Below, one piece after another: positions 1 to 64,000 of a DNA stretch of 64,000 bases (position 1 is its first letter; each line of letters begins with the position of its first letter). The translations under genes were made by a program, and so were the position numbers. The stretch is from IMG/VR virus record IMGVR_UViG_3300028045_001344, positions 64,001 through 128,000 of that record; one strand, 5' to 3'. The stretch comes from a virus. The notes beneath the pieces were generated by a model. The model saw only the letters and a program-made list of their open reading frames with translations. It had not been told where the DNA came from and did not search any database.

Positions 1-3000
1 TCCAGACAGATCTAGTACGTTAGTAGAGCCTGGTCCATCGCATTCCATATCCAAATAAGAAGAAAGGGTTGCGGCTGCGGGTGCGGCGGCTCCGTCGTTC
101 ATGTTTGTTAAGGTGCCGTTATAGCCGTTACCAGTTTGATCTGTTAGTGTTGAACTTCCGGGTCCATCTTCCATATTCCAATAAGCAAGAAGATTGGAAG
201 AACTGATGGCGTTTGGTGCCGTACCTGGAAGGGACGCTAAAGAAGCATTATCCAAAACAACATCCCAGACACCTACTGCATCCATTGAGCCTGACCAATA
301 ACTTCCCAAATCGCGACTATGAAGTCCCATTAGCCATTCGCGATTTGCTTTATCATCTGAAGAATCCCACGATGTACCGGTAAAGCCTCCATTATCATCA
401 ATTTGCACACCATTACGATACATTGCGACATCAGTTCGAGCCGTCATTGGGTTTTTCCAAGTCATTGCTAAATGAACCCAGGAATTCACATCCCCATTAA
501 AAGAAGAGTCAGCAGGAGAAGCTGAATAGGCATAGTAACTGCCATCACCAACATTCGCATAATATGTTAAATTTGCTCCTCTACGCCATTGTATAATCGT
601 TGGTCCAAGATTTGCATTTCCACCACCTGCTGGGCGACCTGCGCCGATTATACCTCTGGTTTCATCACCAGCGCCAATCCAAAACCAACCAGCAATTGTT
701 CCTGAAGATGGTTGCAAAGCATTACTTTGCGCCGAGCCGACTGTACCACATTGAATATAGTCATCTATTCCATCAAAGGCAAGCGCATAACTTCCTGAAA
801 CTCCCGCAACCCAGTTACCCGGATCTGACGACCCAGTCGCCGTAGTTATAGCATTTGCTTTTGCGCCCGCAGCAAGATTAGCAATACTGCCAGTATCTAA
901 AACACCATCCCAAAATGAAACTTCATCGATGTTTCCAGGCCAGGTGTACCCCGGCGCTGGCAATAGGCCCGTGGTTGACAAAACACCAATACGGGTGTCG
1001 CCCGTTCCAGGCAACGGGGTGGCTGTACTTTTTGCTCCATCAGTCCCTTTAACGCCGTCTACCCATAATTGAGAAACATCCGTATCTGTATTGTAAGTTG
1101 CAACCACATGTCTAAAAGTTGTGTTGGGGCCGCTGCCCCAGACTTTATAGGCTTGGTCGGTGGCATTATAATACGAACCCACTGAAAATCTCATTGTCTG
1201 AGATTGTCCATGATTATATTGTATATTATAGCCATCCGTCCAAGCTTGCGCTGCCGTGTTGCTGCTATGACGACCAATTATAGTTTCATAAGAGTCTAAA
1301 CCAGCAGGGTTATTTGCCCAAAAAGAAATAGAAAAGCTTTCGTTTCCATCTCCAAGAGGCAAATATGAAGATGATGCTATATTAATGGAAGTATCTACAC
1401 CATCACACAAGAATGAATACTTCCCAAGTTTTCCTTGACCCCATGCACCAAAATCCGCAACATCCATATTGACGTTCATGGTTCCATTGTGTGCGGTTGA
1501 TGGATGAAAAGATGCTGTCGTAACATCATAAACTGTTCTGGATGTCGGAAAGTTTCCTGAAACTGGGTTTGAGTCGCCAATTTCCCAGTCATAATATACT
1601 AAGAGTGAGCCGGTTGTGCCGAGATCAGAAAACCCAGTCAATGTACCATCATAACCGTTTGCAGTTTGATCTGCGAGAGTGGTTGAGGGAGGACCGTCTT
1701 CCATGTTCCAATAACTCACAAGATTTGAAGAACTAACAGAACTTGGTGGTGTTCCCATTAGTGATGCGATTGCGGCTGGGTCCAAAACAACATCCCATAC
1801 GGCTACATCGTCCAATTTTCCACCCCAGTCATAAAATCCAACAGCCCGACTACTAACACCCAAATTAAACTCACGGGATACCCTGTCGCCCACAGGATCA
1901 AAAGTGCTACCACCATCAAAAGATCCTACTCCGGGTGAAATAAAGTTTCCATTCACATACATTCTTAATTTGTCCGGATCATCAATTGAACTTTCCCAAG
2001 TCATGGCTAAATGATGCCAGGTGTCGAGCGCCCAGCCAACGCCAACGGAGGACCAAGCAACGTTATAAACAAGTTTTAGGTTGGTGCCGTCGCCAGCATT
2101 TGCATAGAACGTCTGCTGTCCACCTTGGTTCCAAGCTTGGAGAGTGAGGAGCTTATTATTAGCACCACCAGTATTCGCAAAACTTGCTCCCATGATTGTG
2201 TAATGACCAAGAACAGACATATTCACCCAACATGCGTATGTACCCGATGATGGTTGGAGCGCATTGGAAGCTGCGCTGTTCGCAGCACCTATCGACACAT
2301 AATCAGTAGTGCCGTTAAAATCAAGCGCATAACTTCCTGAAACTCCCGCAACCCAAGCACCATCACTTGCATTTGGCGGCGTAATGCTGTCGGCTCTTGC
2401 GCCAGCGCCAGAATTATAAAGTTCAGAAATTTCAGTGCTTGTAAGTTCAGTATTCCACACAGCCATTTCGTCCAAACTACCAGCAAAAGGCTCAACTTGA
2501 GTTCCACCACTCCAATACCCACCAAGAGTATAGCCTACCGGACTGTCATAGATATCAAAAGATCCACCAACACCGCCGCCAGATTCATCTAGTGAGCCAT
2601 TAATATAAATTTTTGCAGTTGGTGTGGAAGCGTCAATAACAACTGCCACGTGCGTCCAAGTTCCAGCCACTAATGCTGTTCCAGTTCCAGTTAAACTTAT
2701 GTAAGGTGATGTCCAGTCTCCTGCTGATGTAGCAAACACACGGATATACCCATTCGGACTTGGTGTCCCGCCAATTCCAATAGCCCAACCCCGTTCATTG
2801 GCAGAAGTATACCTATATTCGGATGCTATAATCGCATTGGCGTCGAAGTTATCAGCTTTTACCCAACCAGCAATTGTTATTTTATCTGTATATTGAGCGT
2901 TTAAGGTATCGGATAAGATGTATTCATTGGTTCCATTAAAACTCATCCCATAATTGCCGACTTTGCCTTGAACCCAATCGCCGCCATAGCAGTATGTGAA

Positions 3001-3078
3001 GTCGCAAGATGCGCCACCACCGCCAGAATTACTTGAACGGTTTGCGCCGAACATTGTGAATGGAAAAGGAAAAGGCAT
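1..3078 (-). CDS. Multi-LamG (concanavalin A-like) virion/fibre protein, truncated at the left window edge
   Basis: Absent from the ORF track because there is no stop in the window. My translation from ATG 3078 (GGAGG at 3086-3090) gives MPFPFPFTMF..., then LamG motifs (SFNGTNEY, TIAGWVK, WTHVAVV, IYINGSL, GSLDEMAVWN; LDFNGTTDYV, WHHLAMTW, MYVNG, KLDDVAVWD; LVSYWNME). About four LamG cores. Confidence 0.85.
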   Translation of the reverse strand, partial: MPFPFPFTMFGANRSSNSGGGGASCDFTYCYGGDWVQGKVGNYGMSFNGTNEYILSDTLNAQYTDKITIAGWVKADNFDANAIIASEYRYTSANERGWAIGIGGTPSPNGYIRVFATSAGDWTSPYISLTGTGTALVAGTWTHVAVVIDASTPTAKIYINGSLDESGGGVGGSFDIYDSPVGYTLGGYWSGGTQVEPFAGSLDEMAVWNTELTSTEISELYNSGAGARADSITPPNASDGAWVAGVSGSYALDFNGTTDYVSIGAANSAASNALQPSSGTYACWVNMSVLGHYTIMGASFANTGGANNKLLTLQAWNQGGQQTFYANAGDGTNLKLVYNVAWSSVGVGWALDTWHHLAMTWESSIDDPDKLRMYVNGNFISPGVGSFDGGSTFDPVGDRVSREFNLGVSSRAVGFYDWGGKLDDVAVWDVVLDPAAIASLMGTPPSSVSSSNLVSYWNMEDGPPSTTLADQTANGYDGTLTGFSDLGTTGSLLVYYDWEIGDSNPVSGNFPTSRTVYDVTTASFHPSTAHNGTMNVNMDVADFGAWGQGKLGKYSFLCDGVDTSINIASSSYLPLGDGNESFSISFWANNPAGLDSYETIIGRHSSNTAAQAWTDGYNIQYNHGQSQTMRFSVGSYYNATDQAYKVWGSGPNTTFRHVVATYNTDTDVSQLWVDGVKGTDGAKSTATPLPGTGDTRIGVLSTTGLLPAPGYTWPGNIDEVSFWDGVLDTGSIANLAAGAKANAITTATGSSDPGNWVAGVSGSYALAFDGIDDYIQCGTVGSAQSNALQPSSGTIAGWFWIGAGDETRGIIGAGRPAGGGNANLGPTIIQWRRGANLTYYANVGDGSYYAYSASPADSSFNGDVNSWVHLAMTWKNPMTARTDVAMYRNGVQIDDNGGFTGTSWDSSDDKANREWLMGLHSRDLGSYWSGSMDAVGVWDVVLDNASLASLPGTAPNAISSSNLLAYWNMEDGPGSSTLTDQTGNGYNGTLTNMNDGAAAPAAATLSSYLDMECDGPGSTNVLDLSG
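781..2355. repeat. Ends of a ~1.54-kb diverged tandem duplication inside the LamG gene
   Basis: aagcgcataacttcctgaaactcccgcaaccca is identical at 781-813 and 2323-2355; 125-280 also resembles 1655-1815. Confidence 0.8.
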
Positions 3079-3090
3079 TATGTTGCCTCC

Positions 3091-4158
3091 TTAACTAAAT
3101 GCTTTCGTAGTATCGGCATAAATATATGTTCCATCACTTATACCGCTGACAATATCAACTGCGCCCGCTGCGGTTGAAAGCGTTGGAGCCGTTCCTCCTG
3201 GCCATTTAAATCCTGAAAAACTAACTGTTCGCGTACCAGTTCCATCTTGTCTAAAGAAGAACAAATAAGACGTTCCAGCCACAGGACTGCTTGCAGTTAC
3301 TTCTGAATTAGCAGTTAAATGATAATTAAATACATTATATAAACTACACGTTGCATTTACGGGAGTTGAAATTGATGCTGAGAAATATTGCTGCTGGATT
3401 ATCCCGCCAGAAACATGTAGTGTGCCTGAGACTTGGTGATAATCGGTAGAATTGTCTCCTAATGTTGTGTTTCCTTGAATTGTAAAATTATTAGAATAAG
3501 TCGCAATACCAGCATTAGTCATTGTCAATTGGGTTCCATTATTGGTTCCAATTTGTAGGGTGCCGTTTTGACCGCTTTCGGTTTGGATAAATGCGTTTGC
3601 GCCATTCAGACCAATTGTGAGTCCTCCGTTATCTGATTGATCCGTGCTATTGAGAATACGGAAAAACGAATACACATCATCTGAAATCAATCTCATCGCC
3701 CCAGGTGTTAGAAAACTAGAGCCATCAACTCGAATATCTAATGCGCCTGTGACTTGATGAATATCACCAAATTTATTTCTACCCAAAATTGTTGAGCCAG
3801 AAACATCCAATGTTCCTGAAACTTGGTGATAATCAGTCGAAGTATTTCCAAGAGTTGTGTTACCAGTAGAAGCAAGATCAACAATACCTGTTATATTATT
3901 TGAGTCATCAATTGTGACTCCCGAGTTTTGTATTATTTTGCCAGTAGTTAGATCATATCTTGCAATCGCATTATCAGTTGCAGCACCAGGACCAGTGACA
4001 TCACCAGATCCGCCGCCGCCGCCAGTAATGTTCACACCATTGACAGCCAAACTACCAGTAATAGTAACACTTCCTGTAAATTGATGAGAGTCCGCCAAGC
4101 CCGAACCCATCTCGGTGTCGCCGGGTAAAAAGTTTGGTGATGGGGTCCATTTAGCCAT
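3091..4158 (-). CDS. Tail-fibre-like virion protein
   Basis: G/S/T-rich; GDVTGPGAATDNAIARYD fibre motif; three G[NS]T[TI]LG...HQV[ST]G[TA]L repeats; C-terminal QDGTGTRTV..FKWPGGTAPTLST module typical of phage fibre proteins; GGAG RBS. Confidence 0.65.
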   Translation of the reverse strand: MAKWTPSPNFLPGDTEMGSGLADSHQFTGSVTITGSLAVNGVNITGGGGGSGDVTGPGAATDNAIARYDLTTGKIIQNSGVTIDDSNNITGIVDLASTGNTTLGNTSTDYHQVSGTLDVSGSTILGRNKFGDIHQVTGALDIRVDGSSFLTPGAMRLISDDVYSFFRILNSTDQSDNGGLTIGLNGANAFIQTESGQNGTLQIGTNNGTQLTMTNAGIATYSNNFTIQGNTTLGDNSTDYHQVSGTLHVSGGIIQQQYFSASISTPVNATCSLYNVFNYHLTANSEVTASSPVAGTSYLFFFRQDGTGTRTVSFSGFKWPGGTAPTLSTAAGAVDIVSGISDGTYIYADTTKAFS

Positions 4159-4170
4159 TGGGAGTTCTCC

Positions 4171-4578
4171 TTAATCGGTCAAGCCAGAGCCGGTTAGCGT
4201 CATCATGTTTTGGGCTCCAATATCTGTTAAATCCGCCAACACAATATACCCGGACGATGCACCACTGTCATTAGATATAAAAATTTCCTTGCACTTTGTA
4301 TCAAATGTAATAGCATCGCGGTTAGTAGTTAGGGGGAAAAAATGATTTCCCGCAATAACATTTCCCGAACCAGTAGAATTAAAATGAACCCGAATATCGT
4401 CGGTGCCCGGTGAGGTATCGGATAACATTACTGTAACCGATCTTGCCACGGTCGGAAAAGTGATTTGATGTTCGGCTCCGTTAGCTAAACCTTCTGCCCC
4501 GGAGCCCGTTATCCAGGGATTGCCGGATACTTGATATGATCCAACTGCTCCTATTCCAGATTTATATTGATAAGCCAT
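4171..4578 (-). CDS. Putative virion structural protein, function unknown
   Basis: 135 aa, beta-rich with TGSG motifs; GAGG RBS and ACTATTTA motif upstream. Confidence 0.55.
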   Translation of the reverse strand: MAYQYKSGIGAVGSYQVSGNPWITGSGAEGLANGAEHQITFPTVARSVTVMLSDTSPGTDDIRVHFNSTGSGNVIAGNHFFPLTTNRDAITFDTKCKEIFISNDSGASSGYIVLADLTDIGAQNMMTLTGSGLTD

Positions 4579-4599
4579 GTTTTTATATTCCTCTTTTCT

Positions 4600-4607
4600 T
4601 AAATAGT
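4600..4607 (-). promoter_or_regulatory. Candidate late promoter ACTATTTA
   Basis: Recurrent ACTA[TA]TTA motif, about 22 nt upstream of ATG 4578. Confidence 0.55.
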
Positions 4608-4608
4608 C

Positions 4609-4815
4609 TTAATAATCATTTGATTCTTGTTCTTTTCGTTTTTGCCGCTCAATTTCAATTAGGCGACGTTGATGCTTTTCACGCCTTTTCTCGGATGGCT
4701 TTTTATAATAACGCCTTTCGAGATATTCTTCAATTATGTTGTCTTTTTTCATCTTGCGAGTAAACCTCTTAATTAAGTTTTCAGAGGTTTCATTTCTTCT
4801 AATTTTTATTTCCAT
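4609..4815 (-). CDS. rpsU: Phage-encoded ribosomal protein bS21
   Basis: 68 aa, basic; E.LIKRF.RK.....I..E...RRYYKKPSEKRR matches the bS21 signature. Confidence 0.85.
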   Translation of the reverse strand: MEIKIRRNETSENLIKRFTRKMKKDNIIEEYLERRYYKKPSEKRREKHQRRLIEIERQKRKEQESNDY

Positions 4816-4825
4816 TTGTTTCTTC

Positions 4826-5239
4826 TTATTCCGCTAAATGGGACCAGCCCCCAGTCATTTTTACTAGACCGTCAATATTTACACCAGCATCACTCGGGTC
4901 TTTATCCCGCAACGCACCATATTTATTGGATTGACCACCACCGCTTGACGGCATCGGTTTGGTTCCTTCAAAGATTCCATGTAGCCCAGTTGCTTTTTGT
5001 AGCGAGTCTTTCACTTCCTTGAGTTGATTCTTTGCTTCAATGAGGCTTTGGCTTTGTTGTTGTTTTTTCGGGGTTATGGGTTGGGCGATGTGTTGCATCT
5101 GTGGGGCTGCATTAACATTTCCTAATCCCTGAACTACTTCAGTTATAAGGCCCGCAAGAACACCTTCTTCAAAAATAGACTCACGGATACATTCTTTAAT
5201 GAGGGGCTTTAAGATTTCCTTCAACTCTGATTTTTTCAT
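4826..5239 (-). CDS. Hypothetical head-region protein
   Basis: 137-aa ORF; N-terminus MKKSELKEILKPLIKECIRE resembles the LK.I+KE leader family. Confidence 0.6.
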   Translation of the reverse strand: MKKSELKEILKPLIKECIRESIFEEGVLAGLITEVVQGLGNVNAAPQMQHIAQPITPKKQQQSQSLIEAKNQLKEVKDSLQKATGLHGIFEGTKPMPSSGGGQSNKYGALRDKDPSDAGVNIDGLVKMTGGWSHLAE

Positions 5240-5514
5240 ATTTCATCCCGAAGTTTTTTTTCATTTTTTAATTCTCTGAGTTCATTAGTTTTTCCGATCA
5301 GGTAATCTTTCCCTTGTATTTTTAACATAGCATCGCTTAAGGAATCAATTTCAGATTTAAGTTGTTCAATTTCATCTTCAACATTCCGATTGCCCCACTT
5401 TAATAATCGTCTGGATGCTTCATCTGTGGCAAATTGGGCATCCAAGATAACAAGCTCTTCGGCATCAATTTCATCGATTAAATTTTGTAATCGTTTTATA
5501 CGCTTTTCAGCCAT
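5236..5514 (-). CDS. Hypothetical coiled-coil protein
   Basis: 92 aa, GGAG RBS, ATGA overlap with the next gene. Confidence 0.6.
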   Translation of the reverse strand: MAEKRIKRLQNLIDEIDAEELVILDAQFATDEASRRLLKWGNRNVEDEIEQLKSEIDSLSDAMLKIQGKDYLIGKTNELRELKNEKKLRDEI

Positions 5515-5552
5515 TATTTTTCTCCAATAATATCATTTAATATTTATTTTTT

Positions 5553-6545
5553 TCACATCATCTTCTTTCGATTATCAATCTCTTCTTTGATGATTTCTTG
5601 TAGTCTTTCTTTAGAAATTGACATAAGGTTGCGTGATTCTGCGACGGGAGGTTGACCAACGGGATCTTCTTCAGGTTTTCCCCAGGGAGGACTAACATCA
5701 ACATGTCCCTTCTCAAGAGCATTTACTGCGGCTGGAATATCAGGTTCATCGATTACTGGCATATCAGGTCTTGCTGGTGCCCAACTTGGAGTTGACATAT
5801 TAATGCCGCCAAGATTATTAACCATTTTTGTAACCGCAGACTCAACTGCATCTTCACCTTGTTTGCCTGTCCAATCTTGTAAGAGCTTCATTACTTGTTC
5901 CGGGGTTCGTCCTTGCCATCCCTTGAAGGTGTCTGGTACTGTGTCTTGACTGATTCCTCCCTTTGCCATTGATGTTAACATATCTCTAATAGGTTTTTCC
6001 TTAAATTGTTCAAAACCGCCCGAAGCTGGTTTCCCTTTCATCACTTGAAACTGACCCTTTGTCATCGCATTTAAAACCGCAACAAGTTGTTCACCTGGAA
6101 AGTCAACATCATAACCACCAACCGATTGAGATGGATCAACCATCGCTGTAGCAATCCATCTATGATGTCCATCCATGATATATTTATCACTACTAATGAA
6201 AGCGCCAAGATCGCCGCCCGGTTCCATTTTACTTGTAGGATCGATCATATGTAAAACAAATGTCATGGCTTTACCAATATTCATGCTAGATTGAGAAGGA
6301 CTTAAATCTTGAACTGCTGCCACTCCGCTTGGTTTGTAATCCACATTAATTTCGTCATCGGCAGGATCTTGATCAAACTTTGAATGACCATGAGTTACGG
6401 CAACTTCAGCCGCAGCGGGATCTACATCAGATAATTTCATCGGGAAGCGTGCTGGATCAAACTCGTCGGGGTTTGCTTTTTCTCCTAATAGATCTTCCGT
6501 TTCTTCTTTGATCATTCGTTCTAAATCTTCTCGTGATAGTTTCAT
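5553..6545 (-). CDS. ParB/sulfiredoxin N-terminal-domain protein with leader motif
   Basis: LSPSQ and ISSDKYIMDGHHRW match ParB-N motifs; leader MKLSREDLERMIKEE, with a second copy MSISKERLQEIIKEE at the C-terminus. Confidence 0.7.
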   Translation of the reverse strand: MKLSREDLERMIKEETEDLLGEKANPDEFDPARFPMKLSDVDPAAAEVAVTHGHSKFDQDPADDEINVDYKPSGVAAVQDLSPSQSSMNIGKAMTFVLHMIDPTSKMEPGGDLGAFISSDKYIMDGHHRWIATAMVDPSQSVGGYDVDFPGEQLVAVLNAMTKGQFQVMKGKPASGGFEQFKEKPIRDMLTSMAKGGISQDTVPDTFKGWQGRTPEQVMKLLQDWTGKQGEDAVESAVTKMVNNLGGINMSTPSWAPARPDMPVIDEPDIPAAVNALEKGHVDVSPPWGKPEEDPVGQPPVAESRNLMSISKERLQEIIKEEIDNRKKMM

Positions 6546-6549
6546 CTCT

Positions 6550-7149
6550 TTAGTCTCCTATAATATCGTTCAGTATTCTATTGATTCGATCAGCCTTTGA
6601 ATATGGTTGTTTTATTCTTGATTCGGTAAGGCTCATAAATGCACCTTGCGTTGAGGGTTCAGAAACTATATCAAAACATATCAACTGAAGATCTTCTTCT
6701 ACAATCGTTTTCCCTTGGCTTTCGTGAACAGACCCCAAAGCCCGAGACGAAATCCCTAAAGTAACCCCGTCGTTTACTAGAGATTCTAAAATTTTTCCTG
6801 CTGGTGTAGATAATACTTTAATTTTTCCCTTCAAGTCTTTACCTTCCCACCACAAATCAGTAACCATGTGAGAAGCATTTTTAAGATTGACAACTGAATC
6901 TTCTGGATGGTCTAATTCTCCACAAGCCCGGTTCTCCTTGACTGTCTTCATATAGTTTTTGACTTCTCTTTCCAGAACTAGTTTAGGATAGACACGACCA
7001 TTACCGTTTTGCTCATCTACTCTCTGCATAATTCCTGATAAGAAAGTTGCGCCATTCTTAACTTGTATCTTTTCCGCCTCTGTTAATAAATCTTCACAGA
7101 CTCCGCCCGCGCACAATTCATAATATTCTCTAAGAAGGTACTTGCTCAT
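6550..7149 (-). CDS. Prohead core protease (T4 gp21-like)
   Basis: NGNGRVYP, GELDHP (catalytic His), GISSRALGS (catalytic Ser), DIVSEPS. Confidence 0.93.
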   Translation of the reverse strand: MSKYLLREYYELCAGGVCEDLLTEAEKIQVKNGATFLSGIMQRVDEQNGNGRVYPKLVLEREVKNYMKTVKENRACGELDHPEDSVVNLKNASHMVTDLWWEGKDLKGKIKVLSTPAGKILESLVNDGVTLGISSRALGSVHESQGKTIVEEDLQLICFDIVSEPSTQGAFMSLTESRIKQPYSKADRINRILNDIIGD

Positions 7150-7153
7150 TTTA

Positions 7154-8362
7154 TTATCTCCCGTCTAATCCATTCACCGACAAGACCGCAACAAGCCCTG
7201 GTAAGTTCTCTTTGATATATACCCCAGAAAACAAGGTTTCGCACCTTCCACCGACATAAGACACGGCTGCGTCTAAGTGTTTGCTAATCTCTGGATCTGT
7301 TGCCATTTCCGGTGTAATAATTAGTAGCATCGTTCCTGTAACGGACTTGCCTTTAGGCATGGGACATGGAGAACGCTTAATACAATTTTGATAAATAGCT
7401 GCGCCAAGTTTAGGATCTGCTGGATTTGCTATCATAGTCGAGCCCAAAAACATTCTTCCCTCGGTAGCCAAGCAACGCCCAAGATCTTTTGAATCAAAGG
7501 TTTGAACATAAGACTTTTCCGAAGCTAGTTTTAAAACTTGATGAAACAACTTAGCAAATGTAGAATTCGCTACGGGATACATATTTAGGATACCAACCTT
7601 TCCGCGAAGCAATTGTGTCTGTCTCTCGTTATCAATAAGAATATGAGGATGTGGTGCTACATCATTAGCTAGGGAGAGCGCATTTTTAGAGATAGTGTGG
7701 TTAAGAGATTCTTGCGCCGTGGGCCAAGATATAATATAAACCACTTTACCTTCACCCTGCACCGAACTAAGATACCGCTCGAACACTTCATGAAGTTCTA
7801 CGCAGGAACTTCCGGTTCCTCCGCCTCCGCCAGCTAAAACAAAAATCCAATCCACTTTTCCAAGTTTGGTACGAATAGCGTCTTCAACAACCGCACTGTT
7901 TTCACTAAACACTTTCTTTCCATAAGCGACATTTTTGGCTACGCCATCAGCGTCAGGAATAAGAATTAAGTGGTCCGCGTCTACACCTTCCGGCTGATCC
8001 TTTTCAGTAGTATTGAGAAGTAGTGTTTTATTAAATCCTAAATCTAAAAAAGCTTTGGCTAGTTTTCCACCAGCACCACCAACACCAATAAAGGCACAGT
8101 TTAAAGCAGACACCGCTTCATTCTCGGGAAGTTGCTCATCATGCTGAATTGTGATTTCCTCACCATAGTGCTCAATAAACCCAAAGTCTTCGGCATCAAA
8201 AGTTTCAAAAGAGGTGCTAGTCACTGGCTCATCATTTGGTAAACTAAAAGCATCTGCTTCTGTGATTAATTCCTCTTTTACTTCTTCTTCCGGTTTTGTT
8301 TCTTCAATTTCACCAGCAGTAATTTCTTCGTCTACATCTGGTTCTTGCTCGTCGTCGATCAT
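7154..8362 (-). CDS. Tubulin/FtsZ-family GTPase (PhuZ/TubZ-like) with acidic N-terminal extension
   Basis: FIGVGGAGGK, LLLNT, GGGGGTGSS (tubulin signature), LIDN, FDSKD (T7-loop DxxD); first ~85 aa very acidic. Confidence 0.9.
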   Translation of the reverse strand: MIDDEQEPDVDEEITAGEIEETKPEEEVKEELITEADAFSLPNDEPVTSTSFETFDAEDFGFIEHYGEEITIQHDEQLPENEAVSALNCAFIGVGGAGGKLAKAFLDLGFNKTLLLNTTEKDQPEGVDADHLILIPDADGVAKNVAYGKKVFSENSAVVEDAIRTKLGKVDWIFVLAGGGGGTGSSCVELHEVFERYLSSVQGEGKVVYIISWPTAQESLNHTISKNALSLANDVAPHPHILIDNERQTQLLRGKVGILNMYPVANSTFAKLFHQVLKLASEKSYVQTFDSKDLGRCLATEGRMFLGSTMIANPADPKLGAAIYQNCIKRSPCPMPKGKSVTGTMLLIITPEMATDPEISKHLDAAVSYVGGRCETLFSGVYIKENLPGLVAVLSVNGLDGR

Positions 8363-8365
8363 TTC

Positions 8366-8479
8366 TTATCTCCATTCATTATAAAAAGCGGGCGCAACCC
8401 GCGTGACTATGCATCCTGATTTGCATCGACGCACTGGTCGAAGCATACGAGATTTGCTTGTCCATAGATTTTCTAACAT
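8366..8479 (-). CDS. Small 37-aa ORF MLENLWTSKSRMLRPVRRCKSGCIVTRVAPAFYNEWR
   Basis: My translation. The ATG overlaps the upstream stop (TAATG) and the stop lies 3 nt before the tubulin ATG, filling the gap exactly. Confidence 0.55.
   Translation of the reverse strand: MLENLWTSKSRMLRPVRRCKSGCIVTRVAPAFYNEWR
8383..8402 (-). terminator. Intrinsic terminator-like hairpin upstream of tubulin
   Basis: Minus strand GCGGG-TTGCG-CCCGC-TTTTT: 5-bp all-GC stem plus U5. Confidence 0.5.
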
Positions 8480-8799
8480 TATTTTTCACCCCACATTTTA
8501 AAGTTTATTCCTTGATCTCCAAAGATCATGTTTCCAATATATGAAGTTCCAGAACTCACGCACCCCAAAATAAGTGCCGTGGTTATGGAATATTCATAAG
8601 TAAATAGTTCTGTTTGTCCGTTTATCGCCCACAAAAACCATCCGACATGAAACCCTATACACATGGGACAATGAAACAAATGATATGATGGTCTGATTTT
8701 GTCAAATATTTTAGCATACACTAAGAGTTGCGTTAAGCCATAAGCGGCTAAAACAAAATATACTAGGCTCATGAATAATAGCCGGAATAATATGTCCAA
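8479..8799 (-). CDS. Small membrane protein, DUF1360-like
   Basis: Hydrophobic helices; LFHCPMCIGFHVG CxxC motif. Confidence 0.6.
   Translation of the reverse strand: MDILFRLLFMSLVYFVLAAYGLTQLLVYAKIFDKIRPSYHLFHCPMCIGFHVGWFLWAINGQTELFTYEYSITTALILGCVSSGTSYIGNMIFGDQGINFKMWGEK
8601..8608 (-). promoter_or_regulatory. Candidate late promoter ACTATTTA (intragenic)
   Basis: Exact motif, about 120 nt upstream of the 37-aa ORF and tubulin; could be chance. Confidence 0.3.
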
Positions 8800-9329
8800 G
8801 GATTATTTGGGTTGATTGAGCCCTTGTCTGGTGACTCAGGAACTTCCCCTAATACAGTCGAATCCTCTGCGTCGGGCTCCGTATACCAATCATCAATTTC
8901 TTCTTCGTATCTTTCTTCTGCTTCAAACTTTGGTCTTTCTTGTTCTATGAATTGATAAGTAGAAAGAAGCACGACTTGTGTAGCATCTACACCCTCGTCA
9001 ATGGCTTCAGGATAGCTCCCCTGAATGCTCGCATATACATCACCCGCATGGACTGATGATCTTTCGACGACGCCTTTTTGTGACAGGAAATTGAAATAAT
9101 TATTTTGAATCTGGTAGATTTCATCACTCATTTCATTTTTTGGAAATGTAATAATCTTCTTGTTTGCGTGGTCAATAACAATATCCAAGTCCTTATGATC
9201 CAAAACCATAATTTTTCCATCAACGGTCTTACGAGCAATCAAAGAAATCTGTGGGTGTGTTTCACTTTCTTCTTTGATTTCTTCTGCGCTCAAGGCATCA
9301 GGAGTAACATTTATTTTAATTGACGCCAT
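8769..9329 (-). CDS. Hypothetical protein
   Basis: 186-aa ORF overlapping its neighbours in the head operon. Confidence 0.65.
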   Translation of the reverse strand: MASIKINVTPDALSAEEIKEESETHPQISLIARKTVDGKIMVLDHKDLDIVIDHANKKIITFPKNEMSDEIYQIQNNYFNFLSQKGVVERSSVHAGDVYASIQGSYPEAIDEGVDATQVVLLSTYQFIEQERPKFEAEERYEEEIDDWYTEPDAEDSTVLGEVPESPDKGSINPNNPWTYYSGYYS

Positions 9330-10152
9330 CGGATTTTATCTCATGTATCAAGCCTTGTACCTTGATCACTTTTTGTATCATTTCCTTTTTTGGTTCTTCA
9401 TTTTTAAATTCTTCTAAGGATTCTATTATGGCTTGAACCTTTTTTGTCATAGCCGCATCACTTATAATTTCTTCCATCATTAAAGATTTTTTCAAATCCT
9501 TTTTCAGTCTAGATATCTCCTCGTTCAAATATAACTTTAGACGAAGACCGTTGTCCACAAAGGAAGAAACAAATTTAGATAATAGTTCCTTCTGTTCTTT
9601 CAGGAGTTCACCAGAGTATTCAGCATTAAACTTTTTAGTAAAAGTCTTATATACCAAGTTGTCAATAGGAACCATTTGATCTTTGTCTTTAGCTTCAGAT
9701 AAGATCATTCCTTTTATGATCTGATTCTCTAATAGAACTTTTGTTTTTATGGTACTGCGTTGATTAAAGATTTGATAAATAGTAGCAAGAGATTTATAGT
9801 TAGGAACAAAATTATTGAAAGTGTCTTCTGGAAGCATTTTCTTGATTTTGCGAACTAGTTTATTTTGTTCCGATAATAGTCGTTTCTTATCAATAACCTC
9901 TCTCTGCTTAAGCACTTCCGATAATATTCTCTCTGCCGTGCGAGGGTGAGCATTTTGAGTTTTTGTCAGCGAATGATATAGTTTCAATTCTTGATGGAGA
10001 GAAGTATCAAACCTAAAAGATTCTTTTATCAGAGAGGCTATTTGTGTTTTGGAACTCTCATCTTTTTTCAAGATTGCTTTTGTTAATTCTATAACCAGAG
10101 CCTCATATAAAAAGGCACTATTCTTTTTCTTGTTGTGTTTAAATTTTACCAT
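9316..10152 (-). CDS. Helical protein directly downstream of portal (possible prohead core/scaffold-associated)
   Basis: Track ORF 9316..10185; likelier start is MVKFKHNKKKN at 10152. Function is inferred from position only. Confidence 0.55.
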   Translation of the reverse strand: MVKFKHNKKKNSAFLYEALVIELTKAILKKDESSKTQIASLIKESFRFDTSLHQELKLYHSLTKTQNAHPRTAERILSEVLKQREVIDKKRLLSEQNKLVRKIKKMLPEDTFNNFVPNYKSLATIYQIFNQRSTIKTKVLLENQIIKGMILSEAKDKDQMVPIDNLVYKTFTKKFNAEYSGELLKEQKELLSKFVSSFVDNGLRLKLYLNEEISRLKKDLKKSLMMEEIISDAAMTKKVQAIIESLEEFKNEEPKKEMIQKVIKVQGLIHEIKSDGVN

Positions 10153-12061
10153 TTTTTGCTTCTTCTCTTTTCTCCAAATTCTCAATAATTTGTTGGATTT
10201 CTCTACTATTACTTAAAACTTCGTTTTCTACCTTGGAGTCCTCAGTATAATTAGTTTCGGTATTTTCCTTTATCCCTTTGTATTGTTGCTTAAATCCATC
10301 AAGACCTGGGAAAACATTTCTTTGTGTATTCTTTCCCATCTCGGAAGCCACTTTCCCCATCATGTTTTTTCTTCTTCCGGCTTCTTCTCGATCATCATGT
10401 TTTTCTGGGATGTATGCTTTTCCTTTATCCTTTGGTGTATGGTGGGGCTTTGGGTTTTGAGTTCTCCACTTCATATCATTGCGCTTCCCCGGTTCAGCCA
10501 ATAACGTTTCGTCTTCGCCGCTGTCTTCATCATCCCCGAGGTCATCACCGAGGTCATCACCGAGGTCATCACCACCAAGGTCATCACCAAAGTCGTCGCC
10601 GCCTTCTGCGTCTCCGCCTTCTTCAGCGGTGCCCTCAAGCATGGCTTCAAATCTCTTGTCATAAAACATTTCGCGCTGGTTGCGAACAATTTCTTCATCG
10701 GATAGATTGAGAAGATTTTTTGCTACCCATTGTTTACTAAAGTATCCTTCAGTCGCAGCACCAGCAATTTCGAATTTTGTTCTCCAATGCTCTAATTCCT
10801 GAAGTTCAGCAATTTTAGAAGGGCTATTGAGATGTAATTTAAAAGATAATAAATCCTTTCCTTTGAAGCCTAGTGTATACAAATGAACAACCGCAATCTT
10901 TTCCAGTTCTGATACCACACTTCTTTGAAGCCTTTGTATTGTTCTGGCAAAACGCACATCCTTTTGTGCAAGGGTAGTTTTTTCGTCACCACCTTCATCT
11001 GATTGCGTAAGGTATGATGGTGGGACTTTCAACGCAGAAAATAGTTTATCACGCAAATATTTTACATCGTCCACATCACCCGTGTAAGTTCCGCCTGGAA
11101 GACTTTCAACTCTCGTATTAGAAGCTCCTCCGCGAACAGGGATAAAATAATCTTCATCGGTGCTCATGGGGTTGTAGCGCAAATCAACACGACCAGTTTG
11201 AGAATCAATAACTTGATTTCTTTTCATCTGTGTTACAATGCGTTGCATATGCTGTTCAATTTCCTTTTCAGGAATTCCACCAACATCCACATAAAAAACA
11301 CGTCGCTCGGGTGAGCGCACAACACGATAAGCCATCATCGCATCTTCTAATAGTTGTAGTTGTCTCCAAATGCGTCGGCAAGGCTCCAAAACAGAAGTTC
11401 CATAAGGAGCATATTTATCGTTTCCTAAAATTCGGAAATGTCCTATTTGCCAATTCTCAAAAGTAAGGCCACCACTGTTCCATTGGAATTGAACATAGTT
11501 GGGGTTTGTTTTATCTTCACCCTCCATTCTTTCTACTTCCATAGACGGAAGTCCAATGACGTTGGTGATTCCCAATTCTTCGTTAATATCAAGATATAGA
11601 AACATATCCCCAAATTTGCACATTGATCGACACCATCCAAAAATATTAAACTCAATATTCAAAACATCATAAAACAGTTGTGATAATATCTCTTTGATTT
11701 CTTCGTTGGGACAATTGATTAGAAGTAGTTTTTGAATTGCTGACGATGTGGTCATTTCATCTGCATAGATGTCTAACCCTGAAGCAATCTCGGGCATGTA
11801 TTCCATTTGATCAAAATCAATATATCGCTCCGCTCGGTTGACGTTTTGATATGCGGCTGTTCTAAAATTATCAAAAGGATTATGAGTTTGCTTTTTAAAG
11901 CTCAAGCCACCAGGAGATGTAAAACTATATTTATTCAACTGACGACGCTTAAGCTGACGTGGGTTTTGCTTTCGCCGATCAGTAATAGGACCAGATAAGA
12001 GTCTAGTTAGTGCGCGGTACAATGGGTTCTGATCATTGTTGGGGTTTCTTTTATTTTCCAT
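10139..12061 (-). CDS. Portal protein (T4 gp20-like)
   Basis: LLEDAMMAYRVVRSPERRVFYVDVG, DEDYFIPVRGG, VESLPGG, DVKYLRDKLFSALKVP, DVRFARTIQRLQ. Confidence 0.95.
   Translation of the reverse strand: MENKRNPNNDQNPLYRALTRLLSGPITDRRKQNPRQLKRRQLNKYSFTSPGGLSFKKQTHNPFDNFRTAAYQNVNRAERYIDFDQMEYMPEIASGLDIYADEMTTSSAIQKLLLINCPNEEIKEILSQLFYDVLNIEFNIFGWCRSMCKFGDMFLYLDINEELGITNVIGLPSMEVERMEGEDKTNPNYVQFQWNSGGLTFENWQIGHFRILGNDKYAPYGTSVLEPCRRIWRQLQLLEDAMMAYRVVRSPERRVFYVDVGGIPEKEIEQHMQRIVTQMKRNQVIDSQTGRVDLRYNPMSTDEDYFIPVRGGASNTRVESLPGGTYTGDVDDVKYLRDKLFSALKVPPSYLTQSDEGGDEKTTLAQKDVRFARTIQRLQRSVVSELEKIAVVHLYTLGFKGKDLLSFKLHLNSPSKIAELQELEHWRTKFEIAGAATEGYFSKQWVAKNLLNLSDEEIVRNQREMFYDKRFEAMLEGTAEEGGDAEGGDDFGDDLGGDDLGDDLGDDLGDDEDSGEDETLLAEPGKRNDMKWRTQNPKPHHTPKDKGKAYIPEKHDDREEAGRRKNMMGKVASEMGKNTQRNVFPGLDGFKQQYKGIKENTETNYTEDSKVENEVLSNSREIQQIIENLEKREEAKNGKI
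10248..10255 (-). promoter_or_regulatory. Candidate late promoter ACTAATTA
   Basis: In the portal 3' end, about 95 nt upstream of the next start. Confidence 0.4.
10536..10595 (-). repeat. 12-bp tandem repeats encoding (GDDL)n in the portal acidic tail
   Basis: gaggtcatcacc repeated; protein GDDFGDDLGGDDLGDDLGDDLGDD. Confidence 0.85.
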
Positions 12062-12063
12062 TT

Positions 12064-13653
12064 CTATCCTTTTATAATCCAGCCGAAGTCTTCATAAAGT
12101 TTTTTAGCTTCTTGTATTCTATCACTACTTTCCACACTTTTGTAGCCGGTCATGCCGGGTATTGTAGTATTTAGTTTTGTGTTTGATACAATCATCGCGT
12201 TCAGTGTTGCCCTCTTAAATTGTAAGTCGCGGGTATTCTCCTGTAAGACCGTATCTCTAATCCAACAAGTTATAGCCAGAGCCATAACTAGGTCGTCATT
12301 ATAGCTTCGCTGTGCTTCTGGTCTTCCGTTTCTCCATACAAATGTTTTTAGTTCTTGATAAGTCCTCTCCGAATTTATAGTAATTAGTTCGTTGCGAACG
12401 AATTCTTCTAACTTGGCGACGATGAGCGGTCGTGTCTTTTGTGAAGTGGTGAAGCCTGGAACAGAGTTAGAAATTTGCTCGGCTTCATATTGTTCAATAT
12501 ATTGATGAGTTCCTTTAGTAGAATAATATAAATTTGGATAACCGGCATCAATGAGTTTTTCCAATACCGAGAAACCGATATTGTTGTTTTCAACAACCAG
12601 CATCGCATTTCCATATTCTTTTCCAGCATCAAATAAAATCCTCGCAAACAAATCAGTCGTAGGTTTGCCTCGATATTCGGCAACCTGAACCATCGTGTTT
12701 GTATTAAAAATGTGAAACACTGAATAATCAGCGCCGTCGCCTCGTGAAACATCACCAACTAATAGATACTTGTTATCTGGATCATATTGTTCCCAGATCC
12801 AAAAGTTTCTATCAAAACCTGTTTGGTGTTCTGGACTGCGACAAGCTAGTGCCATCTTATTTAAATTATCCGGGTGAATAACTGTTTCGCCTGAAGCATT
12901 AAAGTTGCACTCATACTCTTGTGCAACTTTACGGCGCGAAAGGTTTCTAGTTGTTTCATCGAACCAGGCTTGATCTCTTTCCGGGTGTAATGTCCAATGA
13001 AGGATCGTGGGGTGAAAATCATTTTCGCCAGCTTGGGCAGAAACATAAGTTTTATGAAACCAGTTGCCCACCCCATTAGGAGAAGACAAGGCAATACAAC
13101 GGCCGCCCGCTGCCATTGTAGGTTGAAGTGCTGTCCATAATTCACTGAAGCCATCGATATGGGCGGCTTCGTCAATTACTAACAATGAGAGTGCTTCAGA
13201 GCGACCAGCATCAGCCGAAGTGGACGTTGCTTTAATTTCAGAACCGTTACTCAAAACAAATGATGAACGATTATCAATGGCAATTTTGGCGATCTGATCA
13301 AACCAAGGAGGTAATAATTTGATCATCGCTTTTACTTTTTTTACAAGGTTGGCTGCTGTGCTAAATTTCGTTGCAATAACAAGAACATTTTTATCACGAT
13401 GAAAAAGAAGCATCCACGAAACATATGCGGCTGTAATTGTTGAAATACCCATTTGACGGGATTTTAAAATAACGTTGTTACGGTAGTCATTAAACTTCTG
13501 TAAAAGATCTTTTTGGAAGTCCCAGGTCTTAAATGCAATTTGACCACGTTGAGGGTGGGCAATCTTACAATAATTGTCTATAAAATAAACTGGATCTTTG
13601 CCGCACTTAACAAGTTCTCGGACAAGTTCTTTTTTGGAAAGATACTGAGACAT
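12064..13653 (-). CDS. Terminase large subunit (T4 gp17-like)
   Basis: LKSRQMGIST (Walker A), LLVIDEAAH (Walker B), LSSPNG, QEYECNF, GDVSRGDGADYS, VENNNIG, NDDLVMA; likely ATG at 13653. Confidence 0.95.
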   Translation of the reverse strand: MSQYLSKKELVRELVKCGKDPVYFIDNYCKIAHPQRGQIAFKTWDFQKDLLQKFNDYRNNVILKSRQMGISTITAAYVSWMLLFHRDKNVLVIATKFSTAANLVKKVKAMIKLLPPWFDQIAKIAIDNRSSFVLSNGSEIKATSTSADAGRSEALSLLVIDEAAHIDGFSELWTALQPTMAAGGRCIALSSPNGVGNWFHKTYVSAQAGENDFHPTILHWTLHPERDQAWFDETTRNLSRRKVAQEYECNFNASGETVIHPDNLNKMALACRSPEHQTGFDRNFWIWEQYDPDNKYLLVGDVSRGDGADYSVFHIFNTNTMVQVAEYRGKPTTDLFARILFDAGKEYGNAMLVVENNNIGFSVLEKLIDAGYPNLYYSTKGTHQYIEQYEAEQISNSVPGFTTSQKTRPLIVAKLEEFVRNELITINSERTYQELKTFVWRNGRPEAQRSYNDDLVMALAITCWIRDTVLQENTRDLQFKRATLNAMIVSNTKLNTTIPGMTGYKSVESSDRIQEAKKLYEDFGWIIKG

Positions 13654-13659
13654 ACACAA

Positions 13660-13667
13660 TAATTAGT
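13660..13667 (-). promoter_or_regulatory. Candidate late promoter ACTAATTA
   Basis: 6 nt upstream of terminase ATG 13653; no SD in between. Confidence 0.45.
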
Positions 13668-14505
13668 TTTTATTTGAGACTTGTTTTAGCTTCTTTTGTA
13701 AAGGAACGATAACTTTTTTTAATAAAGTAAGTTCGCTTCCCGATGCCAGATTTCCCTGTTGGGCATATTTTCTTAGAATCTTGACAACATTTTGAATCAA
13801 ACCTCGCTCCTGATCTGAAATACCTTTGTTTAGCTCGGATGCTGCGGAAAGGTCTGCGCGTTGCGATGTCGTTGCTGATGAACTCGAAACCTTTTCCTTT
13901 CCCAGTTCTAGTTCTTCCGCTTCATTGATTTTTTTTTTAGGTTCTTCGTCTCGCTTTCCAGACACATTTTCTGGCTTCTTGGTTTTTGGGAACTTATCTT
14001 TTCCAAGACCAAGCCAATTCTTGATGCTCGTATCTAGGCGTTCTTCTACCGTGTGCCCTAGCTCGGGTTCATCTGGGATTCCACCAATCTTATATTCTTG
14101 TTGGGCTTGTACCCAAGACCTTACCTTGCTCGTAGTTTGAACAATCATATGGGGCTCACTGTCTTTTGGCTTGGTGAGAGTAAGTCCATTACCTGTAATC
14201 TTTTTATATTCCTTCTTTAGAAAGTTGGCAATATCTTGGAGTCGTTGTTCGATCTCTCCTTCATAATCACCCTTGTAGACTTCACGCAAGGTGACTTCAC
14301 CCTGATACTTGATGGTGAGCATATTGCCGTGAAAGGTTACACCAAATCCATCCATGACTCTCTTATCGAGAATTGGATGACCCTCCTCTCTTTGAAGACC
14401 AACCTTGAGTGGTTCTCCATTTTCATCAAGCGCACCGTCAAAAGCGTTTGATGCCGCTTGCTGGATACCTTGGATAATTTCTAGGACATTTGATTTTTCA
14501 GCCAT
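13663..14505 (-). CDS. Hypothetical protein upstream of terminase
   Basis: 280-aa ORF in operon. Confidence 0.65.
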   Translation of the reverse strand: MAEKSNVLEIIQGIQQAASNAFDGALDENGEPLKVGLQREEGHPILDKRVMDGFGVTFHGNMLTIKYQGEVTLREVYKGDYEGEIEQRLQDIANFLKKEYKKITGNGLTLTKPKDSEPHMIVQTTSKVRSWVQAQQEYKIGGIPDEPELGHTVEERLDTSIKNWLGLGKDKFPKTKKPENVSGKRDEEPKKKINEAEELELGKEKVSSSSATTSQRADLSAASELNKGISDQERGLIQNVVKILRKYAQQGNLASGSELTLLKKVIVPLQKKLKQVSNKN

Positions 14506-14837
14506 TTTTCTTCTCTTCCTTCAACGTGTTGAATATAACATTTAAAGCAACATTTAAACTTTGCCATATATAAATCATCCCTTCCGTGAAAGGAATAAAT
14601 ATTACATACTGGGCAAGTGCGCTCTGATTCTTTTATAAATAGTTTCTTGGGCAACAAAACACCATCAACCTCCACCTTCTCTTTGGTCTTTTCGTTTCGG
14701 GATGCCTCTTTGATTTGAGATAGGTAATCTTTTTCTTTTTTTTGATCCCAATTATTTTTAGGATTCTGTATTGCTTCATCACCATACTTCTCTTGTATGG
14801 CTTTCTCAACTTTTATAAGATGATCGGGATCTTTCAT
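14481..14837 (-). CDS. Hypothetical zinc-binding protein
   Basis: CPVC...CCFKC. Confidence 0.6.
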   Translation of the reverse strand: MKDPDHLIKVEKAIQEKYGDEAIQNPKNNWDQKKEKDYLSQIKEASRNEKTKEKVEVDGVLLPKKLFIKESERTCPVCNIYSFHGRDDLYMAKFKCCFKCYIQHVEGREEKWLKNQMS

Positions 14838-15301
14838 CTCTTTACTATTTCGCTAGCGGCGAAAAAGATTGCGATTGATGTAATCATTCCCACTGTTATT
14901 CCACCGCCAAACCACAGTATATCATAATCTCCAACATCAGTTGCAATTTTTTGTAAGCGCAAGATTTCCTCATCTTGAGCCGAGACAATGATTTTGTATT
15001 TCTTTTTCTCTATCTTGAGTTCGCTAGAAAGTAAATCATTGTCTCTCGTACACTTTGCTTGTAGTATGTCCGTTTCATATTTTACTTTTAGTTTGCACTC
15101 TTGTTCTGCTCGCGCTTTTTCTGCTAATAGTTTTGCAGTTGCTTCTATTGAGAATAGTGTTCCTGTAAATGGTGCGACATCACCTTCGTTTAGAAAAGTA
15201 AATTTCGCACTTGTGCTCGTGGTTGTTTGGGCGTTGGCTATGACCGACGAGGAAATAAAAATAATACTAATCAGTATTGCTATTGTTTTTTTTAGGTTCA
15301 T
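14834..15301 (-). CDS. Exported coiled-coil protein with C-terminal TM helix (possible spanin-like component)
   Basis: Signal peptide MNLKKTIAILISIIFISSSVIANA, coiled coil, C-terminal hydrophobic helix; no lipobox Cys. Confidence 0.45.
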   Translation of the reverse strand: MNLKKTIAILISIIFISSSVIANAQTTTSTSAKFTFLNEGDVAPFTGTLFSIEATAKLLAEKARAEQECKLKVKYETDILQAKCTRDNDLLSSELKIEKKKYKIIVSAQDEEILRLQKIATDVGDYDILWFGGGITVGMITSIAIFFAASEIVKR

Positions 15302-15665
15302 ATTCAAATCCAAACTCTAGTGTAATTCTTTCCGCCATTTGATCGGGATCATCAGTCCACTCTTTTATGACAGACTTTACAAATTTCTTTTCTTTCTTGT
15401 CTAGTATCTTATTTTCTTTAGAATACTTTTCTTCAATTTTTTTAATGGCATTATCATATTCTTTATCGATCCACTCTTTCTCTTTCTTTTTATTTATCTC
15501 AGCCGCTTCGATTGCGTCTAGTTGTTTCTTGTGAGAGTCATCAGCGGCTTTGATAATCTCCTCAATCTTGCTTTCTTTAGAACGAAAAACTAAAGCGACT
15601 ATTATGAGAACAGGTATATACCAATACGACTTTAGGAAAGACCAGATTTTTTTAAGTGCGATCAT
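15267..15665 (-). CDS. N-terminal TM plus coiled-coil protein (i-spanin-like)
   Basis: YWYIPVLIIVALVF TM followed by a charged helical region; overlaps the downstream membrane gene. Confidence 0.45.
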   Translation of the reverse strand: MIALKKIWSFLKSYWYIPVLIIVALVFRSKESKIEEIIKAADDSHKKQLDAIEAAEINKKKEKEWIDKEYDNAIKKIEEKYSKENKILDKKEKKFVKSVIKEWTDDPDQMAERITLEFGFEYEPKKNNSNTD

Positions 15666-15684
15666 TTTTTATTTCAATACCAAT

Positions 15685-16296
15685 TCAGTCTTCGCCCTCA
15701 TAACCAGTCACAGTTCGACCATCATTTTGATTTTTAAGAAAATCCCGCAACTGATCTGTAACATCCCAATCATCAGGAATATCCCTCTCAAAGTTACCTT
15801 CGTCCTGCATTGTAGAGACAAGCCACCTAACAAACGCTTTTTCGATCTTATCAGATATGATCTCCGATACTGAATCGTCCATATCTAATTTTCCTAAATT
15901 CCCTTGGGGTCGTTGGCCATCGGGCACCTGATACATTCCCAGAACAAATTCAGAAACCTCATCGGAATTAGAAAATATTTCTTTTGCGGCTGCAACACCG
16001 GGAACAAAATTTGTCAAAATTCCTAAAACTTTTTTTCTATTTTTATATTCTAAGGTACACTTTAACAGAGCATGTAATTCACCAAATGTTTTAACATCCC
16101 CACTGGATTGTAGGGTAGATGGAACTGTCTTCGTACAATAATCATCCTTTAGTTTATCATCGGCTTTATCCCACCCTTTGCCAAATAAATCCCGAAGATT
16201 TTTGACCTTATCTAGTGCTCTCGCTGTACGACTGGGCGCTTCGGCAAGCTTGTCGGCTTCTAAATAAGAACGCCAATTTTCCATTAAGATTTTCAT
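15685..16296 (-). CDS. Leader-bearing hypothetical protein (MKILMENWRSYLE)
   Basis: Likely start at 16296 (ATGA overlap with the upstream stop), not 16350; leader shared with 20664..21503. Confidence 0.7.
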   Translation of the reverse strand: MKILMENWRSYLEADKLAEAPSRTARALDKVKNLRDLFGKGWDKADDKLKDDYCTKTVPSTLQSSGDVKTFGELHALLKCTLEYKNRKKVLGILTNFVPGVAAAKEIFSNSDEVSEFVLGMYQVPDGQRPQGNLGKLDMDDSVSEIISDKIEKAFVRWLVSTMQDEGNFERDIPDDWDVTDQLRDFLKNQNDGRTVTGYEGED

Positions 16297-16691
16297 TTGT
16301 TCTTCTTTTTGTTTTTTTCCGCCCACGCTATTCGAAATGCTGCGGGGCAATCATCTTTACCGCCGCATTCTTGATCCTTCAACGCCTTTACTTTGTCTTC
16401 CATTCCGGGTGGGGCTACTTCTTGGAGAGGGGTTGGTTGAAAACTATCAACAACATCATTAATGGCTGTCGTGATTTTCTCTCTTAGTTCTTTGGCATCC
16501 CTAGTGTCCAACATCTTAAACTTCAAACGAATTATTTTAGTGATCGCAGAATCCATACTCGTGCCTGGGACTGACTTTTTTTGCGGAGGGATTGGGGTGT
16601 GTCCGCTAGGAGAACCTGGGTCCATAAAGCCTGAATCCTCTTGGAGTTCTTCTTGAATAATTCTCTTAAGTTGTGACCTTGTGAGTTTCAT
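16293..16691 (-). CDS. Leader-bearing hypothetical protein (MKLTRSQLKRIIQEE)
   Basis: 132 aa, AAGGA RBS, two LQE sites, basic C-terminus. Confidence 0.7.
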   Translation of the reverse strand: MKLTRSQLKRIIQEELQEDSGFMDPGSPSGHTPIPPQKKSVPGTSMDSAITKIIRLKFKMLDTRDAKELREKITTAINDVVDSFQPTPLQEVAPPGMEDKVKALKDQECGGKDDCPAAFRIAWAEKNKKKNK

Positions 16692-16694
16692 TTT

Positions 16695-16943
16695 TTATTC
16701 CTTGATATAATCATCCCTAGCGATCCGCACAGCCCAAAAGTCGCTTTGAGGTTTATACTCCACAACTAACTTATCTCGTTGCGGGTGCTTCTTAATGAAC
16801 TTCTTTGCATCCTTCTCTGTGTAAAACAATTTTAGTGTTACCAAGGCTGCGCTTCGGGCTGCTGCTGCCGAAATATCCGCCATACGAGACTCTGAGGATT
16901 CCTCTATAATAATTCTCTTAAGTTGTGATCTTGTAATTTTCAT
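16695..16943 (-). CDS. Leader-bearing hypothetical protein (MKITRSQLKRIIIEE)
   Basis: Likely start at 16943; leader DNA is 36/39 identical to that of the next gene. Confidence 0.65.
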   Translation of the reverse strand: MKITRSQLKRIIIEESSESRMADISAAAARSAALVTLKLFYTEKDAKKFIKKHPQRDKLVVEYKPQSDFWAVRIARDDYIKE

Positions 16944-16944
16944 T

Positions 16945-17133
16945 TTAGTTTCCGTGTTTCCAGTTAGTCGCAATATCTGCGATGCCCTGTATTCCTATGT
17001 AGCCCAACGCAATAGCAACCCATTGATCGCCACTGATCGGACCTAGATATAAAAAGAGAGTGGCTAAAGAGAAAACCGTAAATTTTCTCGATACCACTTT
17101 CTCTAAAGCTTTATCAACAAATGATGAGTTCAC
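16945..17133 (-). CDS. Small two-TM holin-like protein
   Basis: 62 aa; SRKF followed by two hydrophobic helices. Confidence 0.45.
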   Translation of the reverse strand: MNSSFVDKALEKVVSRKFTVFSLATLFLYLGPISGDQWVAIALGYIGIQGIADIATNWKHGN

Positions 17134-17360
17134 TCTTTTCCTTTGTTAAATAAACTCAGTAAAACAATGAGCGATAACAAACCAACAAAACCACTTGATC
17201 CCATTGATTCAATTAATTTAACAACGTTGCCTACAACGCCCATTCCAAAAATACCTGCTCCATAAATTACTTCAACAAGAATTGCCAAAGCAAGCAAATT
17301 CATTACCAAACCTGTAAGTCCACTAACACCTTCATTAACTGTTTTTAAAATATCTTTCAT
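17130..17360 (-). CDS. Small membrane protein
   Basis: Start probably ATG 17360 behind AGGAGG; two to three hydrophobic helices. Confidence 0.6.
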   Translation of the reverse strand: MKDILKTVNEGVSGLTGLVMNLLALAILVEVIYGAGIFGMGVVGNVVKLIESMGSSGFVGLLSLIVLLSLFNKGKE

Positions 17361-17384
17361 ATTCACGTACCTCCTACGCAAATA

Positions 17385-17392
17385 TAAATAGT
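17385..17392 (-). promoter_or_regulatory. Candidate late promoter ACTATTTA
   Basis: Intergenic, just after the Mre11-Rad50 stop and before the AGGAGG RBS. Confidence 0.6.
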
Positions 17393-17395
17393 TAG

Positions 17396-20300
17396 CTACG
17401 CAGTAACATTCGCATATCCATCTTTCTTTTCTATAGTGATGATTGAGTCCGCAGCATCTTTTAAGTTATCAAGATGAGAAATTAAAATAACAGTTTTGAA
17501 AATAGAAGTTGTAATATCGAGAATACGCACAAAGCCTTCCATTCTTTCAGCATCTAAAGCAGTACCGGGCTCGTCTAAAATAAACAATTGTGATTTGGGT
17601 AATGAAGAAATATTTGTGAACGCCAAACGTATTGCCATCGCAGCCACAGTTTTTTCCGCACCACTAGCCATTTCTAATGGACTAGGATCACGATCTGGTT
17701 GTTGGATATAAATATCTAGACGATTGTCGTCCGTCTCAAAGAGCACTTGGAAATCTACTACATTCGCAAGTATCTTGGAAATCTCATTATTAATTGTTGG
17801 CAAACTCTTTTTGATTATGTTATATGCAATACCGTTCGGGTGCATACAACGCATATACAGATCGTGTGCTTCATAATCATTCTTTAGGTTTTCGCACTTG
17901 GTCTTTTCTACTTCGAGATTTTGAATTCTATGTTCGCTAAACCCATGAAGTTTATAAAGCCTTAACAATTCACTTTCGCATTCCTCTAGATTGATACCGC
18001 ACTTCCTAAGCACAGAAATCTTTAAGTTCTTATCTTTAACAATCCCTTCTAAATCTTCTATGACCTCCTTATTATCATCATAAAACTTTTCTTTCTCTTG
18101 GAGTTCTCTTATTTCGTGTTCTATGATCAATTTCTTTGAGGATAGGTTCTCTATCAAAAGTTCATCAGTAGGTATCTGATTCTCTAAATCTTTTTTGAGT
18201 TTCAGTAGATCCTCAAACTTGGCAAGATGGCTCTCTACATTATCAATTTCTAAAGAATTCATTTCCACTTGAATTGATTGGGACTCCTCCTGTTTAGTTT
18301 GTTGACCAATTTGAACTAATGGAATTTTATTTTTGGCTTCATACGCATCACGAATAAATTTACAATGTGAAAATTCAGATCCACAAGGAACCTCTTTCAA
18401 TAACTTCGCTCGCGTCTCAAATTGAGATAATTCAGTTTTACTGGCTTTTAGATCTAAAGTGATATTCACTAGTTCTTTTTCGAGTTCTAGATATTTTCGC
18501 TTCTGTGAAAATAGAAAATCCTCATCAAACGATTTAATGAAATCGTTAGCTTTAGTAATTTTGTTTTTATTTTTGATGTTCTCATCAGTCTTGTGTATTA
18601 TGTCTTTTTCGTATAGTAACAACCTCTTCTCTGACTGAGATATGGAATTACGAATATTAAGAATATCAATGATTTCTGTGGGGGCTGATTGAATTTTATC
18701 TTCTAGATCTGAAATCTGATCCTTTAGAACAACAGCCTCCTTCTTTAATATCTCACAACTATTTTTTCTTTTCATCGTCGCGGCTTCGTTATCAAGAAGA
18801 TCTTTATGGGCTATCCTTATGTCTTCATCATAATCAACCGCATCAAGAACTTTAATCTCGGATTTGATATCGGCTGCATCTTCCTTGGCTGTCTTAAACT
18901 TTTTATCAAAGATTTCTAAATCTAAAAACTTTGCCAATATTTCTTTACGCCTTGTAGAGCCTTCATTAATAAATGCTAGCGCACCCAATTGAGAACTCAT
19001 AGAAGTTATTAAGAAATCGTCAAGACTTCCAAAATATTTCATAATATTCTTGTCGGTGTCTGAGCGAGTAAGCCCATTTAAAGATTCTTCCTTTTCAGTC
19101 GCTATGTCCCAAGATTTAAAGTCTACAACAGTTTTAGCCTCAACTGTTTCTGCCCCTTTTAGCCGCTTGAGATACTTGCTGGATTCTCTCCTGATTGTAT
19201 ATACTTTGTTGCCTCGCCTAATCTTAACCTGACCAAAGCCTTCGGTCTTGTTGTTATTGATTATGTTGAGGTTCTTGCGTGAATTCTTTGAAATTGAGTT
19301 GTAGATCGTATACAAAAGTGAATCAACGATACTGGACTTGCCTGAAAAGTTACGACCATAAATCCCAGTAATTCCACTATAATTGGTAAAGTCTATGCGA
19401 TTGTCTTCACCATAATTAAACAGGTTGCTCCACTCTAGTTCCAAGATTTCAAAATCCACATTACGATAAGTCTCGTCATTGTTCTCGACAATCTGTTTAT
19501 ATTTTTTATTTAGATCCCGGATCTTCTTTTCAAGAGCTTCATCAATTTTATAGTCTTCTAGATATTCGCCAATTAGTTTTTCTTGAACTACAAGATCTCT
19601 GAGGTTTTCTTTTTGAAAGGAGTCTCCTATCTCTACACCGTTGGTAAACGTAGATTTATTCACGACCGTAATTGATTCTGGCTTGTGCCGTTTTTTTGCA
19701 ACATCCACAGCCTTCTTTAGTGCTATAGCAGAAATACTATTCTCTACCACCAATCGCAAACGAGCACCTTCAGGAACAGAAGTTTCGGGAACTTTACCAT
19801 CCGTGGTAAGAGGTAGTGAGATAAATGGTTTTGGATTTGTAAGAGTAACGGGTCTAACAGTAAAATCTTCTTTACTTTCAATATCCCAAATCAAGAAACC
19901 TTTACAAGTTCCTTCGCCATGATTTTGTTGGATAGTGCTACCAGCATAGCGAACGCGGCCGGCTTTGTCCATAATTTGATTTGTGAGATGAATATCTCCC
20001 AACATCGCATAATCAAATTTATCAAAGATCGAAATGTCATGCTCGCCAATATCCATCTTCCAGCCTATGTCTGTTTGACAACCACTAATGGAGCCATGAT
20101 AAAGAGCAATATTTATTTGATCAGGATTGGATGGCTCTTTCCAATTTTCTTCATCAAACACGCTCAACACGTTTAAGGTAAACTCGTGACCCATATCAAC
20201 TTCGCAAGAGTTCTTTAGTAAATGTAGGTTGGAATGATTAAGAGATTTTACGATTGGAGTGATTGCATCTTGTCTGCTTGTGTTTCTTAAGTTGCCGTCG

Positions 20301-20539
20301 TGATTGCCTAAGATGATATATGTTGGGGCAATCTCCGCTAAATTATAAAGAAAGTCAGAAGTCATCTCCACATATTCAGGAGAAATCTGTGTCTTGGTGT
20401 GGCATATGTCGCCACAATGAACAATATAATCCACCTTCTCTTTTCGGAGAGTTTCATATATTTTATTAAATATAATCTTATATTCGGTGTGATATTTGAG
20501 ATTGCGAATATGGGTATCCGCGATGTGAGCAAACTTCAT
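17396..20539 (-). CDS. Fused Mre11/SbcD nuclease and Rad50/SbcC ATPase (gp47-gp46 fusion)
   Basis: ADTHI, HCGD, LGNHD, YHG and GDIH phosphoesterase motifs; GRNFSGKSS Walker A; coiled coil with PCGSEFSHC hook; ASGAE signature; ILDEPG Walker B; ISH. Confidence 0.92.
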   Translation of the reverse strand: MKFAHIADTHIRNLKYHTEYKIIFNKIYETLRKEKVDYIVHCGDICHTKTQISPEYVEMTSDFLYNLAEIAPTYIILGNHDGNLRNTSRQDAITPIVKSLNHSNLHLLKNSCEVDMGHEFTLNVLSVFDEENWKEPSNPDQINIALYHGSISGCQTDIGWKMDIGEHDISIFDKFDYAMLGDIHLTNQIMDKAGRVRYAGSTIQQNHGEGTCKGFLIWDIESKEDFTVRPVTLTNPKPFISLPLTTDGKVPETSVPEGARLRLVVENSISAIALKKAVDVAKKRHKPESITVVNKSTFTNGVEIGDSFQKENLRDLVVQEKLIGEYLEDYKIDEALEKKIRDLNKKYKQIVENNDETYRNVDFEILELEWSNLFNYGEDNRIDFTNYSGITGIYGRNFSGKSSIVDSLLYTIYNSISKNSRKNLNIINNNKTEGFGQVKIRRGNKVYTIRRESSKYLKRLKGAETVEAKTVVDFKSWDIATEKEESLNGLTRSDTDKNIMKYFGSLDDFLITSMSSQLGALAFINEGSTRRKEILAKFLDLEIFDKKFKTAKEDAADIKSEIKVLDAVDYDEDIRIAHKDLLDNEAATMKRKNSCEILKKEAVVLKDQISDLEDKIQSAPTEIIDILNIRNSISQSEKRLLLYEKDIIHKTDENIKNKNKITKANDFIKSFDEDFLFSQKRKYLELEKELVNITLDLKASKTELSQFETRAKLLKEVPCGSEFSHCKFIRDAYEAKNKIPLVQIGQQTKQEESQSIQVEMNSLEIDNVESHLAKFEDLLKLKKDLENQIPTDELLIENLSSKKLIIEHEIRELQEKEKFYDDNKEVIEDLEGIVKDKNLKISVLRKCGINLEECESELLRLYKLHGFSEHRIQNLEVEKTKCENLKNDYEAHDLYMRCMHPNGIAYNIIKKSLPTINNEISKILANVVDFQVLFETDDNRLDIYIQQPDRDPSPLEMASGAEKTVAAMAIRLAFTNISSLPKSQLFILDEPGTALDAERMEGFVRILDITTSIFKTVILISHLDNLKDAADSIITIEKKDGYANVTA

Positions 20540-20547
20540 TACTTACC

Positions 20548-20575
20548 ATTATACCAGGAGATATGGTTAAGTCAA
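20548..20575 (-). promoter_or_regulatory. Sigma70-type promoter TTGACT-N16-TATAAT with extended -10 TG
   Basis: -35 at 20570-20575, -10 at 20548-20553, 8 nt before ATG 20539; no SD. Confidence 0.75.
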
Positions 20576-20579
20576 GAGA

Positions 20580-20603
20580 AAGTTTTGATTTAGTTAATTT
20601 CAT
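20580..20603 (-). pseudogene. Leader-only remnant MKLTKSKL behind a TAGGAG RBS
   Basis: ATG AAA TTA ACT AAA TCA AAA CTT matches the MK[LI]TRSQL leader, then runs into the sigma70 promoter; the frame stops at 20478. Confidence 0.6.
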
Positions 20604-20661
20604 TTGTTTCTCCTATTAAAACGAAAGTTTCTCCAATAAATAGTTGTTTAGAGAAGTAAAA
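20599..20661. repeat. 63-bp direct repeat, copy 2 (primase 3' end, ACTATTTA, RBS, ATG)
   Basis: 57/63 identical to 21499..21561, exactly 900 bp away. Confidence 0.9.
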
Positions 20662-20663
20662 CA

Positions 20664-21503
20664 CTACCCTTTATATAACTTATCAAAAAGGTTACTACCA
20701 CCATCGTAAAGCATTTCTTCTATAGTGTTTACAAGTTCTTCTGGTGTTGCATATGGGGAGCCACCTGAATATGCGCGATTGATAAATTCTTTTATAGAAG
20801 TTCTTGCTTTTTTTTGTAGCACACGAACTGGGGTGGCTGAAGACTTTGTAGAATAAACATAGTTGGATGCGGGGTCGGCTTTTCCTTTTCCCGTTTCGGG
20901 ATGTATATAACAATCATCTCCTTTCGGTTTTGTTTGTGGATCGTCTATATCGTCAAATTTTCTAGCTTTAATTTTTATTCCCGTCGCTCCGGTTCCTCTT
21001 GCAAGCCACTGTTTGTAGATATTTTGAGCGGGTTTTGAAAGAGCAAACCTATCCGCCATTAATCCCCCCGCTACTGACTTAGTATAAAGAAGTGCCGTAT
21101 CATACAGAAGTGGACCATACCCATTTCTTGCCGCGCTTCTCTTGATTGTAAATATTTTCTTACCAGCCGCAAAACACGGCACACCGCGTTCAGCCCATAT
21201 CTCCACATCGATGATTCCCTTAATGCTTTGAGAAATCTTTTTTTGGACTGTCTTATTTTCAAGTGGATCATTTTTCCGATTTTGTCGATGGAACATAAAC
21301 TGATCTTGCTCATCCCACTCGTCGAAATCACTAGGTTTGGGTTTCAATTTATTTTTTCCTATCGAATTTATAAACTCCTCTGTGTCAAAGAGTAACAAAT
21401 ACTTACCGTCCCTACTTGAGTTAATAAGCATACCCAAATTCGTAGTGTCGGTGACAGCTTCCTCGTTCAAATACTCACGCCAGTTTTCCATTAAAAGCTT
21501 CAT
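20664..21503 (-). CDS. Leader-bearing protein (MKLLMENWREYLNEE) with a probable GNAT-like fold
   Basis: SAARNGYGPLLYDTAL resembles the acetyl-CoA-binding R/QxxGxG motif, followed by LMAD...LSKPAQNIY; flanked by direct repeats. Confidence 0.55.
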   Translation of the reverse strand: MKLLMENWREYLNEEAVTDTTNLGMLINSSRDGKYLLLFDTEEFINSIGKNKLKPKPSDFDEWDEQDQFMFHRQNRKNDPLENKTVQKKISQSIKGIIDVEIWAERGVPCFAAGKKIFTIKRSAARNGYGPLLYDTALLYTKSVAGGLMADRFALSKPAQNIYKQWLARGTGATGIKIKARKFDDIDDPQTKPKGDDCYIHPETGKGKADPASNYVYSTKSSATPVRVLQKKARTSIKEFINRAYSGGSPYATPEELVNTIEEMLYDGGSNLFDKLYKG

Positions 21504-21561
21504 TTGTTTCTCTGATTAAAACGAAAGTTTCTCCAATAAATAGTTGTCTAAAGAAACAAAA
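21499..21561. repeat. 63-bp direct repeat, copy 1
   Basis: Spans the last primase codons (LDNYLLEKLSF*), ACTATTTA at 21537-21544, and ATG 21503. Confidence 0.9.
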
Positions 21562-22427
21562 GTGGAAGTTTTCTTGCGAGCTTGGAATGTTTCCTTATCC
21601 ATCTCTCCAATGTCTCCAAACCCCGAAGTATCAACCCGGTAAACATCCACGCCATATGACATAAATAGTTTGCTTATTTTAAACTCTTTTGCGCGGGCAT
21701 CATCATCCAGGGCAATATATATCTTATCGCAGTTCTCCACAATCTTTTGAAAACTATAGCTATTTTCTCGTAGTGTAGAGCCAAGCAAAGGAATTGCGTT
21801 GGTTGCCTTTATTGCGTCGAACACACCTTCCACAATTGTGATGTCTTTATCCCAATCAAGATACAGTTCGTTAAAGATGAAGTCGCGTTCTGCTGGTGGG
21901 TTTTTATATTTCATCCAGTCGTCGCTATATCCTCTAGCAATAAAATAATTAATGTTTCCGTCAAGATCAAATGAAGGCACGATCACTCTTTTGGCATACT
22001 GCCCGTCTGGGCAATATCCAATCTTCCACCACAAAATATCTTCGCGGTCAATGCCTCGGGTCTTTAAATAATTTCTGGCTGGCAAAGAAAGCGGAGTAGG
22101 TTTCTTTTTGGTTAAAGAAATAAATTCTTCTGGAAGTGTGACGATGATCTTTTCTTCTTCCGGCTTTTCCAGATCGGACATGTCAACAATTCCGCAAAGT
22201 GTTTTCCACTCGGAACGGTTTTTTGGTTTTCCATAAGATGAAACAAGATGCGAAATCCTGCGACCGTTATAATCGCAGACCCAACACTTAAAAACATTCT
22301 TGTCGAAATTTACTGAAAACTTTGGTTTGTGGTGTTTGCACTTGGGGCAATAAAAAAGAAACTCATCTTTTGATTTGGAATAAGATCCAAGGAAATCTTC
22401 AATTATTCTAACTTTTCTTTCAGACAT
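21516..22427 (-). CDS. DNA primase (Zn finger plus TOPRIM)
   Basis: CPKC..H...CWVC; YLKTRGI; YFIARG; KYKNP; IVEGVFDA; ALDDDA. Confidence 0.9.
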   Translation of the reverse strand: MSERKVRIIEDFLGSYSKSKDEFLFYCPKCKHHKPKFSVNFDKNVFKCWVCDYNGRRISHLVSSYGKPKNRSEWKTLCGIVDMSDLEKPEEEKIIVTLPEEFISLTKKKPTPLSLPARNYLKTRGIDREDILWWKIGYCPDGQYAKRVIVPSFDLDGNINYFIARGYSDDWMKYKNPPAERDFIFNELYLDWDKDITIVEGVFDAIKATNAIPLLGSTLRENSYSFQKIVENCDKIYIALDDDARAKEFKISKLFMSYGVDVYRVDTSGFGDIGEMDKETFQARKKTSTFVSLDNYLLEKLSF

Positions 22428-22936
22428 TCAAAACCTGCTCTCGCAATTATTAAGGAATCAGCCTGGTCATAACAATATGGCTTTGGCTTACCTGTTCTTC
22501 CATACTCTACAGTAAAGTGGGGTTCGTTGTCAATAAGAAAATTCATAACCTGCTCTTTTGCCTTGGTTCCTCTTTTAATAGTAATTCCACATTTCTTTCT
22601 TGCGGAGATTGCAGGGATGTATTCTGGGATTATATCAAATGCCTCATAACATAGCCAAGACACAATACCGTTGAACTTTGATAAAGTTGCGATTGTGTGA
22701 GAAGATGACTTTCCCATCATAAACATATTAAGCGCGGGCTCAATAAAAATATTCTCAAATGGATAAGAGTCTTTTAGTTTATTTATTTTATCTTTGATGT
22801 AAAGGGCTTTGGAAAAGAGATCGGTGAAGTGGTTTTTATTTCTTGTATCCCAGTGGCCTATCTCTGCGATTTGTCCGTTATTCAAAAGAACAGTATATCC
22901 CGTAATGCTCGTGGATATATCAAGTCCCAAAATCAT
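22403..22936 (-). CDS. RuvC-like Holliday junction resolvase
   Basis: ILGLDISTSITG, IFIE, DQADSLIIA acidic catalytic motifs. Confidence 0.85.
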   Translation of the reverse strand: MILGLDISTSITGYTVLLNNGQIAEIGHWDTRNKNHFTDLFSKALYIKDKINKLKDSYPFENIFIEPALNMFMMGKSSSHTIATLSKFNGIVSWLCYEAFDIIPEYIPAISARKKCGITIKRGTKAKEQVMNFLIDNEPHFTVEYGRTGKPKPYCYDQADSLIIARAGFECLKEKLE

Positions 22937-22942
22937 AATTTT

Positions 22943-22948
22943 ATTATA
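22943..22948 (-). promoter_or_regulatory. Perfect -10 TATAAT, 6 nt upstream of the RuvC ATG
   Basis: TATAAT-aaaatt-ATG; weak -35; no SD. Confidence 0.45.
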
Positions 22949-24121
22949 CTAGAAGTCGAGCTTAAGTTTAAGAGTAAACTCATCAATATTTCGTTTTCTA
23001 ATTGGACTAGCCAGTTTTGCTACCGCAATTAAGTTTTTGTCTTTGTCGAATATGCCGACCTTGTTTATATAAGTGACCGGAGAAAAAGAACCAGTCGGAT
23101 CTGGAAAATTAGTTTTTACAATATTTTTAATGGCTAGATTTTTATTTTCCAAATATAAACTAGAGCCTGTGATAAAACCAGAGTTTGCCGCTGTGCCTGT
23201 TACTTGTTGACCATACTCTATAAATGTAGGATTATTAGAAAAGTTAAGTTCACCCTTTGGCATGTGTGTCAGCATAGTTAGGGTTGGTACATAGTTTGTC
23301 CCGCTGAAAGCCATTTGAAAACTCGATGACAAAGCAGTAGATCCTGTATAACCAAAGTCCAGCCATCTCGGGTTAGTTGACCCGCCAGCACCATAGTCTT
23401 CAGTATGGGTAGAAAGAGCCCACGAGCCTGTAAGAACAATAAATCCCTCATTATATAAAACAACACCCGCAACCGAAGCTGAATCCGCCGTGGATGCGGA
23501 GATTACTTGACGCAATTCTCCATTATATATGTCATCTCTTAATTCATTGACCAAGGTTCCTGAGATATAAAATTTTAGAGAGCAAGAACCTTTTTTGATA
23601 GACGACCCGTAGAAGATAGAGGGAATGCTTATTATTTTTATTTCTTGTGTAGCTTTGTCTCCGAGGCTAGAACTATAAAGATAACTCGGACTAAGGCACG
23701 CATATTTATTGAAAGTATTCTCAAGCGCATCCCTATAATATTTACACGCCGAACCTGTTACGCCAGTATCAAACCTCTCAAAAGAAAGACTAGAAGATAG
23801 AGGATAACTGCCAGTTATTGTGTCGCCATAGGCAAAATCATTATTGTAAGCTGTAGTAGAAATGGTTCTAAAAGAAGTGAGCGAGCCTTGTTTTGTAATG
23901 AACGGATAAATCAACTCACCTGTCGGTCGATCTACATTCATCTCATAGAGACTAATATTGCCAGCCGAAACATGAGTTATGTTAGCGTTGCTGAGTGGGC
24001 CTGTGTATTGAGTGTCTTTGTTGTATATTACTGTCCCACTATAGATATGAAAATCTAGTGCAGGATAAGTCTTTATACGATTGTAGAAAAGATCGTTCCG
24101 ATCAAATTTATACAAGGACAT
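22949..24121 (-). CDS. Tail/baseplate protein with tail-collar-fibre-like C-terminus
   Basis: YINKVGIFDKDKNLIAVAKLASPIRK...LKLDF; paralog of 24145..25224. Confidence 0.65.
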   Translation of the reverse strand: MSLYKFDRNDLFYNRIKTYPALDFHIYSGTVIYNKDTQYTGPLSNANITHVSAGNISLYEMNVDRPTGELIYPFITKQGSLTSFRTISTTAYNNDFAYGDTITGSYPLSSSLSFERFDTGVTGSACKYYRDALENTFNKYACLSPSYLYSSSLGDKATQEIKIISIPSIFYGSSIKKGSCSLKFYISGTLVNELRDDIYNGELRQVISASTADSASVAGVVLYNEGFIVLTGSWALSTHTEDYGAGGSTNPRWLDFGYTGSTALSSSFQMAFSGTNYVPTLTMLTHMPKGELNFSNNPTFIEYGQQVTGTAANSGFITGSSLYLENKNLAIKNIVKTNFPDPTGSFSPVTYINKVGIFDKDKNLIAVAKLASPIRKRNIDEFTLKLKLDF

Positions 24122-24130
24122 GGCTAAAGG

Positions 24131-24138
24131 TAATTAGT
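24131..24138 (-). promoter_or_regulatory. Candidate late promoter ACTAATTA
   Basis: Intergenic, 9 nt upstream of ATG 24121. Confidence 0.55.
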
Positions 24139-24144
24139 TAGTAA

Positions 24145-25224
24145 CTAATAATCCAGGCGAACTCGTAAAATCATTTCGTTGGTTGGATCTTTCTTAAGGG
24201 GCTCACTAAGTTTGGCGACTGCCAACAATTCATTGTCTGCGCCGTAAAGACCAACTGTGGTGATATAAGATACCGGCGCGTCCAATTGAGAATTCTTGAC
24301 ACGAATCTTGCTTTCACTCAAATATGAAGGATTGGAACTATAATTGAAATCACTATTATTTGCTCGACAAAAATGAATAGTAGAATTGAGTTCAGTTGTG
24401 TTATTGAATGATATGTTTTGAACACGGTGCCTAAACATATCACACGTTCCAGAAATGGACGTTCCAGTAAGGGCACCACTAATTGTAGTGACCGCTGGCA
24501 ACGCATCCATAAGTGCGCCAACTTTCATTGATCCTGTATTACACCCATCAAATATGGAAGCAGTAAGAACTGCAATTCCGGCTTGATAAAAAATAAGTCC
24601 AGCTTTGGAGTATGTGCCAGTGACACAAGTTGCTGGGGAAGAACAAGTTAAGATTCCATATTCACCCACGGCACTATTCACCTTAAAAGAATTTTGTGCG
24701 TTTGTGTCTCCAAAGGTCAAAAGCCCACCGAAAGGACTAGCATAAGCCGAACCACTTCCGATAATCATTTGAAACGATCCTTTTTTGATTTCATCTTTTT
24801 GGAGTAGCCTAGCAAAGTTTACAAAAACGGCTTCTCTGATTTTGGCTCCAGCAGACGCAATATCACCATCTACATCAAACAAAATCACATCTCCAGCAGT
24901 ATCGTAACCCATGAGTGTCGATGCCATTTGATTATACATATTGATCTTTTTAGCATTTTGAACATTCGTCGATGAACTAAGTTCCGAGTCAGAGGAGTAT
25001 CCAACCGTCAAATCAAAAATGTGGTTGGCTGATGAACTAAGATAAGGATAATCATAAACTGACTGAAACATTCCGTGAGCATAGTTTTTAATATTTAGCT
25101 CCTCTCCAAGCGACCCGGTATATGTTCCAGATACAATCGCTCCGGTAATTGGAATTGCTTCGTGTAAAAGCGTTCTTGTGCTCTTTATATCGTTATTGAG
25201 AAAAGTTTTATAAACTGTTGCCAT
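24145..25224 (-). CDS. Tail/baseplate protein with tail-collar-fibre-like C-terminus
   Basis: FNYSSNPSY...YITTVGLYGADNELLAVAKLSEPLKKD...VRLDY. Confidence 0.65.
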   Translation of the reverse strand: MATVYKTFLNNDIKSTRTLLHEAIPITGAIVSGTYTGSLGEELNIKNYAHGMFQSVYDYPYLSSSANHIFDLTVGYSSDSELSSSTNVQNAKKINMYNQMASTLMGYDTAGDVILFDVDGDIASAGAKIREAVFVNFARLLQKDEIKKGSFQMIIGSGSAYASPFGGLLTFGDTNAQNSFKVNSAVGEYGILTCSSPATCVTGTYSKAGLIFYQAGIAVLTASIFDGCNTGSMKVGALMDALPAVTTISGALTGTSISGTCDMFRHRVQNISFNNTTELNSTIHFCRANNSDFNYSSNPSYLSESKIRVKNSQLDAPVSYITTVGLYGADNELLAVAKLSEPLKKDPTNEMILRVRLDY

Positions 25225-25234
25225 CGTGTTTTCC

Positions 25235-26218
25235 TTATGTTGTGATCTGTTTTATAAATCGAACGGGGATGTCTAATCTATAGCCGGTTGTTGCTCCGGT
25301 GATTTTAATGATTGTATCAATATATTTATATGTTCCTGTTGCCCCGGTAAGACCCCAGGCGGTAGCTACGGCTGCATCTGCGATATCTAAATCTCCGCCG
25401 ATTTGCGTAAACAAGAAATTGCTTGAAATTAATTCCAGGGTAGACTTTATAGAAAAGAACAGTGTGGTTCCTTGTGGTCCCTGGATTGTCGCAATAGAGG
25501 GGGCAGCAATCAAGGTGCTGTTGTTCCATAGTGCGTCCGTGCCGATATATTGCTTGTTGTTGACAATAAATTGTGGATCTGTTTCCTGTGACAAGTAATA
25601 GCTGGCGATATTGTCATCGTCAATAAAAGAAATCGTGGCATTTGTTCCATCGGATGTGCTGGCGATAATCCCCAACCGACTATCAATCTCGATAATATAT
25701 TGGGTTTCTTTGAGATCCTGATCAAGTTCATATTGCCAACTTATTTCCGTTGTGTCTAAGCCTTGATCAATTTTGGCTATCGCTGACCTATCCCAATTTT
25801 CTCCGTTAAAGGTTCCGAGTGGATTGTTAGCCTGCATTTCGGTAACGGTTGCCTGTGTGACTGCCACCGCATATCCTTGGTTCGCCGCAACAACTGATGA
25901 GTCAAGAGCAGTGTTACTGTTTATTTTCAATTCAGGCAAGTAAAGCAAATTTGTTCTGGGAATAGAGAGTAACTTATACTGTAGCATTGACGTGTTGTTT
26001 GTAAACGCTTCCAAGATTGGTGTTTGCATAATCTCTAAATCATAATAAGCCGAACCACTGGAGTTATCCTTGTCATAAAGTTTATAATTTATTTCATCAT
26101 CACCAAGCGCAAACTTTGTGATCCTAAATGAGCCATCGCCCTTCGCGAGCCTATATCGTCCCGTATCTGTTAAAACTGCGTCCAATATAATGTCGCCGCT
26201 ATTGTCAAGAAATGCCAT
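25235..26218 (-). CDS. Tail/baseplate protein with tail-collar-fibre-like N-terminus
   Basis: MAFLDNSGDIILDAVLTDTGRYRLAKG...ITKFALGDDEINY; GGGAG RBS. Confidence 0.65.
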   Translation of the reverse strand: MAFLDNSGDIILDAVLTDTGRYRLAKGDGSFRITKFALGDDEINYKLYDKDNSSGSAYYDLEIMQTPILEAFTNNTSMLQYKLLSIPRTNLLYLPELKINSNTALDSSVVAANQGYAVAVTQATVTEMQANNPLGTFNGENWDRSAIAKIDQGLDTTEISWQYELDQDLKETQYIIEIDSRLGIIASTSDGTNATISFIDDDNIASYYLSQETDPQFIVNNKQYIGTDALWNNSTLIAAPSIATIQGPQGTTLFFSIKSTLELISSNFLFTQIGGDLDIADAAVATAWGLTGATGTYKYIDTIIKITGATTGYRLDIPVRFIKQITT

Positions 26219-26240
26219 GTTTATCTCCCATAATTACAAA

Positions 26241-26248
26241 TAAATAGT
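26241..26248 (-). promoter_or_regulatory. Candidate late promoter ACTATTTA
   Basis: Intergenic, 22 nt upstream of ATG 26218. Confidence 0.6.
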
Positions 26249-26292
26249 TTGTTTTTTTGTTTTACACCATTTTACCATGGGCTAAAATTTCC

Positions 26293-29211
26293 TTATTCAT
26301 TCGAAGTTGTTTGTGTTGTTTTAAATTTTACATTAATATCTAACTTTTTTGAACTCTTTGTTGAAGATAATCTTATTTTAAATTTTCTTCCGTTGCTTGG
26401 TTCGCCCCAAATACTTTGTTGTCCTTTTCCAAGTTGAGCAGTTACAGTCGCAGAATTGTCTCCCTCTAGTTGAAAATCGTTGTTCGCTGAACTGATTGAT
26501 TTTACTTTCGCTGATAGCTCGCTCTCATTAAGTAAAGCTTGAGAAAAAGATGGTTTGATTTGTAAAAATCTTCTAACGGGTTTTGAGACTTGTCGTCCAA
26601 CGTCTACGTCCATATCCACCAATTGTATTAAAGAATAAATGTTCTCGTTGTCTTGAACTATTTCACACTCATATACTGAAGTAGGATTTGAAGTATGATT
26701 ATGATTATCTATTGCGCGGAAACAATAATAATACTTTGTATTTGGTTTGATGTCGTCTACAAAACCTGCGGAAGTTGAACCTTGAGCGGCGAATATCTTG
26801 GTATGTGCTCCTTGTGTAAAATCGGTATATTTGGTTGGTCTGTGTTCCAATCTAAAAATATCAAATTCAGTTACATGATCGTCGCTCTTAAAATGAACTT
26901 CATCCGGCGTATTGTTACTATTTGTGTCACGCCCATGAAGACGTAACATTTCGCTGAAATCATCCGATGGCAAAACGCTAATGGGTTCCTCCCAATAGTC
27001 TCCCACGCTTCCATTGAGCCACAACAAAATTTTATCCCCGGTGTCTTGATAAGGAATTATATTAATATCAGGTCTTACAGGTGGAGTATCAACAACTGCT
27101 ATCCCCAAGGGGTAATCAATTTTTGTATCATAATAAGGAACCTCTATTATTTTTATAAGGGGCTCGTTGAAGACACAAAGGCGAGCAAGAAAGTCGCCAA
27201 GCCTAGAAGGAGGCGGAGGGGGCGTGAACGGTCCTTGTTTGCCCGATGGGTATACTACCGTCGCATTACTTATGCCACCAATTTTATTAACCTTGTATTC
27301 ATACTTGTTGCCAATAACCATTTGATAAGCCCAGATCTTATAGCGATATCTTTTATTGTATTTTACTTGAGTGTCAATGTAGCTCATAACATCAATCTTG
27401 CTTGAATTAGGAAACCAAAAATTCTGTATGGTTTGATCCGGGACATCGGCATCAACCTTCTCTATGCGGTATAATAGCGTTTCTGAATATGCTTCTTTGC
27501 CCTGTAAGATTTCTTTGAACGATCTAAAATGGCCTTGATTAGAAGTTGGCTCAACCAGTTTATCTAATTCGGCTGCAAACAAATTCATTCGCAACAGAAC
27601 GTCTAACGCATTTGCCGGGTTGGATAGTAGGTCAAGGTCTTCACGGATACGACCAAGAAATGTTATTCTAAATTCTTCCAGATCGTCAAAGAGATCTTTA
27701 TATTCGTCCTGTAGTTGGGTTGGGTCAATAACCCCATCTATGAAGCCGCCTAAATAAAACTGAGTGGAGGGAGCAAATTTATTAACATATTCGCACATTT
27801 CTGTAGCTATATTGAACCAATAGTCAAAACTATATAATCCCCTTGAGGCACCCACCCCAGTCATCCCATTGATAAACTCGGAAATATTTTTTATTAGAAG
27901 TGGGAAAAGGCCGTTACTTTCCACTAGGTCAGCAAATTTAGTTTGAACATCCGTTACAAAGTCTATCTTAATGTTCATAGGGAAAAGGATTTCGTTTCCT
28001 TTGTGGTCCTCAAGCATTCGTGTATTTGAAATTGGAAGTGCTACATTTTCATATTGACTTTTTAGTTTACTAAATGTGGTGTTGGGATCGGGAAAATTCT
28101 GTATCTTATCGGACCATGTTTCAAAATATTGACCCTTGTCAGTTTCTCCGATTTTGCGACCATTGGGACCAATAATATCAACAAATGTCTTAGTGATCTG
28201 ATTTTCTCCCCTGTCATTTTGTAAGTTTATTAATCGACTAAACCGGGAGTTGTCACCGTCTAAAAATCTATTATCAAATTCAGAAGCAAAGGCATAAAGA
28301 TTCGGCAATAAACTTTCTGGAATAGTTGAATCCGCGATTGTTTCTTCATAAGATTTTATATAGAAGTTATACGAAGGAGTTATCTTAGCATATACATCCC
28401 TCACCGAAGAAGGAATATCCGGTGATCCCTCATTGATTTCCTTATCCTCAAAGGGAATCCACATACTAAAGCTAGTATCTTCGTAACTCTTTTCATGAAA
28501 CTTTTCCTTAACAAAGAGAGCCCACTTGGTATTATCCTTCCACCACTCAGGCACACTCTCATTTGGAAAATCTATAAACTCTTGTAATTGTGCGGGAGTG
28601 AAATTCCAAGGCGTTAGTGGTGGGGTTATTTGTATAGTATATTTTTCTCTCTTAGAGGATAGAAATGTTGGGTTGCTAGGTGGAGAAGCTTCAACGCTGT
28701 TCCACGGAAAAGCCGTATAGTTATCACTCAGCAATAAGGAAGACGGAATAACACGGGATTGAAGATTAGAGTTATTTAGATTTCGAAACTCTGCTAGTGT
28801 ATTATAAGGTCTATCATCCGTAAAGCAAATCGCCAAACCTAAATCATCGTCTCGATCAGAAAGATTGGTTGATGGCGTGGCAAAAGCATCGGTCTGGTCT
28901 GGGCTTGCGGCAAACCTATTATCATAATAGTATCTAGCGGGAAAGTTTCCATACCGTGCTGGGCTATTTATTACTGGTCGTGTCCAAAATTTATTATATG
29001 CAGTGCGAAGAATATCTATGTCATTCGGTGATTTCTGGGTTACAACATAAGGTAGATATAGTTGCGGAGTAGTTCCCCAATAAGAATATTGTACCAATGG
29101 AGAGTTAGGTCCATTCGACCCCGTACATTCTCCTTCGTGGAAATATTGAATAGGCACAAGTTCTTTATTACGAAAAAGAAACTTCTTTTTGTGGATGAAA
29201 TTCAGTGGCAT
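26293..29211 (-). CDS. Large putative virion protein with Fn3-like domains
   Basis: IDTQVKYNKRYRYKIWA and DDIKPNTKYYYCFRAID..H.SNP are Fn3-like strands. Confidence 0.6.
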   Translation of the reverse strand: MPLNFIHKKKFLFRNKELVPIQYFHEGECTGSNGPNSPLVQYSYWGTTPQLYLPYVVTQKSPNDIDILRTAYNKFWTRPVINSPARYGNFPARYYYDNRFAASPDQTDAFATPSTNLSDRDDDLGLAICFTDDRPYNTLAEFRNLNNSNLQSRVIPSSLLLSDNYTAFPWNSVEASPPSNPTFLSSKREKYTIQITPPLTPWNFTPAQLQEFIDFPNESVPEWWKDNTKWALFVKEKFHEKSYEDTSFSMWIPFEDKEINEGSPDIPSSVRDVYAKITPSYNFYIKSYEETIADSTIPESLLPNLYAFASEFDNRFLDGDNSRFSRLINLQNDRGENQITKTFVDIIGPNGRKIGETDKGQYFETWSDKIQNFPDPNTTFSKLKSQYENVALPISNTRMLEDHKGNEILFPMNIKIDFVTDVQTKFADLVESNGLFPLLIKNISEFINGMTGVGASRGLYSFDYWFNIATEMCEYVNKFAPSTQFYLGGFIDGVIDPTQLQDEYKDLFDDLEEFRITFLGRIREDLDLLSNPANALDVLLRMNLFAAELDKLVEPTSNQGHFRSFKEILQGKEAYSETLLYRIEKVDADVPDQTIQNFWFPNSSKIDVMSYIDTQVKYNKRYRYKIWAYQMVIGNKYEYKVNKIGGISNATVVYPSGKQGPFTPPPPPSRLGDFLARLCVFNEPLIKIIEVPYYDTKIDYPLGIAVVDTPPVRPDINIIPYQDTGDKILLWLNGSVGDYWEEPISVLPSDDFSEMLRLHGRDTNSNNTPDEVHFKSDDHVTEFDIFRLEHRPTKYTDFTQGAHTKIFAAQGSTSAGFVDDIKPNTKYYYCFRAIDNHNHTSNPTSVYECEIVQDNENIYSLIQLVDMDVDVGRQVSKPVRRFLQIKPSFSQALLNESELSAKVKSISSANNDFQLEGDNSATVTAQLGKGQQSIWGEPSNGRKFKIRLSSTKSSKKLDINVKFKTTQTTSNE

Positions 29212-32200
29212 TATGGACCCCCTCCTACGCCCGGAATCTCTACGCGATAATATTCATCGTAAGTGGGCAAATCATAATTTGAATTTCTTGATAATAAAAC
29301 CGTATTATTTACATATGCTGTAGAGCGACAGAATGGAGCATAAGTGTCCCAACGAGGCTTAAAAAATGATTCTCTAACAAGCGAACTTCTCCAATTTGGC
29401 TGCTTTAGGAGAACACGAAAAATGGGTGTAGGCGGCGGTCGCGGAGACGAAGATGCATTCAGGTTTGTAACTCGGGGGTTGTTGGGGTTCATGATCACAC
29501 CGACGTTATAACCCGCGAGGTGTTCCATCTTATTAATAGTTTGAGTGCGATACATAAACTCAGGGTATAGTATAACATTATTTTCAATTTTGGCAAAAAA
29601 ATCTCTCGCTGCTTGGCTTAGGCGCGAAGTCGCCGAGTCTGCTAGAACATTATAATATAAAAGTGTCTTTGTTTGTGGTGGCACATCTCTCAAATAAGAA
29701 GATTCATAGCTACGTTCTATGGCATCGTTAGGAGGGTTTCGGGCCGCGACCGCTTGGGAAATCAATAAACTAGCAGAACTATTCTGTTCACTCAAATCAA
29801 AAGAAGATTTATCCAATGACATATTTTTTGTAAGTAAGCGTGGATTTAAGTCTGGGGAAGTGGATTCCTTGAGCACGTCTAAATAAAATTCATATGAAAT
29901 GTATCTGCGCTGGTTTGATAATTTTCTTAGCCCCTTATAATAAGAATCCGCAAAACTGGCAGCTTCCGGGCCAGGAGATGTTCCGTTGGGGTATTGCGAT
30001 TGTAAGTTCAATAAAAATCCGCCCTCTCCACCAATGTCGGGAGTTACAATCTCCGCACTGTGATAAGTTGAAAAATAATTTGATAAGTCATTGGCTAGCA
30101 CTTTATCATTTACAAGTGCTGAAGTTCCAGCACCTTCGACCAATGTTTCTAAAAAATTGTTATTGGTGCGCGACTTTAGTAAAGAATATGACACGGGCTT
30201 AAGAAAATCACTTGATTCATAATTACTGTCTTGAAGTGAAACTGAACCACCAGGCACTACTATACGATAAGGGGAAAAGAAAACACCTTCAGTGTTTCCC
30301 ATTTTTATGTTATCGCCAGGTGTATTACCAGCCAAAAAACCACCTAGGGGAACGATCTGAAATGAAGAATTATAAGACGGAAATAAGTTGGTGTATTGCT
30401 GTGTGGAATATGTAGAATAATCGGCATAAGAGATTGTGTTTAGTCCGCTTTCGTTTTGTGTTGTCGTTGTTGTATTCAAAAAATCAAAGCCCAGATTAGT
30501 CATAAGGTTCGCATTGAAAATTGCTTGTGGGGTATTTTTTATTTTATAGCTGCGATCTTTAGACGCAGGATTTTGCTTTTCATCAAACCCAATGGATATT
30601 ATTTCACCATCTTCATTTCGTGTCTCTTGTCTTTCCCTGCTTCTAATTGTTCCAATGATGGATTCTAAATTATTTGATATAGTTTCCATCAAGCGCATAA
30701 CCGCGTTTATGCTCGAAGGTGTCGCGCTCCAAGGATTTAGATAGTTTAACAAAGTAGTTTCAATGTTGGCCCAATTAAGATTTTTATAAGAGTGATCGCT
30801 CGCCAATAATTTTATTATGCTTACTAATCCATGAGAGTTGTTGCTTATAGTTGATGCGAATTCCACCACCAACTGTCCACCGGGAGCATAAACCTCTGAG
30901 AACTCTGATGTAAAAAAATTTGTTTTTGAATTGAAGTTTCCTGTCTGCACTTCACCACGTTGATAAATTTGTTCAGTGCGACCGGCGATTGTCCCGCCCA
31001 AATAAGGACTTCCATCTTGCGCCGGGATGCCCGGAATAGTTCTCATTACTTTTGTTGCTTCATTGTAATATTTACGAATGCCTTTTAGGTTTATATCAAG
31101 TTGTGATCGTATGTCATCAAGAACCGAAACCGACTTGTCTAGCATTTCAAATTCAATTCGATATTGATAATAGCCATCAGTAATATTTTTTATAGAGCCA
31201 TCGATTCCCTCAAAGTGTCGCAGCGTGTAACTAGGCAAATGCCTTCCGCCATCAATTGTTAAGCCAAGAGAAGTGTTTGAGATTTCTGAAATTACATTAT
31301 CATTTGTTGAAGTTTTGGAAACAGGTATTATTCCGGTGGTCGTAAGAGAATCCTTTGTTTCAAAAAGCATTTCATCAATTTGATTTTCAGAAAATGGCTT
31401 CTGTCTCACATATGCTGGCATTGTATAGTCGGGATTTGGCACTACAATTGGGTTTGCCCCAGCCTCACTACTACCTTGAATCCTGTGTCGAAAAATTCTA
31501 AAGGAGGTTATCTTGCTTTTATTTAGAAGATTGTCAAGAGCCACAGAAGATCTTTTTTCAAAAATCTTCCCAAACACTGAATTATCAAGCAACATCCTTT
31601 GCCAATCAATAGTAAAGAAAAATCTGGCTTGATCCATAATATCTCGTGTGAGAAATAAATCAGAAAAATATGTATCTTGTGTGTTGATATCAATTTTAGA
31701 ATTGCGTAAATTGTTTTTTATTGCGCCCAAGGCTGCGTTCTCAATGTGAGCAAAATCAAATTCAATATTTTCTATTTCGTTAAAGGTTCTAAAATCTTGA
31801 ACTCTTGGTAAAGAAATAATTTCTGGTACAATAACTTTGTGAATGCCCCATTTCGAAATGTCCGAGACTTGATAAGTGCTTGGTACATATTTTGGCTCCA
31901 TTTCGTGACCAGTCATCCATAGGTCTTTCTTGTCTTCAGTGCTGAAAAAAACTAAAATATCTTCTAAATTTTTAATCTTTCTTTCTCGCATCTTGTTTTT
32001 AATTAAGCGATTTGATGGGGCAGATAAATCCAACTCTTTAAGAATCGTAATCTTCTTCGCAATATCTATTCGATCAACTTTGCCATAATGAACTGGACCA
32101 TTCCATACACGACCATCACGTTCGCGATATATCTGGGATGTAGAAACTATTTTTCCATTTTCTACCACAAGTAAGCCCGATTTCTGACTTACTGCTTTGT

Positions 32201-32819
32201 TAATGATCGGGGGTGTAAGGCGACCCATAGAAGTTGAAAGTTTTGAAATTGATGAGTAGGCAATAATTCCAAGATCATTGAGTTGACCATCAATCAAAGA
32301 TACATCATCAAATCGAAATGAATATGTCATCACTCTTGTTCCGTCAGCAAGGGTTTCTTGTATGGTGCTCAAGTCCATAGAACTTATTAAAGAACTTAAA
32401 GAAACGGTCTTTATAGTGTTAGGTTGTTTTTGTTCAGCCAATGCAACGGGATTCTTAAGGATTTTTTTATAAGTTTCTGAGTTTGTTGTTGTAATAACAT
32501 TAATCAGGATACTATTGCGAACAGTGCTTGAATCAAGGGAGGTGCTTCCTACGGGAACCGAAATTGACAGATCTAATACCACACGAGTCTTGGGTGACAA
32601 AGCTCCAACGTTGATTGCTTGAGCTGCGAAACCGCGCCTTGAGATTGATACGTTGCTCCTACCCGCATCTATATGAGGATTCTTATTATAGAATGCTTCT
32701 GCATAATTAATATTTGACAAGTATGCGTTGGCACTCGCATCCGGTTGGATTTCTAAAGTTACTTTCTTGACCTTGACGACAGGCAAAAAAGGTTCAAAAT
32801 TTATTCGTGGTGTTGCCAT
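29211..32819 (-). CDS. Large putative virion protein
   Basis: 1202-aa ORF in the tail/baseplate block; no family recognised. Confidence 0.55.
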   Translation of the reverse strand: MATPRINFEPFLPVVKVKKVTLEIQPDASANAYLSNINYAEAFYNKNPHIDAGRSNVSISRRGFAAQAINVGALSPKTRVVLDLSISVPVGSTSLDSSTVRNSILINVITTTNSETYKKILKNPVALAEQKQPNTIKTVSLSSLISSMDLSTIQETLADGTRVMTYSFRFDDVSLIDGQLNDLGIIAYSSISKLSTSMGRLTPPIINKAVSQKSGLLVVENGKIVSTSQIYRERDGRVWNGPVHYGKVDRIDIAKKITILKELDLSAPSNRLIKNKMRERKIKNLEDILVFFSTEDKKDLWMTGHEMEPKYVPSTYQVSDISKWGIHKVIVPEIISLPRVQDFRTFNEIENIEFDFAHIENAALGAIKNNLRNSKIDINTQDTYFSDLFLTRDIMDQARFFFTIDWQRMLLDNSVFGKIFEKRSSVALDNLLNKSKITSFRIFRHRIQGSSEAGANPIVVPNPDYTMPAYVRQKPFSENQIDEMLFETKDSLTTTGIIPVSKTSTNDNVISEISNTSLGLTIDGGRHLPSYTLRHFEGIDGSIKNITDGYYQYRIEFEMLDKSVSVLDDIRSQLDINLKGIRKYYNEATKVMRTIPGIPAQDGSPYLGGTIAGRTEQIYQRGEVQTGNFNSKTNFFTSEFSEVYAPGGQLVVEFASTISNNSHGLVSIIKLLASDHSYKNLNWANIETTLLNYLNPWSATPSSINAVMRLMETISNNLESIIGTIRSRERQETRNEDGEIISIGFDEKQNPASKDRSYKIKNTPQAIFNANLMTNLGFDFLNTTTTTQNESGLNTISYADYSTYSTQQYTNLFPSYNSSFQIVPLGGFLAGNTPGDNIKMGNTEGVFFSPYRIVVPGGSVSLQDSNYESSDFLKPVSYSLLKSRTNNNFLETLVEGAGTSALVNDKVLANDLSNYFSTYHSAEIVTPDIGGEGGFLLNLQSQYPNGTSPGPEAASFADSYYKGLRKLSNQRRYISYEFYLDVLKESTSPDLNPRLLTKNMSLDKSSFDLSEQNSSASLLISQAVAARNPPNDAIERSYESSYLRDVPPQTKTLLYYNVLADSATSRLSQAARDFFAKIENNVILYPEFMYRTQTINKMEHLAGYNVGVIMNPNNPRVTNLNASSSPRPPPTPIFRVLLKQPNWRSSLVRESFFKPRWDTYAPFCRSTAYVNNTVLLSRNSNYDLPTYDEYYRVEIPGVGGGP

Positions 32820-32821
32820 AT

Positions 32822-33913
32822 CTAATCACAAACCTCCTCGTCAACCGTATCATAAAGATTATCTATTCCTATTTTTTTCTGATTTTCTAATTCGTTACAT
32901 TCTAACAATCTAGATGAGAAAATTCCTTGTGACTTATCTGCTGGCTTGAGGGAACAGAGTAGCTTCTGGTCGATCTCATTATCAGCAAAAATATCAAAAT
33001 AGTATTCAACATAATTAGAATCAATATAGGTATTTTCTTGCGCTATAATTTCGTCTGGTTCTAATAAAATATTTCCTTGAACTTGTGATTTTTGTTTCTT
33101 AAAATATAGAGGAACTAAGTATTCCTTTTTCCATTTGGTTGCCGGACTTGACGGTGTGGCTATTTTGTCATATTCTTGCGTATGCACTTCAAACACTTCC
33201 ACTTCAAAGTTTTCCCAATCAAAATCTGTATTATATTCGTCTATCTCCAAAACAATAGAATCTTCAATAATATTTAATACCGCACCAGTGACCGGAGAAT
33301 TTGAATTAAGCACCCACCCATCAAAATAATTTGGTGAGGAAATTTCACTAGATAGCTGCAATTCATAGTTTATATAATCCATATTGAGTTGAGGTATGGA
33401 TAAAGGTTTGTGCGAGCCAGAGGGATAGTTCCAATAAGCCACCGAACTACTTAAGGTTCCCTTGAGCATATTTATGCTCCATGCCGGTGCTTTGGATGAA
33501 TTTAAATCTGTAGTCCCTAGTGGGATTCCAAAAGTTCCTTTGTCGGGAATAGTAGCAATAGTTACTGAATCATCAGAAATATAAGGAGTGTTGTTTATGT
33601 CAGTGGGAATGCGACCATATTGTTGTGCCAAGGTTTTCTCATTTTCGGTGAGACGATAATATTCGGTTGCCGCATGGACTTGAGTCTCCGCACCATATAA
33701 AAAAGTTTGCATCTCTATTTCGGGGGCTTCAACAATTCTTACTGACGCACTATTTTGTGCCTCTGTGAATCCTCCATACTGAGAGTCGTAAAGGACTTCA
33801 TCATCAAAGAAAGCATAATATTCAGGCTTAAATCTTCCCTTTGCTAATAGGTTCTCGCCATAAGGAGTTATCTCTAGATCAATTACTTGTTCTTTTTTAT
33901 TTAAAAACTTCAT
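32822..33913 (-). CDS. Putative tail/baseplate protein, N-terminal paralog of 25235..26218
   Basis: MKFLNKKEQVIDLEITPYGENLLAKG..F...YAFFDDEVLY. Confidence 0.6.
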   Translation of the reverse strand: MKFLNKKEQVIDLEITPYGENLLAKGRFKPEYYAFFDDEVLYDSQYGGFTEAQNSASVRIVEAPEIEMQTFLYGAETQVHAATEYYRLTENEKTLAQQYGRIPTDINNTPYISDDSVTIATIPDKGTFGIPLGTTDLNSSKAPAWSINMLKGTLSSSVAYWNYPSGSHKPLSIPQLNMDYINYELQLSSEISSPNYFDGWVLNSNSPVTGAVLNIIEDSIVLEIDEYNTDFDWENFEVEVFEVHTQEYDKIATPSSPATKWKKEYLVPLYFKKQKSQVQGNILLEPDEIIAQENTYIDSNYVEYYFDIFADNEIDQKLLCSLKPADKSQGIFSSRLLECNELENQKKIGIDNLYDTVDEEVCD

Positions 33914-36900
33914 CTATCCTTGACCTCCGGTTGGATCAAAGGTTCCTCTATGGCTTGTTCCATCATTACTTGAGGCACCGGAGTCACCAGATTGGGCTCC
34001 TGTTCCCTCCGAGCGACTTTGATCTTGATCCGCGTTGCTAGCGCCCGTTCCTTCTGATTTACCAATGGGATCAACCTCTGTAGATGCGGGAAGAAGTTTT
34101 TTATTGAATTCTACTTCTGTATTTATTTTTCCTAGCTCCACCAAGGAATAGAAATCGTGGGGCCAGTTGTATGAAAATTTAGTCTCAATCCTTGGTATGG
34201 GTGAGGCAAATGTTGTTTGACCAGTAGACCTAAAGTCGGGTTGGGGTTGGGGCGTGACCAATCCACCAACATCATCTGTGTTCCACTGCGTAACTTGAGA
34301 ATATTCCATAGTAGCTCGTTTTTTGATTTTGAAAACAAGCCACCTCACATCAGTAGGTAGGCGTCGTTTATGAAAAAATTCATTTGAATCCAATAAAGAA
34401 TGTTTGATAGTAACGTCTTCTATCTCTGCTTTTACACCAATGCTCGGTAATACACCTTGCCAAATATCTTGTAGGTCTACTTGATCAAGTTCCTGTTCAA
34501 ATTTAAAGATATACATAACAAAAGGGTCAATCCCAGGATTTTGGACAAAATCCATTGAAGGGGGAAGAACAAATTCATTCATCATTTTTACCATATCTGT
34601 TATTGAATTCTTTGGCAACTCTGCATTTGGTGGAGCTTCGCGATAGGGATCAAAGCGTTTTCTATCTATCGCAAATAAATTTACTTCCCCGTTGCGACCC
34701 TCATTGAGCATATTATAGAGCGAAGACATTTGGGCAGGATTTGCGGTTGATGCCATTCCGGGAAGATAGCCCGGTGTGTCGGGAATGTTGGCTTGACCTG
34801 TAAACGGTATTGCAACAACGGCTTCAGATATTTTGCGCTTTTTCGCTAATACGCCGACCTCTTTGTGTAATGAAGTTTGCCCTGAGACATTGTTGAATCC
34901 AAATGCGTTGATAAGACTTGTGCTAATCTCTACACCATCTACTATCTGTGTTGGGCTAATAATGGCTGGATCAACTTTGCTTATCCCCATCGTTACAAAA
35001 TTTGAATCACCTTTGCGAACTCCGTATCCACTCCACATACCCTTTCCTAGTCGCACTGGTTGTTGATCAAGGAAGCCACTTGAAGATAAAGAGGTTGGTG
35101 GGTGTAAGCCTCCACTAACCGTCAGTGTTTGTGTCTCTTGGTTTGAGAAGTCCAATATGGGGCACTCAAACTTGCTAGAAATAATCCACCGACTTTTACC
35201 AGGGGAGTATGTATTCGTGGCAGAAATTAATTTTCCAACTCCATCATACTGTATCTTAAGCTCGTTCTTGATTCCTTTAAGGTTTATACTATCCCCAACA
35301 TTTTGAGCCATTTGATAAGCAAACGAACTCGTGCTAAATGTATCTTCAAACACGCTAGCACTAGGGCTTGTGGTGCTTGCTACATAATTCATATTGCCCA
35401 ATTTGATTTTTTCTTCAAGTTCTGTATTGACAAATTCAATTTCCATTTTCTCAAAGAATACATCAATGGGATTCGTGTTCTCGAATGCCTGTTTCGTCCA
35501 TTCGTCACCAGGAGTATATTTTATTCTAGCAATTGATTTACCATAATAATAGGGTGGAGTATATGGTGCCTGTGCCGGATCAGATACATTATAGTGTGCT
35601 CCTTCTGATGCTGATGACCAGTTAAATATACTTTTCCATTTTTGAGTTGCTGGTCCAAAATATCTGCCGTCAAATGTAGAATAAGTATTATAAATGCTAC
35701 GATCCACAGGTGGAGTATTTTCTGGTCCAAGTGACCAAGTGGCATATTCGCAGGGTTCATCAAAATCAGGTAGCCGACATACAGGATCTTTGGCTGTGAA
35801 TTGAGAAGGAGTATAAGAAAAATCACCAGAAAATCCCGACTCGCACATTGTAAATGGCTTAGCTTCTGTTTTTTCTAATATTACATCCATATAATAAGTC
35901 GCACCAGAAACAAAATGACAAGCCACCACTGGTGATGATTCAAAATAATTCAATTGACCTTGATTGAATGTTTCGGGGTTCTTTGGATCTCTCAAAAAGA
36001 ATCTCACACATTCTGACAAGAAGTTATTCATGGCTTGGTTATATTTACTAATTTTATTTTCTGGATTGCGACCATTCCAAGACAGCATAAAGTGTTGGTT
36101 TGGAGAATCAATGTTTTCACCCTGCGCTGAACACCCAGTAAGACCACAATCTAAATCCAATCCAAACCCACCGTCAAGGGCTTCAGGATAATCAATATGA
36201 AACGCTGCATCTACGGTGCCAGATGGCTTGCCCGGATCTTTGTGAAATAATTTATTCATATCATAAATTGTTTCAAAGTCAATCTTACGGGCAATAGAAG
36301 GATCTTTATACACAACGGTGTTCAAGAAATCGCCGCCCGATAAATTTCCTGAAACACTCGATGTATTAACATTTTGGAGTGTGTAGGTGTCTGAGAGGCA
36401 TGTTCCCGTAACAACAGTCCACCCAACTCCAACACCAGATTTGATAGAATTGTAAACAATCCCAGGGGCAAAGAATGGCGTCGTGATCCCTTGTTTGCGA
36501 ATTGAGTTCAAAGTTTCGCTGGAAGTATAATCTTCTTCAGTTGTTGCTACAAAACAATTCGCCGCCTTGTCCCATTTATATAATTGTAAATTTCTTCCTC
36601 CAACGCTTGAAGAATAATCAAGAGCATCAGCAAACAAAGTGGACAATTGCGTAGTTCGCGACATGGGATAGAAACCGTCATAAGGTAATAATTTTTTAAT
36701 CCCCTTACAGGTTAGACTAAGTGAACCCACAGACATCCAACCCTCACTGTCTTCTTGTTGGTCCATTAGAAGATCAAATTCTTTTAAGAAGTCGGAATTA
36801 GAATACTCTCTAATAAAATCTAAATTTAGCGCACCATCGGCGCTTACACTGCTTGTTGTCTTGCCTCCTGGTAGTTCCAAGAAATCAGTGTGTGTGGCAT

Positions 36901-39900
36901 AGGGATTCTCTTTTGCCATCATAGAAGACATTCTAAATTCAGGCATAATAGAATAGTCTTTACCCATTACACGAATATCTTGTGCATATTCGTCATAAGA
37001 ATTATAAGAAGGATATCTCAGTGATGGTGTTCCAGCGGAATTCGTGACCAAACCCATATCAACCATTCTTTTGCGTTCATTTGTCACATTCCACATCAGC
37101 CCATAATCTTTATATATTCCACCAGAACTAGTATAATAGCCTGTATCATTTGTAATAAATCCAGCCGGATAAGTATATGAAATAGAAGCTGTCCAGTATG
37201 AAGATTCTGGGCAACTCTGTTCATAATTGGTTTCAAAATTTGTCATTGAAGCAGACTTATAATATGCAGTGTCGGCGACATCGGAACCCGAGAAATCGAC
37301 CACCGCATAATACGATTGGTTAAGTGCAACACAAGATTGTGTAAGATCTAATATTGGACCACCATCAACTGAAGTGTCGTTGTAATGTAATGTGTTCACG
37401 TCCTCGCGATGAAAAGTTTCCCAACACGAACCCGTGTTTCTTTGAAAAAGAATTTCTCTTTGAAGGTTGACTTGAACAGAGGTGTATGGTAATCCTGTTA
37501 CAGAACTTGTAATTTGATCATTCCAGTTTCGCATAATTCTGTAGCGATCTGTTTCCGGGTCTAATGTTCCAGGTCCAGAGTCAGAGTCAGACTTAAATCG
37601 ACAAACGTTGTTGCCATTATGCGAGGTCTTTATAGAAGCTACGCTACTTGACACCCAAGCGGAATAAGACCAGAGCCCAACGTCGTAGGCATTTTCAGTT
37701 TGATCCGGGGCTCCTACCATAATTGAGAATGTCATTGTGTAATCATTCGAACCCGTCACCACACTTGTGCAGACAGTATCGCATGTTGCGCCCAAGGTGG
37801 CTAAACACGCAGAAGAAGTCGAGGCAAGATAAGTGGAGCCCGATGGCTGAAGACCCATTCTCATACACCAAAAGCGCACAAGAGGCGTTGGTCCCCCTGG
37901 GGGAACGATAGTTCCCGAAGGTTGAAAAGTGTAGTGCCCTATGTTGCCAACTGTGTATAAAGTATAAATGCCGGTGGTGAAATCGCAACCATAGCATCCC
38001 TCCGATCCAGTTCCACCAGGACAAGAAGCGGAGCCAAGATATGTTTGAGCAGAAGAAGTATCCCAAAAGCCATGGTTCCAGCCACAACACCACGGACCTA
38101 TGCCGATCCCATTCCACTTATAGTCAATAGTTTGAGCGCCGCAGGAGGTATCGGTAAAATTAATATATCCACTCGAAGCAGTTATTGGGCAAGTCACATT
38201 TCCAACGTGGTTATTACCTGAGAGATATAGTGAAGATGATGGAATAATTTCACCATTAAAAACACTAATCAAGTTATCATAATTTAATCTTGTAAGTTCT
38301 CCAAAATCGCCGCCTGTCTTCGAAGTATAAGTTGTTGCCAAGATTAGTGTGTCTGAAGAAGCTGTATTGTGAAAAGTTTTGTTGGTTCCCATTGGCCAGA
38401 TGCTACTTGCCCAGCCATCAGTGTATCCCAATGAAGATGAAAGAGTTGTTCGAAAATCAAAATTACCAGTAAGAAGATTTCCGTTATCTCCGAATTCTTG
38501 AAGGGTTTCAAGTTTTCTGTTTCTGGTCAACCAATCATCTTTCCAGAAAGTTCTTCGGTATGTAGAATTTCGATCTATCCCGTTTGAACCATAAGATGCG
38601 ATTGCGAACCCGTTGAAATCAACTGATGCTGTTTCCGAATAATTTGTGCGACCTCGGTTTTCCGCTAGTCCTGTATAAATCTGTCTTGGGTAGTTCCATT
38701 CAGAGTATTTAAGAAACTTGAATTTATCAGGATTGCGCTGATATTGCTGTCGCAAAAGATCGTGCATTTGTGTTTGAGGTGTGCGACCAAAGCGGCGTGT
38801 TTGAGTATTGTAATCACCAAGCCCTAAATCTTCAGTAAGCCCATAGTTAGCACAAAACGAAAGATTGTTGCTAAATGTGTTTCTTATCATAACTGGTGGT
38901 ATCGAATTTCTCGCAACTCCATCAGCCAATGATGGATTTTGATTTATCAATCCAGTAGTTAAGGGATTGTATTTGAATGTAACTGGGGGCTCTGTATAGT
39001 AAGCTGTTGATCCCGAATCTTTATACCAATTTGGTGTCTCGGGGAAGCTTGAGTCAGCGGCGAAAATAGCTGCTTTTTCTAAGGGAGTTAGCAATATTTT
39101 GTCTTTGGAACCCACCGTAATGATATTGTTATTTTTTTGATAGCGGGCAATTGATGTTTCACCAGTCCTTATTTGTTTCCAAGAAGGATATTGATAGGGT
39201 CCATCGCGATGTAATAATAAAGCGTGAAGCATATCTCTGGCTGGATTGATGCGAGGGCACAAATAAGCAAATGCGCGGTTTTCATAATCGCTGTCCGAAG
39301 AACTTAAGAGATTTTGTGATTCGACAATCGGATCATTGATATATGTGTTAAGACCTACAAAATCTAAAGAAGCGGTGAAGCCGCCAGTCGAAGCAGTATA
39401 TTCACATGGAACATCAGGCACATCTAACACAATAGACGTATATTTTGCTTGTGAATAAGCATTATAAATTGGTGTGGCCAAGCTATAAACATCTGCTATA
39501 TACCCACCCAAAGAAGAATTAACACTATCGCCAAATGTATCACCCATTCTCCACCAAGATTGTAGGGCATTCTCGGCTGTGTCGGGAAGGATTGATAAAT
39601 CATTTGGGCATCCTCCATTATATATCTCGTGTATTGATGCCGATGTTAACGTGGAATACCAAAAACTAATTTCATCTAAGGCTCCCGAATGAAAATTATA
39701 ATAATTGTTATAATTAACTGGCTTATCTTTTTGAGCCCCAATAAACGTGCTGGAAGACACAGTAGTGGTTCGGCCGGAGGCTATATAAGATGTGGGCGGA
39801 TCTTCATATCCATCAATATAAACATTCAAGTTCCAATCATAGGGTGGGAAGACCGGAGTTGAAGTATTAAACGTAGCTACAATATGGTGCCAGGTGCCGC

Positions 39901-42900
39901 TAACAATACCGGGCAACCCAACCGACGAAGTATGTTGGCGTATTGTTCCGCCAGAGTCAGTATCCATAACCTCAAAGATAATCTGATTTCGCGCAGCCGC
40001 AGCAGACGCAGTTTGTGATCCAATGTATAGCCGCCAATCACAGTCACCCTTATCGACAGCTACACCACCAGTTGACTTCCATCTCGACATCAATACTCGG
40101 GGATGATCGTGGCTTGATGTAACCATCATCCAGAGAGAAATTGAGAAATCTCCCGTTGCGCCATCGGGACCGAAAACACCGGGAATAGAGGGGGTGACAG
40201 AAGATACTGTGCCCGGTTCTAAATAACCAATTGTCAGTGGATCTCCTTTCGCATTTGTAAAATTTACAGAAGATGAATTAAAGAACCCGCCATGTGGATC
40301 ACACGATGGATAATGAGGCACCCAGGAACTACCATCCCAATCTAACAAATTAGATCGAAACGCATATGCCGAACCGGATGGAGTGAATTGAACCATCGGT
40401 GCGTTCGTTGAGAGTGCTCCGCTTGGAACAGTAAAATTAGAACGACCACCATCACCTGATCCAAGCAAACCAAATGGTTGGGCTTTTGTATTATCATAAG
40501 AGGCGTTTATCCACGAATATTGTAACTCACTTCTTGGAATTTGATGTTGAACAAACCAGTTATCGTATTGAATACTTGTTGTTAATTCAGTCGAAGAGGT
40601 TCCAACTAAGGCACCCAAAGTTTTTGGATTTCTATTGACTTTAAAATATGCGCCTATTGTGCCGGTGTAACAACAAGCCCTCACAGCATGTTGTTCGGGG
40701 GTTGTGCCGTCTCCTGGGCTTCCAGTGGGATCAATTCCAAATGGACCACAATGTTCCATAGACCACTCGTTAAGAGGCGCACGAACAACCATGTTCCTTT
40801 GATTGAGTTCGTTGCGGATTGCATATTCTTCTGCATATAAATCTAGAACACCACGCGAACTAACATCAGGTCCACCAGGGGCATTAAATCTTTCTACAAA
40901 GATATTTTTTGTTGCGCCGTATTTGCTGAAGTCTGGGAGTTTATAATCTACAAGTCCAACAACCCACGGCGAAGCAGCATACTCTGGAATAAAGCCACCA
41001 TTCTTAACAAAGAATCTGTTATTTAATTTTCGCCCTGAAGTTTGTAGGACTTCATATTCGTGAGAATAGTTTCCAATAATGGTTGATCCGGTTGTTTGTT
41101 TTATGTTGCGAATGTTTACTGGACGCTTAGCCAAAGGTTCTCGCAAAATTGTTGAACGGGCTTGGTGGGTTGTGCGGGGTGTTATTTCCAAATCGGAACC
41201 ATCAAAACCTAGGTTCCAAGCTTCTGGTCTGCACTCAGCGGCTAAAGAACCAGTCGCAAGTGATCCGGTTGATGGCGAACAATTTGTGTTTGGAAAAGGA
41301 ACATGCCTGTGAACCCAGCCACCCACATACTTTTCAGTAAACGGACCTTGGGCTGGAATTTCATAGTCACCACCATATACATCATTGTGATAATTTCTGA
41401 GGTCGATCTGTTTCGGTGTGGCTCCCATTGGTGGAATTGCGCTAGCATATCCCGTTGTCACCGAGGAACTGTATAAATCAAAAGGAGCAAAAATGTCTCC
41501 ATCACCCGAAGCATAACTAATCGGATTATTAGTGAGTTTATAACGAAGCTTTACTTTATCATTCGGATTAATAATATCATCACAATCAATATCATCTTCA
41601 ACTTGAGAAGAACTAATAGTTAGTTGTGTTGATGTTCCAAACGGTAGTTCTGTGTGAGCATACTGAAGATTTTTTATTTTTGATACATTCGTTCCGCCTT
41701 TTAGTTCGGGCATTATTTTTGTTTTAAAACGATAGGGTTTTGTAAAGTTCTTCAGGGCATATGTACTTCCCTCATATTGTACGGGTGTCACGCCCGCGAT
41801 ATCTGTTAAAGTGGGTGGCGTAGAATTTGGTCGCCAATCATTAGCCTCGCGAAACGTATTTCTCTGTGAATCAATAATAGGATCACCAGAAGAAAATGTT
41901 TCGGCTTCCGCTCTTTCGTGTGCCCATACGCAGCTAGAAGTTTGGTTCAAAGGAATTGGAGCTTTGCCACGCTTATAGGGATACATCATTTCATTAATGC
42001 CGTATAGACCTGCTTCTGGATCTTTAGCCTTCATCTCTAGTGTGGGAAACTTATTCCAGTATTTATTTCTTTCTAAAACATGACTCTCGATCATAGAGAA
42101 TACTTTGGGAGAAAAATTAGCACTTGCGGGGAATAGTTGTGTTACCATCTTTCCCATTGAATCATCAATCCATTTAAAATAATCAACAAATTTTTCAAAA
42201 TCCATTGTGGAGTTCTGAACTCTCTCGAAAAATAGTTGCCGCATTTTTTCAAGCGACTTGTAATCTTGACGATATCTATTGACCGGCTCGCCAATCAAAT
42301 TATTGAAATCAATAACGGTGGCAAAGAGTTTTATCATTTCCGCAGAAATGATTGCATTCATACTTTTTTCAATAGTAAAGAAGAATCTTATTGGTCTAGT
42401 ATCTCTAGTAAAAATTTCGATATCTTCATCATTACGAATTTGAACCATGTCAGAACTATTAATAACTTCGGGCGAGTCTTGCTTTGCGGTATATACAAAC
42501 TCACGGATGGTGGCATCTGCGTTGCTTGCGGGAAACGAAAACCCCTTTCCGGGGTGTTTGATTTTTACAAGATCACCATAATCACCATAAGGAGCCGCAG
42601 CAGAAGTTGAGCCAGAAGAAAAATCTCCAACAAAAAATTCACCTAGAGCATCGGAGCCAGTGACTTGAGCGAAATCCCACTGAAGCGCCAAGGTTTCTAT
42701 TTCAGGAACCTTAGTGACTTCTTCTGAAAAGAGATTACCGGGCTGGTTAAGAAAAGTATTTTCTCCGGGATGCTTACGACCAAAGTTGGAAGGATCTTTT
42801 GCATGAGCTAATATTGTAGAATCTTCTAAGTAATCCATCCAATATCGAACAGAAGATATTTTGGTATCAGATCTTTCTAAAACCGAACCAGTGAAATTAG

Positions 42901-45457
42901 TTCTATGAGCACCAACGTACATTCTCTTAGAAGATGATAAAAAGCTTTGACCGTCTGCGTATGACATAGTCCCGGTAATTCGAAATGAATTATCAGTGGA
43001 ATCTAAGATATTATTATAACCTATAAATTCTACATCATAGGTGGTAGGAGTGGAGCCTAGAACAACATTGGGCCACTGGTAGTTTGTTGGCTTTACTTTT
43101 ACTGCTATGTTCCACCTAGAGTTTTCATATACATCCTTTTGTAGACTACTGGTAAGTGTTGGGAAAACTCCGCCAGTGCTACTTGAAAGCATAAACTTGG
43201 CATCTTTATCATTTGCGGCTGGGCGAATTGCATATATTTGAAAGTTAGCAGTATCCGGGGATAGCCAGGTCAGATCAGATTCCGTAGCACTTGGCGTGTG
43301 ACAGCCACCCAAAGAGGAAGTAAGGAATGGGGTAGACCACCAGGAAATATTGTCAGGAGATACCTGCTTCGGAAAAAGAGATTCTAATTGAAAAGTCTGA
43401 CCACGATAAATTTGATCAGCAGAAGAAGATATATAAGATAGTGATGAAGCATCCGATGTGCTTGATGTTTGAAAAACAGTAGCTTCCCAACTAGAAGTAG
43501 TATTAAAATTTGCGTATTCTTTACGAGTTATAGTAGATACATAATTTTCTTTAATGTCATAAGTTACTTCATCTCCATAAAGATTTAGTTTGATTAATTC
43601 TTCGCCTACCCCATAACACCGTATTAGGTTACGAATAGATTTTTCTGCGCCTTTGGATTTGAAGATATAAACCAAATTATTATAGATGTTCTTGTAGATT
43701 CTATTTTTTGTATCATCCAGTTTTTCTGCAAAATTAAGAACATCATCACGATTTGCCAATGATTCTAATTCGGCAGCGTCAGCAAATAATTCTCCCACTG
43801 AAAGACCTGATGATTCTAAAAGCCTGTCCGCAAATGGAAGTGGCTTAAAACTAGAACTGATATAATCTACATCCTTAAGTCTGGGCAATCTTTCAGTTTG
43901 AAGCTGCAAAATATCAAAATAACTTCCCATCACTTGAATGAGTTTTAAAAGGGTGTGACGATCATTTACTGCGTCATCATCTCTGATCCAGCCTGGTAAG
44001 GAATTATAAATGGACGCATTATTATTTATATCATAATTGAACCCTTGCAATAGCAAATTTTCCAATGCCGCTGATACCAGTGGGTTGTATGAATATAAAA
44101 TCGGATCTTTGAATTCTACTAAAGACGCACTAGATTCTACCATAGCAGAACCAGTATCTCGTGAGCCAATATTGTACCCCGTCCAAGCACCATTTGTTAT
44201 ACGACCAGAATAATCTAAAATTATTGCATCTGTATTTTCGACTGAAGCTGTATTGATAATACCTTCGTTGAATTTGTAATAAACACCCAAATCAACGGGA
44301 TTACTATAACTATATTTTGTGGGAGCATACCAATTTTCAGAAACATCGGTATTTGTTCCGCCGCCAACTTGCGTAAACCAATATTGACCAATCTGTTCAG
44401 AACTTCGTTTTGTTTTCCAAAACCTAAACTCATCCATGGAACCTGAAAGTTTTGCAAAGCCCAAGCCGCCCGTAACGGGTGTGTCTATGGTGGTGCCCAT
44501 AGCGCCAATCCAACCCAGCATAGAGCCAGTAATTTCGCCAATACTTCCAGTAGATATTGTGTCGTTGAGTTCACCATTGAGATAAAGTTTAGCTTCTAAA
44601 TTTGCCCCATTATTGACAAAAGTAAAGGCATAGTGATTCCAAGTAGAACCAGTAAGATCAATGTTTTGACCGAGCTGCCCAAGATTAGAATCCAAAAACC
44701 CACCGGCAGTTCCCGACTGAAAGGCAACTGAAAACTGATGAGGCGTAATACTAAAATCACATTCAACACGAAAACGACCATAAGTGCCGCCAAGAGATGC
44801 ACTATTCCATATATCAACAAATATCTGCTTGTCAGACTCAACCGGATCTCCGGTCCATCCATTCTTCTTGAACCAAAATTCTGCTGTGTTTCCAGCGGCG
44901 GCATTGAGTTCTAAATTAGATTGTTGATTAGTATCTTCGTCATAATAGTTGGCATCAGGAACAGCACCTTGATGAGAATCAAAATATTGCGACAAAGAAG
45001 CATTAGGCACATTAGATGGATGAGGACCACCTTTGAAAGAAATATATTCATCTACGGTAGGGGCTTCATAGCCACTAACACCACCCGGACCAACTCCACC
45101 ATAATTTACACCAAGGTTTATATAGCCGGTTGTTCGGGGATATTCATTATCGTAAATATATTTATCAAAAGACGAACCACCATATAGCCACTCGGTTTGC
45201 TCTTTTTTGGAGCCATCATAAGGAAACTCGTTTCCAATATATGAGAAGGCATCAGTATAATATTGTTGTGCTGAGCCATACCGGGAAAAGTTGGCTGGCT
45301 CCGAAAAATCTATTTGTAAATCTACTTGATTCTTTAATTTAATAGTAGAATTAACCCAGTCAGCGCCCTCGCCTTCGGGAGCCAAATCGTTCAGGCTTTT
45401 AGAAGCAAGAACTTTCTGGTTTTTATATAATTCAAATAGATCTTTAATATTCGACAT
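33914..45457 (-). CDS. Giant (3847 aa) LamG-containing baseplate/tail protein
   Basis: LamG motifs (TAEFWFK, WNHYAFT, LYLNG, GSMDEFRFW; SISLWM, WHHIVAT, VYIDG, GALDEISFW); IYNNLVYIFKSKGAEKSIRNLIRCYG resembles baseplate wedge (gp7/gpI-type) helices; follows gp6. Confidence 0.7.
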   Translation of the reverse strand: MSNIKDLFELYKNQKVLASKSLNDLAPEGEGADWVNSTIKLKNQVDLQIDFSEPANFSRYGSAQQYYTDAFSYIGNEFPYDGSKKEQTEWLYGGSSFDKYIYDNEYPRTTGYINLGVNYGGVGPGGVSGYEAPTVDEYISFKGGPHPSNVPNASLSQYFDSHQGAVPDANYYDEDTNQQSNLELNAAAGNTAEFWFKKNGWTGDPVESDKQIFVDIWNSASLGGTYGRFRVECDFSITPHQFSVAFQSGTAGGFLDSNLGQLGQNIDLTGSTWNHYAFTFVNNGANLEAKLYLNGELNDTISTGSIGEITGSMLGWIGAMGTTIDTPVTGGLGFAKLSGSMDEFRFWKTKRSSEQIGQYWFTQVGGGTNTDVSENWYAPTKYSYSNPVDLGVYYKFNEGIINTASVENTDAIILDYSGRITNGAWTGYNIGSRDTGSAMVESSASLVEFKDPILYSYNPLVSAALENLLLQGFNYDINNNASIYNSLPGWIRDDDAVNDRHTLLKLIQVMGSYFDILQLQTERLPRLKDVDYISSSFKPLPFADRLLESSGLSVGELFADAAELESLANRDDVLNFAEKLDDTKNRIYKNIYNNLVYIFKSKGAEKSIRNLIRCYGVGEELIKLNLYGDEVTYDIKENYVSTITRKEYANFNTTSSWEATVFQTSSTSDASSLSYISSSADQIYRGQTFQLESLFPKQVSPDNISWWSTPFLTSSLGGCHTPSATESDLTWLSPDTANFQIYAIRPAANDKDAKFMLSSSTGGVFPTLTSSLQKDVYENSRWNIAVKVKPTNYQWPNVVLGSTPTTYDVEFIGYNNILDSTDNSFRITGTMSYADGQSFLSSSKRMYVGAHRTNFTGSVLERSDTKISSVRYWMDYLEDSTILAHAKDPSNFGRKHPGENTFLNQPGNLFSEEVTKVPEIETLALQWDFAQVTGSDALGEFFVGDFSSGSTSAAAPYGDYGDLVKIKHPGKGFSFPASNADATIREFVYTAKQDSPEVINSSDMVQIRNDEDIEIFTRDTRPIRFFFTIEKSMNAIISAEMIKLFATVIDFNNLIGEPVNRYRQDYKSLEKMRQLFFERVQNSTMDFEKFVDYFKWIDDSMGKMVTQLFPASANFSPKVFSMIESHVLERNKYWNKFPTLEMKAKDPEAGLYGINEMMYPYKRGKAPIPLNQTSSCVWAHERAEAETFSSGDPIIDSQRNTFREANDWRPNSTPPTLTDIAGVTPVQYEGSTYALKNFTKPYRFKTKIMPELKGGTNVSKIKNLQYAHTELPFGTSTQLTISSSQVEDDIDCDDIINPNDKVKLRYKLTNNPISYASGDGDIFAPFDLYSSSVTTGYASAIPPMGATPKQIDLRNYHNDVYGGDYEIPAQGPFTEKYVGGWVHRHVPFPNTNCSPSTGSLATGSLAAECRPEAWNLGFDGSDLEITPRTTHQARSTILREPLAKRPVNIRNIKQTTGSTIIGNYSHEYEVLQTSGRKLNNRFFVKNGGFIPEYAASPWVVGLVDYKLPDFSKYGATKNIFVERFNAPGGPDVSSRGVLDLYAEEYAIRNELNQRNMVVRAPLNEWSMEHCGPFGIDPTGSPGDGTTPEQHAVRACCYTGTIGAYFKVNRNPKTLGALVGTSSTELTTSIQYDNWFVQHQIPRSELQYSWINASYDNTKAQPFGLLGSGDGGRSNFTVPSGALSTNAPMVQFTPSGSAYAFRSNLLDWDGSSWVPHYPSCDPHGGFFNSSSVNFTNAKGDPLTIGYLEPGTVSSVTPSIPGVFGPDGATGDFSISLWMMVTSSHDHPRVLMSRWKSTGGVAVDKGDCDWRLYIGSQTASAAAARNQIIFEVMDTDSGGTIRQHTSSVGLPGIVSGTWHHIVATFNTSTPVFPPYDWNLNVYIDGYEDPPTSYIASGRTTTVSSSTFIGAQKDKPVNYNNYYNFHSGALDEISFWYSTLTSASIHEIYNGGCPNDLSILPDTAENALQSWWRMGDTFGDSVNSSLGGYIADVYSLATPIYNAYSQAKYTSIVLDVPDVPCEYTASTGGFTASLDFVGLNTYINDPIVESQNLLSSSDSDYENRAFAYLCPRINPARDMLHALLLHRDGPYQYPSWKQIRTGETSIARYQKNNNIITVGSKDKILLTPLEKAAIFAADSSFPETPNWYKDSGSTAYYTEPPVTFKYNPLTTGLINQNPSLADGVARNSIPPVMIRNTFSNNLSFCANYGLTEDLGLGDYNTQTRRFGRTPQTQMHDLLRQQYQRNPDKFKFLKYSEWNYPRQIYTGLAENRGRTNYSETASVDFNGFAIASYGSNGIDRNSTYRRTFWKDDWLTRNRKLETLQEFGDNGNLLTGNFDFRTTLSSSLGYTDGWASSIWPMGTNKTFHNTASSDTLILATTYTSKTGGDFGELTRLNYDNLISVFNGEIIPSSSLYLSGNNHVGNVTCPITASSGYINFTDTSCGAQTIDYKWNGIGIGPWCCGWNHGFWDTSSAQTYLGSASCPGGTGSEGCYGCDFTTGIYTLYTVGNIGHYTFQPSGTIVPPGGPTPLVRFWCMRMGLQPSGSTYLASTSSACLATLGATCDTVCTSVVTGSNDYTMTFSIMVGAPDQTENAYDVGLWSYSAWVSSSVASIKTSHNGNNVCRFKSDSDSGPGTLDPETDRYRIMRNWNDQITSSVTGLPYTSVQVNLQREILFQRNTGSCWETFHREDVNTLHYNDTSVDGGPILDLTQSCVALNQSYYAVVDFSGSDVADTAYYKSASMTNFETNYEQSCPESSYWTASISYTYPAGFITNDTGYYTSSGGIYKDYGLMWNVTNERKRMVDMGLVTNSAGTPSLRYPSYNSYDEYAQDIRVMGKDYSIMPEFRMSSMMAKENPYATHTDFLELPGGKTTSSVSADGALNLDFIREYSNSDFLKEFDLLMDQQEDSEGWMSVGSLSLTCKGIKKLLPYDGFYPMSRTTQLSTLFADALDYSSSVGGRNLQLYKWDKAANCFVATTEEDYTSSETLNSIRKQGITTPFFAPGIVYNSIKSGVGVGWTVVTGTCLSDTYTLQNVNTSSVSGNLSGGDFLNTVVYKDPSIARKIDFETIYDMNKLFHKDPGKPSGTVDAAFHIDYPEALDGGFGLDLDCGLTGCSAQGENIDSPNQHFMLSWNGRNPENKISKYNQAMNNFLSECVRFFLRDPKNPETFNQGQLNYFESSPVVACHFVSGATYYMDVILEKTEAKPFTMCESGFSGDFSYTPSQFTAKDPVCRLPDFDEPCEYATWSLGPENTPPVDRSIYNTYSTFDGRYFGPATQKWKSIFNWSSASEGAHYNVSDPAQAPYTPPYYYGKSIARIKYTPGDEWTKQAFENTNPIDVFFEKMEIEFVNTELEEKIKLGNMNYVASTTSPSASVFEDTFSTSSFAYQMAQNVGDSINLKGIKNELKIQYDGVGKLISATNTYSPGKSRWIISSKFECPILDFSNQETQTLTVSGGLHPPTSLSSSGFLDQQPVRLGKGMWSGYGVRKGDSNFVTMGISKVDPAIISPTQIVDGVEISTSLINAFGFNNVSGQTSLHKEVGVLAKKRKISEAVVAIPFTGQANIPDTPGYLPGMASTANPAQMSSLYNMLNEGRNGEVNLFAIDRKRFDPYREAPPNAELPKNSITDMVKMMNEFVLPPSMDFVQNPGIDPFVMYIFKFEQELDQVDLQDIWQGVLPSIGVKAEIEDVTIKHSLLDSNEFFHKRRLPTDVRWLVFKIKKRATMEYSQVTQWNTDDVGGLVTPQPQPDFRSTGQTTFASPIPRIETKFSYNWPHDFYSLVELGKINTEVEFNKKLLPASTEVDPIGKSEGTGASNADQDQSRSEGTGAQSGDSGASSNDGTSHRGTFDPTGGQG

Positions 45458-45463
45458 AATGAC

Positions 45464-46918
45464 TTACTCTATTATCTTAAATTTGTATATATTTTCATCT
45501 TCAATATATTTGCCACCAAGTGAAAACAATAATCTAATTCCATATTCAAAGCCAACCTCAAGCATCGACATATCAAATGTAAAATAACTGCCAGAAACAT
45601 CATAAGAAAGACGAGTGTGATTTTCACTTCCTGTGCCGTATGGCACTATCTGCAAGTCATCCACAGTTCGATATACACTATAATAGATATTATCTAAAAT
45701 GTCTTTTTGTATTCCCGCAATAGCTACAGTGTAGATTGTGGGGTTCCAATTTTTTAAACGAGTATAGAGACGAAAATCATAAACATCCTCATTGTAATAT
45801 TCACATTGAAGATTTGTCATCGCGGAAATATACTCTGCTGTTTGGAAAGTAGGTGAAGCTGTTAGCGATTTTGGTTTATAACTACCAGTATAATAACATA
45901 CTGACTCATCGGAATTGAACCATCTATCGTAGACTACTTCTTCAGTCGTATCAAGGGCAAAGGACGCGCTATAAATTCCAGTCGCGACCCACCCACCCGT
46001 AATTGGATTATTTGGGGCTGCTAGGATTTCAGAACCAGTTGAAGCAGAAATATAATTACGAACATAAATTGCGCCGGTTCCAATAGTGGGAAGATCTACC
46101 AACTGATTTCTATAATAATTATAAAAATAAATCGTGTTTATATTATCTGCGGCTGAACGAGCTGAGCTTGATACAAAGAAATTGCCTCTCTGATCTTTGC
46201 GGGTTGAGTCCCATCGCGCTTCGATGATTGGTCTTTTAAAGAAATATTCACTATCTCTAGCAGAGAACTTTTTAGTATAATAAGAACGGTTTCCATTTTC
46301 TTGGCTCGAAGTCAAATGAACACCAACACCATTGTTCGTATACTCGCCCCCTGCCGCACCAGTCAACCAGTTCTCAACCATCTCTGTTATGTCAACCGAT
46401 AAATCTCCTGTTCCTACATCAAAAACCTGTTGGTAAGTAGGAGAGGATAAATAATCACCACCGGCTGTAGTCCATGGTGTTCCTGCCGAAGCATTGATCC
46501 AATTTGAGCCTGTTCCATTATAAGTTTGATCGCTATAATTTTCCATGTCTAGTCCGTAGCCCTCTTGCCAAGATTGGGAAACAGGCTGTGCCACTAGTGT
46601 AAAATCTCTTGGAGTAGTTTGATCATGGGCTACATTAAATAATCTAAGATAAAAACTGACACTACCACTAGCCGGAATATCACCTGACGCCCGAGCACTT
46701 GCAATAGATAATGTAGAAGAATCCTCTAGTGTCACTGGAAATTGAACTAAAAGCCTTGTAAGTTCGACAGAAGCACTACTGGCTTGTCCAAATATTGAAA
46801 ACACTTCCAAAGAGTCGGCAAGGCCCATGTTGCTGCCCGTGCCTCTGGTTACGAGGTTGGATTCAAATGCATTTGTTATGGTATTATCCTTTATGGCAAC
46901 CCATCTTTTAATTCCCAT
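45464..46918 (-). CDS. Putative virion structural protein
   Basis: Beta-rich; SWQEGYG, WTTAGGDY, LSVDITEMVENWL (DNRLRE-like features); directly downstream of gp6. Confidence 0.55.
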   Translation of the reverse strand: MGIKRWVAIKDNTITNAFESNLVTRGTGSNMGLADSLEVFSIFGQASSASVELTRLLVQFPVTLEDSSTLSIASARASGDIPASGSVSFYLRLFNVAHDQTTPRDFTLVAQPVSQSWQEGYGLDMENYSDQTYNGTGSNWINASAGTPWTTAGGDYLSSPTYQQVFDVGTGDLSVDITEMVENWLTGAAGGEYTNNGVGVHLTSSQENGNRSYYTKKFSARDSEYFFKRPIIEARWDSTRKDQRGNFFVSSSARSAADNINTIYFYNYYRNQLVDLPTIGTGAIYVRNYISASTGSEILAAPNNPITGGWVATGIYSASFALDTTEEVVYDRWFNSDESVCYYTGSYKPKSLTASPTFQTAEYISAMTNLQCEYYNEDVYDFRLYTRLKNWNPTIYTVAIAGIQKDILDNIYYSVYRTVDDLQIVPYGTGSENHTRLSYDVSGSYFTFDMSMLEVGFEYGIRLLFSLGGKYIEDENIYKFKIIE

Positions 46919-48721
46919 TTACTTTACACTCCCAACAATATCCGAAGCTGGATATTTTAACTCCAATATAACATTTTGTGGGACTTTAATGAAGCGACCA
47001 TCTGGAGAAATAGCTTGTTCGATATTGAATGCGGTTGTAGAATAATTATTTCCCCGCTTAATGCTTATATCAACACTTACCGTATCAACTACGCCAGGTG
47101 CTTCATTGAGTGTATTATAAACATCAGTGATAAAAAACGGTTCTCCGATATCCATCTTCCTTGAATATTCCCTAGTAAGCACTGTGATGGCATCAGATAA
47201 GACTTGATATTTGTTAGTCTCTAGATCCGCTATAATATTAAAACTAATTTGTATATTGGCAATCTTGGCATCAAATATATCTATAGTATCATTTATCATC
47301 CGAGATCGATTAACCCAAGATTTTAGGTTTTCTTTGATTGCATTATTTGAGGTTTCCAAATTTCCATCAGCATCTTCTGAAATAATATATAAATTAACGT
47401 TTCTCTTATTAGAATTATTATCTCTATAAACATTAACTCTTTTTACCGCTCCAAACTGTGCTGGCATTTTATACGCTATGGAACGATAATCTTGTTGTGT
47501 TACTGCTCGATTTTGACTGGCAAAAGTGTCATAGATTCTTATCTTGAGTTCTTCAATAGACGGCAGCGTTACGTCCCCAATAATAGGTTCCTCATTTGAA
47601 ACTTCCAAAGAAGCCCTAACTGATGATACTAGGACTTGATCTAAACTATTGACATTCTCAAATTGGAATATTGGATCAGAAACACTCGCAAGTGTATTGG
47701 CACCGATATTTACAGTTGCATTTGTGTTTGAGCGGAACACAACCCTTAGTTCTGTGTTTGCTGGTGAAATACCAAGCTTGTCGGTTCCTAAAAGATTGGT
47801 TGGATCAAAGGATGTTTCAGTAACATAATCTTTTGAATGAAAATTCAAAACCGTTGTTGCCGGATCAATTAGTGGATTTGAAGCTACGTCTCTGGCAGAA
47901 CCAAAGCCAAACTGTAAAAATGTTTTAAATTTTTGTCGTTCCACTGTAAATCGTCTTGGGACAACCACCGGCTTTAAAAGAGAGGGTGCCCGAGCGCGGG
48001 TAATGGCATCGCGATTAGTTATGGATTTATAGATTATATCCTGGGATAAATAATCTACTTCAAAATACTGATTGCCTTCCTTATCAAATACATTTACAAT
48101 CTCCGTTATGTTCTCATTAGATAACTCTATTTGACGGAATTTCTCAAATGCTCCGACTGTTATTATTTCGTCACGAATTTCGCCGGATATAACTTGACCT
48201 GTGGATCTAATGGCATAATGTGTCGGCATCCCAGTTGTCTCGTTGGCTTTGGCAACCACGATTTCATTAGTTGGATTAGAAAAATCTACATCTTCATTCA
48301 GAATGAAGCCGGTCCCATCATTCGAAGTCAATGATGTACCTCGTTGTAAGATTGGAATATAATTTGTATCTGGTCCTAGTCCAGTAGAATTTGCTGGTAT
48401 GACAATATATAGAGAAGCAATACCTGTAGAAGACGGGGTTCCAGTAAAACGAAAACCCATTTGGCGACCAAGTTTTAAAATATTGTTATATTCAAGTGCT
48501 GTATCTAGAAAGGATTCATTGGCACTATAATCTACATAAAAAGAAGAAATGTCACCCACATAGGCAACTGTATCTAGCATTAGTGCGCCGAAGCCAGCCT
48601 CATTGAAATCTCTAAATGTATTAGGATAATATCGTTTTGCATAATTAACTAATTCATCTTTGATAGAATTGAAATCTCTCGCAGTATAGTTTATGGCGGG
48701 GAATAATTTTTTATGACTCAT
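46919..48721 (-). CDS. Baseplate wedge subunit (T4 gp6-like)
   Basis: RDFNSIKDELVNY..., LDTVAYVGD..SFY....ANESFLDTA, FLQFGFG, ASQNRAVTQQDY. Confidence 0.88.
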   Translation of the reverse strand: MSHKKLFPAINYTARDFNSIKDELVNYAKRYYPNTFRDFNEAGFGALMLDTVAYVGDISSFYVDYSANESFLDTALEYNNILKLGRQMGFRFTGTPSSTGIASLYIVIPANSTGLGPDTNYIPILQRGTSLTSNDGTGFILNEDVDFSNPTNEIVVAKANETTGMPTHYAIRSTGQVISGEIRDEIITVGAFEKFRQIELSNENITEIVNVFDKEGNQYFEVDYLSQDIIYKSITNRDAITRARAPSLLKPVVVPRRFTVERQKFKTFLQFGFGSARDVASNPLIDPATTVLNFHSKDYVTETSFDPTNLLGTDKLGISPANTELRVVFRSNTNATVNIGANTLASVSDPIFQFENVNSLDQVLVSSVRASLEVSNEEPIIGDVTLPSIEELKIRIYDTFASQNRAVTQQDYRSIAYKMPAQFGAVKRVNVYRDNNSNKRNVNLYIISEDADGNLETSNNAIKENLKSWVNRSRMINDTIDIFDAKIANIQISFNIIADLETNKYQVLSDAITVLTREYSRKMDIGEPFFITDVYNTLNEAPGVVDTVSVDISIKRGNNYSTTAFNIEQAISPDGRFIKVPQNVILELKYPASDIVGSVK

Positions 48722-48737
48722 GGGCGCGTCCTGCTAA

Positions 48738-48745
48738 TAATTAGT
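48738..48745 (-). promoter_or_regulatory. Candidate late promoter ACTAATTA
   Basis: Overlaps the gp25 stop, 16 nt upstream of the gp6 ATG. Confidence 0.5.
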
Positions 48746-49136
48746 TATGAGGTAGAGTTATTTCTAATTTATCCACTTGACTCAATGGCAGGATCGTGTA
48801 GCCAAGATCGACTTTTAATAAATTACGATCAAGGGCATCAACCAACGAATCATAAGGTGAGAAATCAATGTAAGTAATTGAAACAAAAGGTATGTATCTC
48901 GTCACCTGTTCATGTATTTTTGCTCGGATGGCAGAATATAGAGCCTCGCCGTCATTTTCGAAAAGATAATTTCTTATACCCACTCCGAAATTAGGGTCCA
49001 TCATTCGTTCTCCTGGTGCAGTTAAAATAAGGTTTCGAAAATTTTGTTTTATCAAGTTCTTGTATGATTTGATGAGTTTGTAAGTTCCATCTTCATCGCT
49101 CCTAATTAAAGGTAATTTTGGTGTAAGTCCAGACAT
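48741..49136 (-). CDS. Baseplate wedge protein (gp25/GPW-like)
   Basis: NLILTAPGERMMDPNFGVGIRNYLFE. Confidence 0.9.
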   Translation of the reverse strand: MSGLTPKLPLIRSDEDGTYKLIKSYKNLIKQNFRNLILTAPGERMMDPNFGVGIRNYLFENDGEALYSAIRAKIHEQVTRYIPFVSITYIDFSPYDSLVDALDRNLLKVDLGYTILPLSQVDKLEITLPHN

Positions 49137-49153
49137 ATTGTTCTCCTAGATAT

Positions 49154-52100
49154 TTAGTCACATTCATCTTTTCCGCTTGGATTAATTTCATTACTTGGTG
49201 AGCTTGGTTGCCCCGAACAATCATCCTTTCCGGTTAAATCCGGTCCGTTTAGCTTTTTAATATTACAGCGATCCCTCTTTTTCTGATCTGCTGTTTTCAA
49301 CGCTCGTGATCCAGGGAGTTCTTCGTGTCCGAAAGCCGCAAGATATGCAGCACCTAAACCAGTTATCGGAGGACCAACGCCTATACCAAGTGGAGGCACA
49401 CCAAAAATATTAATAGGCAATAACCCAAATGATATAAGCAACAACGGAATATCAATCTCTGGTAAATTGAGAGCACATTCAGTGATCTGATTTTTTCTTA
49501 TTTCTTCTTCACTTTGACCTTGTAATCTTCCAACAGAAGATTTTCCTCTATTAATTGCTGACGTTAACGCTGGTCCTATCAACTCCATAGCATCTTTAAT
49601 CTTCTTGGCTACAGCAATATTTGGATCAAAAGCCTCACCAGCACCCTTTAGTATTCCCCAGAAAAACTGCTCTATTATTGAAAAATCAAAACCAGGAATG
49701 TCGGCACCATTTATAGCAGCATTTGCCTGTGCCTTATTAGTAAAGACAAGATCACGCGACTTATAATCGCCACTGCTCGCAACAGAACTAAAAGACATCC
49801 TTAGTTGTTCTTTGGTTCCCAAGAATGCGTTATTTAGCCCAGGAAATGGAAGTGAATAAGTGATCCCATATAAAGCTGTCAAAGAAACCAAACGATCCAT
49901 TGGAAAACAATAATCAAAAATAAAAGAGTATTCTGGTGTTTCTTTTATTTTGGTGACAAGTTCTGGATATACATTATTATATCCATCGCTAAAATAATTG
50001 GGATCGTTACGAATATCTGAAACTGATATATCTAAAGGAAGTTCTTTTTCCACGCACACAATTGGTATCGTATAGGCGTCTATCCTTTCTGCATTGGCTT
50101 CTTCTTTATAGTGATAAGACTTATTTAGTTTTGTATTGTTGACATCATAATTATTTTGCATAGCCTGGTGGATGGGTTGGCTCGTTATTCCCCTGGAATT
50201 GTCAGCCGTATCATTGACAACTTGACACACTAACCTCAATCCATACCTCAAGGATTTAATATAACTCCCAAGTTTTTGGGGGTCTGGGGCAGTGGCGATC
50301 AGTGGGGCTAATTCTCCGGGAATGACAATTTCTTGTTCGGCGCAATCGTCGGCGGCAATAATCGTTGAATCCAAGCGGACTGGGGTGGTGGGAATGATGG
50401 GCATTGAGGTTTGGCTAAAGAACTCTCCGCTCATCCAAGTGCTAAATAAATTTTTATCCACAACACCTCTATTATCAAAAGGCAGATCCTCTGGTTGATA
50501 GGTGGGGGCATATTTGGGAGGAGGGAAAGCAGAAGTGGAGTCAACACTTTTATTGTCTTTGTATTCCACTCTGATATATGTCTCAAGGTAAATATTTCCC
50601 TCACGCCAATCTTTTAAACCAATAATATCTTCTTTTGATGCCACGCCATAATCTCCAAGCCTAAAGTCTTGACCAAGCCTTTGAAGGGCGGGTTTGCGCA
50701 ATATTCCAGCGTTCCCGGACTGAGGTGCCGAGGAGGATACATTAAATTGTGGCAACCAATGAAGGGGTGCTATTTGATTGGGAACCAACTCCGCTGAAAA
50801 AAGTAAATCATCTACTGCTTGGGGGGAAGATGGTAACGAAGCTAATTTCAATATTTCAGTAACGGCATACGCTAATTCATTTTTTACAAACCAGTTAAAA
50901 GCTTTTCTCGGATCACTCAAATTATTTGGTGACTGATGTTGGGGCAAAGAATTATAAGACTTTAAGCACTGACTCAAAAAAGAGTTCAAATAAAATTTAG
51001 CTTTGATTTCTTCAATAGCTTGAGTCGAAACATACTCTACAAAAACCTCGTCTATGTCAGTTATGGACAATGCACTAAAAGTCGGGGCTGTTCTTATTAT
51101 AGCTTCAAGCGCATACACTCGCGCCGTAGTTTGCACAAGACCATACAGTATGGACTGCTCCAAAGCGTTATCTTTATTGGAGACTGTTCCACAAACATTA
51201 GGCATCGTGGGTTCGATACATTTTGTCATATCATAAACTTCTTTGAGTCTGTTTTTTATGCCCGTAAGATCTAATAAACTATTATCATTTCCTTCCTGTG
51301 ATGGATCTGAACTTACGCATGGTTGCGGCGTTAGGTTTAGACTTTGAAAGACATTATCTTCTAAAAGCTTTGATTTACTTACTTCAAACAAACACATAGC
51401 TTGCAAGCCCCTCAACAATTCATCATATAAGGTTCCAACTAATTCCCCTTGGTTTCCTGTGCTTAGAATGTTTTGTCCCTGGATTTGTAAAAGAGTGTTG
51501 GGATCTAGAGAGTGGGCGGAGGCTCCGCCAGGAGTTTGGATGATGTTACCAATTGCGTTAGCATATCCTGGACGTTCTGAAATTGGTAATTTTCTTATTT
51601 CTCCCAAATCTTGAATTGTATATATGCTTTCTCCCAAATTCCAAGAATTACTCAAAAACTCTGCGAACCTTCTTTCTACTAAAGAAAAATCACTATTGGT
51701 CTTGGGTGGATGCGTGGGATCAAGAGGGGGAACATTTACAGGACTTAATTGAGTTTCGCCTAAACCCTTTTCCTCTATAACTTCTTGCGTTTTGATAGGT
51801 ATGTCAGATTGTTGGAACCCTTTGGACCAAATAACATTTTGTTGTCCCGCTTGAATGGAAACGGCAAAGTTTTCTTTTCCAGTTATAGGTTCTTCTGAAA
51901 ATTGAGTGTAAAACAAAGCGTAAGTGCTATCTCTAAATACATCGCCTAATATTCCATCGAGTGTTTGTTCGCTGTTCAGATCATCTGAAGAAGTGCCAAA
52001 GCCGCCCCAAGACTTTCTTAACTCATTTTTTACATAGTTTTTTACTTGATCAATTTGACTTTGACCAGACGTAGGAGTAGAGAGCTTTGTGCTCAACGAG

Positions 52101-55036
52101 TCTTCTATAGTAAATTGTAATATTTTAGAACGTGAATTTAGAAGATCTCTACGATCCCTGTTCTCCATAAAATCGTGGCCCGTGCGTAAACTGGTTTGAA
52201 ACCTTGTATAAACGCCAACGTTCTTGTCGCCTTCTGTGTCTGCCATCCCAGGAAGAAACACGTTTTCAAAGGTTTGGGCTTTGATGGGGCTTGGGTTTGT
52301 GGTGTTATAGCGGAGAGTGTCTCGGCGGGCATCATCTGGGTTTTTTTTGTTGGATTCCCAAAATGGCATTTGGCCCGTGGGTCGCTGACCCTGATCATAA
52401 AGCATACGAAATTCTGGGTTGATGATCTCCCGATTATTAACCGTGACTAATCGAGGAACGTCCTTTCCCTCGCCAAGCACCCTTGGTGATAAAAGACTTG
52501 GAACGGAGGAGACATCAGTAATAAACGAATTATAAATCCCATCAAAAGTTGTATCAAGCACACGATCCATCATAAATGTATAAGAAGGATGATCCTGTTT
52601 GATTAGTCCTTCCACAAAATTACCATCAGCATCTATCGCACAATAAACTGGTGGGACAACTCCGTCTAACGGATCTTCTTTATCTAAAATTTCAGCAAGC
52701 TCATTGATGCGGCTTTTTGCTCGCTCGCGAGATGCATTTATTTGAGCATTACAAACTTCTAAACTTGTTATTCCTTTTCCTTCTAAAAGCTCACAGCGAA
52801 GAAAGTTATCATCTTCATCGCAAAGGCTTGTGGCAAGTATCGGCGTAAGATCTTCAAAATTGTCTATTTGTTTTTGTATTTCTTCTTCATCAACCAGTTT
52901 GCCAACGTTTCCAAAGAAATCGTTAATTTTATCTTCATCACCCAATAGGTCACATAAAGGACCATAAATCTCTGGGTTTATGGCACACATTTGATCGGCA
53001 GTAGATTGAACAATTTTTATTGTATCTTTTGTAGTTTTTCCCTGAAGCATTTTATTTACTTCTCCGCAAGTGAGTGTGCTGCCAAGTGTATCCAGAAAGG
53101 AGCCAATAGGTGATTGTGTAATAGCCTGGGCTGTGGCTTGAGTTGCCTGTTGTACCGCTTGTCCTGCTGCTTGCTGAACTTGTGACGCCGGTTGAGCCAA
53201 TGGAGCTGTTAGTTTGTCCACTTGCTCATCTGTTACGTGAGATTGAAGATTACTTAAAAATTTGCGTGATTGTTGAGAAATCCCTGGGGAAACAATACCG
53301 GCTTTCATGCCATCAAGTACGGCACCACCAACATTTTCTCCCATTACACCTAGCGTACCGGCAATTACGCCCGCAGTGTTTCCTTCACTAAGCATTTTGC
53401 CGATAGGAAGACTACCGAAATTTAACTTACATGGATCTCCGCAAGCCTCCAAATACATCATTACAACTTGTTTGACCATTGATATAAGTGCTTTCTTGAC
53501 TGCTTCTGCAATTGAAAGCAATATTTGTTCAACAATATCCCCCATGATATCGACGGTGGGTATAATGTCGTCCAAACTTATAACAGGAATCTTTAATATT
53601 TTTACAACTTCACCCGCGAAGCGATTCACATCAAGCAAGAAGCTCTTTATCTCATCTATGGGAAGATCTAGATTCAAGCATTCCACAGCAGCTTTCACGA
53701 TATAGGTTATACCAAATTTATTCAAATAATGATAATAAACATCCTCAATACTGTTTATTGTATTGATTGTTTTATTCAGGTTTCCAATTACAGTATCGCC
53801 AACAAAATCTTTTGATTGTTTGCGAAACTCATTCATCTCTTTTTTTAATTCTTTAGACTTTAGTCTCCAAGATTCTTCACTTAAAGCTTTAGCATCTTTC
53901 GCAGAGTTTGAGTTAACTTTTTTTATCTCTGTTTCCATTTGAGCATTTTGATCTGGTGATCTCGGACGACCCACTGTATATTCAATTACTGGTGATGGAA
54001 ATTTAATAAACTCAGTAATAAAAGTTTCCCAACCCATTGGTGGACTGCCGATGCCATCTTTTACTGTTGGTCGCTGTTGAGCTATTTGTGTTATTTTCTC
54101 TAAATGTTTATACAGATACATCGTGTTGCTTGTTATAAACATAGAATCACTAAATGTACTAAAGCCAGCAGATAAATTCCGAAAGGAGTTTCCTTGATTT
54201 ATTTGAGCATATTGTGGCAAATAGGCTGAACCTGTTAGTCCAGAACCCGACATACCCATCATAATAAGATCGGATTGAGATTCCGAGTAGAGATACCCAT
54301 TTGTCCTAACTAGATCACGTAATACTGGTACAAACTCACGAAACCTCTCTGCTTCTTTCGCAAGATCGGCGTTATATACTTTTCCCTCAAAATCCATCAT
54401 AACGCTATTATAATTTTCTAATAGTTGAGAAACCTTGGATACCTTTTTTTCTAGACCATAGGTGTTTAATTGAATCTCATCATAAACCGCAGGAGCCACA
54501 AATTTTTTCTCTGGAAGATTACTAAAAAGTGACTGGAAACGAAGATTGGATGATTCTGGGGCTCCCACAGATGGAACACCACCAAATGCTGTAGATGTAT
54601 CCAATTGAATTGAAGGATTAGAAAAGCTGTTGCTATAGTTCCCTGGAAGTATTTCTGGTATGGTTACTAATACTTTAATATTTGATGCAGGTCGCAAAGG
54701 AACATACAACCCCTGTGCTTCTTCTTCTGGTGTTCCGTTTTCTCCCGGTATAATAACATCTGAAATTAATCCAGAAATAGTTTGGTCATCGGAGTCTTTA
54801 TTATAAAAATCTAAAATAGAACGCAACCCTTCTTCTTTGTATGGCGACTTATCAGAAGGCACAAGATCATATTGAGCAATCCCAGTATCGACGGCAACAC
54901 CATAATATCCTCCCACAGAACCAGACCGAGGGACAAAAAATGGTGTCTCACCTTCTGGCTTAGTCCAGTCTAATGAGATAAGAGGTTTTATATTCCGCCC
55001 GACTCGTTCAGTGTTTTTTTGATTAGCGTTAGACAT
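49154..55036 (-). CDS. Large (1960 aa) putative virion/baseplate-associated protein
   Basis: Lies between spike and gp25; largely helical with scattered Cys; no family recognised. Confidence 0.55.
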   Translation of the reverse strand: MSNANQKNTERVGRNIKPLISLDWTKPEGETPFFVPRSGSVGGYYGVAVDTGIAQYDLVPSDKSPYKEEGLRSILDFYNKDSDDQTISGLISDVIIPGENGTPEEEAQGLYVPLRPASNIKVLVTIPEILPGNYSNSFSNPSIQLDTSTAFGGVPSVGAPESSNLRFQSLFSNLPEKKFVAPAVYDEIQLNTYGLEKKVSKVSQLLENYNSVMMDFEGKVYNADLAKEAERFREFVPVLRDLVRTNGYLYSESQSDLIMMGMSGSGLTGSAYLPQYAQINQGNSFRNLSAGFSTFSDSMFITSNTMYLYKHLEKITQIAQQRPTVKDGIGSPPMGWETFITEFIKFPSPVIEYTVGRPRSPDQNAQMETEIKKVNSNSAKDAKALSEESWRLKSKELKKEMNEFRKQSKDFVGDTVIGNLNKTINTINSIEDVYYHYLNKFGITYIVKAAVECLNLDLPIDEIKSFLLDVNRFAGEVVKILKIPVISLDDIIPTVDIMGDIVEQILLSIAEAVKKALISMVKQVVMMYLEACGDPCKLNFGSLPIGKMLSEGNTAGVIAGTLGVMGENVGGAVLDGMKAGIVSPGISQQSRKFLSNLQSHVTDEQVDKLTAPLAQPASQVQQAAGQAVQQATQATAQAITQSPIGSFLDTLGSTLTCGEVNKMLQGKTTKDTIKIVQSTADQMCAINPEIYGPLCDLLGDEDKINDFFGNVGKLVDEEEIQKQIDNFEDLTPILATSLCDEDDNFLRCELLEGKGITSLEVCNAQINASRERAKSRINELAEILDKEDPLDGVVPPVYCAIDADGNFVEGLIKQDHPSYTFMMDRVLDTTFDGIYNSFITDVSSVPSLLSPRVLGEGKDVPRLVTVNNREIINPEFRMLYDQGQRPTGQMPFWESNKKNPDDARRDTLRYNTTNPSPIKAQTFENVFLPGMADTEGDKNVGVYTRFQTSLRTGHDFMENRDRRDLLNSRSKILQFTIEDSLSTKLSTPTSGQSQIDQVKNYVKNELRKSWGGFGTSSDDLNSEQTLDGILGDVFRDSTYALFYTQFSEEPITGKENFAVSIQAGQQNVIWSKGFQQSDIPIKTQEVIEEKGLGETQLSPVNVPPLDPTHPPKTNSDFSLVERRFAEFLSNSWNLGESIYTIQDLGEIRKLPISERPGYANAIGNIIQTPGGASAHSLDPNTLLQIQGQNILSTGNQGELVGTLYDELLRGLQAMCLFEVSKSKLLEDNVFQSLNLTPQPCVSSDPSQEGNDNSLLDLTGIKNRLKEVYDMTKCIEPTMPNVCGTVSNKDNALEQSILYGLVQTTARVYALEAIIRTAPTFSALSITDIDEVFVEYVSTQAIEEIKAKFYLNSFLSQCLKSYNSLPQHQSPNNLSDPRKAFNWFVKNELAYAVTEILKLASLPSSPQAVDDLLFSAELVPNQIAPLHWLPQFNVSSSAPQSGNAGILRKPALQRLGQDFRLGDYGVASKEDIIGLKDWREGNIYLETYIRVEYKDNKSVDSTSAFPPPKYAPTYQPEDLPFDNRGVVDKNLFSTWMSGEFFSQTSMPIIPTTPVRLDSTIIAADDCAEQEIVIPGELAPLIATAPDPQKLGSYIKSLRYGLRLVCQVVNDTADNSRGITSQPIHQAMQNNYDVNNTKLNKSYHYKEEANAERIDAYTIPIVCVEKELPLDISVSDIRNDPNYFSDGYNNVYPELVTKIKETPEYSFIFDYCFPMDRLVSLTALYGITYSLPFPGLNNAFLGTKEQLRMSFSSVASSGDYKSRDLVFTNKAQANAAINGADIPGFDFSIIEQFFWGILKGAGEAFDPNIAVAKKIKDAMELIGPALTSAINRGKSSVGRLQGQSEEEIRKNQITECALNLPEIDIPLLLISFGLLPINIFGVPPLGIGVGPPITGLGAAYLAAFGHEELPGSRALKTADQKKRDRCNIKKLNGPDLTGKDDCSGQPSSPSNEINPSGKDECD

Positions 55037-55039
55037 GAC

Positions 55040-56017
55040 TCAAGTTGTGTTATTAAACCTACTATTAATGTATTTAGAGCCAGCAGGATTTAAATAAGAA
55101 AACTGGAATAAAGCTAAATTAGCTTTATGAGTGGCTAATGATTTCTTGGTCTGTGAAAGATGATCAATCATTGTCCTCATGCCCGCAGCTACAACTGGGA
55201 ACGAGGGGAATGTTTCCCAAGGGCCGGTGCCGTCCCATGGTTTTCCAGGTGCGAGATGAGTATGATGTGTGAGGGTTTCATTGAGCCCGATTTGATACAT
55301 TAACAATGAATCCACAATACCATTTAACTTATCAACATGCGTTGTTAGTCTTTCTAGTGCAGCTCGTAAGTTTTCACCCTTTACTAGCGGCTGTAAATCT
55401 TCATCATTATTGGAGGCTAACAAATCAATTCCATTAACACTTTCGATATCAGAACCTTGAGAATTACGCCGATCTGTTCGCGTTACTAATTTTATTCCTT
55501 CACGACCAATAATTCTAATTCCATCAGCTTTGAGAGCAATTCCTGATTTAGTCTTAGAATTTCCGATGCTTCCATCGACAAGATTAAAATTCTCATCAAT
55601 ATCGGTTTTTTGACTCATATAGATTCGGGCGGCATCCTTGTTGATATCAGGATCAACCCATGTTCTTTGTTTAGAGTCGTCAGATCCTTTGGTTACGCTA
55701 AAAGATCTCGCTTCAGCACCAAGTCGTCCCACAACTAAATCTAAAGAACCACACTGAGTATCACCTTTGCCGCCATAGCCGCTCAACCTACTTTGTGGTC
55801 GATCTCTGCCAAACACAATCCATGAGTTATTCATTCCACTAATAACTTTTTCAGAGGGTGTTTGAATATAAGCAGGTATAGGTTCTGAAATTGGATCGCC
55901 AGCTACGCCCGCATAATCAAGCCTTAAAGACTCGGGCACATTATTTAGTCTTGCTTCCTTTGCCTCATCTGTGGAGTTAATTCCTCCAATAGCGATTGCT
56001 TTTTTCTTTGTTGCCAT
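55040..56017 (-). CDS. Baseplate spike-like protein (gp5 C-terminal/gpV-like)
   Basis: IALKADGIRIIGREGIKLV beta strands, PLVKGENL, THHTH (HxH spike-tip motif). Confidence 0.65.
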   Translation of the reverse strand: MATKKKAIAIGGINSTDEAKEARLNNVPESLRLDYAGVAGDPISEPIPAYIQTPSEKVISGMNNSWIVFGRDRPQSRLSGYGGKGDTQCGSLDLVVGRLGAEARSFSVTKGSDDSKQRTWVDPDINKDAARIYMSQKTDIDENFNLVDGSIGNSKTKSGIALKADGIRIIGREGIKLVTRTDRRNSQGSDIESVNGIDLLASNNDEDLQPLVKGENLRAALERLTTHVDKLNGIVDSLLMYQIGLNETLTHHTHLAPGKPWDGTGPWETFPSFPVVAAGMRTMIDHLSQTKKSLATHKANLALFQFSYLNPAGSKYINSRFNNTT

Positions 56018-56018
56018 A

Positions 56019-57137
56019 TTATGAACGACCCCTTATGCTTTCAAGCGATGGTTGATGTTCCCAGTGCCAATGCTCGGATGCTATTCGTTTGAATCCAAAA
56101 TCTTTGCCATGCGCAGCCAACCATTCGTAATTTTTGCCCGCTCCACGACGCTTATTTTCCTTCGAAACGCCCAATGTATTGAGATCTAGTGCTACTCCAC
56201 TTTGGTGGTTTGAATGGCCCGGCTTGTTGGCAGCGTTTCCATTTGAATTTTTGTATCGACAATAAAAATAGTCTTGTTCCTGCATCGTGCGAAAAGCACT
56301 TACTATTTCCAATGTAACATCATCCCTTGCCGCCGCATCTCTCATGCGAATAAAGTCCCTAGCAGCACGAACGTCCATAACCCACTTGCCAACTTTAGTA
56401 GCCTGAAATGTATACTGCTTTCCTTTTACAAACCCCTGTAAGCTAAAAGTTGCGCCGCTTGTGTCGGGTGCTGGCTCTCGTTTACATTTTCCGCCACCGT
56501 CGCCATCTGCGTTTGGAACCCACGCAGCACCTGTATAGCCATTTGCGAATGCGGGCCCGGGTCCGTTTAGTTTGTTTCCTTGGGCGTCAAAATGAGTTTT
56601 TGATTTATTTCCAACAGCTAATCCAATGGGATTTTCAAAAACTTTCCCCAGATATACTCCTCCCCTTCTCGTGGTTCGATCATCATAATCTACTCTTACG
56701 ATGTCCCCAATACTTGGAACATCTCCACTTATTTCCTCATCAGCCGCAACAAAAGTGTTATATAACTGTACGACATCCCAGTCCAGTAGAGGTTCAGTCT
56801 TAAATGGATCAGGTAACATAGAATCTAAAAAAGGAATCCTAACTTTTATAGCCAGCAAAGGCTTAGGATTTTCTTCCGAATTGGAAAACATACGAGATAC
56901 CCACCCTTCGCCACTATCCGCGTTATAAAGTTGTGTTATACCGATACATATACCCTTGAGAGCCCCCAATCCAGACATAGTATCATAAGAATAAATTGTT
57001 TCCAGCGAGTTCTTGAGTGAATCAACACCAGAAGTTGTATCTGGATTATATGTCGGTCCCACGTTTGTGCGCGAAACATCATTGAGCTGGCCATAGCCAA
57101 AATTTAATATAAACTGTGGGGGCACCGGATCAGCCAT
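56019..57137 (-). CDS. gp5-like OB-fold hub protein fused to an M15 (VanY-like) zinc peptidase
   Basis: IKVRIP...VPSIGDIVRVDY (gp5/gpV N-domain); SAFRT, SNHQSGVALD and EHWH (M15 metallopeptidase). Confidence 0.8.
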   Translation of the reverse strand: MADPVPPQFILNFGYGQLNDVSRTNVGPTYNPDTTSGVDSLKNSLETIYSYDTMSGLGALKGICIGITQLYNADSGEGWVSRMFSNSEENPKPLLAIKVRIPFLDSMLPDPFKTEPLLDWDVVQLYNTFVAADEEISGDVPSIGDIVRVDYDDRTTRRGGVYLGKVFENPIGLAVGNKSKTHFDAQGNKLNGPGPAFANGYTGAAWVPNADGDGGGKCKREPAPDTSGATFSLQGFVKGKQYTFQATKVGKWVMDVRAARDFIRMRDAAARDDVTLEIVSAFRTMQEQDYFYCRYKNSNGNAANKPGHSNHQSGVALDLNTLGVSKENKRRGAGKNYEWLAAHGKDFGFKRIASEHWHWEHQPSLESIRGRS

Positions 57138-57433
57138 CAGCTTTCTTCTCCTAATTCCTTAAATATCTCGTCTCTTTCTTCAGCCGTGAGAGCTGAATCT
57201 GATACTTGTTCTTTCTGTTTTAGCGAAGCTACTTTAACTAATTGCTCGTTGGACCTTTGCAAAGTTTCAACATATTTTGCAGCAGTCGTGCCAACGTCTC
57301 GATGACGATCTTCCGAAGACGCCATATATTTAATAAGATCCCGTAATAGCTCTTGTGTCTGCTCGCGATCTGAACGAATATTATCTATCGCCTCGCTAGT
57401 GAGAGATTCAAAGTTTTTCCCTATTCGTGCCAT
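57137..57433 (-). CDS. Hypothetical helical protein
   Basis: 98-aa ORF coupled to both neighbours. Confidence 0.6.
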   Translation of the reverse strand: MARIGKNFESLTSEAIDNIRSDREQTQELLRDLIKYMASSEDRHRDVGTTAAKYVETLQRSNEQLVKVASLKQKEQVSDSALTAEERDEIFKELGEES

Positions 57434-58104
57434 TTCTTTTTTATTATAGAATAATCTCTTCTAAACCTGTTCAAACTATTCAATATCTGCTTTGTGTTTA
57501 AATTTGTTATTTCCCTAATGTATAAATAAATAGCCTTCTTATTGAAAATTTCAATGGCTTCTGGTTCTGAAAGCAAGATTTTGATTGCTTCTAAGACCTT
57601 GCGCTCATTGTCCTTAAGTGACTGCTTGTTCCACTTTTCAATTTCTATCCAAAGGTGCTCCATGTATTCTTTTTTCTCTCTATCTTCTTCGTAAGTATTA
57701 TATACCGATAAGTGTTGAGATTCACAACTTTTAGAAATATCTTCAAAGGCGGATTCGCGACGGCGCTGAATTGCTGTTTTTTTGATTTTTGCTATAAACC
57801 AATTTTTTGTTATAACGCTGAAATATGAGAAAGCCTTAGAACCCTTGGATTCATCAAAATTGCTCAAAATGGTTATAAGATGTATTTCGCACTCATCTTT
57901 GAGCATGTGTATGTTGGGTAAATTAGTAAATTTATATGTGAAGACAATCTTGTTAATCATTTCAAGAAATACAGGGCGGATTACATCTCGGTATATTACA
58001 TTACGATGAGATGGATCATCACAACCCTTATATTCTAAAATTGCATCTTCATGAACTTGGGTAAAATACTTCTTACCCTTCTTGCGACGTTTCTTCTTCG
58101 TCAT
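57421..58104 (-). CDS. Late-transcription sigma factor (T4 gp55-like)
   Basis: YFTQVHEDAILEY...NFDESKGSKAFSYFSVITKNWFI resembles sigma region 2 of gp55-type proteins. Confidence 0.72.
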   Translation of the reverse strand: MTKKKRRKKGKKYFTQVHEDAILEYKGCDDPSHRNVIYRDVIRPVFLEMINKIVFTYKFTNLPNIHMLKDECEIHLITILSNFDESKGSKAFSYFSVITKNWFIAKIKKTAIQRRRESAFEDISKSCESQHLSVYNTYEEDREKKEYMEHLWIEIEKWNKQSLKDNERKVLEAIKILLSEPEAIEIFNKKAIYLYIREITNLNTKQILNSLNRFRRDYSIIKKKWHE

Positions 58105-58441
58105 TTTCCATATCCTCCGATGCCTGAAGTAATTGTTGTGCTAATTCTGGCTGTGTAAAGGAGTAAATTTCTTCATACCCCTTGAGATATTCTATCATCT
58201 CGTTTGTGTGGTCGAGGAGGGATTTCAATGTTTCATCGCCATAAAAGGTGGGCATTTCGTAAACAGAACTCAAGTGCTCTCTGAACGCATCCATTAAGCT
58301 AAAAATTTCAGTGCTTGCTTCGGCGGCATTATAAACCGTCTCGATCTTCACCAAAGTATTTTTAGCATAACCAACCATAAAAATATTAATGAGAACAGAA
58401 ATAGCGGCGAGGACCGAGAGAGAAATTATTGCATAACTCAT
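58073..58441 (-). CDS. Hypothetical membrane-anchored protein
   Basis: N-terminal TM; YEMPTFYGDETL. Confidence 0.6.
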   Translation of the reverse strand: MSYAIISLSVLAAISVLINIFMVGYAKNTLVKIETVYNAAEASTEIFSLMDAFREHLSSVYEMPTFYGDETLKSLLDHTNEMIEYLKGYEEIYSFTQPELAQQLLQASEDMENDEEETSQEG

Positions 58442-58695
58442 TTTTTATACCTCCTGGTTTTCAAGTCAGATTGATCCTGCTTCAATTCTTCTTTCGCTTC
58501 GGCGATGGCACTCTCCACAACGCTTCCAACTTTAGAATCTCCGCTAATTTTAGAATCTTTTTGGGCTATAAAAATCTCGCTTGGTATGCGGGCGATATAA
58601 CCGTCTTCTCCACAATTTTTACAAATTGTATAAGTTTCGTGCAAGGAGTGGAAAATCTCAAAGTGTGAATCGCACTCGCTACAAATATAAGAATA
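58438..58695 (-). CDS. FmdB-family zinc-ribbon protein (start uncertain; track gives 58704)
   Basis: PRYSYICSECDSHFE...CKNCG. Confidence 0.75.
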   Translation of the reverse strand, partial: YSYICSECDSHFEIFHSLHETYTICKNCGEDGYIARIPSEIFIAQKDSKISGDSKVGSVVESAIAEAKEELKQDQSDLKTRRYKK

Positions 58696-58696
58696 C

Positions 58697-58888
58697 CTAG
58701 GCAACTGTTTCCTGTTCTGGTTCTTTTACTTCTAATATGGGTGGGTTCTCCACAACCAAGCCATCGGCTGTGCTTACCAAAACAAATTCTTTTAACATAC
58801 CTGTTATGTCCGTTTGCTCCATTAAGCCTTTTTGAAGCGCCATCATTAGAGCCCCGATTGCTTGATTAGATAATTTATAGTTTGTCAT
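58697..58888 (-). CDS. Small hypothetical protein
   Basis: 63 aa, AAGGAG RBS. Confidence 0.65.
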   Translation of the reverse strand: MTNYKLSNQAIGALMMALQKGLMEQTDITGMLKEFVLVSTADGLVVENPPILEVKEPEQETVA

Positions 58889-58897
58889 GTGTTCTCC

Positions 58898-59920
58898 TTA
58901 TGCTTCATTGACATATAATAGATTCTTAATTCTTTCTGGTTCCCAGAAACCTTTATACCATAGTTTATCACTTAACTGATCTTTTTTTAAATCTTCTTTC
59001 ATTGTATCAAGGATAAGATTTTCATAATGGTATAAGTATAATTCTTTGCCGTAGTACATCACACGTCGATCTTGTTCGTTTGCTCTGAGACATAAATCAA
59101 CATCCTGATACGAAGCTTTAAGAGATGGACAAAAGCCACCGCTTTTCATATACCACTCCGCGTCTATGATCAAAAAGGCGGCTGTTATAAACAATTCGCC
59201 TTTGTCGCAATTTACTTTTGGATCGTCCTTGGGATAACCTCGAAACATGTGTAAGGCAAATAATCCGGCTTCTCCTGGTCTTGGTCCAAACATCGAGCCA
59301 GCGTATTGAACCTTGTCTGCTCTATCGGGCTTATGATATAAAAAATCTTTGGTAGGATAAAGGAGCTTGGTTCCTGTGATTGTATTTTTGTTTTCAGTGT
59401 GCTTCTTATAAAGCACTGGTAACATCTCTGGATTATTTGTCCATAGATCTGAACTCCACAAAATAATATCTTTTAGGTTTGGTGATTTCGTTTTCAGGGC
59501 GTGAGTTGCGAGATTGTGCAGCATTGAAAAATTAAATTGATTTGCGGTGTTATCTACCCGCATATATGAACAGTCGCTTTCAAGAGCAATCGTTTTAATA
59601 TGTTCTGTCTCTGAACGATCATCAACTATTAAGACGTTTGCAAAATCAAAAATTTTGTTCTGCTTCATATTGTTCAAAGTAAATTGCAAAAGTTCTGCAT
59701 TGTCCTTTATGCAAAGGAGGATGTGTGGTTTTTTATAATCGGTAGTTTCGGCTTCAATAAACTGACACTTGTATTCATTGGAAGTCGTTTTTAGATTATA
59801 CGAATTAGAATAGAAGCTTTTTACCACATCATCTTCAGACTGTGTTACAGTGAATTTGGATGGATTAATTTTCTTTTTAAAATTGTATACGTGTGTATGA
59901 TTATTCATTTTGCTCCTCAA
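58898..59920 (-). CDS. Glycosyltransferase family 2
   Basis: LIVDDRS, FNFSMLHN, GTKLLYP, TAAFLII, GGF, YQDVDLCLRA. Confidence 0.85.
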   Translation of the reverse strand: MRSKMNNHTHVYNFKKKINPSKFTVTQSEDDVVKSFYSNSYNLKTTSNEYKCQFIEAETTDYKKPHILLCIKDNAELLQFTLNNMKQNKIFDFANVLIVDDRSETEHIKTIALESDCSYMRVDNTANQFNFSMLHNLATHALKTKSPNLKDIILWSSDLWTNNPEMLPVLYKKHTENKNTITGTKLLYPTKDFLYHKPDRADKVQYAGSMFGPRPGEAGLFALHMFRGYPKDDPKVNCDKGELFITAAFLIIDAEWYMKSGGFCPSLKASYQDVDLCLRANEQDRRVMYYGKELYLYHYENLILDTMKEDLKKDQLSDKLWYKGFWEPERIKNLLYVNEA

Positions 59921-61832
59921 TGTAATATTTTTCTATATCATCTAAGACTTCTTTTGTATCCTCAAGGGTTTGATTCCCCAGTTGAGCACTTGGCTCCATT
60001 ACGCACCCCTCTCCCCATTCATTCCATGAATTCATAAAAAGAAAGTTTTCAGATTCATCAGGATTATCTTCGAGTAACGTATTATGTAACTGTTTCATTA
60101 GATAAAGCTTATATACTTCTCTTGATGTGCTAGAAAAAACATTAGCTTCAGACTTTGAGCGTCTAGGGGTGTTATCCCAACCTGGGAAGAAGCCATTATA
60201 ATAAGAGATATTTGCTTTGCGAACTTTTTCTCCTAATGTTGTATCTCGAATGGGAACATTTTTAGACCAGTTGATTAGTGTCTTTTGATTTCCTTTTGCC
60301 ATAGTCATCTGATCGTAAAGGGCTTCTTTGTCAAAAATCGTAGAAACTCCTTTCCAATGTTCCAAAACTGATAAAGATTGATTGTGCCCCGAGAAATTAG
60401 GTTGAAATTCACACACACCATCCACACCATTAAATATCTCAGTTTCAAAATTCCCCAAACACTGAATTATGTAAATCCCATTCCAGCCTTGTTCCACGGC
60501 TCTAGTGTTCCACCACTCTATCATTTGAGGAAAAGGTTTAATATGCGGGGCGCGGTAAATTAAGAAAACAGGTTTATTGTTTATTTTTATATAATTCTTA
60601 TGATTGAAGAAATGGAACAAATATTTAAAATGCTCATCCCACTCATTTATATTGCCATAACGTTGCTCAACCAGAACTTTGTCCTCTTTTCCATCCCAGT
60701 TTTTTGTCCAAGGTTCATTCGCCCAATTAAGACAAAAGGGTAGATCAGGTTCCCCATCTTTCAGCATTTTCTCCAAAGGCTTATATAACGCCCGACGGCC
60801 ATTGAACCAATAATGATGATAACAAAATCCATAAACGCCCGCTTCTTTTGCCAAACGTGCTTGCAGCGCACGAGTTTCTTTATTCATTAGATCGTAATAG
60901 CCCAAAGCTGAGTGTGGATTCAAAAACTTTTGGTTATTAAACTTTGGCTTGGCTTTCCTTAGATTATCCCATTCAGTAAATCCGTCGCCCCATAAAATAT
61001 CATTTAAATCCGATTGGTGATATTGAGGAAAATAAAAAGAAATAATTTTTGGCTTTGAGGTGGCAACCTTTTTGATGGGAAGAAGAAACAATGTGTATTT
61101 CATATGACGAACAATGGCGGAGAAAAATCTCTCGAAAGCATGAGCCATTGTCCCGTCTAGTGGTGGGGAGCCTTGAAAACTTTCAAAATTATTTAAATCA
61201 CACGTATGCTTTTTAAAAAAGTTTAAAATATCTCCACGTACCCAGAACATTGTACCTGCCACAAAACTCTTGGACTGAGGGTATGAAGCTTTGGGGCTGA
61301 TTTTATATTTTTTACATAACTTTTCATAGTTTGCTTCGTTTGCGCCCATATCTTGGCACACATAATTTGCACAAGAAATCATCCCAACATCATGCTTCTG
61401 TTTGAAAATATCTACTATCTCTTGGATGCGCTCTGGGGTTCCTAAGAGAGTATCTAATAAATCTTTCGTCCATTGATCCCCGGCTACTTCAAAAGGGTTG
61501 GTATTGTGTTTGCCCTTCTTAGTGTGAATTTTACATATATAATCATATCTTTTTTTAAGATTATTCGCGTGGTTTGCGGAGACTGTAAAGCCACCGGGGT
61601 CCATTCCCTTGTTTTGGGAAATAGTATAGTAGAAATTATCGCCTTTCAGGTTTTGATATAGTTCGATTATTTTAGATATGTTACGTGAATTTTGTAGGCC
61701 GTCTTTTGTGTCGCGGCTAAAATTTACATACAGATCATATTCGAAAGGGATGTTTTCTAAATATGTATTGATTTGAGGTAACACATCCAAGTGAAAGGCG
61801 TGTATAAAAACGGCAACTTTTGGTGAATTCAT
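59901..61832 (-). CDS. Rhamnan-synthesis RgpF-like domain fused to a WbsX/GH99-like domain
   Basis: N: AVFIHAFH, NKGMD, KIHTKK, FVAGTMFWVR, DGTMAHAFER. C: FYFPQYH..LND..WG.GFTEW, LGYYDL, GFCYHHYWF, FCLNWANEPW, PGWDNTPR, NSWNEWGEG..MEP. Confidence 0.85.
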   Translation of the reverse strand: MNSPKVAVFIHAFHLDVLPQINTYLENIPFEYDLYVNFSRDTKDGLQNSRNISKIIELYQNLKGDNFYYTISQNKGMDPGGFTVSANHANNLKKRYDYICKIHTKKGKHNTNPFEVAGDQWTKDLLDTLLGTPERIQEIVDIFKQKHDVGMISCANYVCQDMGANEANYEKLCKKYKISPKASYPQSKSFVAGTMFWVRGDILNFFKKHTCDLNNFESFQGSPPLDGTMAHAFERFFSAIVRHMKYTLFLLPIKKVATSKPKIISFYFPQYHQSDLNDILWGDGFTEWDNLRKAKPKFNNQKFLNPHSALGYYDLMNKETRALQARLAKEAGVYGFCYHHYWFNGRRALYKPLEKMLKDGEPDLPFCLNWANEPWTKNWDGKEDKVLVEQRYGNINEWDEHFKYLFHFFNHKNYIKINNKPVFLIYRAPHIKPFPQMIEWWNTRAVEQGWNGIYIIQCLGNFETEIFNGVDGVCEFQPNFSGHNQSLSVLEHWKGVSTIFDKEALYDQMTMAKGNQKTLINWSKNVPIRDTTLGEKVRKANISYYNGFFPGWDNTPRRSKSEANVFSSTSREVYKLYLMKQLHNTLLEDNPDESENFLFMNSWNEWGEGCVMEPSAQLGNQTLEDTKEVLDDIEKYYIEEQNE

Positions 61833-62230
61833 TTCTCCAAGTATTTTACCACTTTATCATGAATTTTTGAATCAACATTTTCTTTCCACGAATCATCCTC
61901 GTTATTTATTTGATTGCGAATTTGTGTTGCCGAAATAAAGCCAATATCTTTCGGTGGAACATGTTCAACAATTCCATATCCAACTCCGCGTCCATAATTG
62001 ACCGATTCAATATCTGGTATGGATAAAATTTCAACATCGTCATCGGCATACGCAGTTTCTAGCATATCAATAGTTTGCTCAGTTGTAAATGGATTTTTTT
62101 CATCAGGAGGAATATCTCTTACGCAAATAAGAACAGGCACTCCTTGATTTAGTTTTTGACCGATAAGCCATTTGTGACCATTGTGTAAAGGTTGCCACCT
62201 ACCTATAAACATTGCTCTTTTGTTATTCAT
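61829..62230 (-). CDS. Cytidylyltransferase-like nucleotidyltransferase (HxGH)
   Basis: FIGRWQPLHNGH, NPF, ISATQIR. Confidence 0.85.
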   Translation of the reverse strand: MNNKRAMFIGRWQPLHNGHKWLIGQKLNQGVPVLICVRDIPPDEKNPFTTEQTIDMLETAYADDDVEILSIPDIESVNYGRGVGYGIVEHVPPKDIGFISATQIRNQINNEDDSWKENVDSKIHDKVVKYLEK

Positions 62231-62595
62231 TTATTTTCTCCTTGTTCAATGAAATCAATTGTTTTGTGCCATGCGTTCGGATCTGTTTTATCGAACCTGA
62301 TAGCATGGTCATCAATATAATATTTGGCTGGTTGTTTGATGTTTGTAACATCATCAAAGAAATGAGATAAATTATATTTTTCCAGCCACTTCCTAATAGG
62401 TTTAACTGGTCGGCTTGATACTATTATCAAACGATAGCCAGCATCCTTTAGCTTTTGTAAAGAAGGAATAGAGCCTGGCATTGGTGGATCGTAAGCATTA
62501 TCTAGACCTTGAAATCCTTTGGAATATTGATGAATGACTCCATCAAAATCTATTGCAATAGTATTGTTTTTAAATTCTGTTCCAACTTCCTTCAT
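62227..62595 (-). CDS. HAD-superfamily phosphatase (intact copy)
   Basis: IDFDGVI (motif I), VSSR (II), K (III), YIDD (IV). Confidence 0.85.
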   Translation of the reverse strand: MKEVGTEFKNNTIAIDFDGVIHQYSKGFQGLDNAYDPPMPGSIPSLQKLKDAGYRLIIVSSRPVKPIRKWLEKYNLSHFFDDVTNIKQPAKYYIDDHAIRFDKTDPNAWHKTIDFIEQGENK

Positions 62596-63371
62596 CTTAT
62601 ATCCTCAATCGAATATTTATAACATTCTATGTCTTCCCTATATTTTTTATTAACCAAAGAAATACATTTATCATTATAAAAGCATATATCAGGCGGAAGT
62701 GCATTATGTGGCAAATCTGACCATTTCCAACAAGAGACATTTTTTTTCCACTCAATGTCCTTCGTAGCAAAACGTCCGGTCATATAATTCATCTCTCTCA
62801 GGATGTTGGGATCAAAAGAAGTCCCAAAGGATATATTGACTTTGCTTATATCTTTTTCAATTTGTTCCAATTTACACACATGATCAAAGAAGTTTTCATA
62901 TTTATCTTCTATAGATCTTTTTTGCGGTTGCCAATGTTGATCATCCTTTTTCTTATTACTTATGACCTCTAAAAATTCCACAAAGGACAAATCATCGCCC
63001 AAATTATTACGACCTGATATTTGCTTCTTGCGCCCGAACGCATGTCGATAAGAACTTACAGCCCGACTAAAAGGATTTCTTACTATTTTTAGCGTTAAAA
63101 TTTGTGGTGATAACACTTCGTCTAAAAATAAAGGCTTGACTTTTGTTTTATAATATTCGTGATTACGGTACTTGTGAATCCAAATATATTTTTTTAAAGC
63201 ATATTCTAAAACACCAATTTCCTTGTAAAACATTAACATCACTAAGACACTTCCACACTTCGCATTCCAATCTATAAAAATTTTTTTTTCAAAATCATAG
63301 AGAGGGGGCGGTCCACCAAGCCATGGAAATATTTTTTGACGCGGATTATAAAAAACTTCTCTACCCTTCAT
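62592..63371 (-). CDS. Sulfotransferase (Sulfotransfer_2-like)
   Basis: NAKCGS (5'-PSB), VRNPFSRAVSSY (3'-PB), HWQPQ; likely start MKGREV at 63371. Confidence 0.8.
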   Translation of the reverse strand: MKGREVFYNPRQKIFPWLGGPPPLYDFEKKIFIDWNAKCGSVLVMLMFYKEIGVLEYALKKYIWIHKYRNHEYYKTKVKPLFLDEVLSPQILTLKIVRNPFSRAVSSYRHAFGRKKQISGRNNLGDDLSFVEFLEVISNKKKDDQHWQPQKRSIEDKYENFFDHVCKLEQIEKDISKVNISFGTSFDPNILREMNYMTGRFATKDIEWKKNVSCWKWSDLPHNALPPDICFYNDKCISLVNKKYREDIECYKYSIEDIR

Positions 63372-63735
63372 CTTGTTCCCCTTGAATATAAAGCTGATTT
63401 TGAATGGTTGACCACAATGGGTTTTGATTGTAAATATGTGTTGCCGAAATAAAGCCAATATCTTTGGGTGGTTGTTTGATGTTTGTAACATCATCAAAAA
63501 AATGAGATAAATTATATTTCTCTAGCCAATTCCTAATAGGTTTAACTGGTCGGCTTGATACTATTATCAAACGATAGCCTTCATCCTTTAGCTTTTGTAA
63601 AGAGGGGATGGCACCGGGCATTGGTGGATCATATGCATTGTCCAATCCCTGAAATCCTTTAGAATACTGATGAATAACGCCGTCAAAATCTATTGCAATA
63701 GTATTATTTTTGAATTCTGTTTTAACTTCAATCAT
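63361..63735 (-). pseudogene. Duplicated HAD gene lacking motif IV, fused to a fragment of the NTase gene
   Basis: First 89 aa near-identical to 62227..62595, then PKDIGFISAT from 61829..62230; YIDD is absent. Confidence 0.7.
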
Positions 63736-64000
63736 TTAATATTACCAATTTCCCATATACCTTTTCTTCTATTTTAGACCAAGCAGGATTATTTTTGTAT
63801 ATGGTGTTGATATCCTCTTGTGTAAACCACTCGTTAAGATTTTTTTTATATTTCTTGTTCTTTACGTTTACATTTGCTTTAATACTTTTAATTTTCTTTT
63901 TTCTATCTTCATCAATTTCCGTAAAATTACTTGCAACCTTGATAAAATCTTCTGCCAGATAATCAGTCCGTATCCAATAATCAACTTCGTGAGAACTGAA
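63728..64000 (-). CDS. C-terminal part of an ORF cut by the right edge, possibly sulfotransferase-like
   Basis: My translation: ...VDYWIRTDYLAEDF...EWFTQEDINTIYKNNPAWSKIEKKVYGKLVILND*. Confidence 0.45.
   Translation of the reverse strand, partial: FSSHEVDYWIRTDYLAEDFIKVASNFTEIDEDRKKKIKSIKANVNVKNKKYKKNLNEWFTQEDINTIYKNNPAWSKIEEKVYGKLVILND

Follow-up and report, generated by a model that had tools for sequence, protein, structure and literature searches.

Two short leader peptides on unrelated proteins of an uncultured T4-like marine phage as candidate prohead-targeting tags

Altogether, our analysis indicates that an uncultured T4-like marine phage (genome 151.5 kb, about 149 genes) places one of two short leader peptides, type A (MKLLMENWRxYLxE) or type B (in its strict form MK[IL]T[KR]xxLKxIIxEE), on proteins whose bodies are otherwise unrelated. 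What is conserved is the amino-acid sequence, with a sharp end behind a Glu that has Leu or Ile at position -2, supporting the view, as far as sequences can tell, that the leaders are detachable modules ending at a fixed position in a gp21 motif. It is evident at the sequence level that the leaders are modular, meet the body at a fixed hydrophobic-x-Glu junction, and are linked to the protease gene, and that A and B are equivalent. Because their ending is the motif of the head-maturation protease, the most likely role of the tags is to bring proteins into the capsid as it forms, as the T4 capsid-targeting sequence (CTS) does, a reading with good comparative support. By analogy to T4, we consider it moderately probable that A and B are interchangeable prohead-targeting propeptides that would be cleaved after the terminal Glu by a gp21-type protease. 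Features of the window, the whole stretch of 64,000 nucleotides that was analysed, are collected in Table 1; all seven leader-like N-termini from which an earlier note on this DNA had started are present where it placed them, on the minus strand.

Table 1 Leader genes, head-module genes, and associated DNA features in the 64,000-nucleotide window
Feature	Position	Strand	Size	Detail	PSSM (bits)
Conserved head-module protein	4826..5239	-	137 aa	N-terminus MKKSELKEILKPLIKE, loosely B-like	
ParB/Srx-like (DGHHR) head-module protein, conserved	5553..6545	-	330 aa		
C-terminal B-like helix of ParB-like protein	5580-5624			aa 308-322	
gp21-type prohead serine protease	6550..7149	-	199 aa	PF03420 (Peptidase_S77)	
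Head-module context	8769..12061				
p186	8769-9329	-			
p278	9316-10152	-			
Portal	10139-12061	-			
Type-A leader protein	15685..16296	-	203 aa	leader MKILMENWRSYLEA	31.0
Type-B leader protein	16293..16691	-	132 aa	leader MKLTRSQLKRIIQEEL	43.4
Type-B leader protein	16695..16943	-	82 aa	leader MKITRSQLKRIIIEES	32.3
ACTATTTA promoter-like motif	17385..17392	-		heads operon with the B, B, A trio	
Other ACTATTTA copies	21537-21544, 20637-20644, 14636-14643, 4600-4607				
Remnant B leader	20478..20603	-	8 codons	MKLTKSKL	
Direct repeat, copy 1	20599..20661		63 nt	primase 3' end, ACTATTTA, RBS, ATGAA	
Direct repeat, copy 2	21499..21561		63 nt		
Type-A leader protein	20664..21503	-	279 aa	leader aa 1-14 MKLLMENWREYLNE, GNAT-like body	48.4

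Two leaders and their diverse bodies

A leader PSSM that took only foreign loci as input and was then run on this genome found 11 type-A leaders, two of them within the window, and three strict type-B leaders, again with two in the window. Every match lies at an ATG start on the coding strand, and a shuffled proteome (about 242,000 windows) gave zero matches and a maximum score below 0. Beyond the strict B set, the ParB-like protein has a B leader that is weaker and, at its C-terminus, another B copy. An [LI]xE occurs inside the first 16 aa of only 25 of 137 non-leader genes, the background of [LIVM]xE being 1.8% per position. Likeness among the leader proteins of the window is confined to the first ~15 aa: the leader DNA of the neighbouring B genes is identical at 34/39 positions and that of the A pair at 30/40 (36/39 and 33/40 in the earlier note, corrected here), the two B bodies are unrelated, and past nucleotide 45 the identity in either pair is only 26-32%. 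Position 14 of the 203-aa type-A protein is Ala, not Glu, and its sole L-x-E is L4-M5-E6; it represents a subfamily without the terminal Glu.

The use of two tags is common to hundreds of relatives. In IMG/VR, both leaders are nearly always N-terminal (for the B core, 255 of 283 occurrences, with Met at -7); the motif is also found at C-termini and, in a few copies, internally. Clustering of the 109 type-A proteins by body gave 67 unrelated groups, and Pfam folds among leader-bearing bodies are varied, including GNAT, NUDIX, HAD/NT5C, and zeta-kinase-like folds. Among the leader proteins of this genome, the only body-versus-body similarity is between A_2851 and A_w21503 (E 2e-15), which are true paralogs, so the bodies are unrelated, as had been claimed, apart from this pair. 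The prediction that profiles of the leaders would match the N-termini of diverse domains in this and related genomes, together with a gp21-type protease, was borne out. Leader-bearing bodies are mostly acidic (median pI 5.0-5.1), and leader genes are arranged as tandem arrays. For nearly every leader protein in this genome, Pfam and PHROGs gave no match; among 50,697 cultured-phage records, tblastn found nothing for the 21-aa leader, full A_w21503, or a B-leader protein from locus L126; searches found neither a cultured relative nor a virion proteome; and a literature search on the leader motif strings yielded nothing relevant.

The labels GNAT-like and ParB-like, proposed from the sequence alone, are plausible at the level of fold. 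For the 279-aa type-A protein, Pfam gave no match, the top 50 VIA-align hits are all GNAT acetyltransferases with Z of only 5.3-6.8 (model residues about 16-225), and Foldseek hits are weak (E at least 0.02); its body has a conserved GWGPLLYD...A segment. The ParB-like protein has no Pfam match and no PDB sequence match, and its top Foldseek hits, the ParB N-domain, Atu1540, and sulfiredoxin, are likewise weak (E 0.04-0.6). In the AF2 models of both proteins the leader forms an amphipathic helix outside the folded body: helix 4-12 lies off the body in the GNAT-like protein, and the ParB-like model (pLDDT 87) comprises helix 5-20, a body at about 30-290, a disordered stretch at 295-309, and a helix at 312-329.

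Leader boundary and natural leader exchange

Amino-acid entropy rises from 0.7 to 3.5 bits past E14 in A and past E15 in B. Synonymous codons are free to vary, with six codons each for Arg9 and Leu12; across contigs, synonymous sites are nearly saturated with the residues fixed, and DNA upstream of the leaders is unconserved except for the RBS. Among 130 A leaders chosen on MKLL[MLIF]ENW alone, so that the ending was not part of the selection, 110 have [LIVM]12-x-E14 and most exceptions are off by one residue. E14 is present in 200 of 204 B leaders, a position partly constrained by the search pattern. Within the genome, synonymous-codon identity is somewhat higher than expected (A, 0.54 versus 0.43; B, 0.65 versus 0.41) and is 10/12 for the adjacent B pair.

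The ParB-like protein provides a natural leader swap. With the B PSSM, its own N-terminus stays under 12 bits and its C-terminal copy reaches 22 bits; the earlier assignment of this N-terminus to family B nevertheless stands, because orthologs show it to be an extended B leader of 22 residues (aa 1-22) that ends in LLGE. The protein has 646 homologs; a homolog in phage LIMEstone1 is annotated as 'confirmed structural protein'. Among the 120 best-scoring of the matches listed, DGHHR is kept in 119, and the leader is A in at least 39, B in at least 25, or a hybrid (P0062); in these 120 homologs every leader type runs into one and the same body start, (E/K/D)A(D/N)P, with E22 invariant. The 20 orthologs that abut the protease gene divide into 11 with B and 9 with A, and P0044 and P0099 have A-like LIMERWRKLAGLL tails. 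Judged by these sequences, A and B are equivalent, that is, interchangeable on one orthologous head-module protein.

The 137-aa protein falls outside the swappable set. Its N-terminus had been counted as a loose member of family B and proves to be the fixed N-terminus of an orthologous family, not a swapped leader: in about 38 loci, beside the protease, it retains MxKxELKKxLKPLIKECIKE, and the gene is in every case preceded by that for the protease or the ParB-like protein. It has nine [LI]xE sites and no match in Pfam or PHROG, and we regard it as a candidate for a protein of the prohead core.

Linkage to the prohead protease and the head module

The proposal that the window encodes a gp21 homolog was confirmed: the 199-aa protease matches PF03420 at E 4.4e-30 (105 bits, cut-off 27) and phrog_207 (head maturation protease) at 1.7e-53, its GELDHP corresponds to GELNHP, the conserved catalytic His motif of T4 gp21, and its N-terminal LLRE parallels LLIE of T4 gp21. 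The portal matches phrog_213 (1e-76), and the gene order portal, p278, p186, protease is maintained in 65 loci. The propeptides of the MCP and of T4 gp23 are homologous and share a conserved LLEG, and LLRE|A lies 22 residues upstream of the VRR motif, compared with 36 in T4; the scaffold-like protein (404 aa) has 17 [LI]xE sites.

In contigs at least 90% complete, a gp21-type protease is present in 7/8 with A leaders and 2/2 with B leaders, and the protease gene lies inside 39 loci that were retrieved by the leader alone. Nearly all variable genes around the protease gene carry a leader; in the interval from the protease to the 137-aa gene, A or B is found on at least 36 of 44 distinct ORFs, and the remainder are mostly extended A variants. 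Orthologs of the 203-aa protein in five loci (L033, L031, L148, L216, L208) all have an A-type leader, and in L148 and L216 they sit between p186 and the protease; the L033 ortholog of the 132-aa type-B protein lies downstream of the protease.

The ACTATTTA motif occurs 21 times on the coding strand versus once on the opposite strand, and 15 copies lie at most 120 nt upstream of starts, among them those of scaffold, adaptor, and tail genes, so that leader genes are found downstream of the same motif as these genes. TATAAATA, the late promoter of T4, shows no enrichment (7 copies on the coding strand versus 12 on the other). Two copies of the 63-nt direct repeat (90% identity, 900 nt spacing) lie on either side of the A-leader GNAT-like gene, an arrangement resembling the scar of a cassette insertion. 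The remnant B leader runs into a sigma70-like TTGACT-N17-TATAAT ahead of an SbcD-like gene.

Relation to known phage systems, alternatives, and implications

The leaders are likened here to the CTS of T4 internal proteins, reportedly the subject of work by Mullaney and Black in 1996. In MKTYQEFIAE, which we take to be the T4 CTS, the functional positions would be Y4, F7, I8, and E10. Their spacing of -6, -3, -2, and 0 is matched, in pattern only, by W8, [YF]11, [LI]12, and E14 in A and by L8, I11, I12, and E14 in B; beyond MK and hydrophobic-x-x-hydrophobic-hydrophobic-x-E, there is no alignable similarity between the leaders and this string. Both systems place a short peptide at the N-terminus of proteins that are unrelated in other respects; also common to them are the L/I-x-E ending, hydrophobic or aromatic side chains at -6 and -3 relative to the Glu, an encoded gp21-type protease, a tag possible at both termini (as in Alt), and a cargo set that varies between relatives. 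In T4, gp21 removes the CTS of IPI, IPII, and IPIII and the propeptides of Alt (PMC9026906, PMC3012670); in the CTS of IPIII, residues 4 and 7 serve targeting and residues 8 and 10 processing, and Alt has propeptides at both termini (PMC9026906). According to Repoila 1994, as cited in PMC3012670, the set of T4 internal proteins is polymorphic and shuffled among relatives. Unlike in T4, two interchangeable leader types coexist in one phage lineage, the leaders are longer (A, 14 aa; B, 16-22 aa; T4 CTS, 10 aa), the repertoire is larger (11 A and about 4 B among about 149 genes versus 3-4 in T4), the bodies are mostly acidic enzymes instead of small, basic proteins, and many carriers are encoded in slots beside the protease gene. 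In Vibrio phage K566, a body homolog with the leader MKKFNEFANELAE was considered as a bridge to T4 and rejected, since this leader is single-copy in the K566 genome.

Small B-leader proteins flank the protease gene much as the prohead-core proteins gp67, gp68, and gp22 of T4, which are small and have several L/I-x-E cuts, are neighbours of gene 21. IDLIKEEK in gp67 is similar to the B core QIIKEE, as is MLKEQLIAE, the N-terminus of gp22, to the CTS. PHROGs and Pfam were silent on homology between the B-leader proteins and these three core proteins, and unlike the latter, B-leader bodies are highly diverse. By this analogy, many small B-leader proteins beside the protease may be disposable prohead-core components like gp67 and gp68, not injected effectors. 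The giant phages phiKZ, 201phi2-1, and SPN3US have propeptide-bearing head or ejection proteins and gp21-like proteases (PMC5694885, PMC7411985, PMC10052503). They are similar in that many proteins are packaged and that a diverged gp21 homolog cuts many head proteins behind the Glu of a short motif; in our reading, their propeptides are not described as one shared, portable short tag, whereas the leaders here are stereotyped 14-22-mers.

In the mechanism that we propose, each leader would form a short amphipathic helix, N-terminal and occasionally C-terminal, that docks the attached protein on the scaffolding core during prohead assembly; the protease would then cut past the Glu of the terminal hydrophobic-x-Glu and free the mature protein within the capsid. 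Fixed carriers would belong to the head module (the ParB-like protein is an example) or be small and core-like, encoded around the protease, and variable carriers would be enzymes, GNAT-like in this phage and NUDIX, HAD/NT5C, or kinase-like in relatives; recombination at or close to the leader would bring genes in, remove them, or give them another tag. That carriers dock, are cut, stay in the virion, and are injected is inferred. Counted against this mechanism are the lack of alignable similarity to the T4 CTS, the mostly acidic bodies (the internal proteins of T4 are basic), the subfamily without the terminal Glu, the absence of enrichment of the T4 late promoter, the replication/recombination surroundings of the GNAT-like gene, whose neighbours are primase and SbcCD, the nucleotide-metabolism-type HAD and NUDIX bodies, which could work equally well in the cytoplasm, and the number of cargo species, at least 11 per phage, which raises the question of capsid capacity.

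The leaders might instead be uncleaved docking or oligomerisation helices that bind a shared partner without removal or packaging, a reading we regard as unlikely; the partner could be the scaffold (in assembly only), the conserved ~100-aa head-module membrane protein, the tubulin-like protein, or a host structure. The amphipathic helices, the acidic, enzyme-like bodies, the subfamily without E14, the few internal copies, and the C-terminal copies (the B tail of the ParB-like protein and the tails of P0044 and P0099) fit such helices, but the Glu that, whatever the leader type, stands with L/I at -2 exactly where leader and body meet and is invariant, and the restriction to genomes with a gp21-type protease would be left unexplained. 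T4 Alt has propeptides at both termini, and the C-terminal copies therefore also fit cleavage. A cytoplasmic signal unrelated to the capsid, be it a degron, a timing or stability tag, or an export signal, which some other factor would recognise or cleave, seems to us quite improbable: it would suit the many bodies that resemble cytoplasmic enzymes and the one leader gene amid replication genes, but the leaders lack the hydrophobic core typical of secretion signals, and neither the gp21-type motif nor the tight linkage to the prohead protease and head module would be accounted for.

That the shared 5' ends are DNA recombination joints or regulatory cassettes, comparable to the mobile promoter-stem-loop cassettes of T4, with a functionless peptide, would agree with the 63-nt repeat around the GNAT-like gene, the excess of synonymous-codon identity within the genome (A, B, and the adjacent B pair), and the tandem arrays. 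This is highly improbable, however, given that upstream DNA is unconserved and that the repeat lies upstream of the leader and reaches only ATGAA; near-saturated synonymous sites with fixed residues rule out conservation of DNA only. Cassettes were probably moved by recombination, which does not explain conservation of the peptide. We give next to no weight to the notion of one or two families whose members are paralogs over their full length, the leader being the best-conserved part. The A_2851/A_w21503 pair and the N-terminus conserved among orthologs of the 137-aa protein are what it would predict, but for the whole set it is ruled out by the body clusters, the unrelated Pfam folds, the GNAT-like versus ParB-like fold, and different leaders on one ortholog family.

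Returning to leaders as prohead-targeting propeptides, we can only tentatively entertain a wider two-tag address system in which abundant marine T4-like phages pre-load their capsids and inject enzymes for host takeover or counter-defence, with cassettes exchanged and freely re-tagged with A or B. So read, the arsenal would amount to a dozen or more enzymes per phage drawn from hundreds of families, among them GNAT, NUDIX, 5'-nucleotidase/HAD, 2H-phosphoesterase-like, zeta-kinase-like, and ParB-like proteins. If true, the T4 capsid-targeting trick would not be confined to three coliphage internal proteins, and some of the most abundant phages in the ocean would possess a delivery system that is general and open to expansion. 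Dark-matter genes whose products are packaged in the virion, and possibly injected, could then be predicted from a 14-residue motif alone, giving a sequence-only handle on early host-takeover and anti-defence factors of uncultured viruses. Where the functional tag ends is marked by the A/B exchanges that nature has made on a single ortholog, which would help in the design of protein-loaded capsids from phages other than T4.

Leader peptides on unrelated proteins

Leader A (the ENWR tag) and leader B are short N-terminal tags on proteins that are otherwise dissimilar. Every N-terminus quoted in the earlier note was found in ORFs of the window, and its proposal that these proteins share only a leader, rather than being full-length paralogs, held up: pairwise BLAST similarity is limited to the first ~15 residues, the sole exception being two true paralogs, at genome 2851 and at window 21503 (E 2e-15). 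The DNA identities given there were slightly too high; the A pair matches at 30/40 positions and the B pair at 34/39, and identity drops to 26-32% past the leader. A leader PSSM built from foreign sequences only and then run on this genome identified 11 type-A leaders, nine of them in one contiguous array and the other two at window 16296 and 21503, three strict type-B leaders (genome 2249, window 16691 and window 16943) and a C-terminal B-like copy at residues 308-322 of the ParB-like protein (5553-6545). Every N-terminal match coincides with an ATG codon of the coding strand; none of ~242,000 shuffled windows scored above 0. The N-terminus of 5239, which had been counted loosely among the leaders, is instead the fixed start of a conserved head-module protein and is not swapped.

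Because synonymous codons vary freely in both leaders (103 A and 204 B sequences; six codons each at Arg9 and Leu12 of A), the upstream DNA is unconserved except for the RBS, and conservation is abruptly lost past Glu14 of A and past Glu14-Glu15 of B, selection acts on the peptide. Inside this genome, identity at synonymous sites somewhat exceeds expectation (A, 0.54 vs 0.43; B, 0.65 vs 0.41), a 63-nt direct repeat flanks the GNAT-like A gene, and an 8-codon remnant of a B leader lies behind this repeat and the A gene. Leader cassettes have evidently been moved by recombination, which does not account for the conservation of the peptide. A near-consensus sigma70-type promoter overlaps the truncated remnant, directly upstream of an SbcD-like gene.

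Features of the genome (window coordinates unless marked genome)
Feature	Coordinates	Strand	Details
gp21-type prohead protease	6550-7149	minus	PF03420 4.4e-30; phrog_207 1.7e-53
Scaffold-like acidic protein, 404 aa	just left of window		
Major capsid protein (MCP), 606 aa	just left of window		phrog_138, 7e-72
Array of A leaders	genome 2246-8747		
63-nt direct repeat	20599-20661 and 21499-21561		90% identity, 900 nt apart
ACTATTTA copies, examples	26241-26248, 21537-21544, 17385-17392, 4600-4607		
Sigma70-type promoter	20545-20580	minus	TTGACT-N17-TATAAT
Tubulin/FtsZ-like protein, 402 aa	7154-8362	minus	Pfam Tubulin 2.4e-6, under cut-off
Second tubulin/FtsZ-like candidate	genome 39565-40440		
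Ribosomal protein S21 homolog, 68 aa	4609-4815	minus	phrog_21469, 5.8e-7
Small membrane protein, ~97 aa	8479-8772	minus	YGLTQILVYGxIFxxIRP
Tail-fibre-like genes, 135, 355 and 1044 aa	3091-4578 and 1-3078	minus	355 aa: phrog_9017 tail fiber, 2.7e-5
Two giant ORFs, 3847 and 1960 aa	33914-45457 and 49154-55036	minus	tail/baseplate region

Exchange of leaders and diversity of the tagged proteins

The ParB-like protein has 646 homologs, many at least 50% identical; 120 of them were examined, and 119 contain a DGHHR motif. The N-termini of its orthologs vary by lineage, being of A type (e.g. MKLLMENWRKFLVE followed by KADP), of extended B type (e.g. MKLSREDLERMIKEETEDLLGE followed by KANP), a B-then-A hybrid in the homolog P0062, or further variants. 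In every case hydrophobic-x-Glu is followed at once by the conserved start of the body. In an alignment of 30 orthologs, the 14-residue A leader falls onto residues 9-22 of the B leader and Glu22 is invariant; among the 20 orthologs adjoining the protease gene, 11 carry B and nine carry A. Because orthologs carry A or B joined at the same point, the two leaders are modules equivalent in function, and their boundary is exactly placed. A C-terminal tail, B-like (ISKERLQEIIKEEL) or A-like (LIMERWRKLAGLL), is present in some orthologs as well, recalling the double propeptides of T4 Alt. In Dickeya phage LIMEstone1 the homolog carries the annotation of a confirmed structural protein.

Scanning IMG/VR with degenerate DNA patterns for MENWRx[FY]L and MKx[TS][KR]xxLKxIIxE[ED] gave more than 100 loci for each leader among the matches listed, with the motifs at N-termini almost without exception. 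Stripped of their leaders, 109 type-A proteins fall into 67 BLAST clusters, with Pfam domains including GNAT, NUDIX, NT5C/HAD, zeta-toxin/AAA kinase, PGDYG and cytidylyltransferase-like; median lengths are 220 aa for type A and 110 aa for type B. In AF2 models of two of the proteins the leader helix lies outside the fold. The modelled 21503 body resembles a GNAT, all 50 top structural-match rows being GNATs (Z 5.3-6.8), and the 6545 body gave weak matches to the ParB N-domain and sulfiredoxin. A tblastn search of 50,697 cultured-phage records found no cultured relative, no virion proteome was found, and a literature search found no paper describing the leader motifs. In Microcystis phage Mel-JY01 (locus L109, 60276-62718), MIKL[KM]SL[LV]xEIISDRVWH opens three paralogous proteins whose homolog is an ENWR-tagged body; the body homologs found there begin MIKLKSLLQEII, not the ENWR tag, and this start may be a leader dialect of that lineage.

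Linkage to the prohead protease and head module

A distant T4-like myovirus, the phage has a single 151,553 bp entry, of which the window spans bases 64001-128000; the minus strand holds 144 of 149 genes by a simple ORF call. Its portal matches phrog_213 (1e-76), and its TerL is 45% identical to those of the cultivable phages closest by this protein, Flavobacterium phage immuto and Microcystis phage Mel-JY01. As the earlier note had anticipated for related genomes, N-terminal leaders on diverse domains co-occur with a gp21-type protease, PF03420 being present in 7/8 A-bearing and 2/2 B-bearing contigs of at least 90% completeness (most fragments' CheckV values imply parent genomes of ~180-330 kb). 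The protease gene is present in 39 loci fetched by the leader alone, and the leader gene often adjoins it. The conserved head module of the clade runs from portal through p278, p186, a membrane protein and a tubulin-like protein in some cases, protease, in some cases the ParB-like protein, and a 137-aa protein (5239 here) onward to scaffold and MCP. Between the protease and 137-aa genes lies a variable slot; of its 44 distinct ORFs, at least 36 begin with A or B, and most others with extended A variants. Of the variable genes in a second slot, upstream of the protease, essentially all are leader-bearing too. Relatives' orthologs of A protein 16296 and B protein 16691 lie inside the module.

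Several other genes share this region. The tubulin/FtsZ-like protein lies directly upstream of the protease, as it also does in the closest relatives (L334-L341, L366). Its first 85 residues are acidic and are followed by GVGGAGGK and the signature GGGTGS. The small membrane protein between p186 and protease, found in dozens of related loci and without a match in a Pfam search, may have a role in membrane-attached prohead assembly. The S21 homolog lies within the head gene cluster, and the tail-fibre-like genes separate the head genes near the protease from the scaffold/MCP pair, so that the module, contiguous in relatives, is split here.

Cleavage-type ending, expression and the T4 comparison

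T4 gp21 cleaves after L/I-x-E, and the capsid targeting sequence (CTS) of T4 internal proteins reads MKTYQEFIAE, giving Y4, F7, I8 and E10; encapsidation and delivery have been tested in T4 with a CTS-GFP fusion. In the CTS of IPIII, residues 4 and 7 serve targeting and residues 8 and 10 processing (PMC9026906). The same spacing (-6, -3, -2, 0) recurs as W8, [YF]11, [LI]12 and E14 in leader A and as L8, I11, I12 and E14 in leader B. When A leaders were chosen on residues 1-8 only, 110 of 130 had [LIVM]12-x-Glu14, and most exceptions had the same triplet one residue further on; the background of this triplet is 1.8% per position, and [LI]xE occurs within the first 16 residues of 25 of 137 non-leader genes. 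Because the capsid protein propeptide is homologous to that of T4 gp23 (LLSKWENTGLLEG aligned to LLNKWKPLLEGEG), protease specificity is probably conserved with gp21. In this MCP the VRR motif is preceded, at a distance of 22 residues, by LLRE followed by Ala; in T4 the cut site lies 36 residues upstream of the motif. Some observations do not fit: the 16296 subfamily is without the terminal Glu of a cleavage-type ending, and type-A and type-B proteins are both mostly acidic, whereas T4 internal proteins are basic.

The motif ACTATTTA, a candidate phage promoter, occurs in 21 copies on the coding strand vs 1 on the other across the genome, most of them no more than 120 nt ahead of a start codon and often with a T-rich/TTTG stretch ~15-20 nt further upstream. 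It loosely resembles Bacteroidota -33/-7 promoters, which would suit a Flavobacteria-type host. Copies lie ahead of genes for scaffold, head-tail adaptor and tail; others head the left-end A array, the operon that holds the B, B, A trio, and the gene at 21503. This placement would fit co-expression of leader genes with virion genes. Injection of the leader-bearing proteins would be an extrapolation purely from T4, and the small B-leader proteins beside the protease may be disposable core components like gp67/gp68 rather than injected. With moderate confidence, we favor a T4 CTS-like mechanism as the best-supported reading of the leaders.
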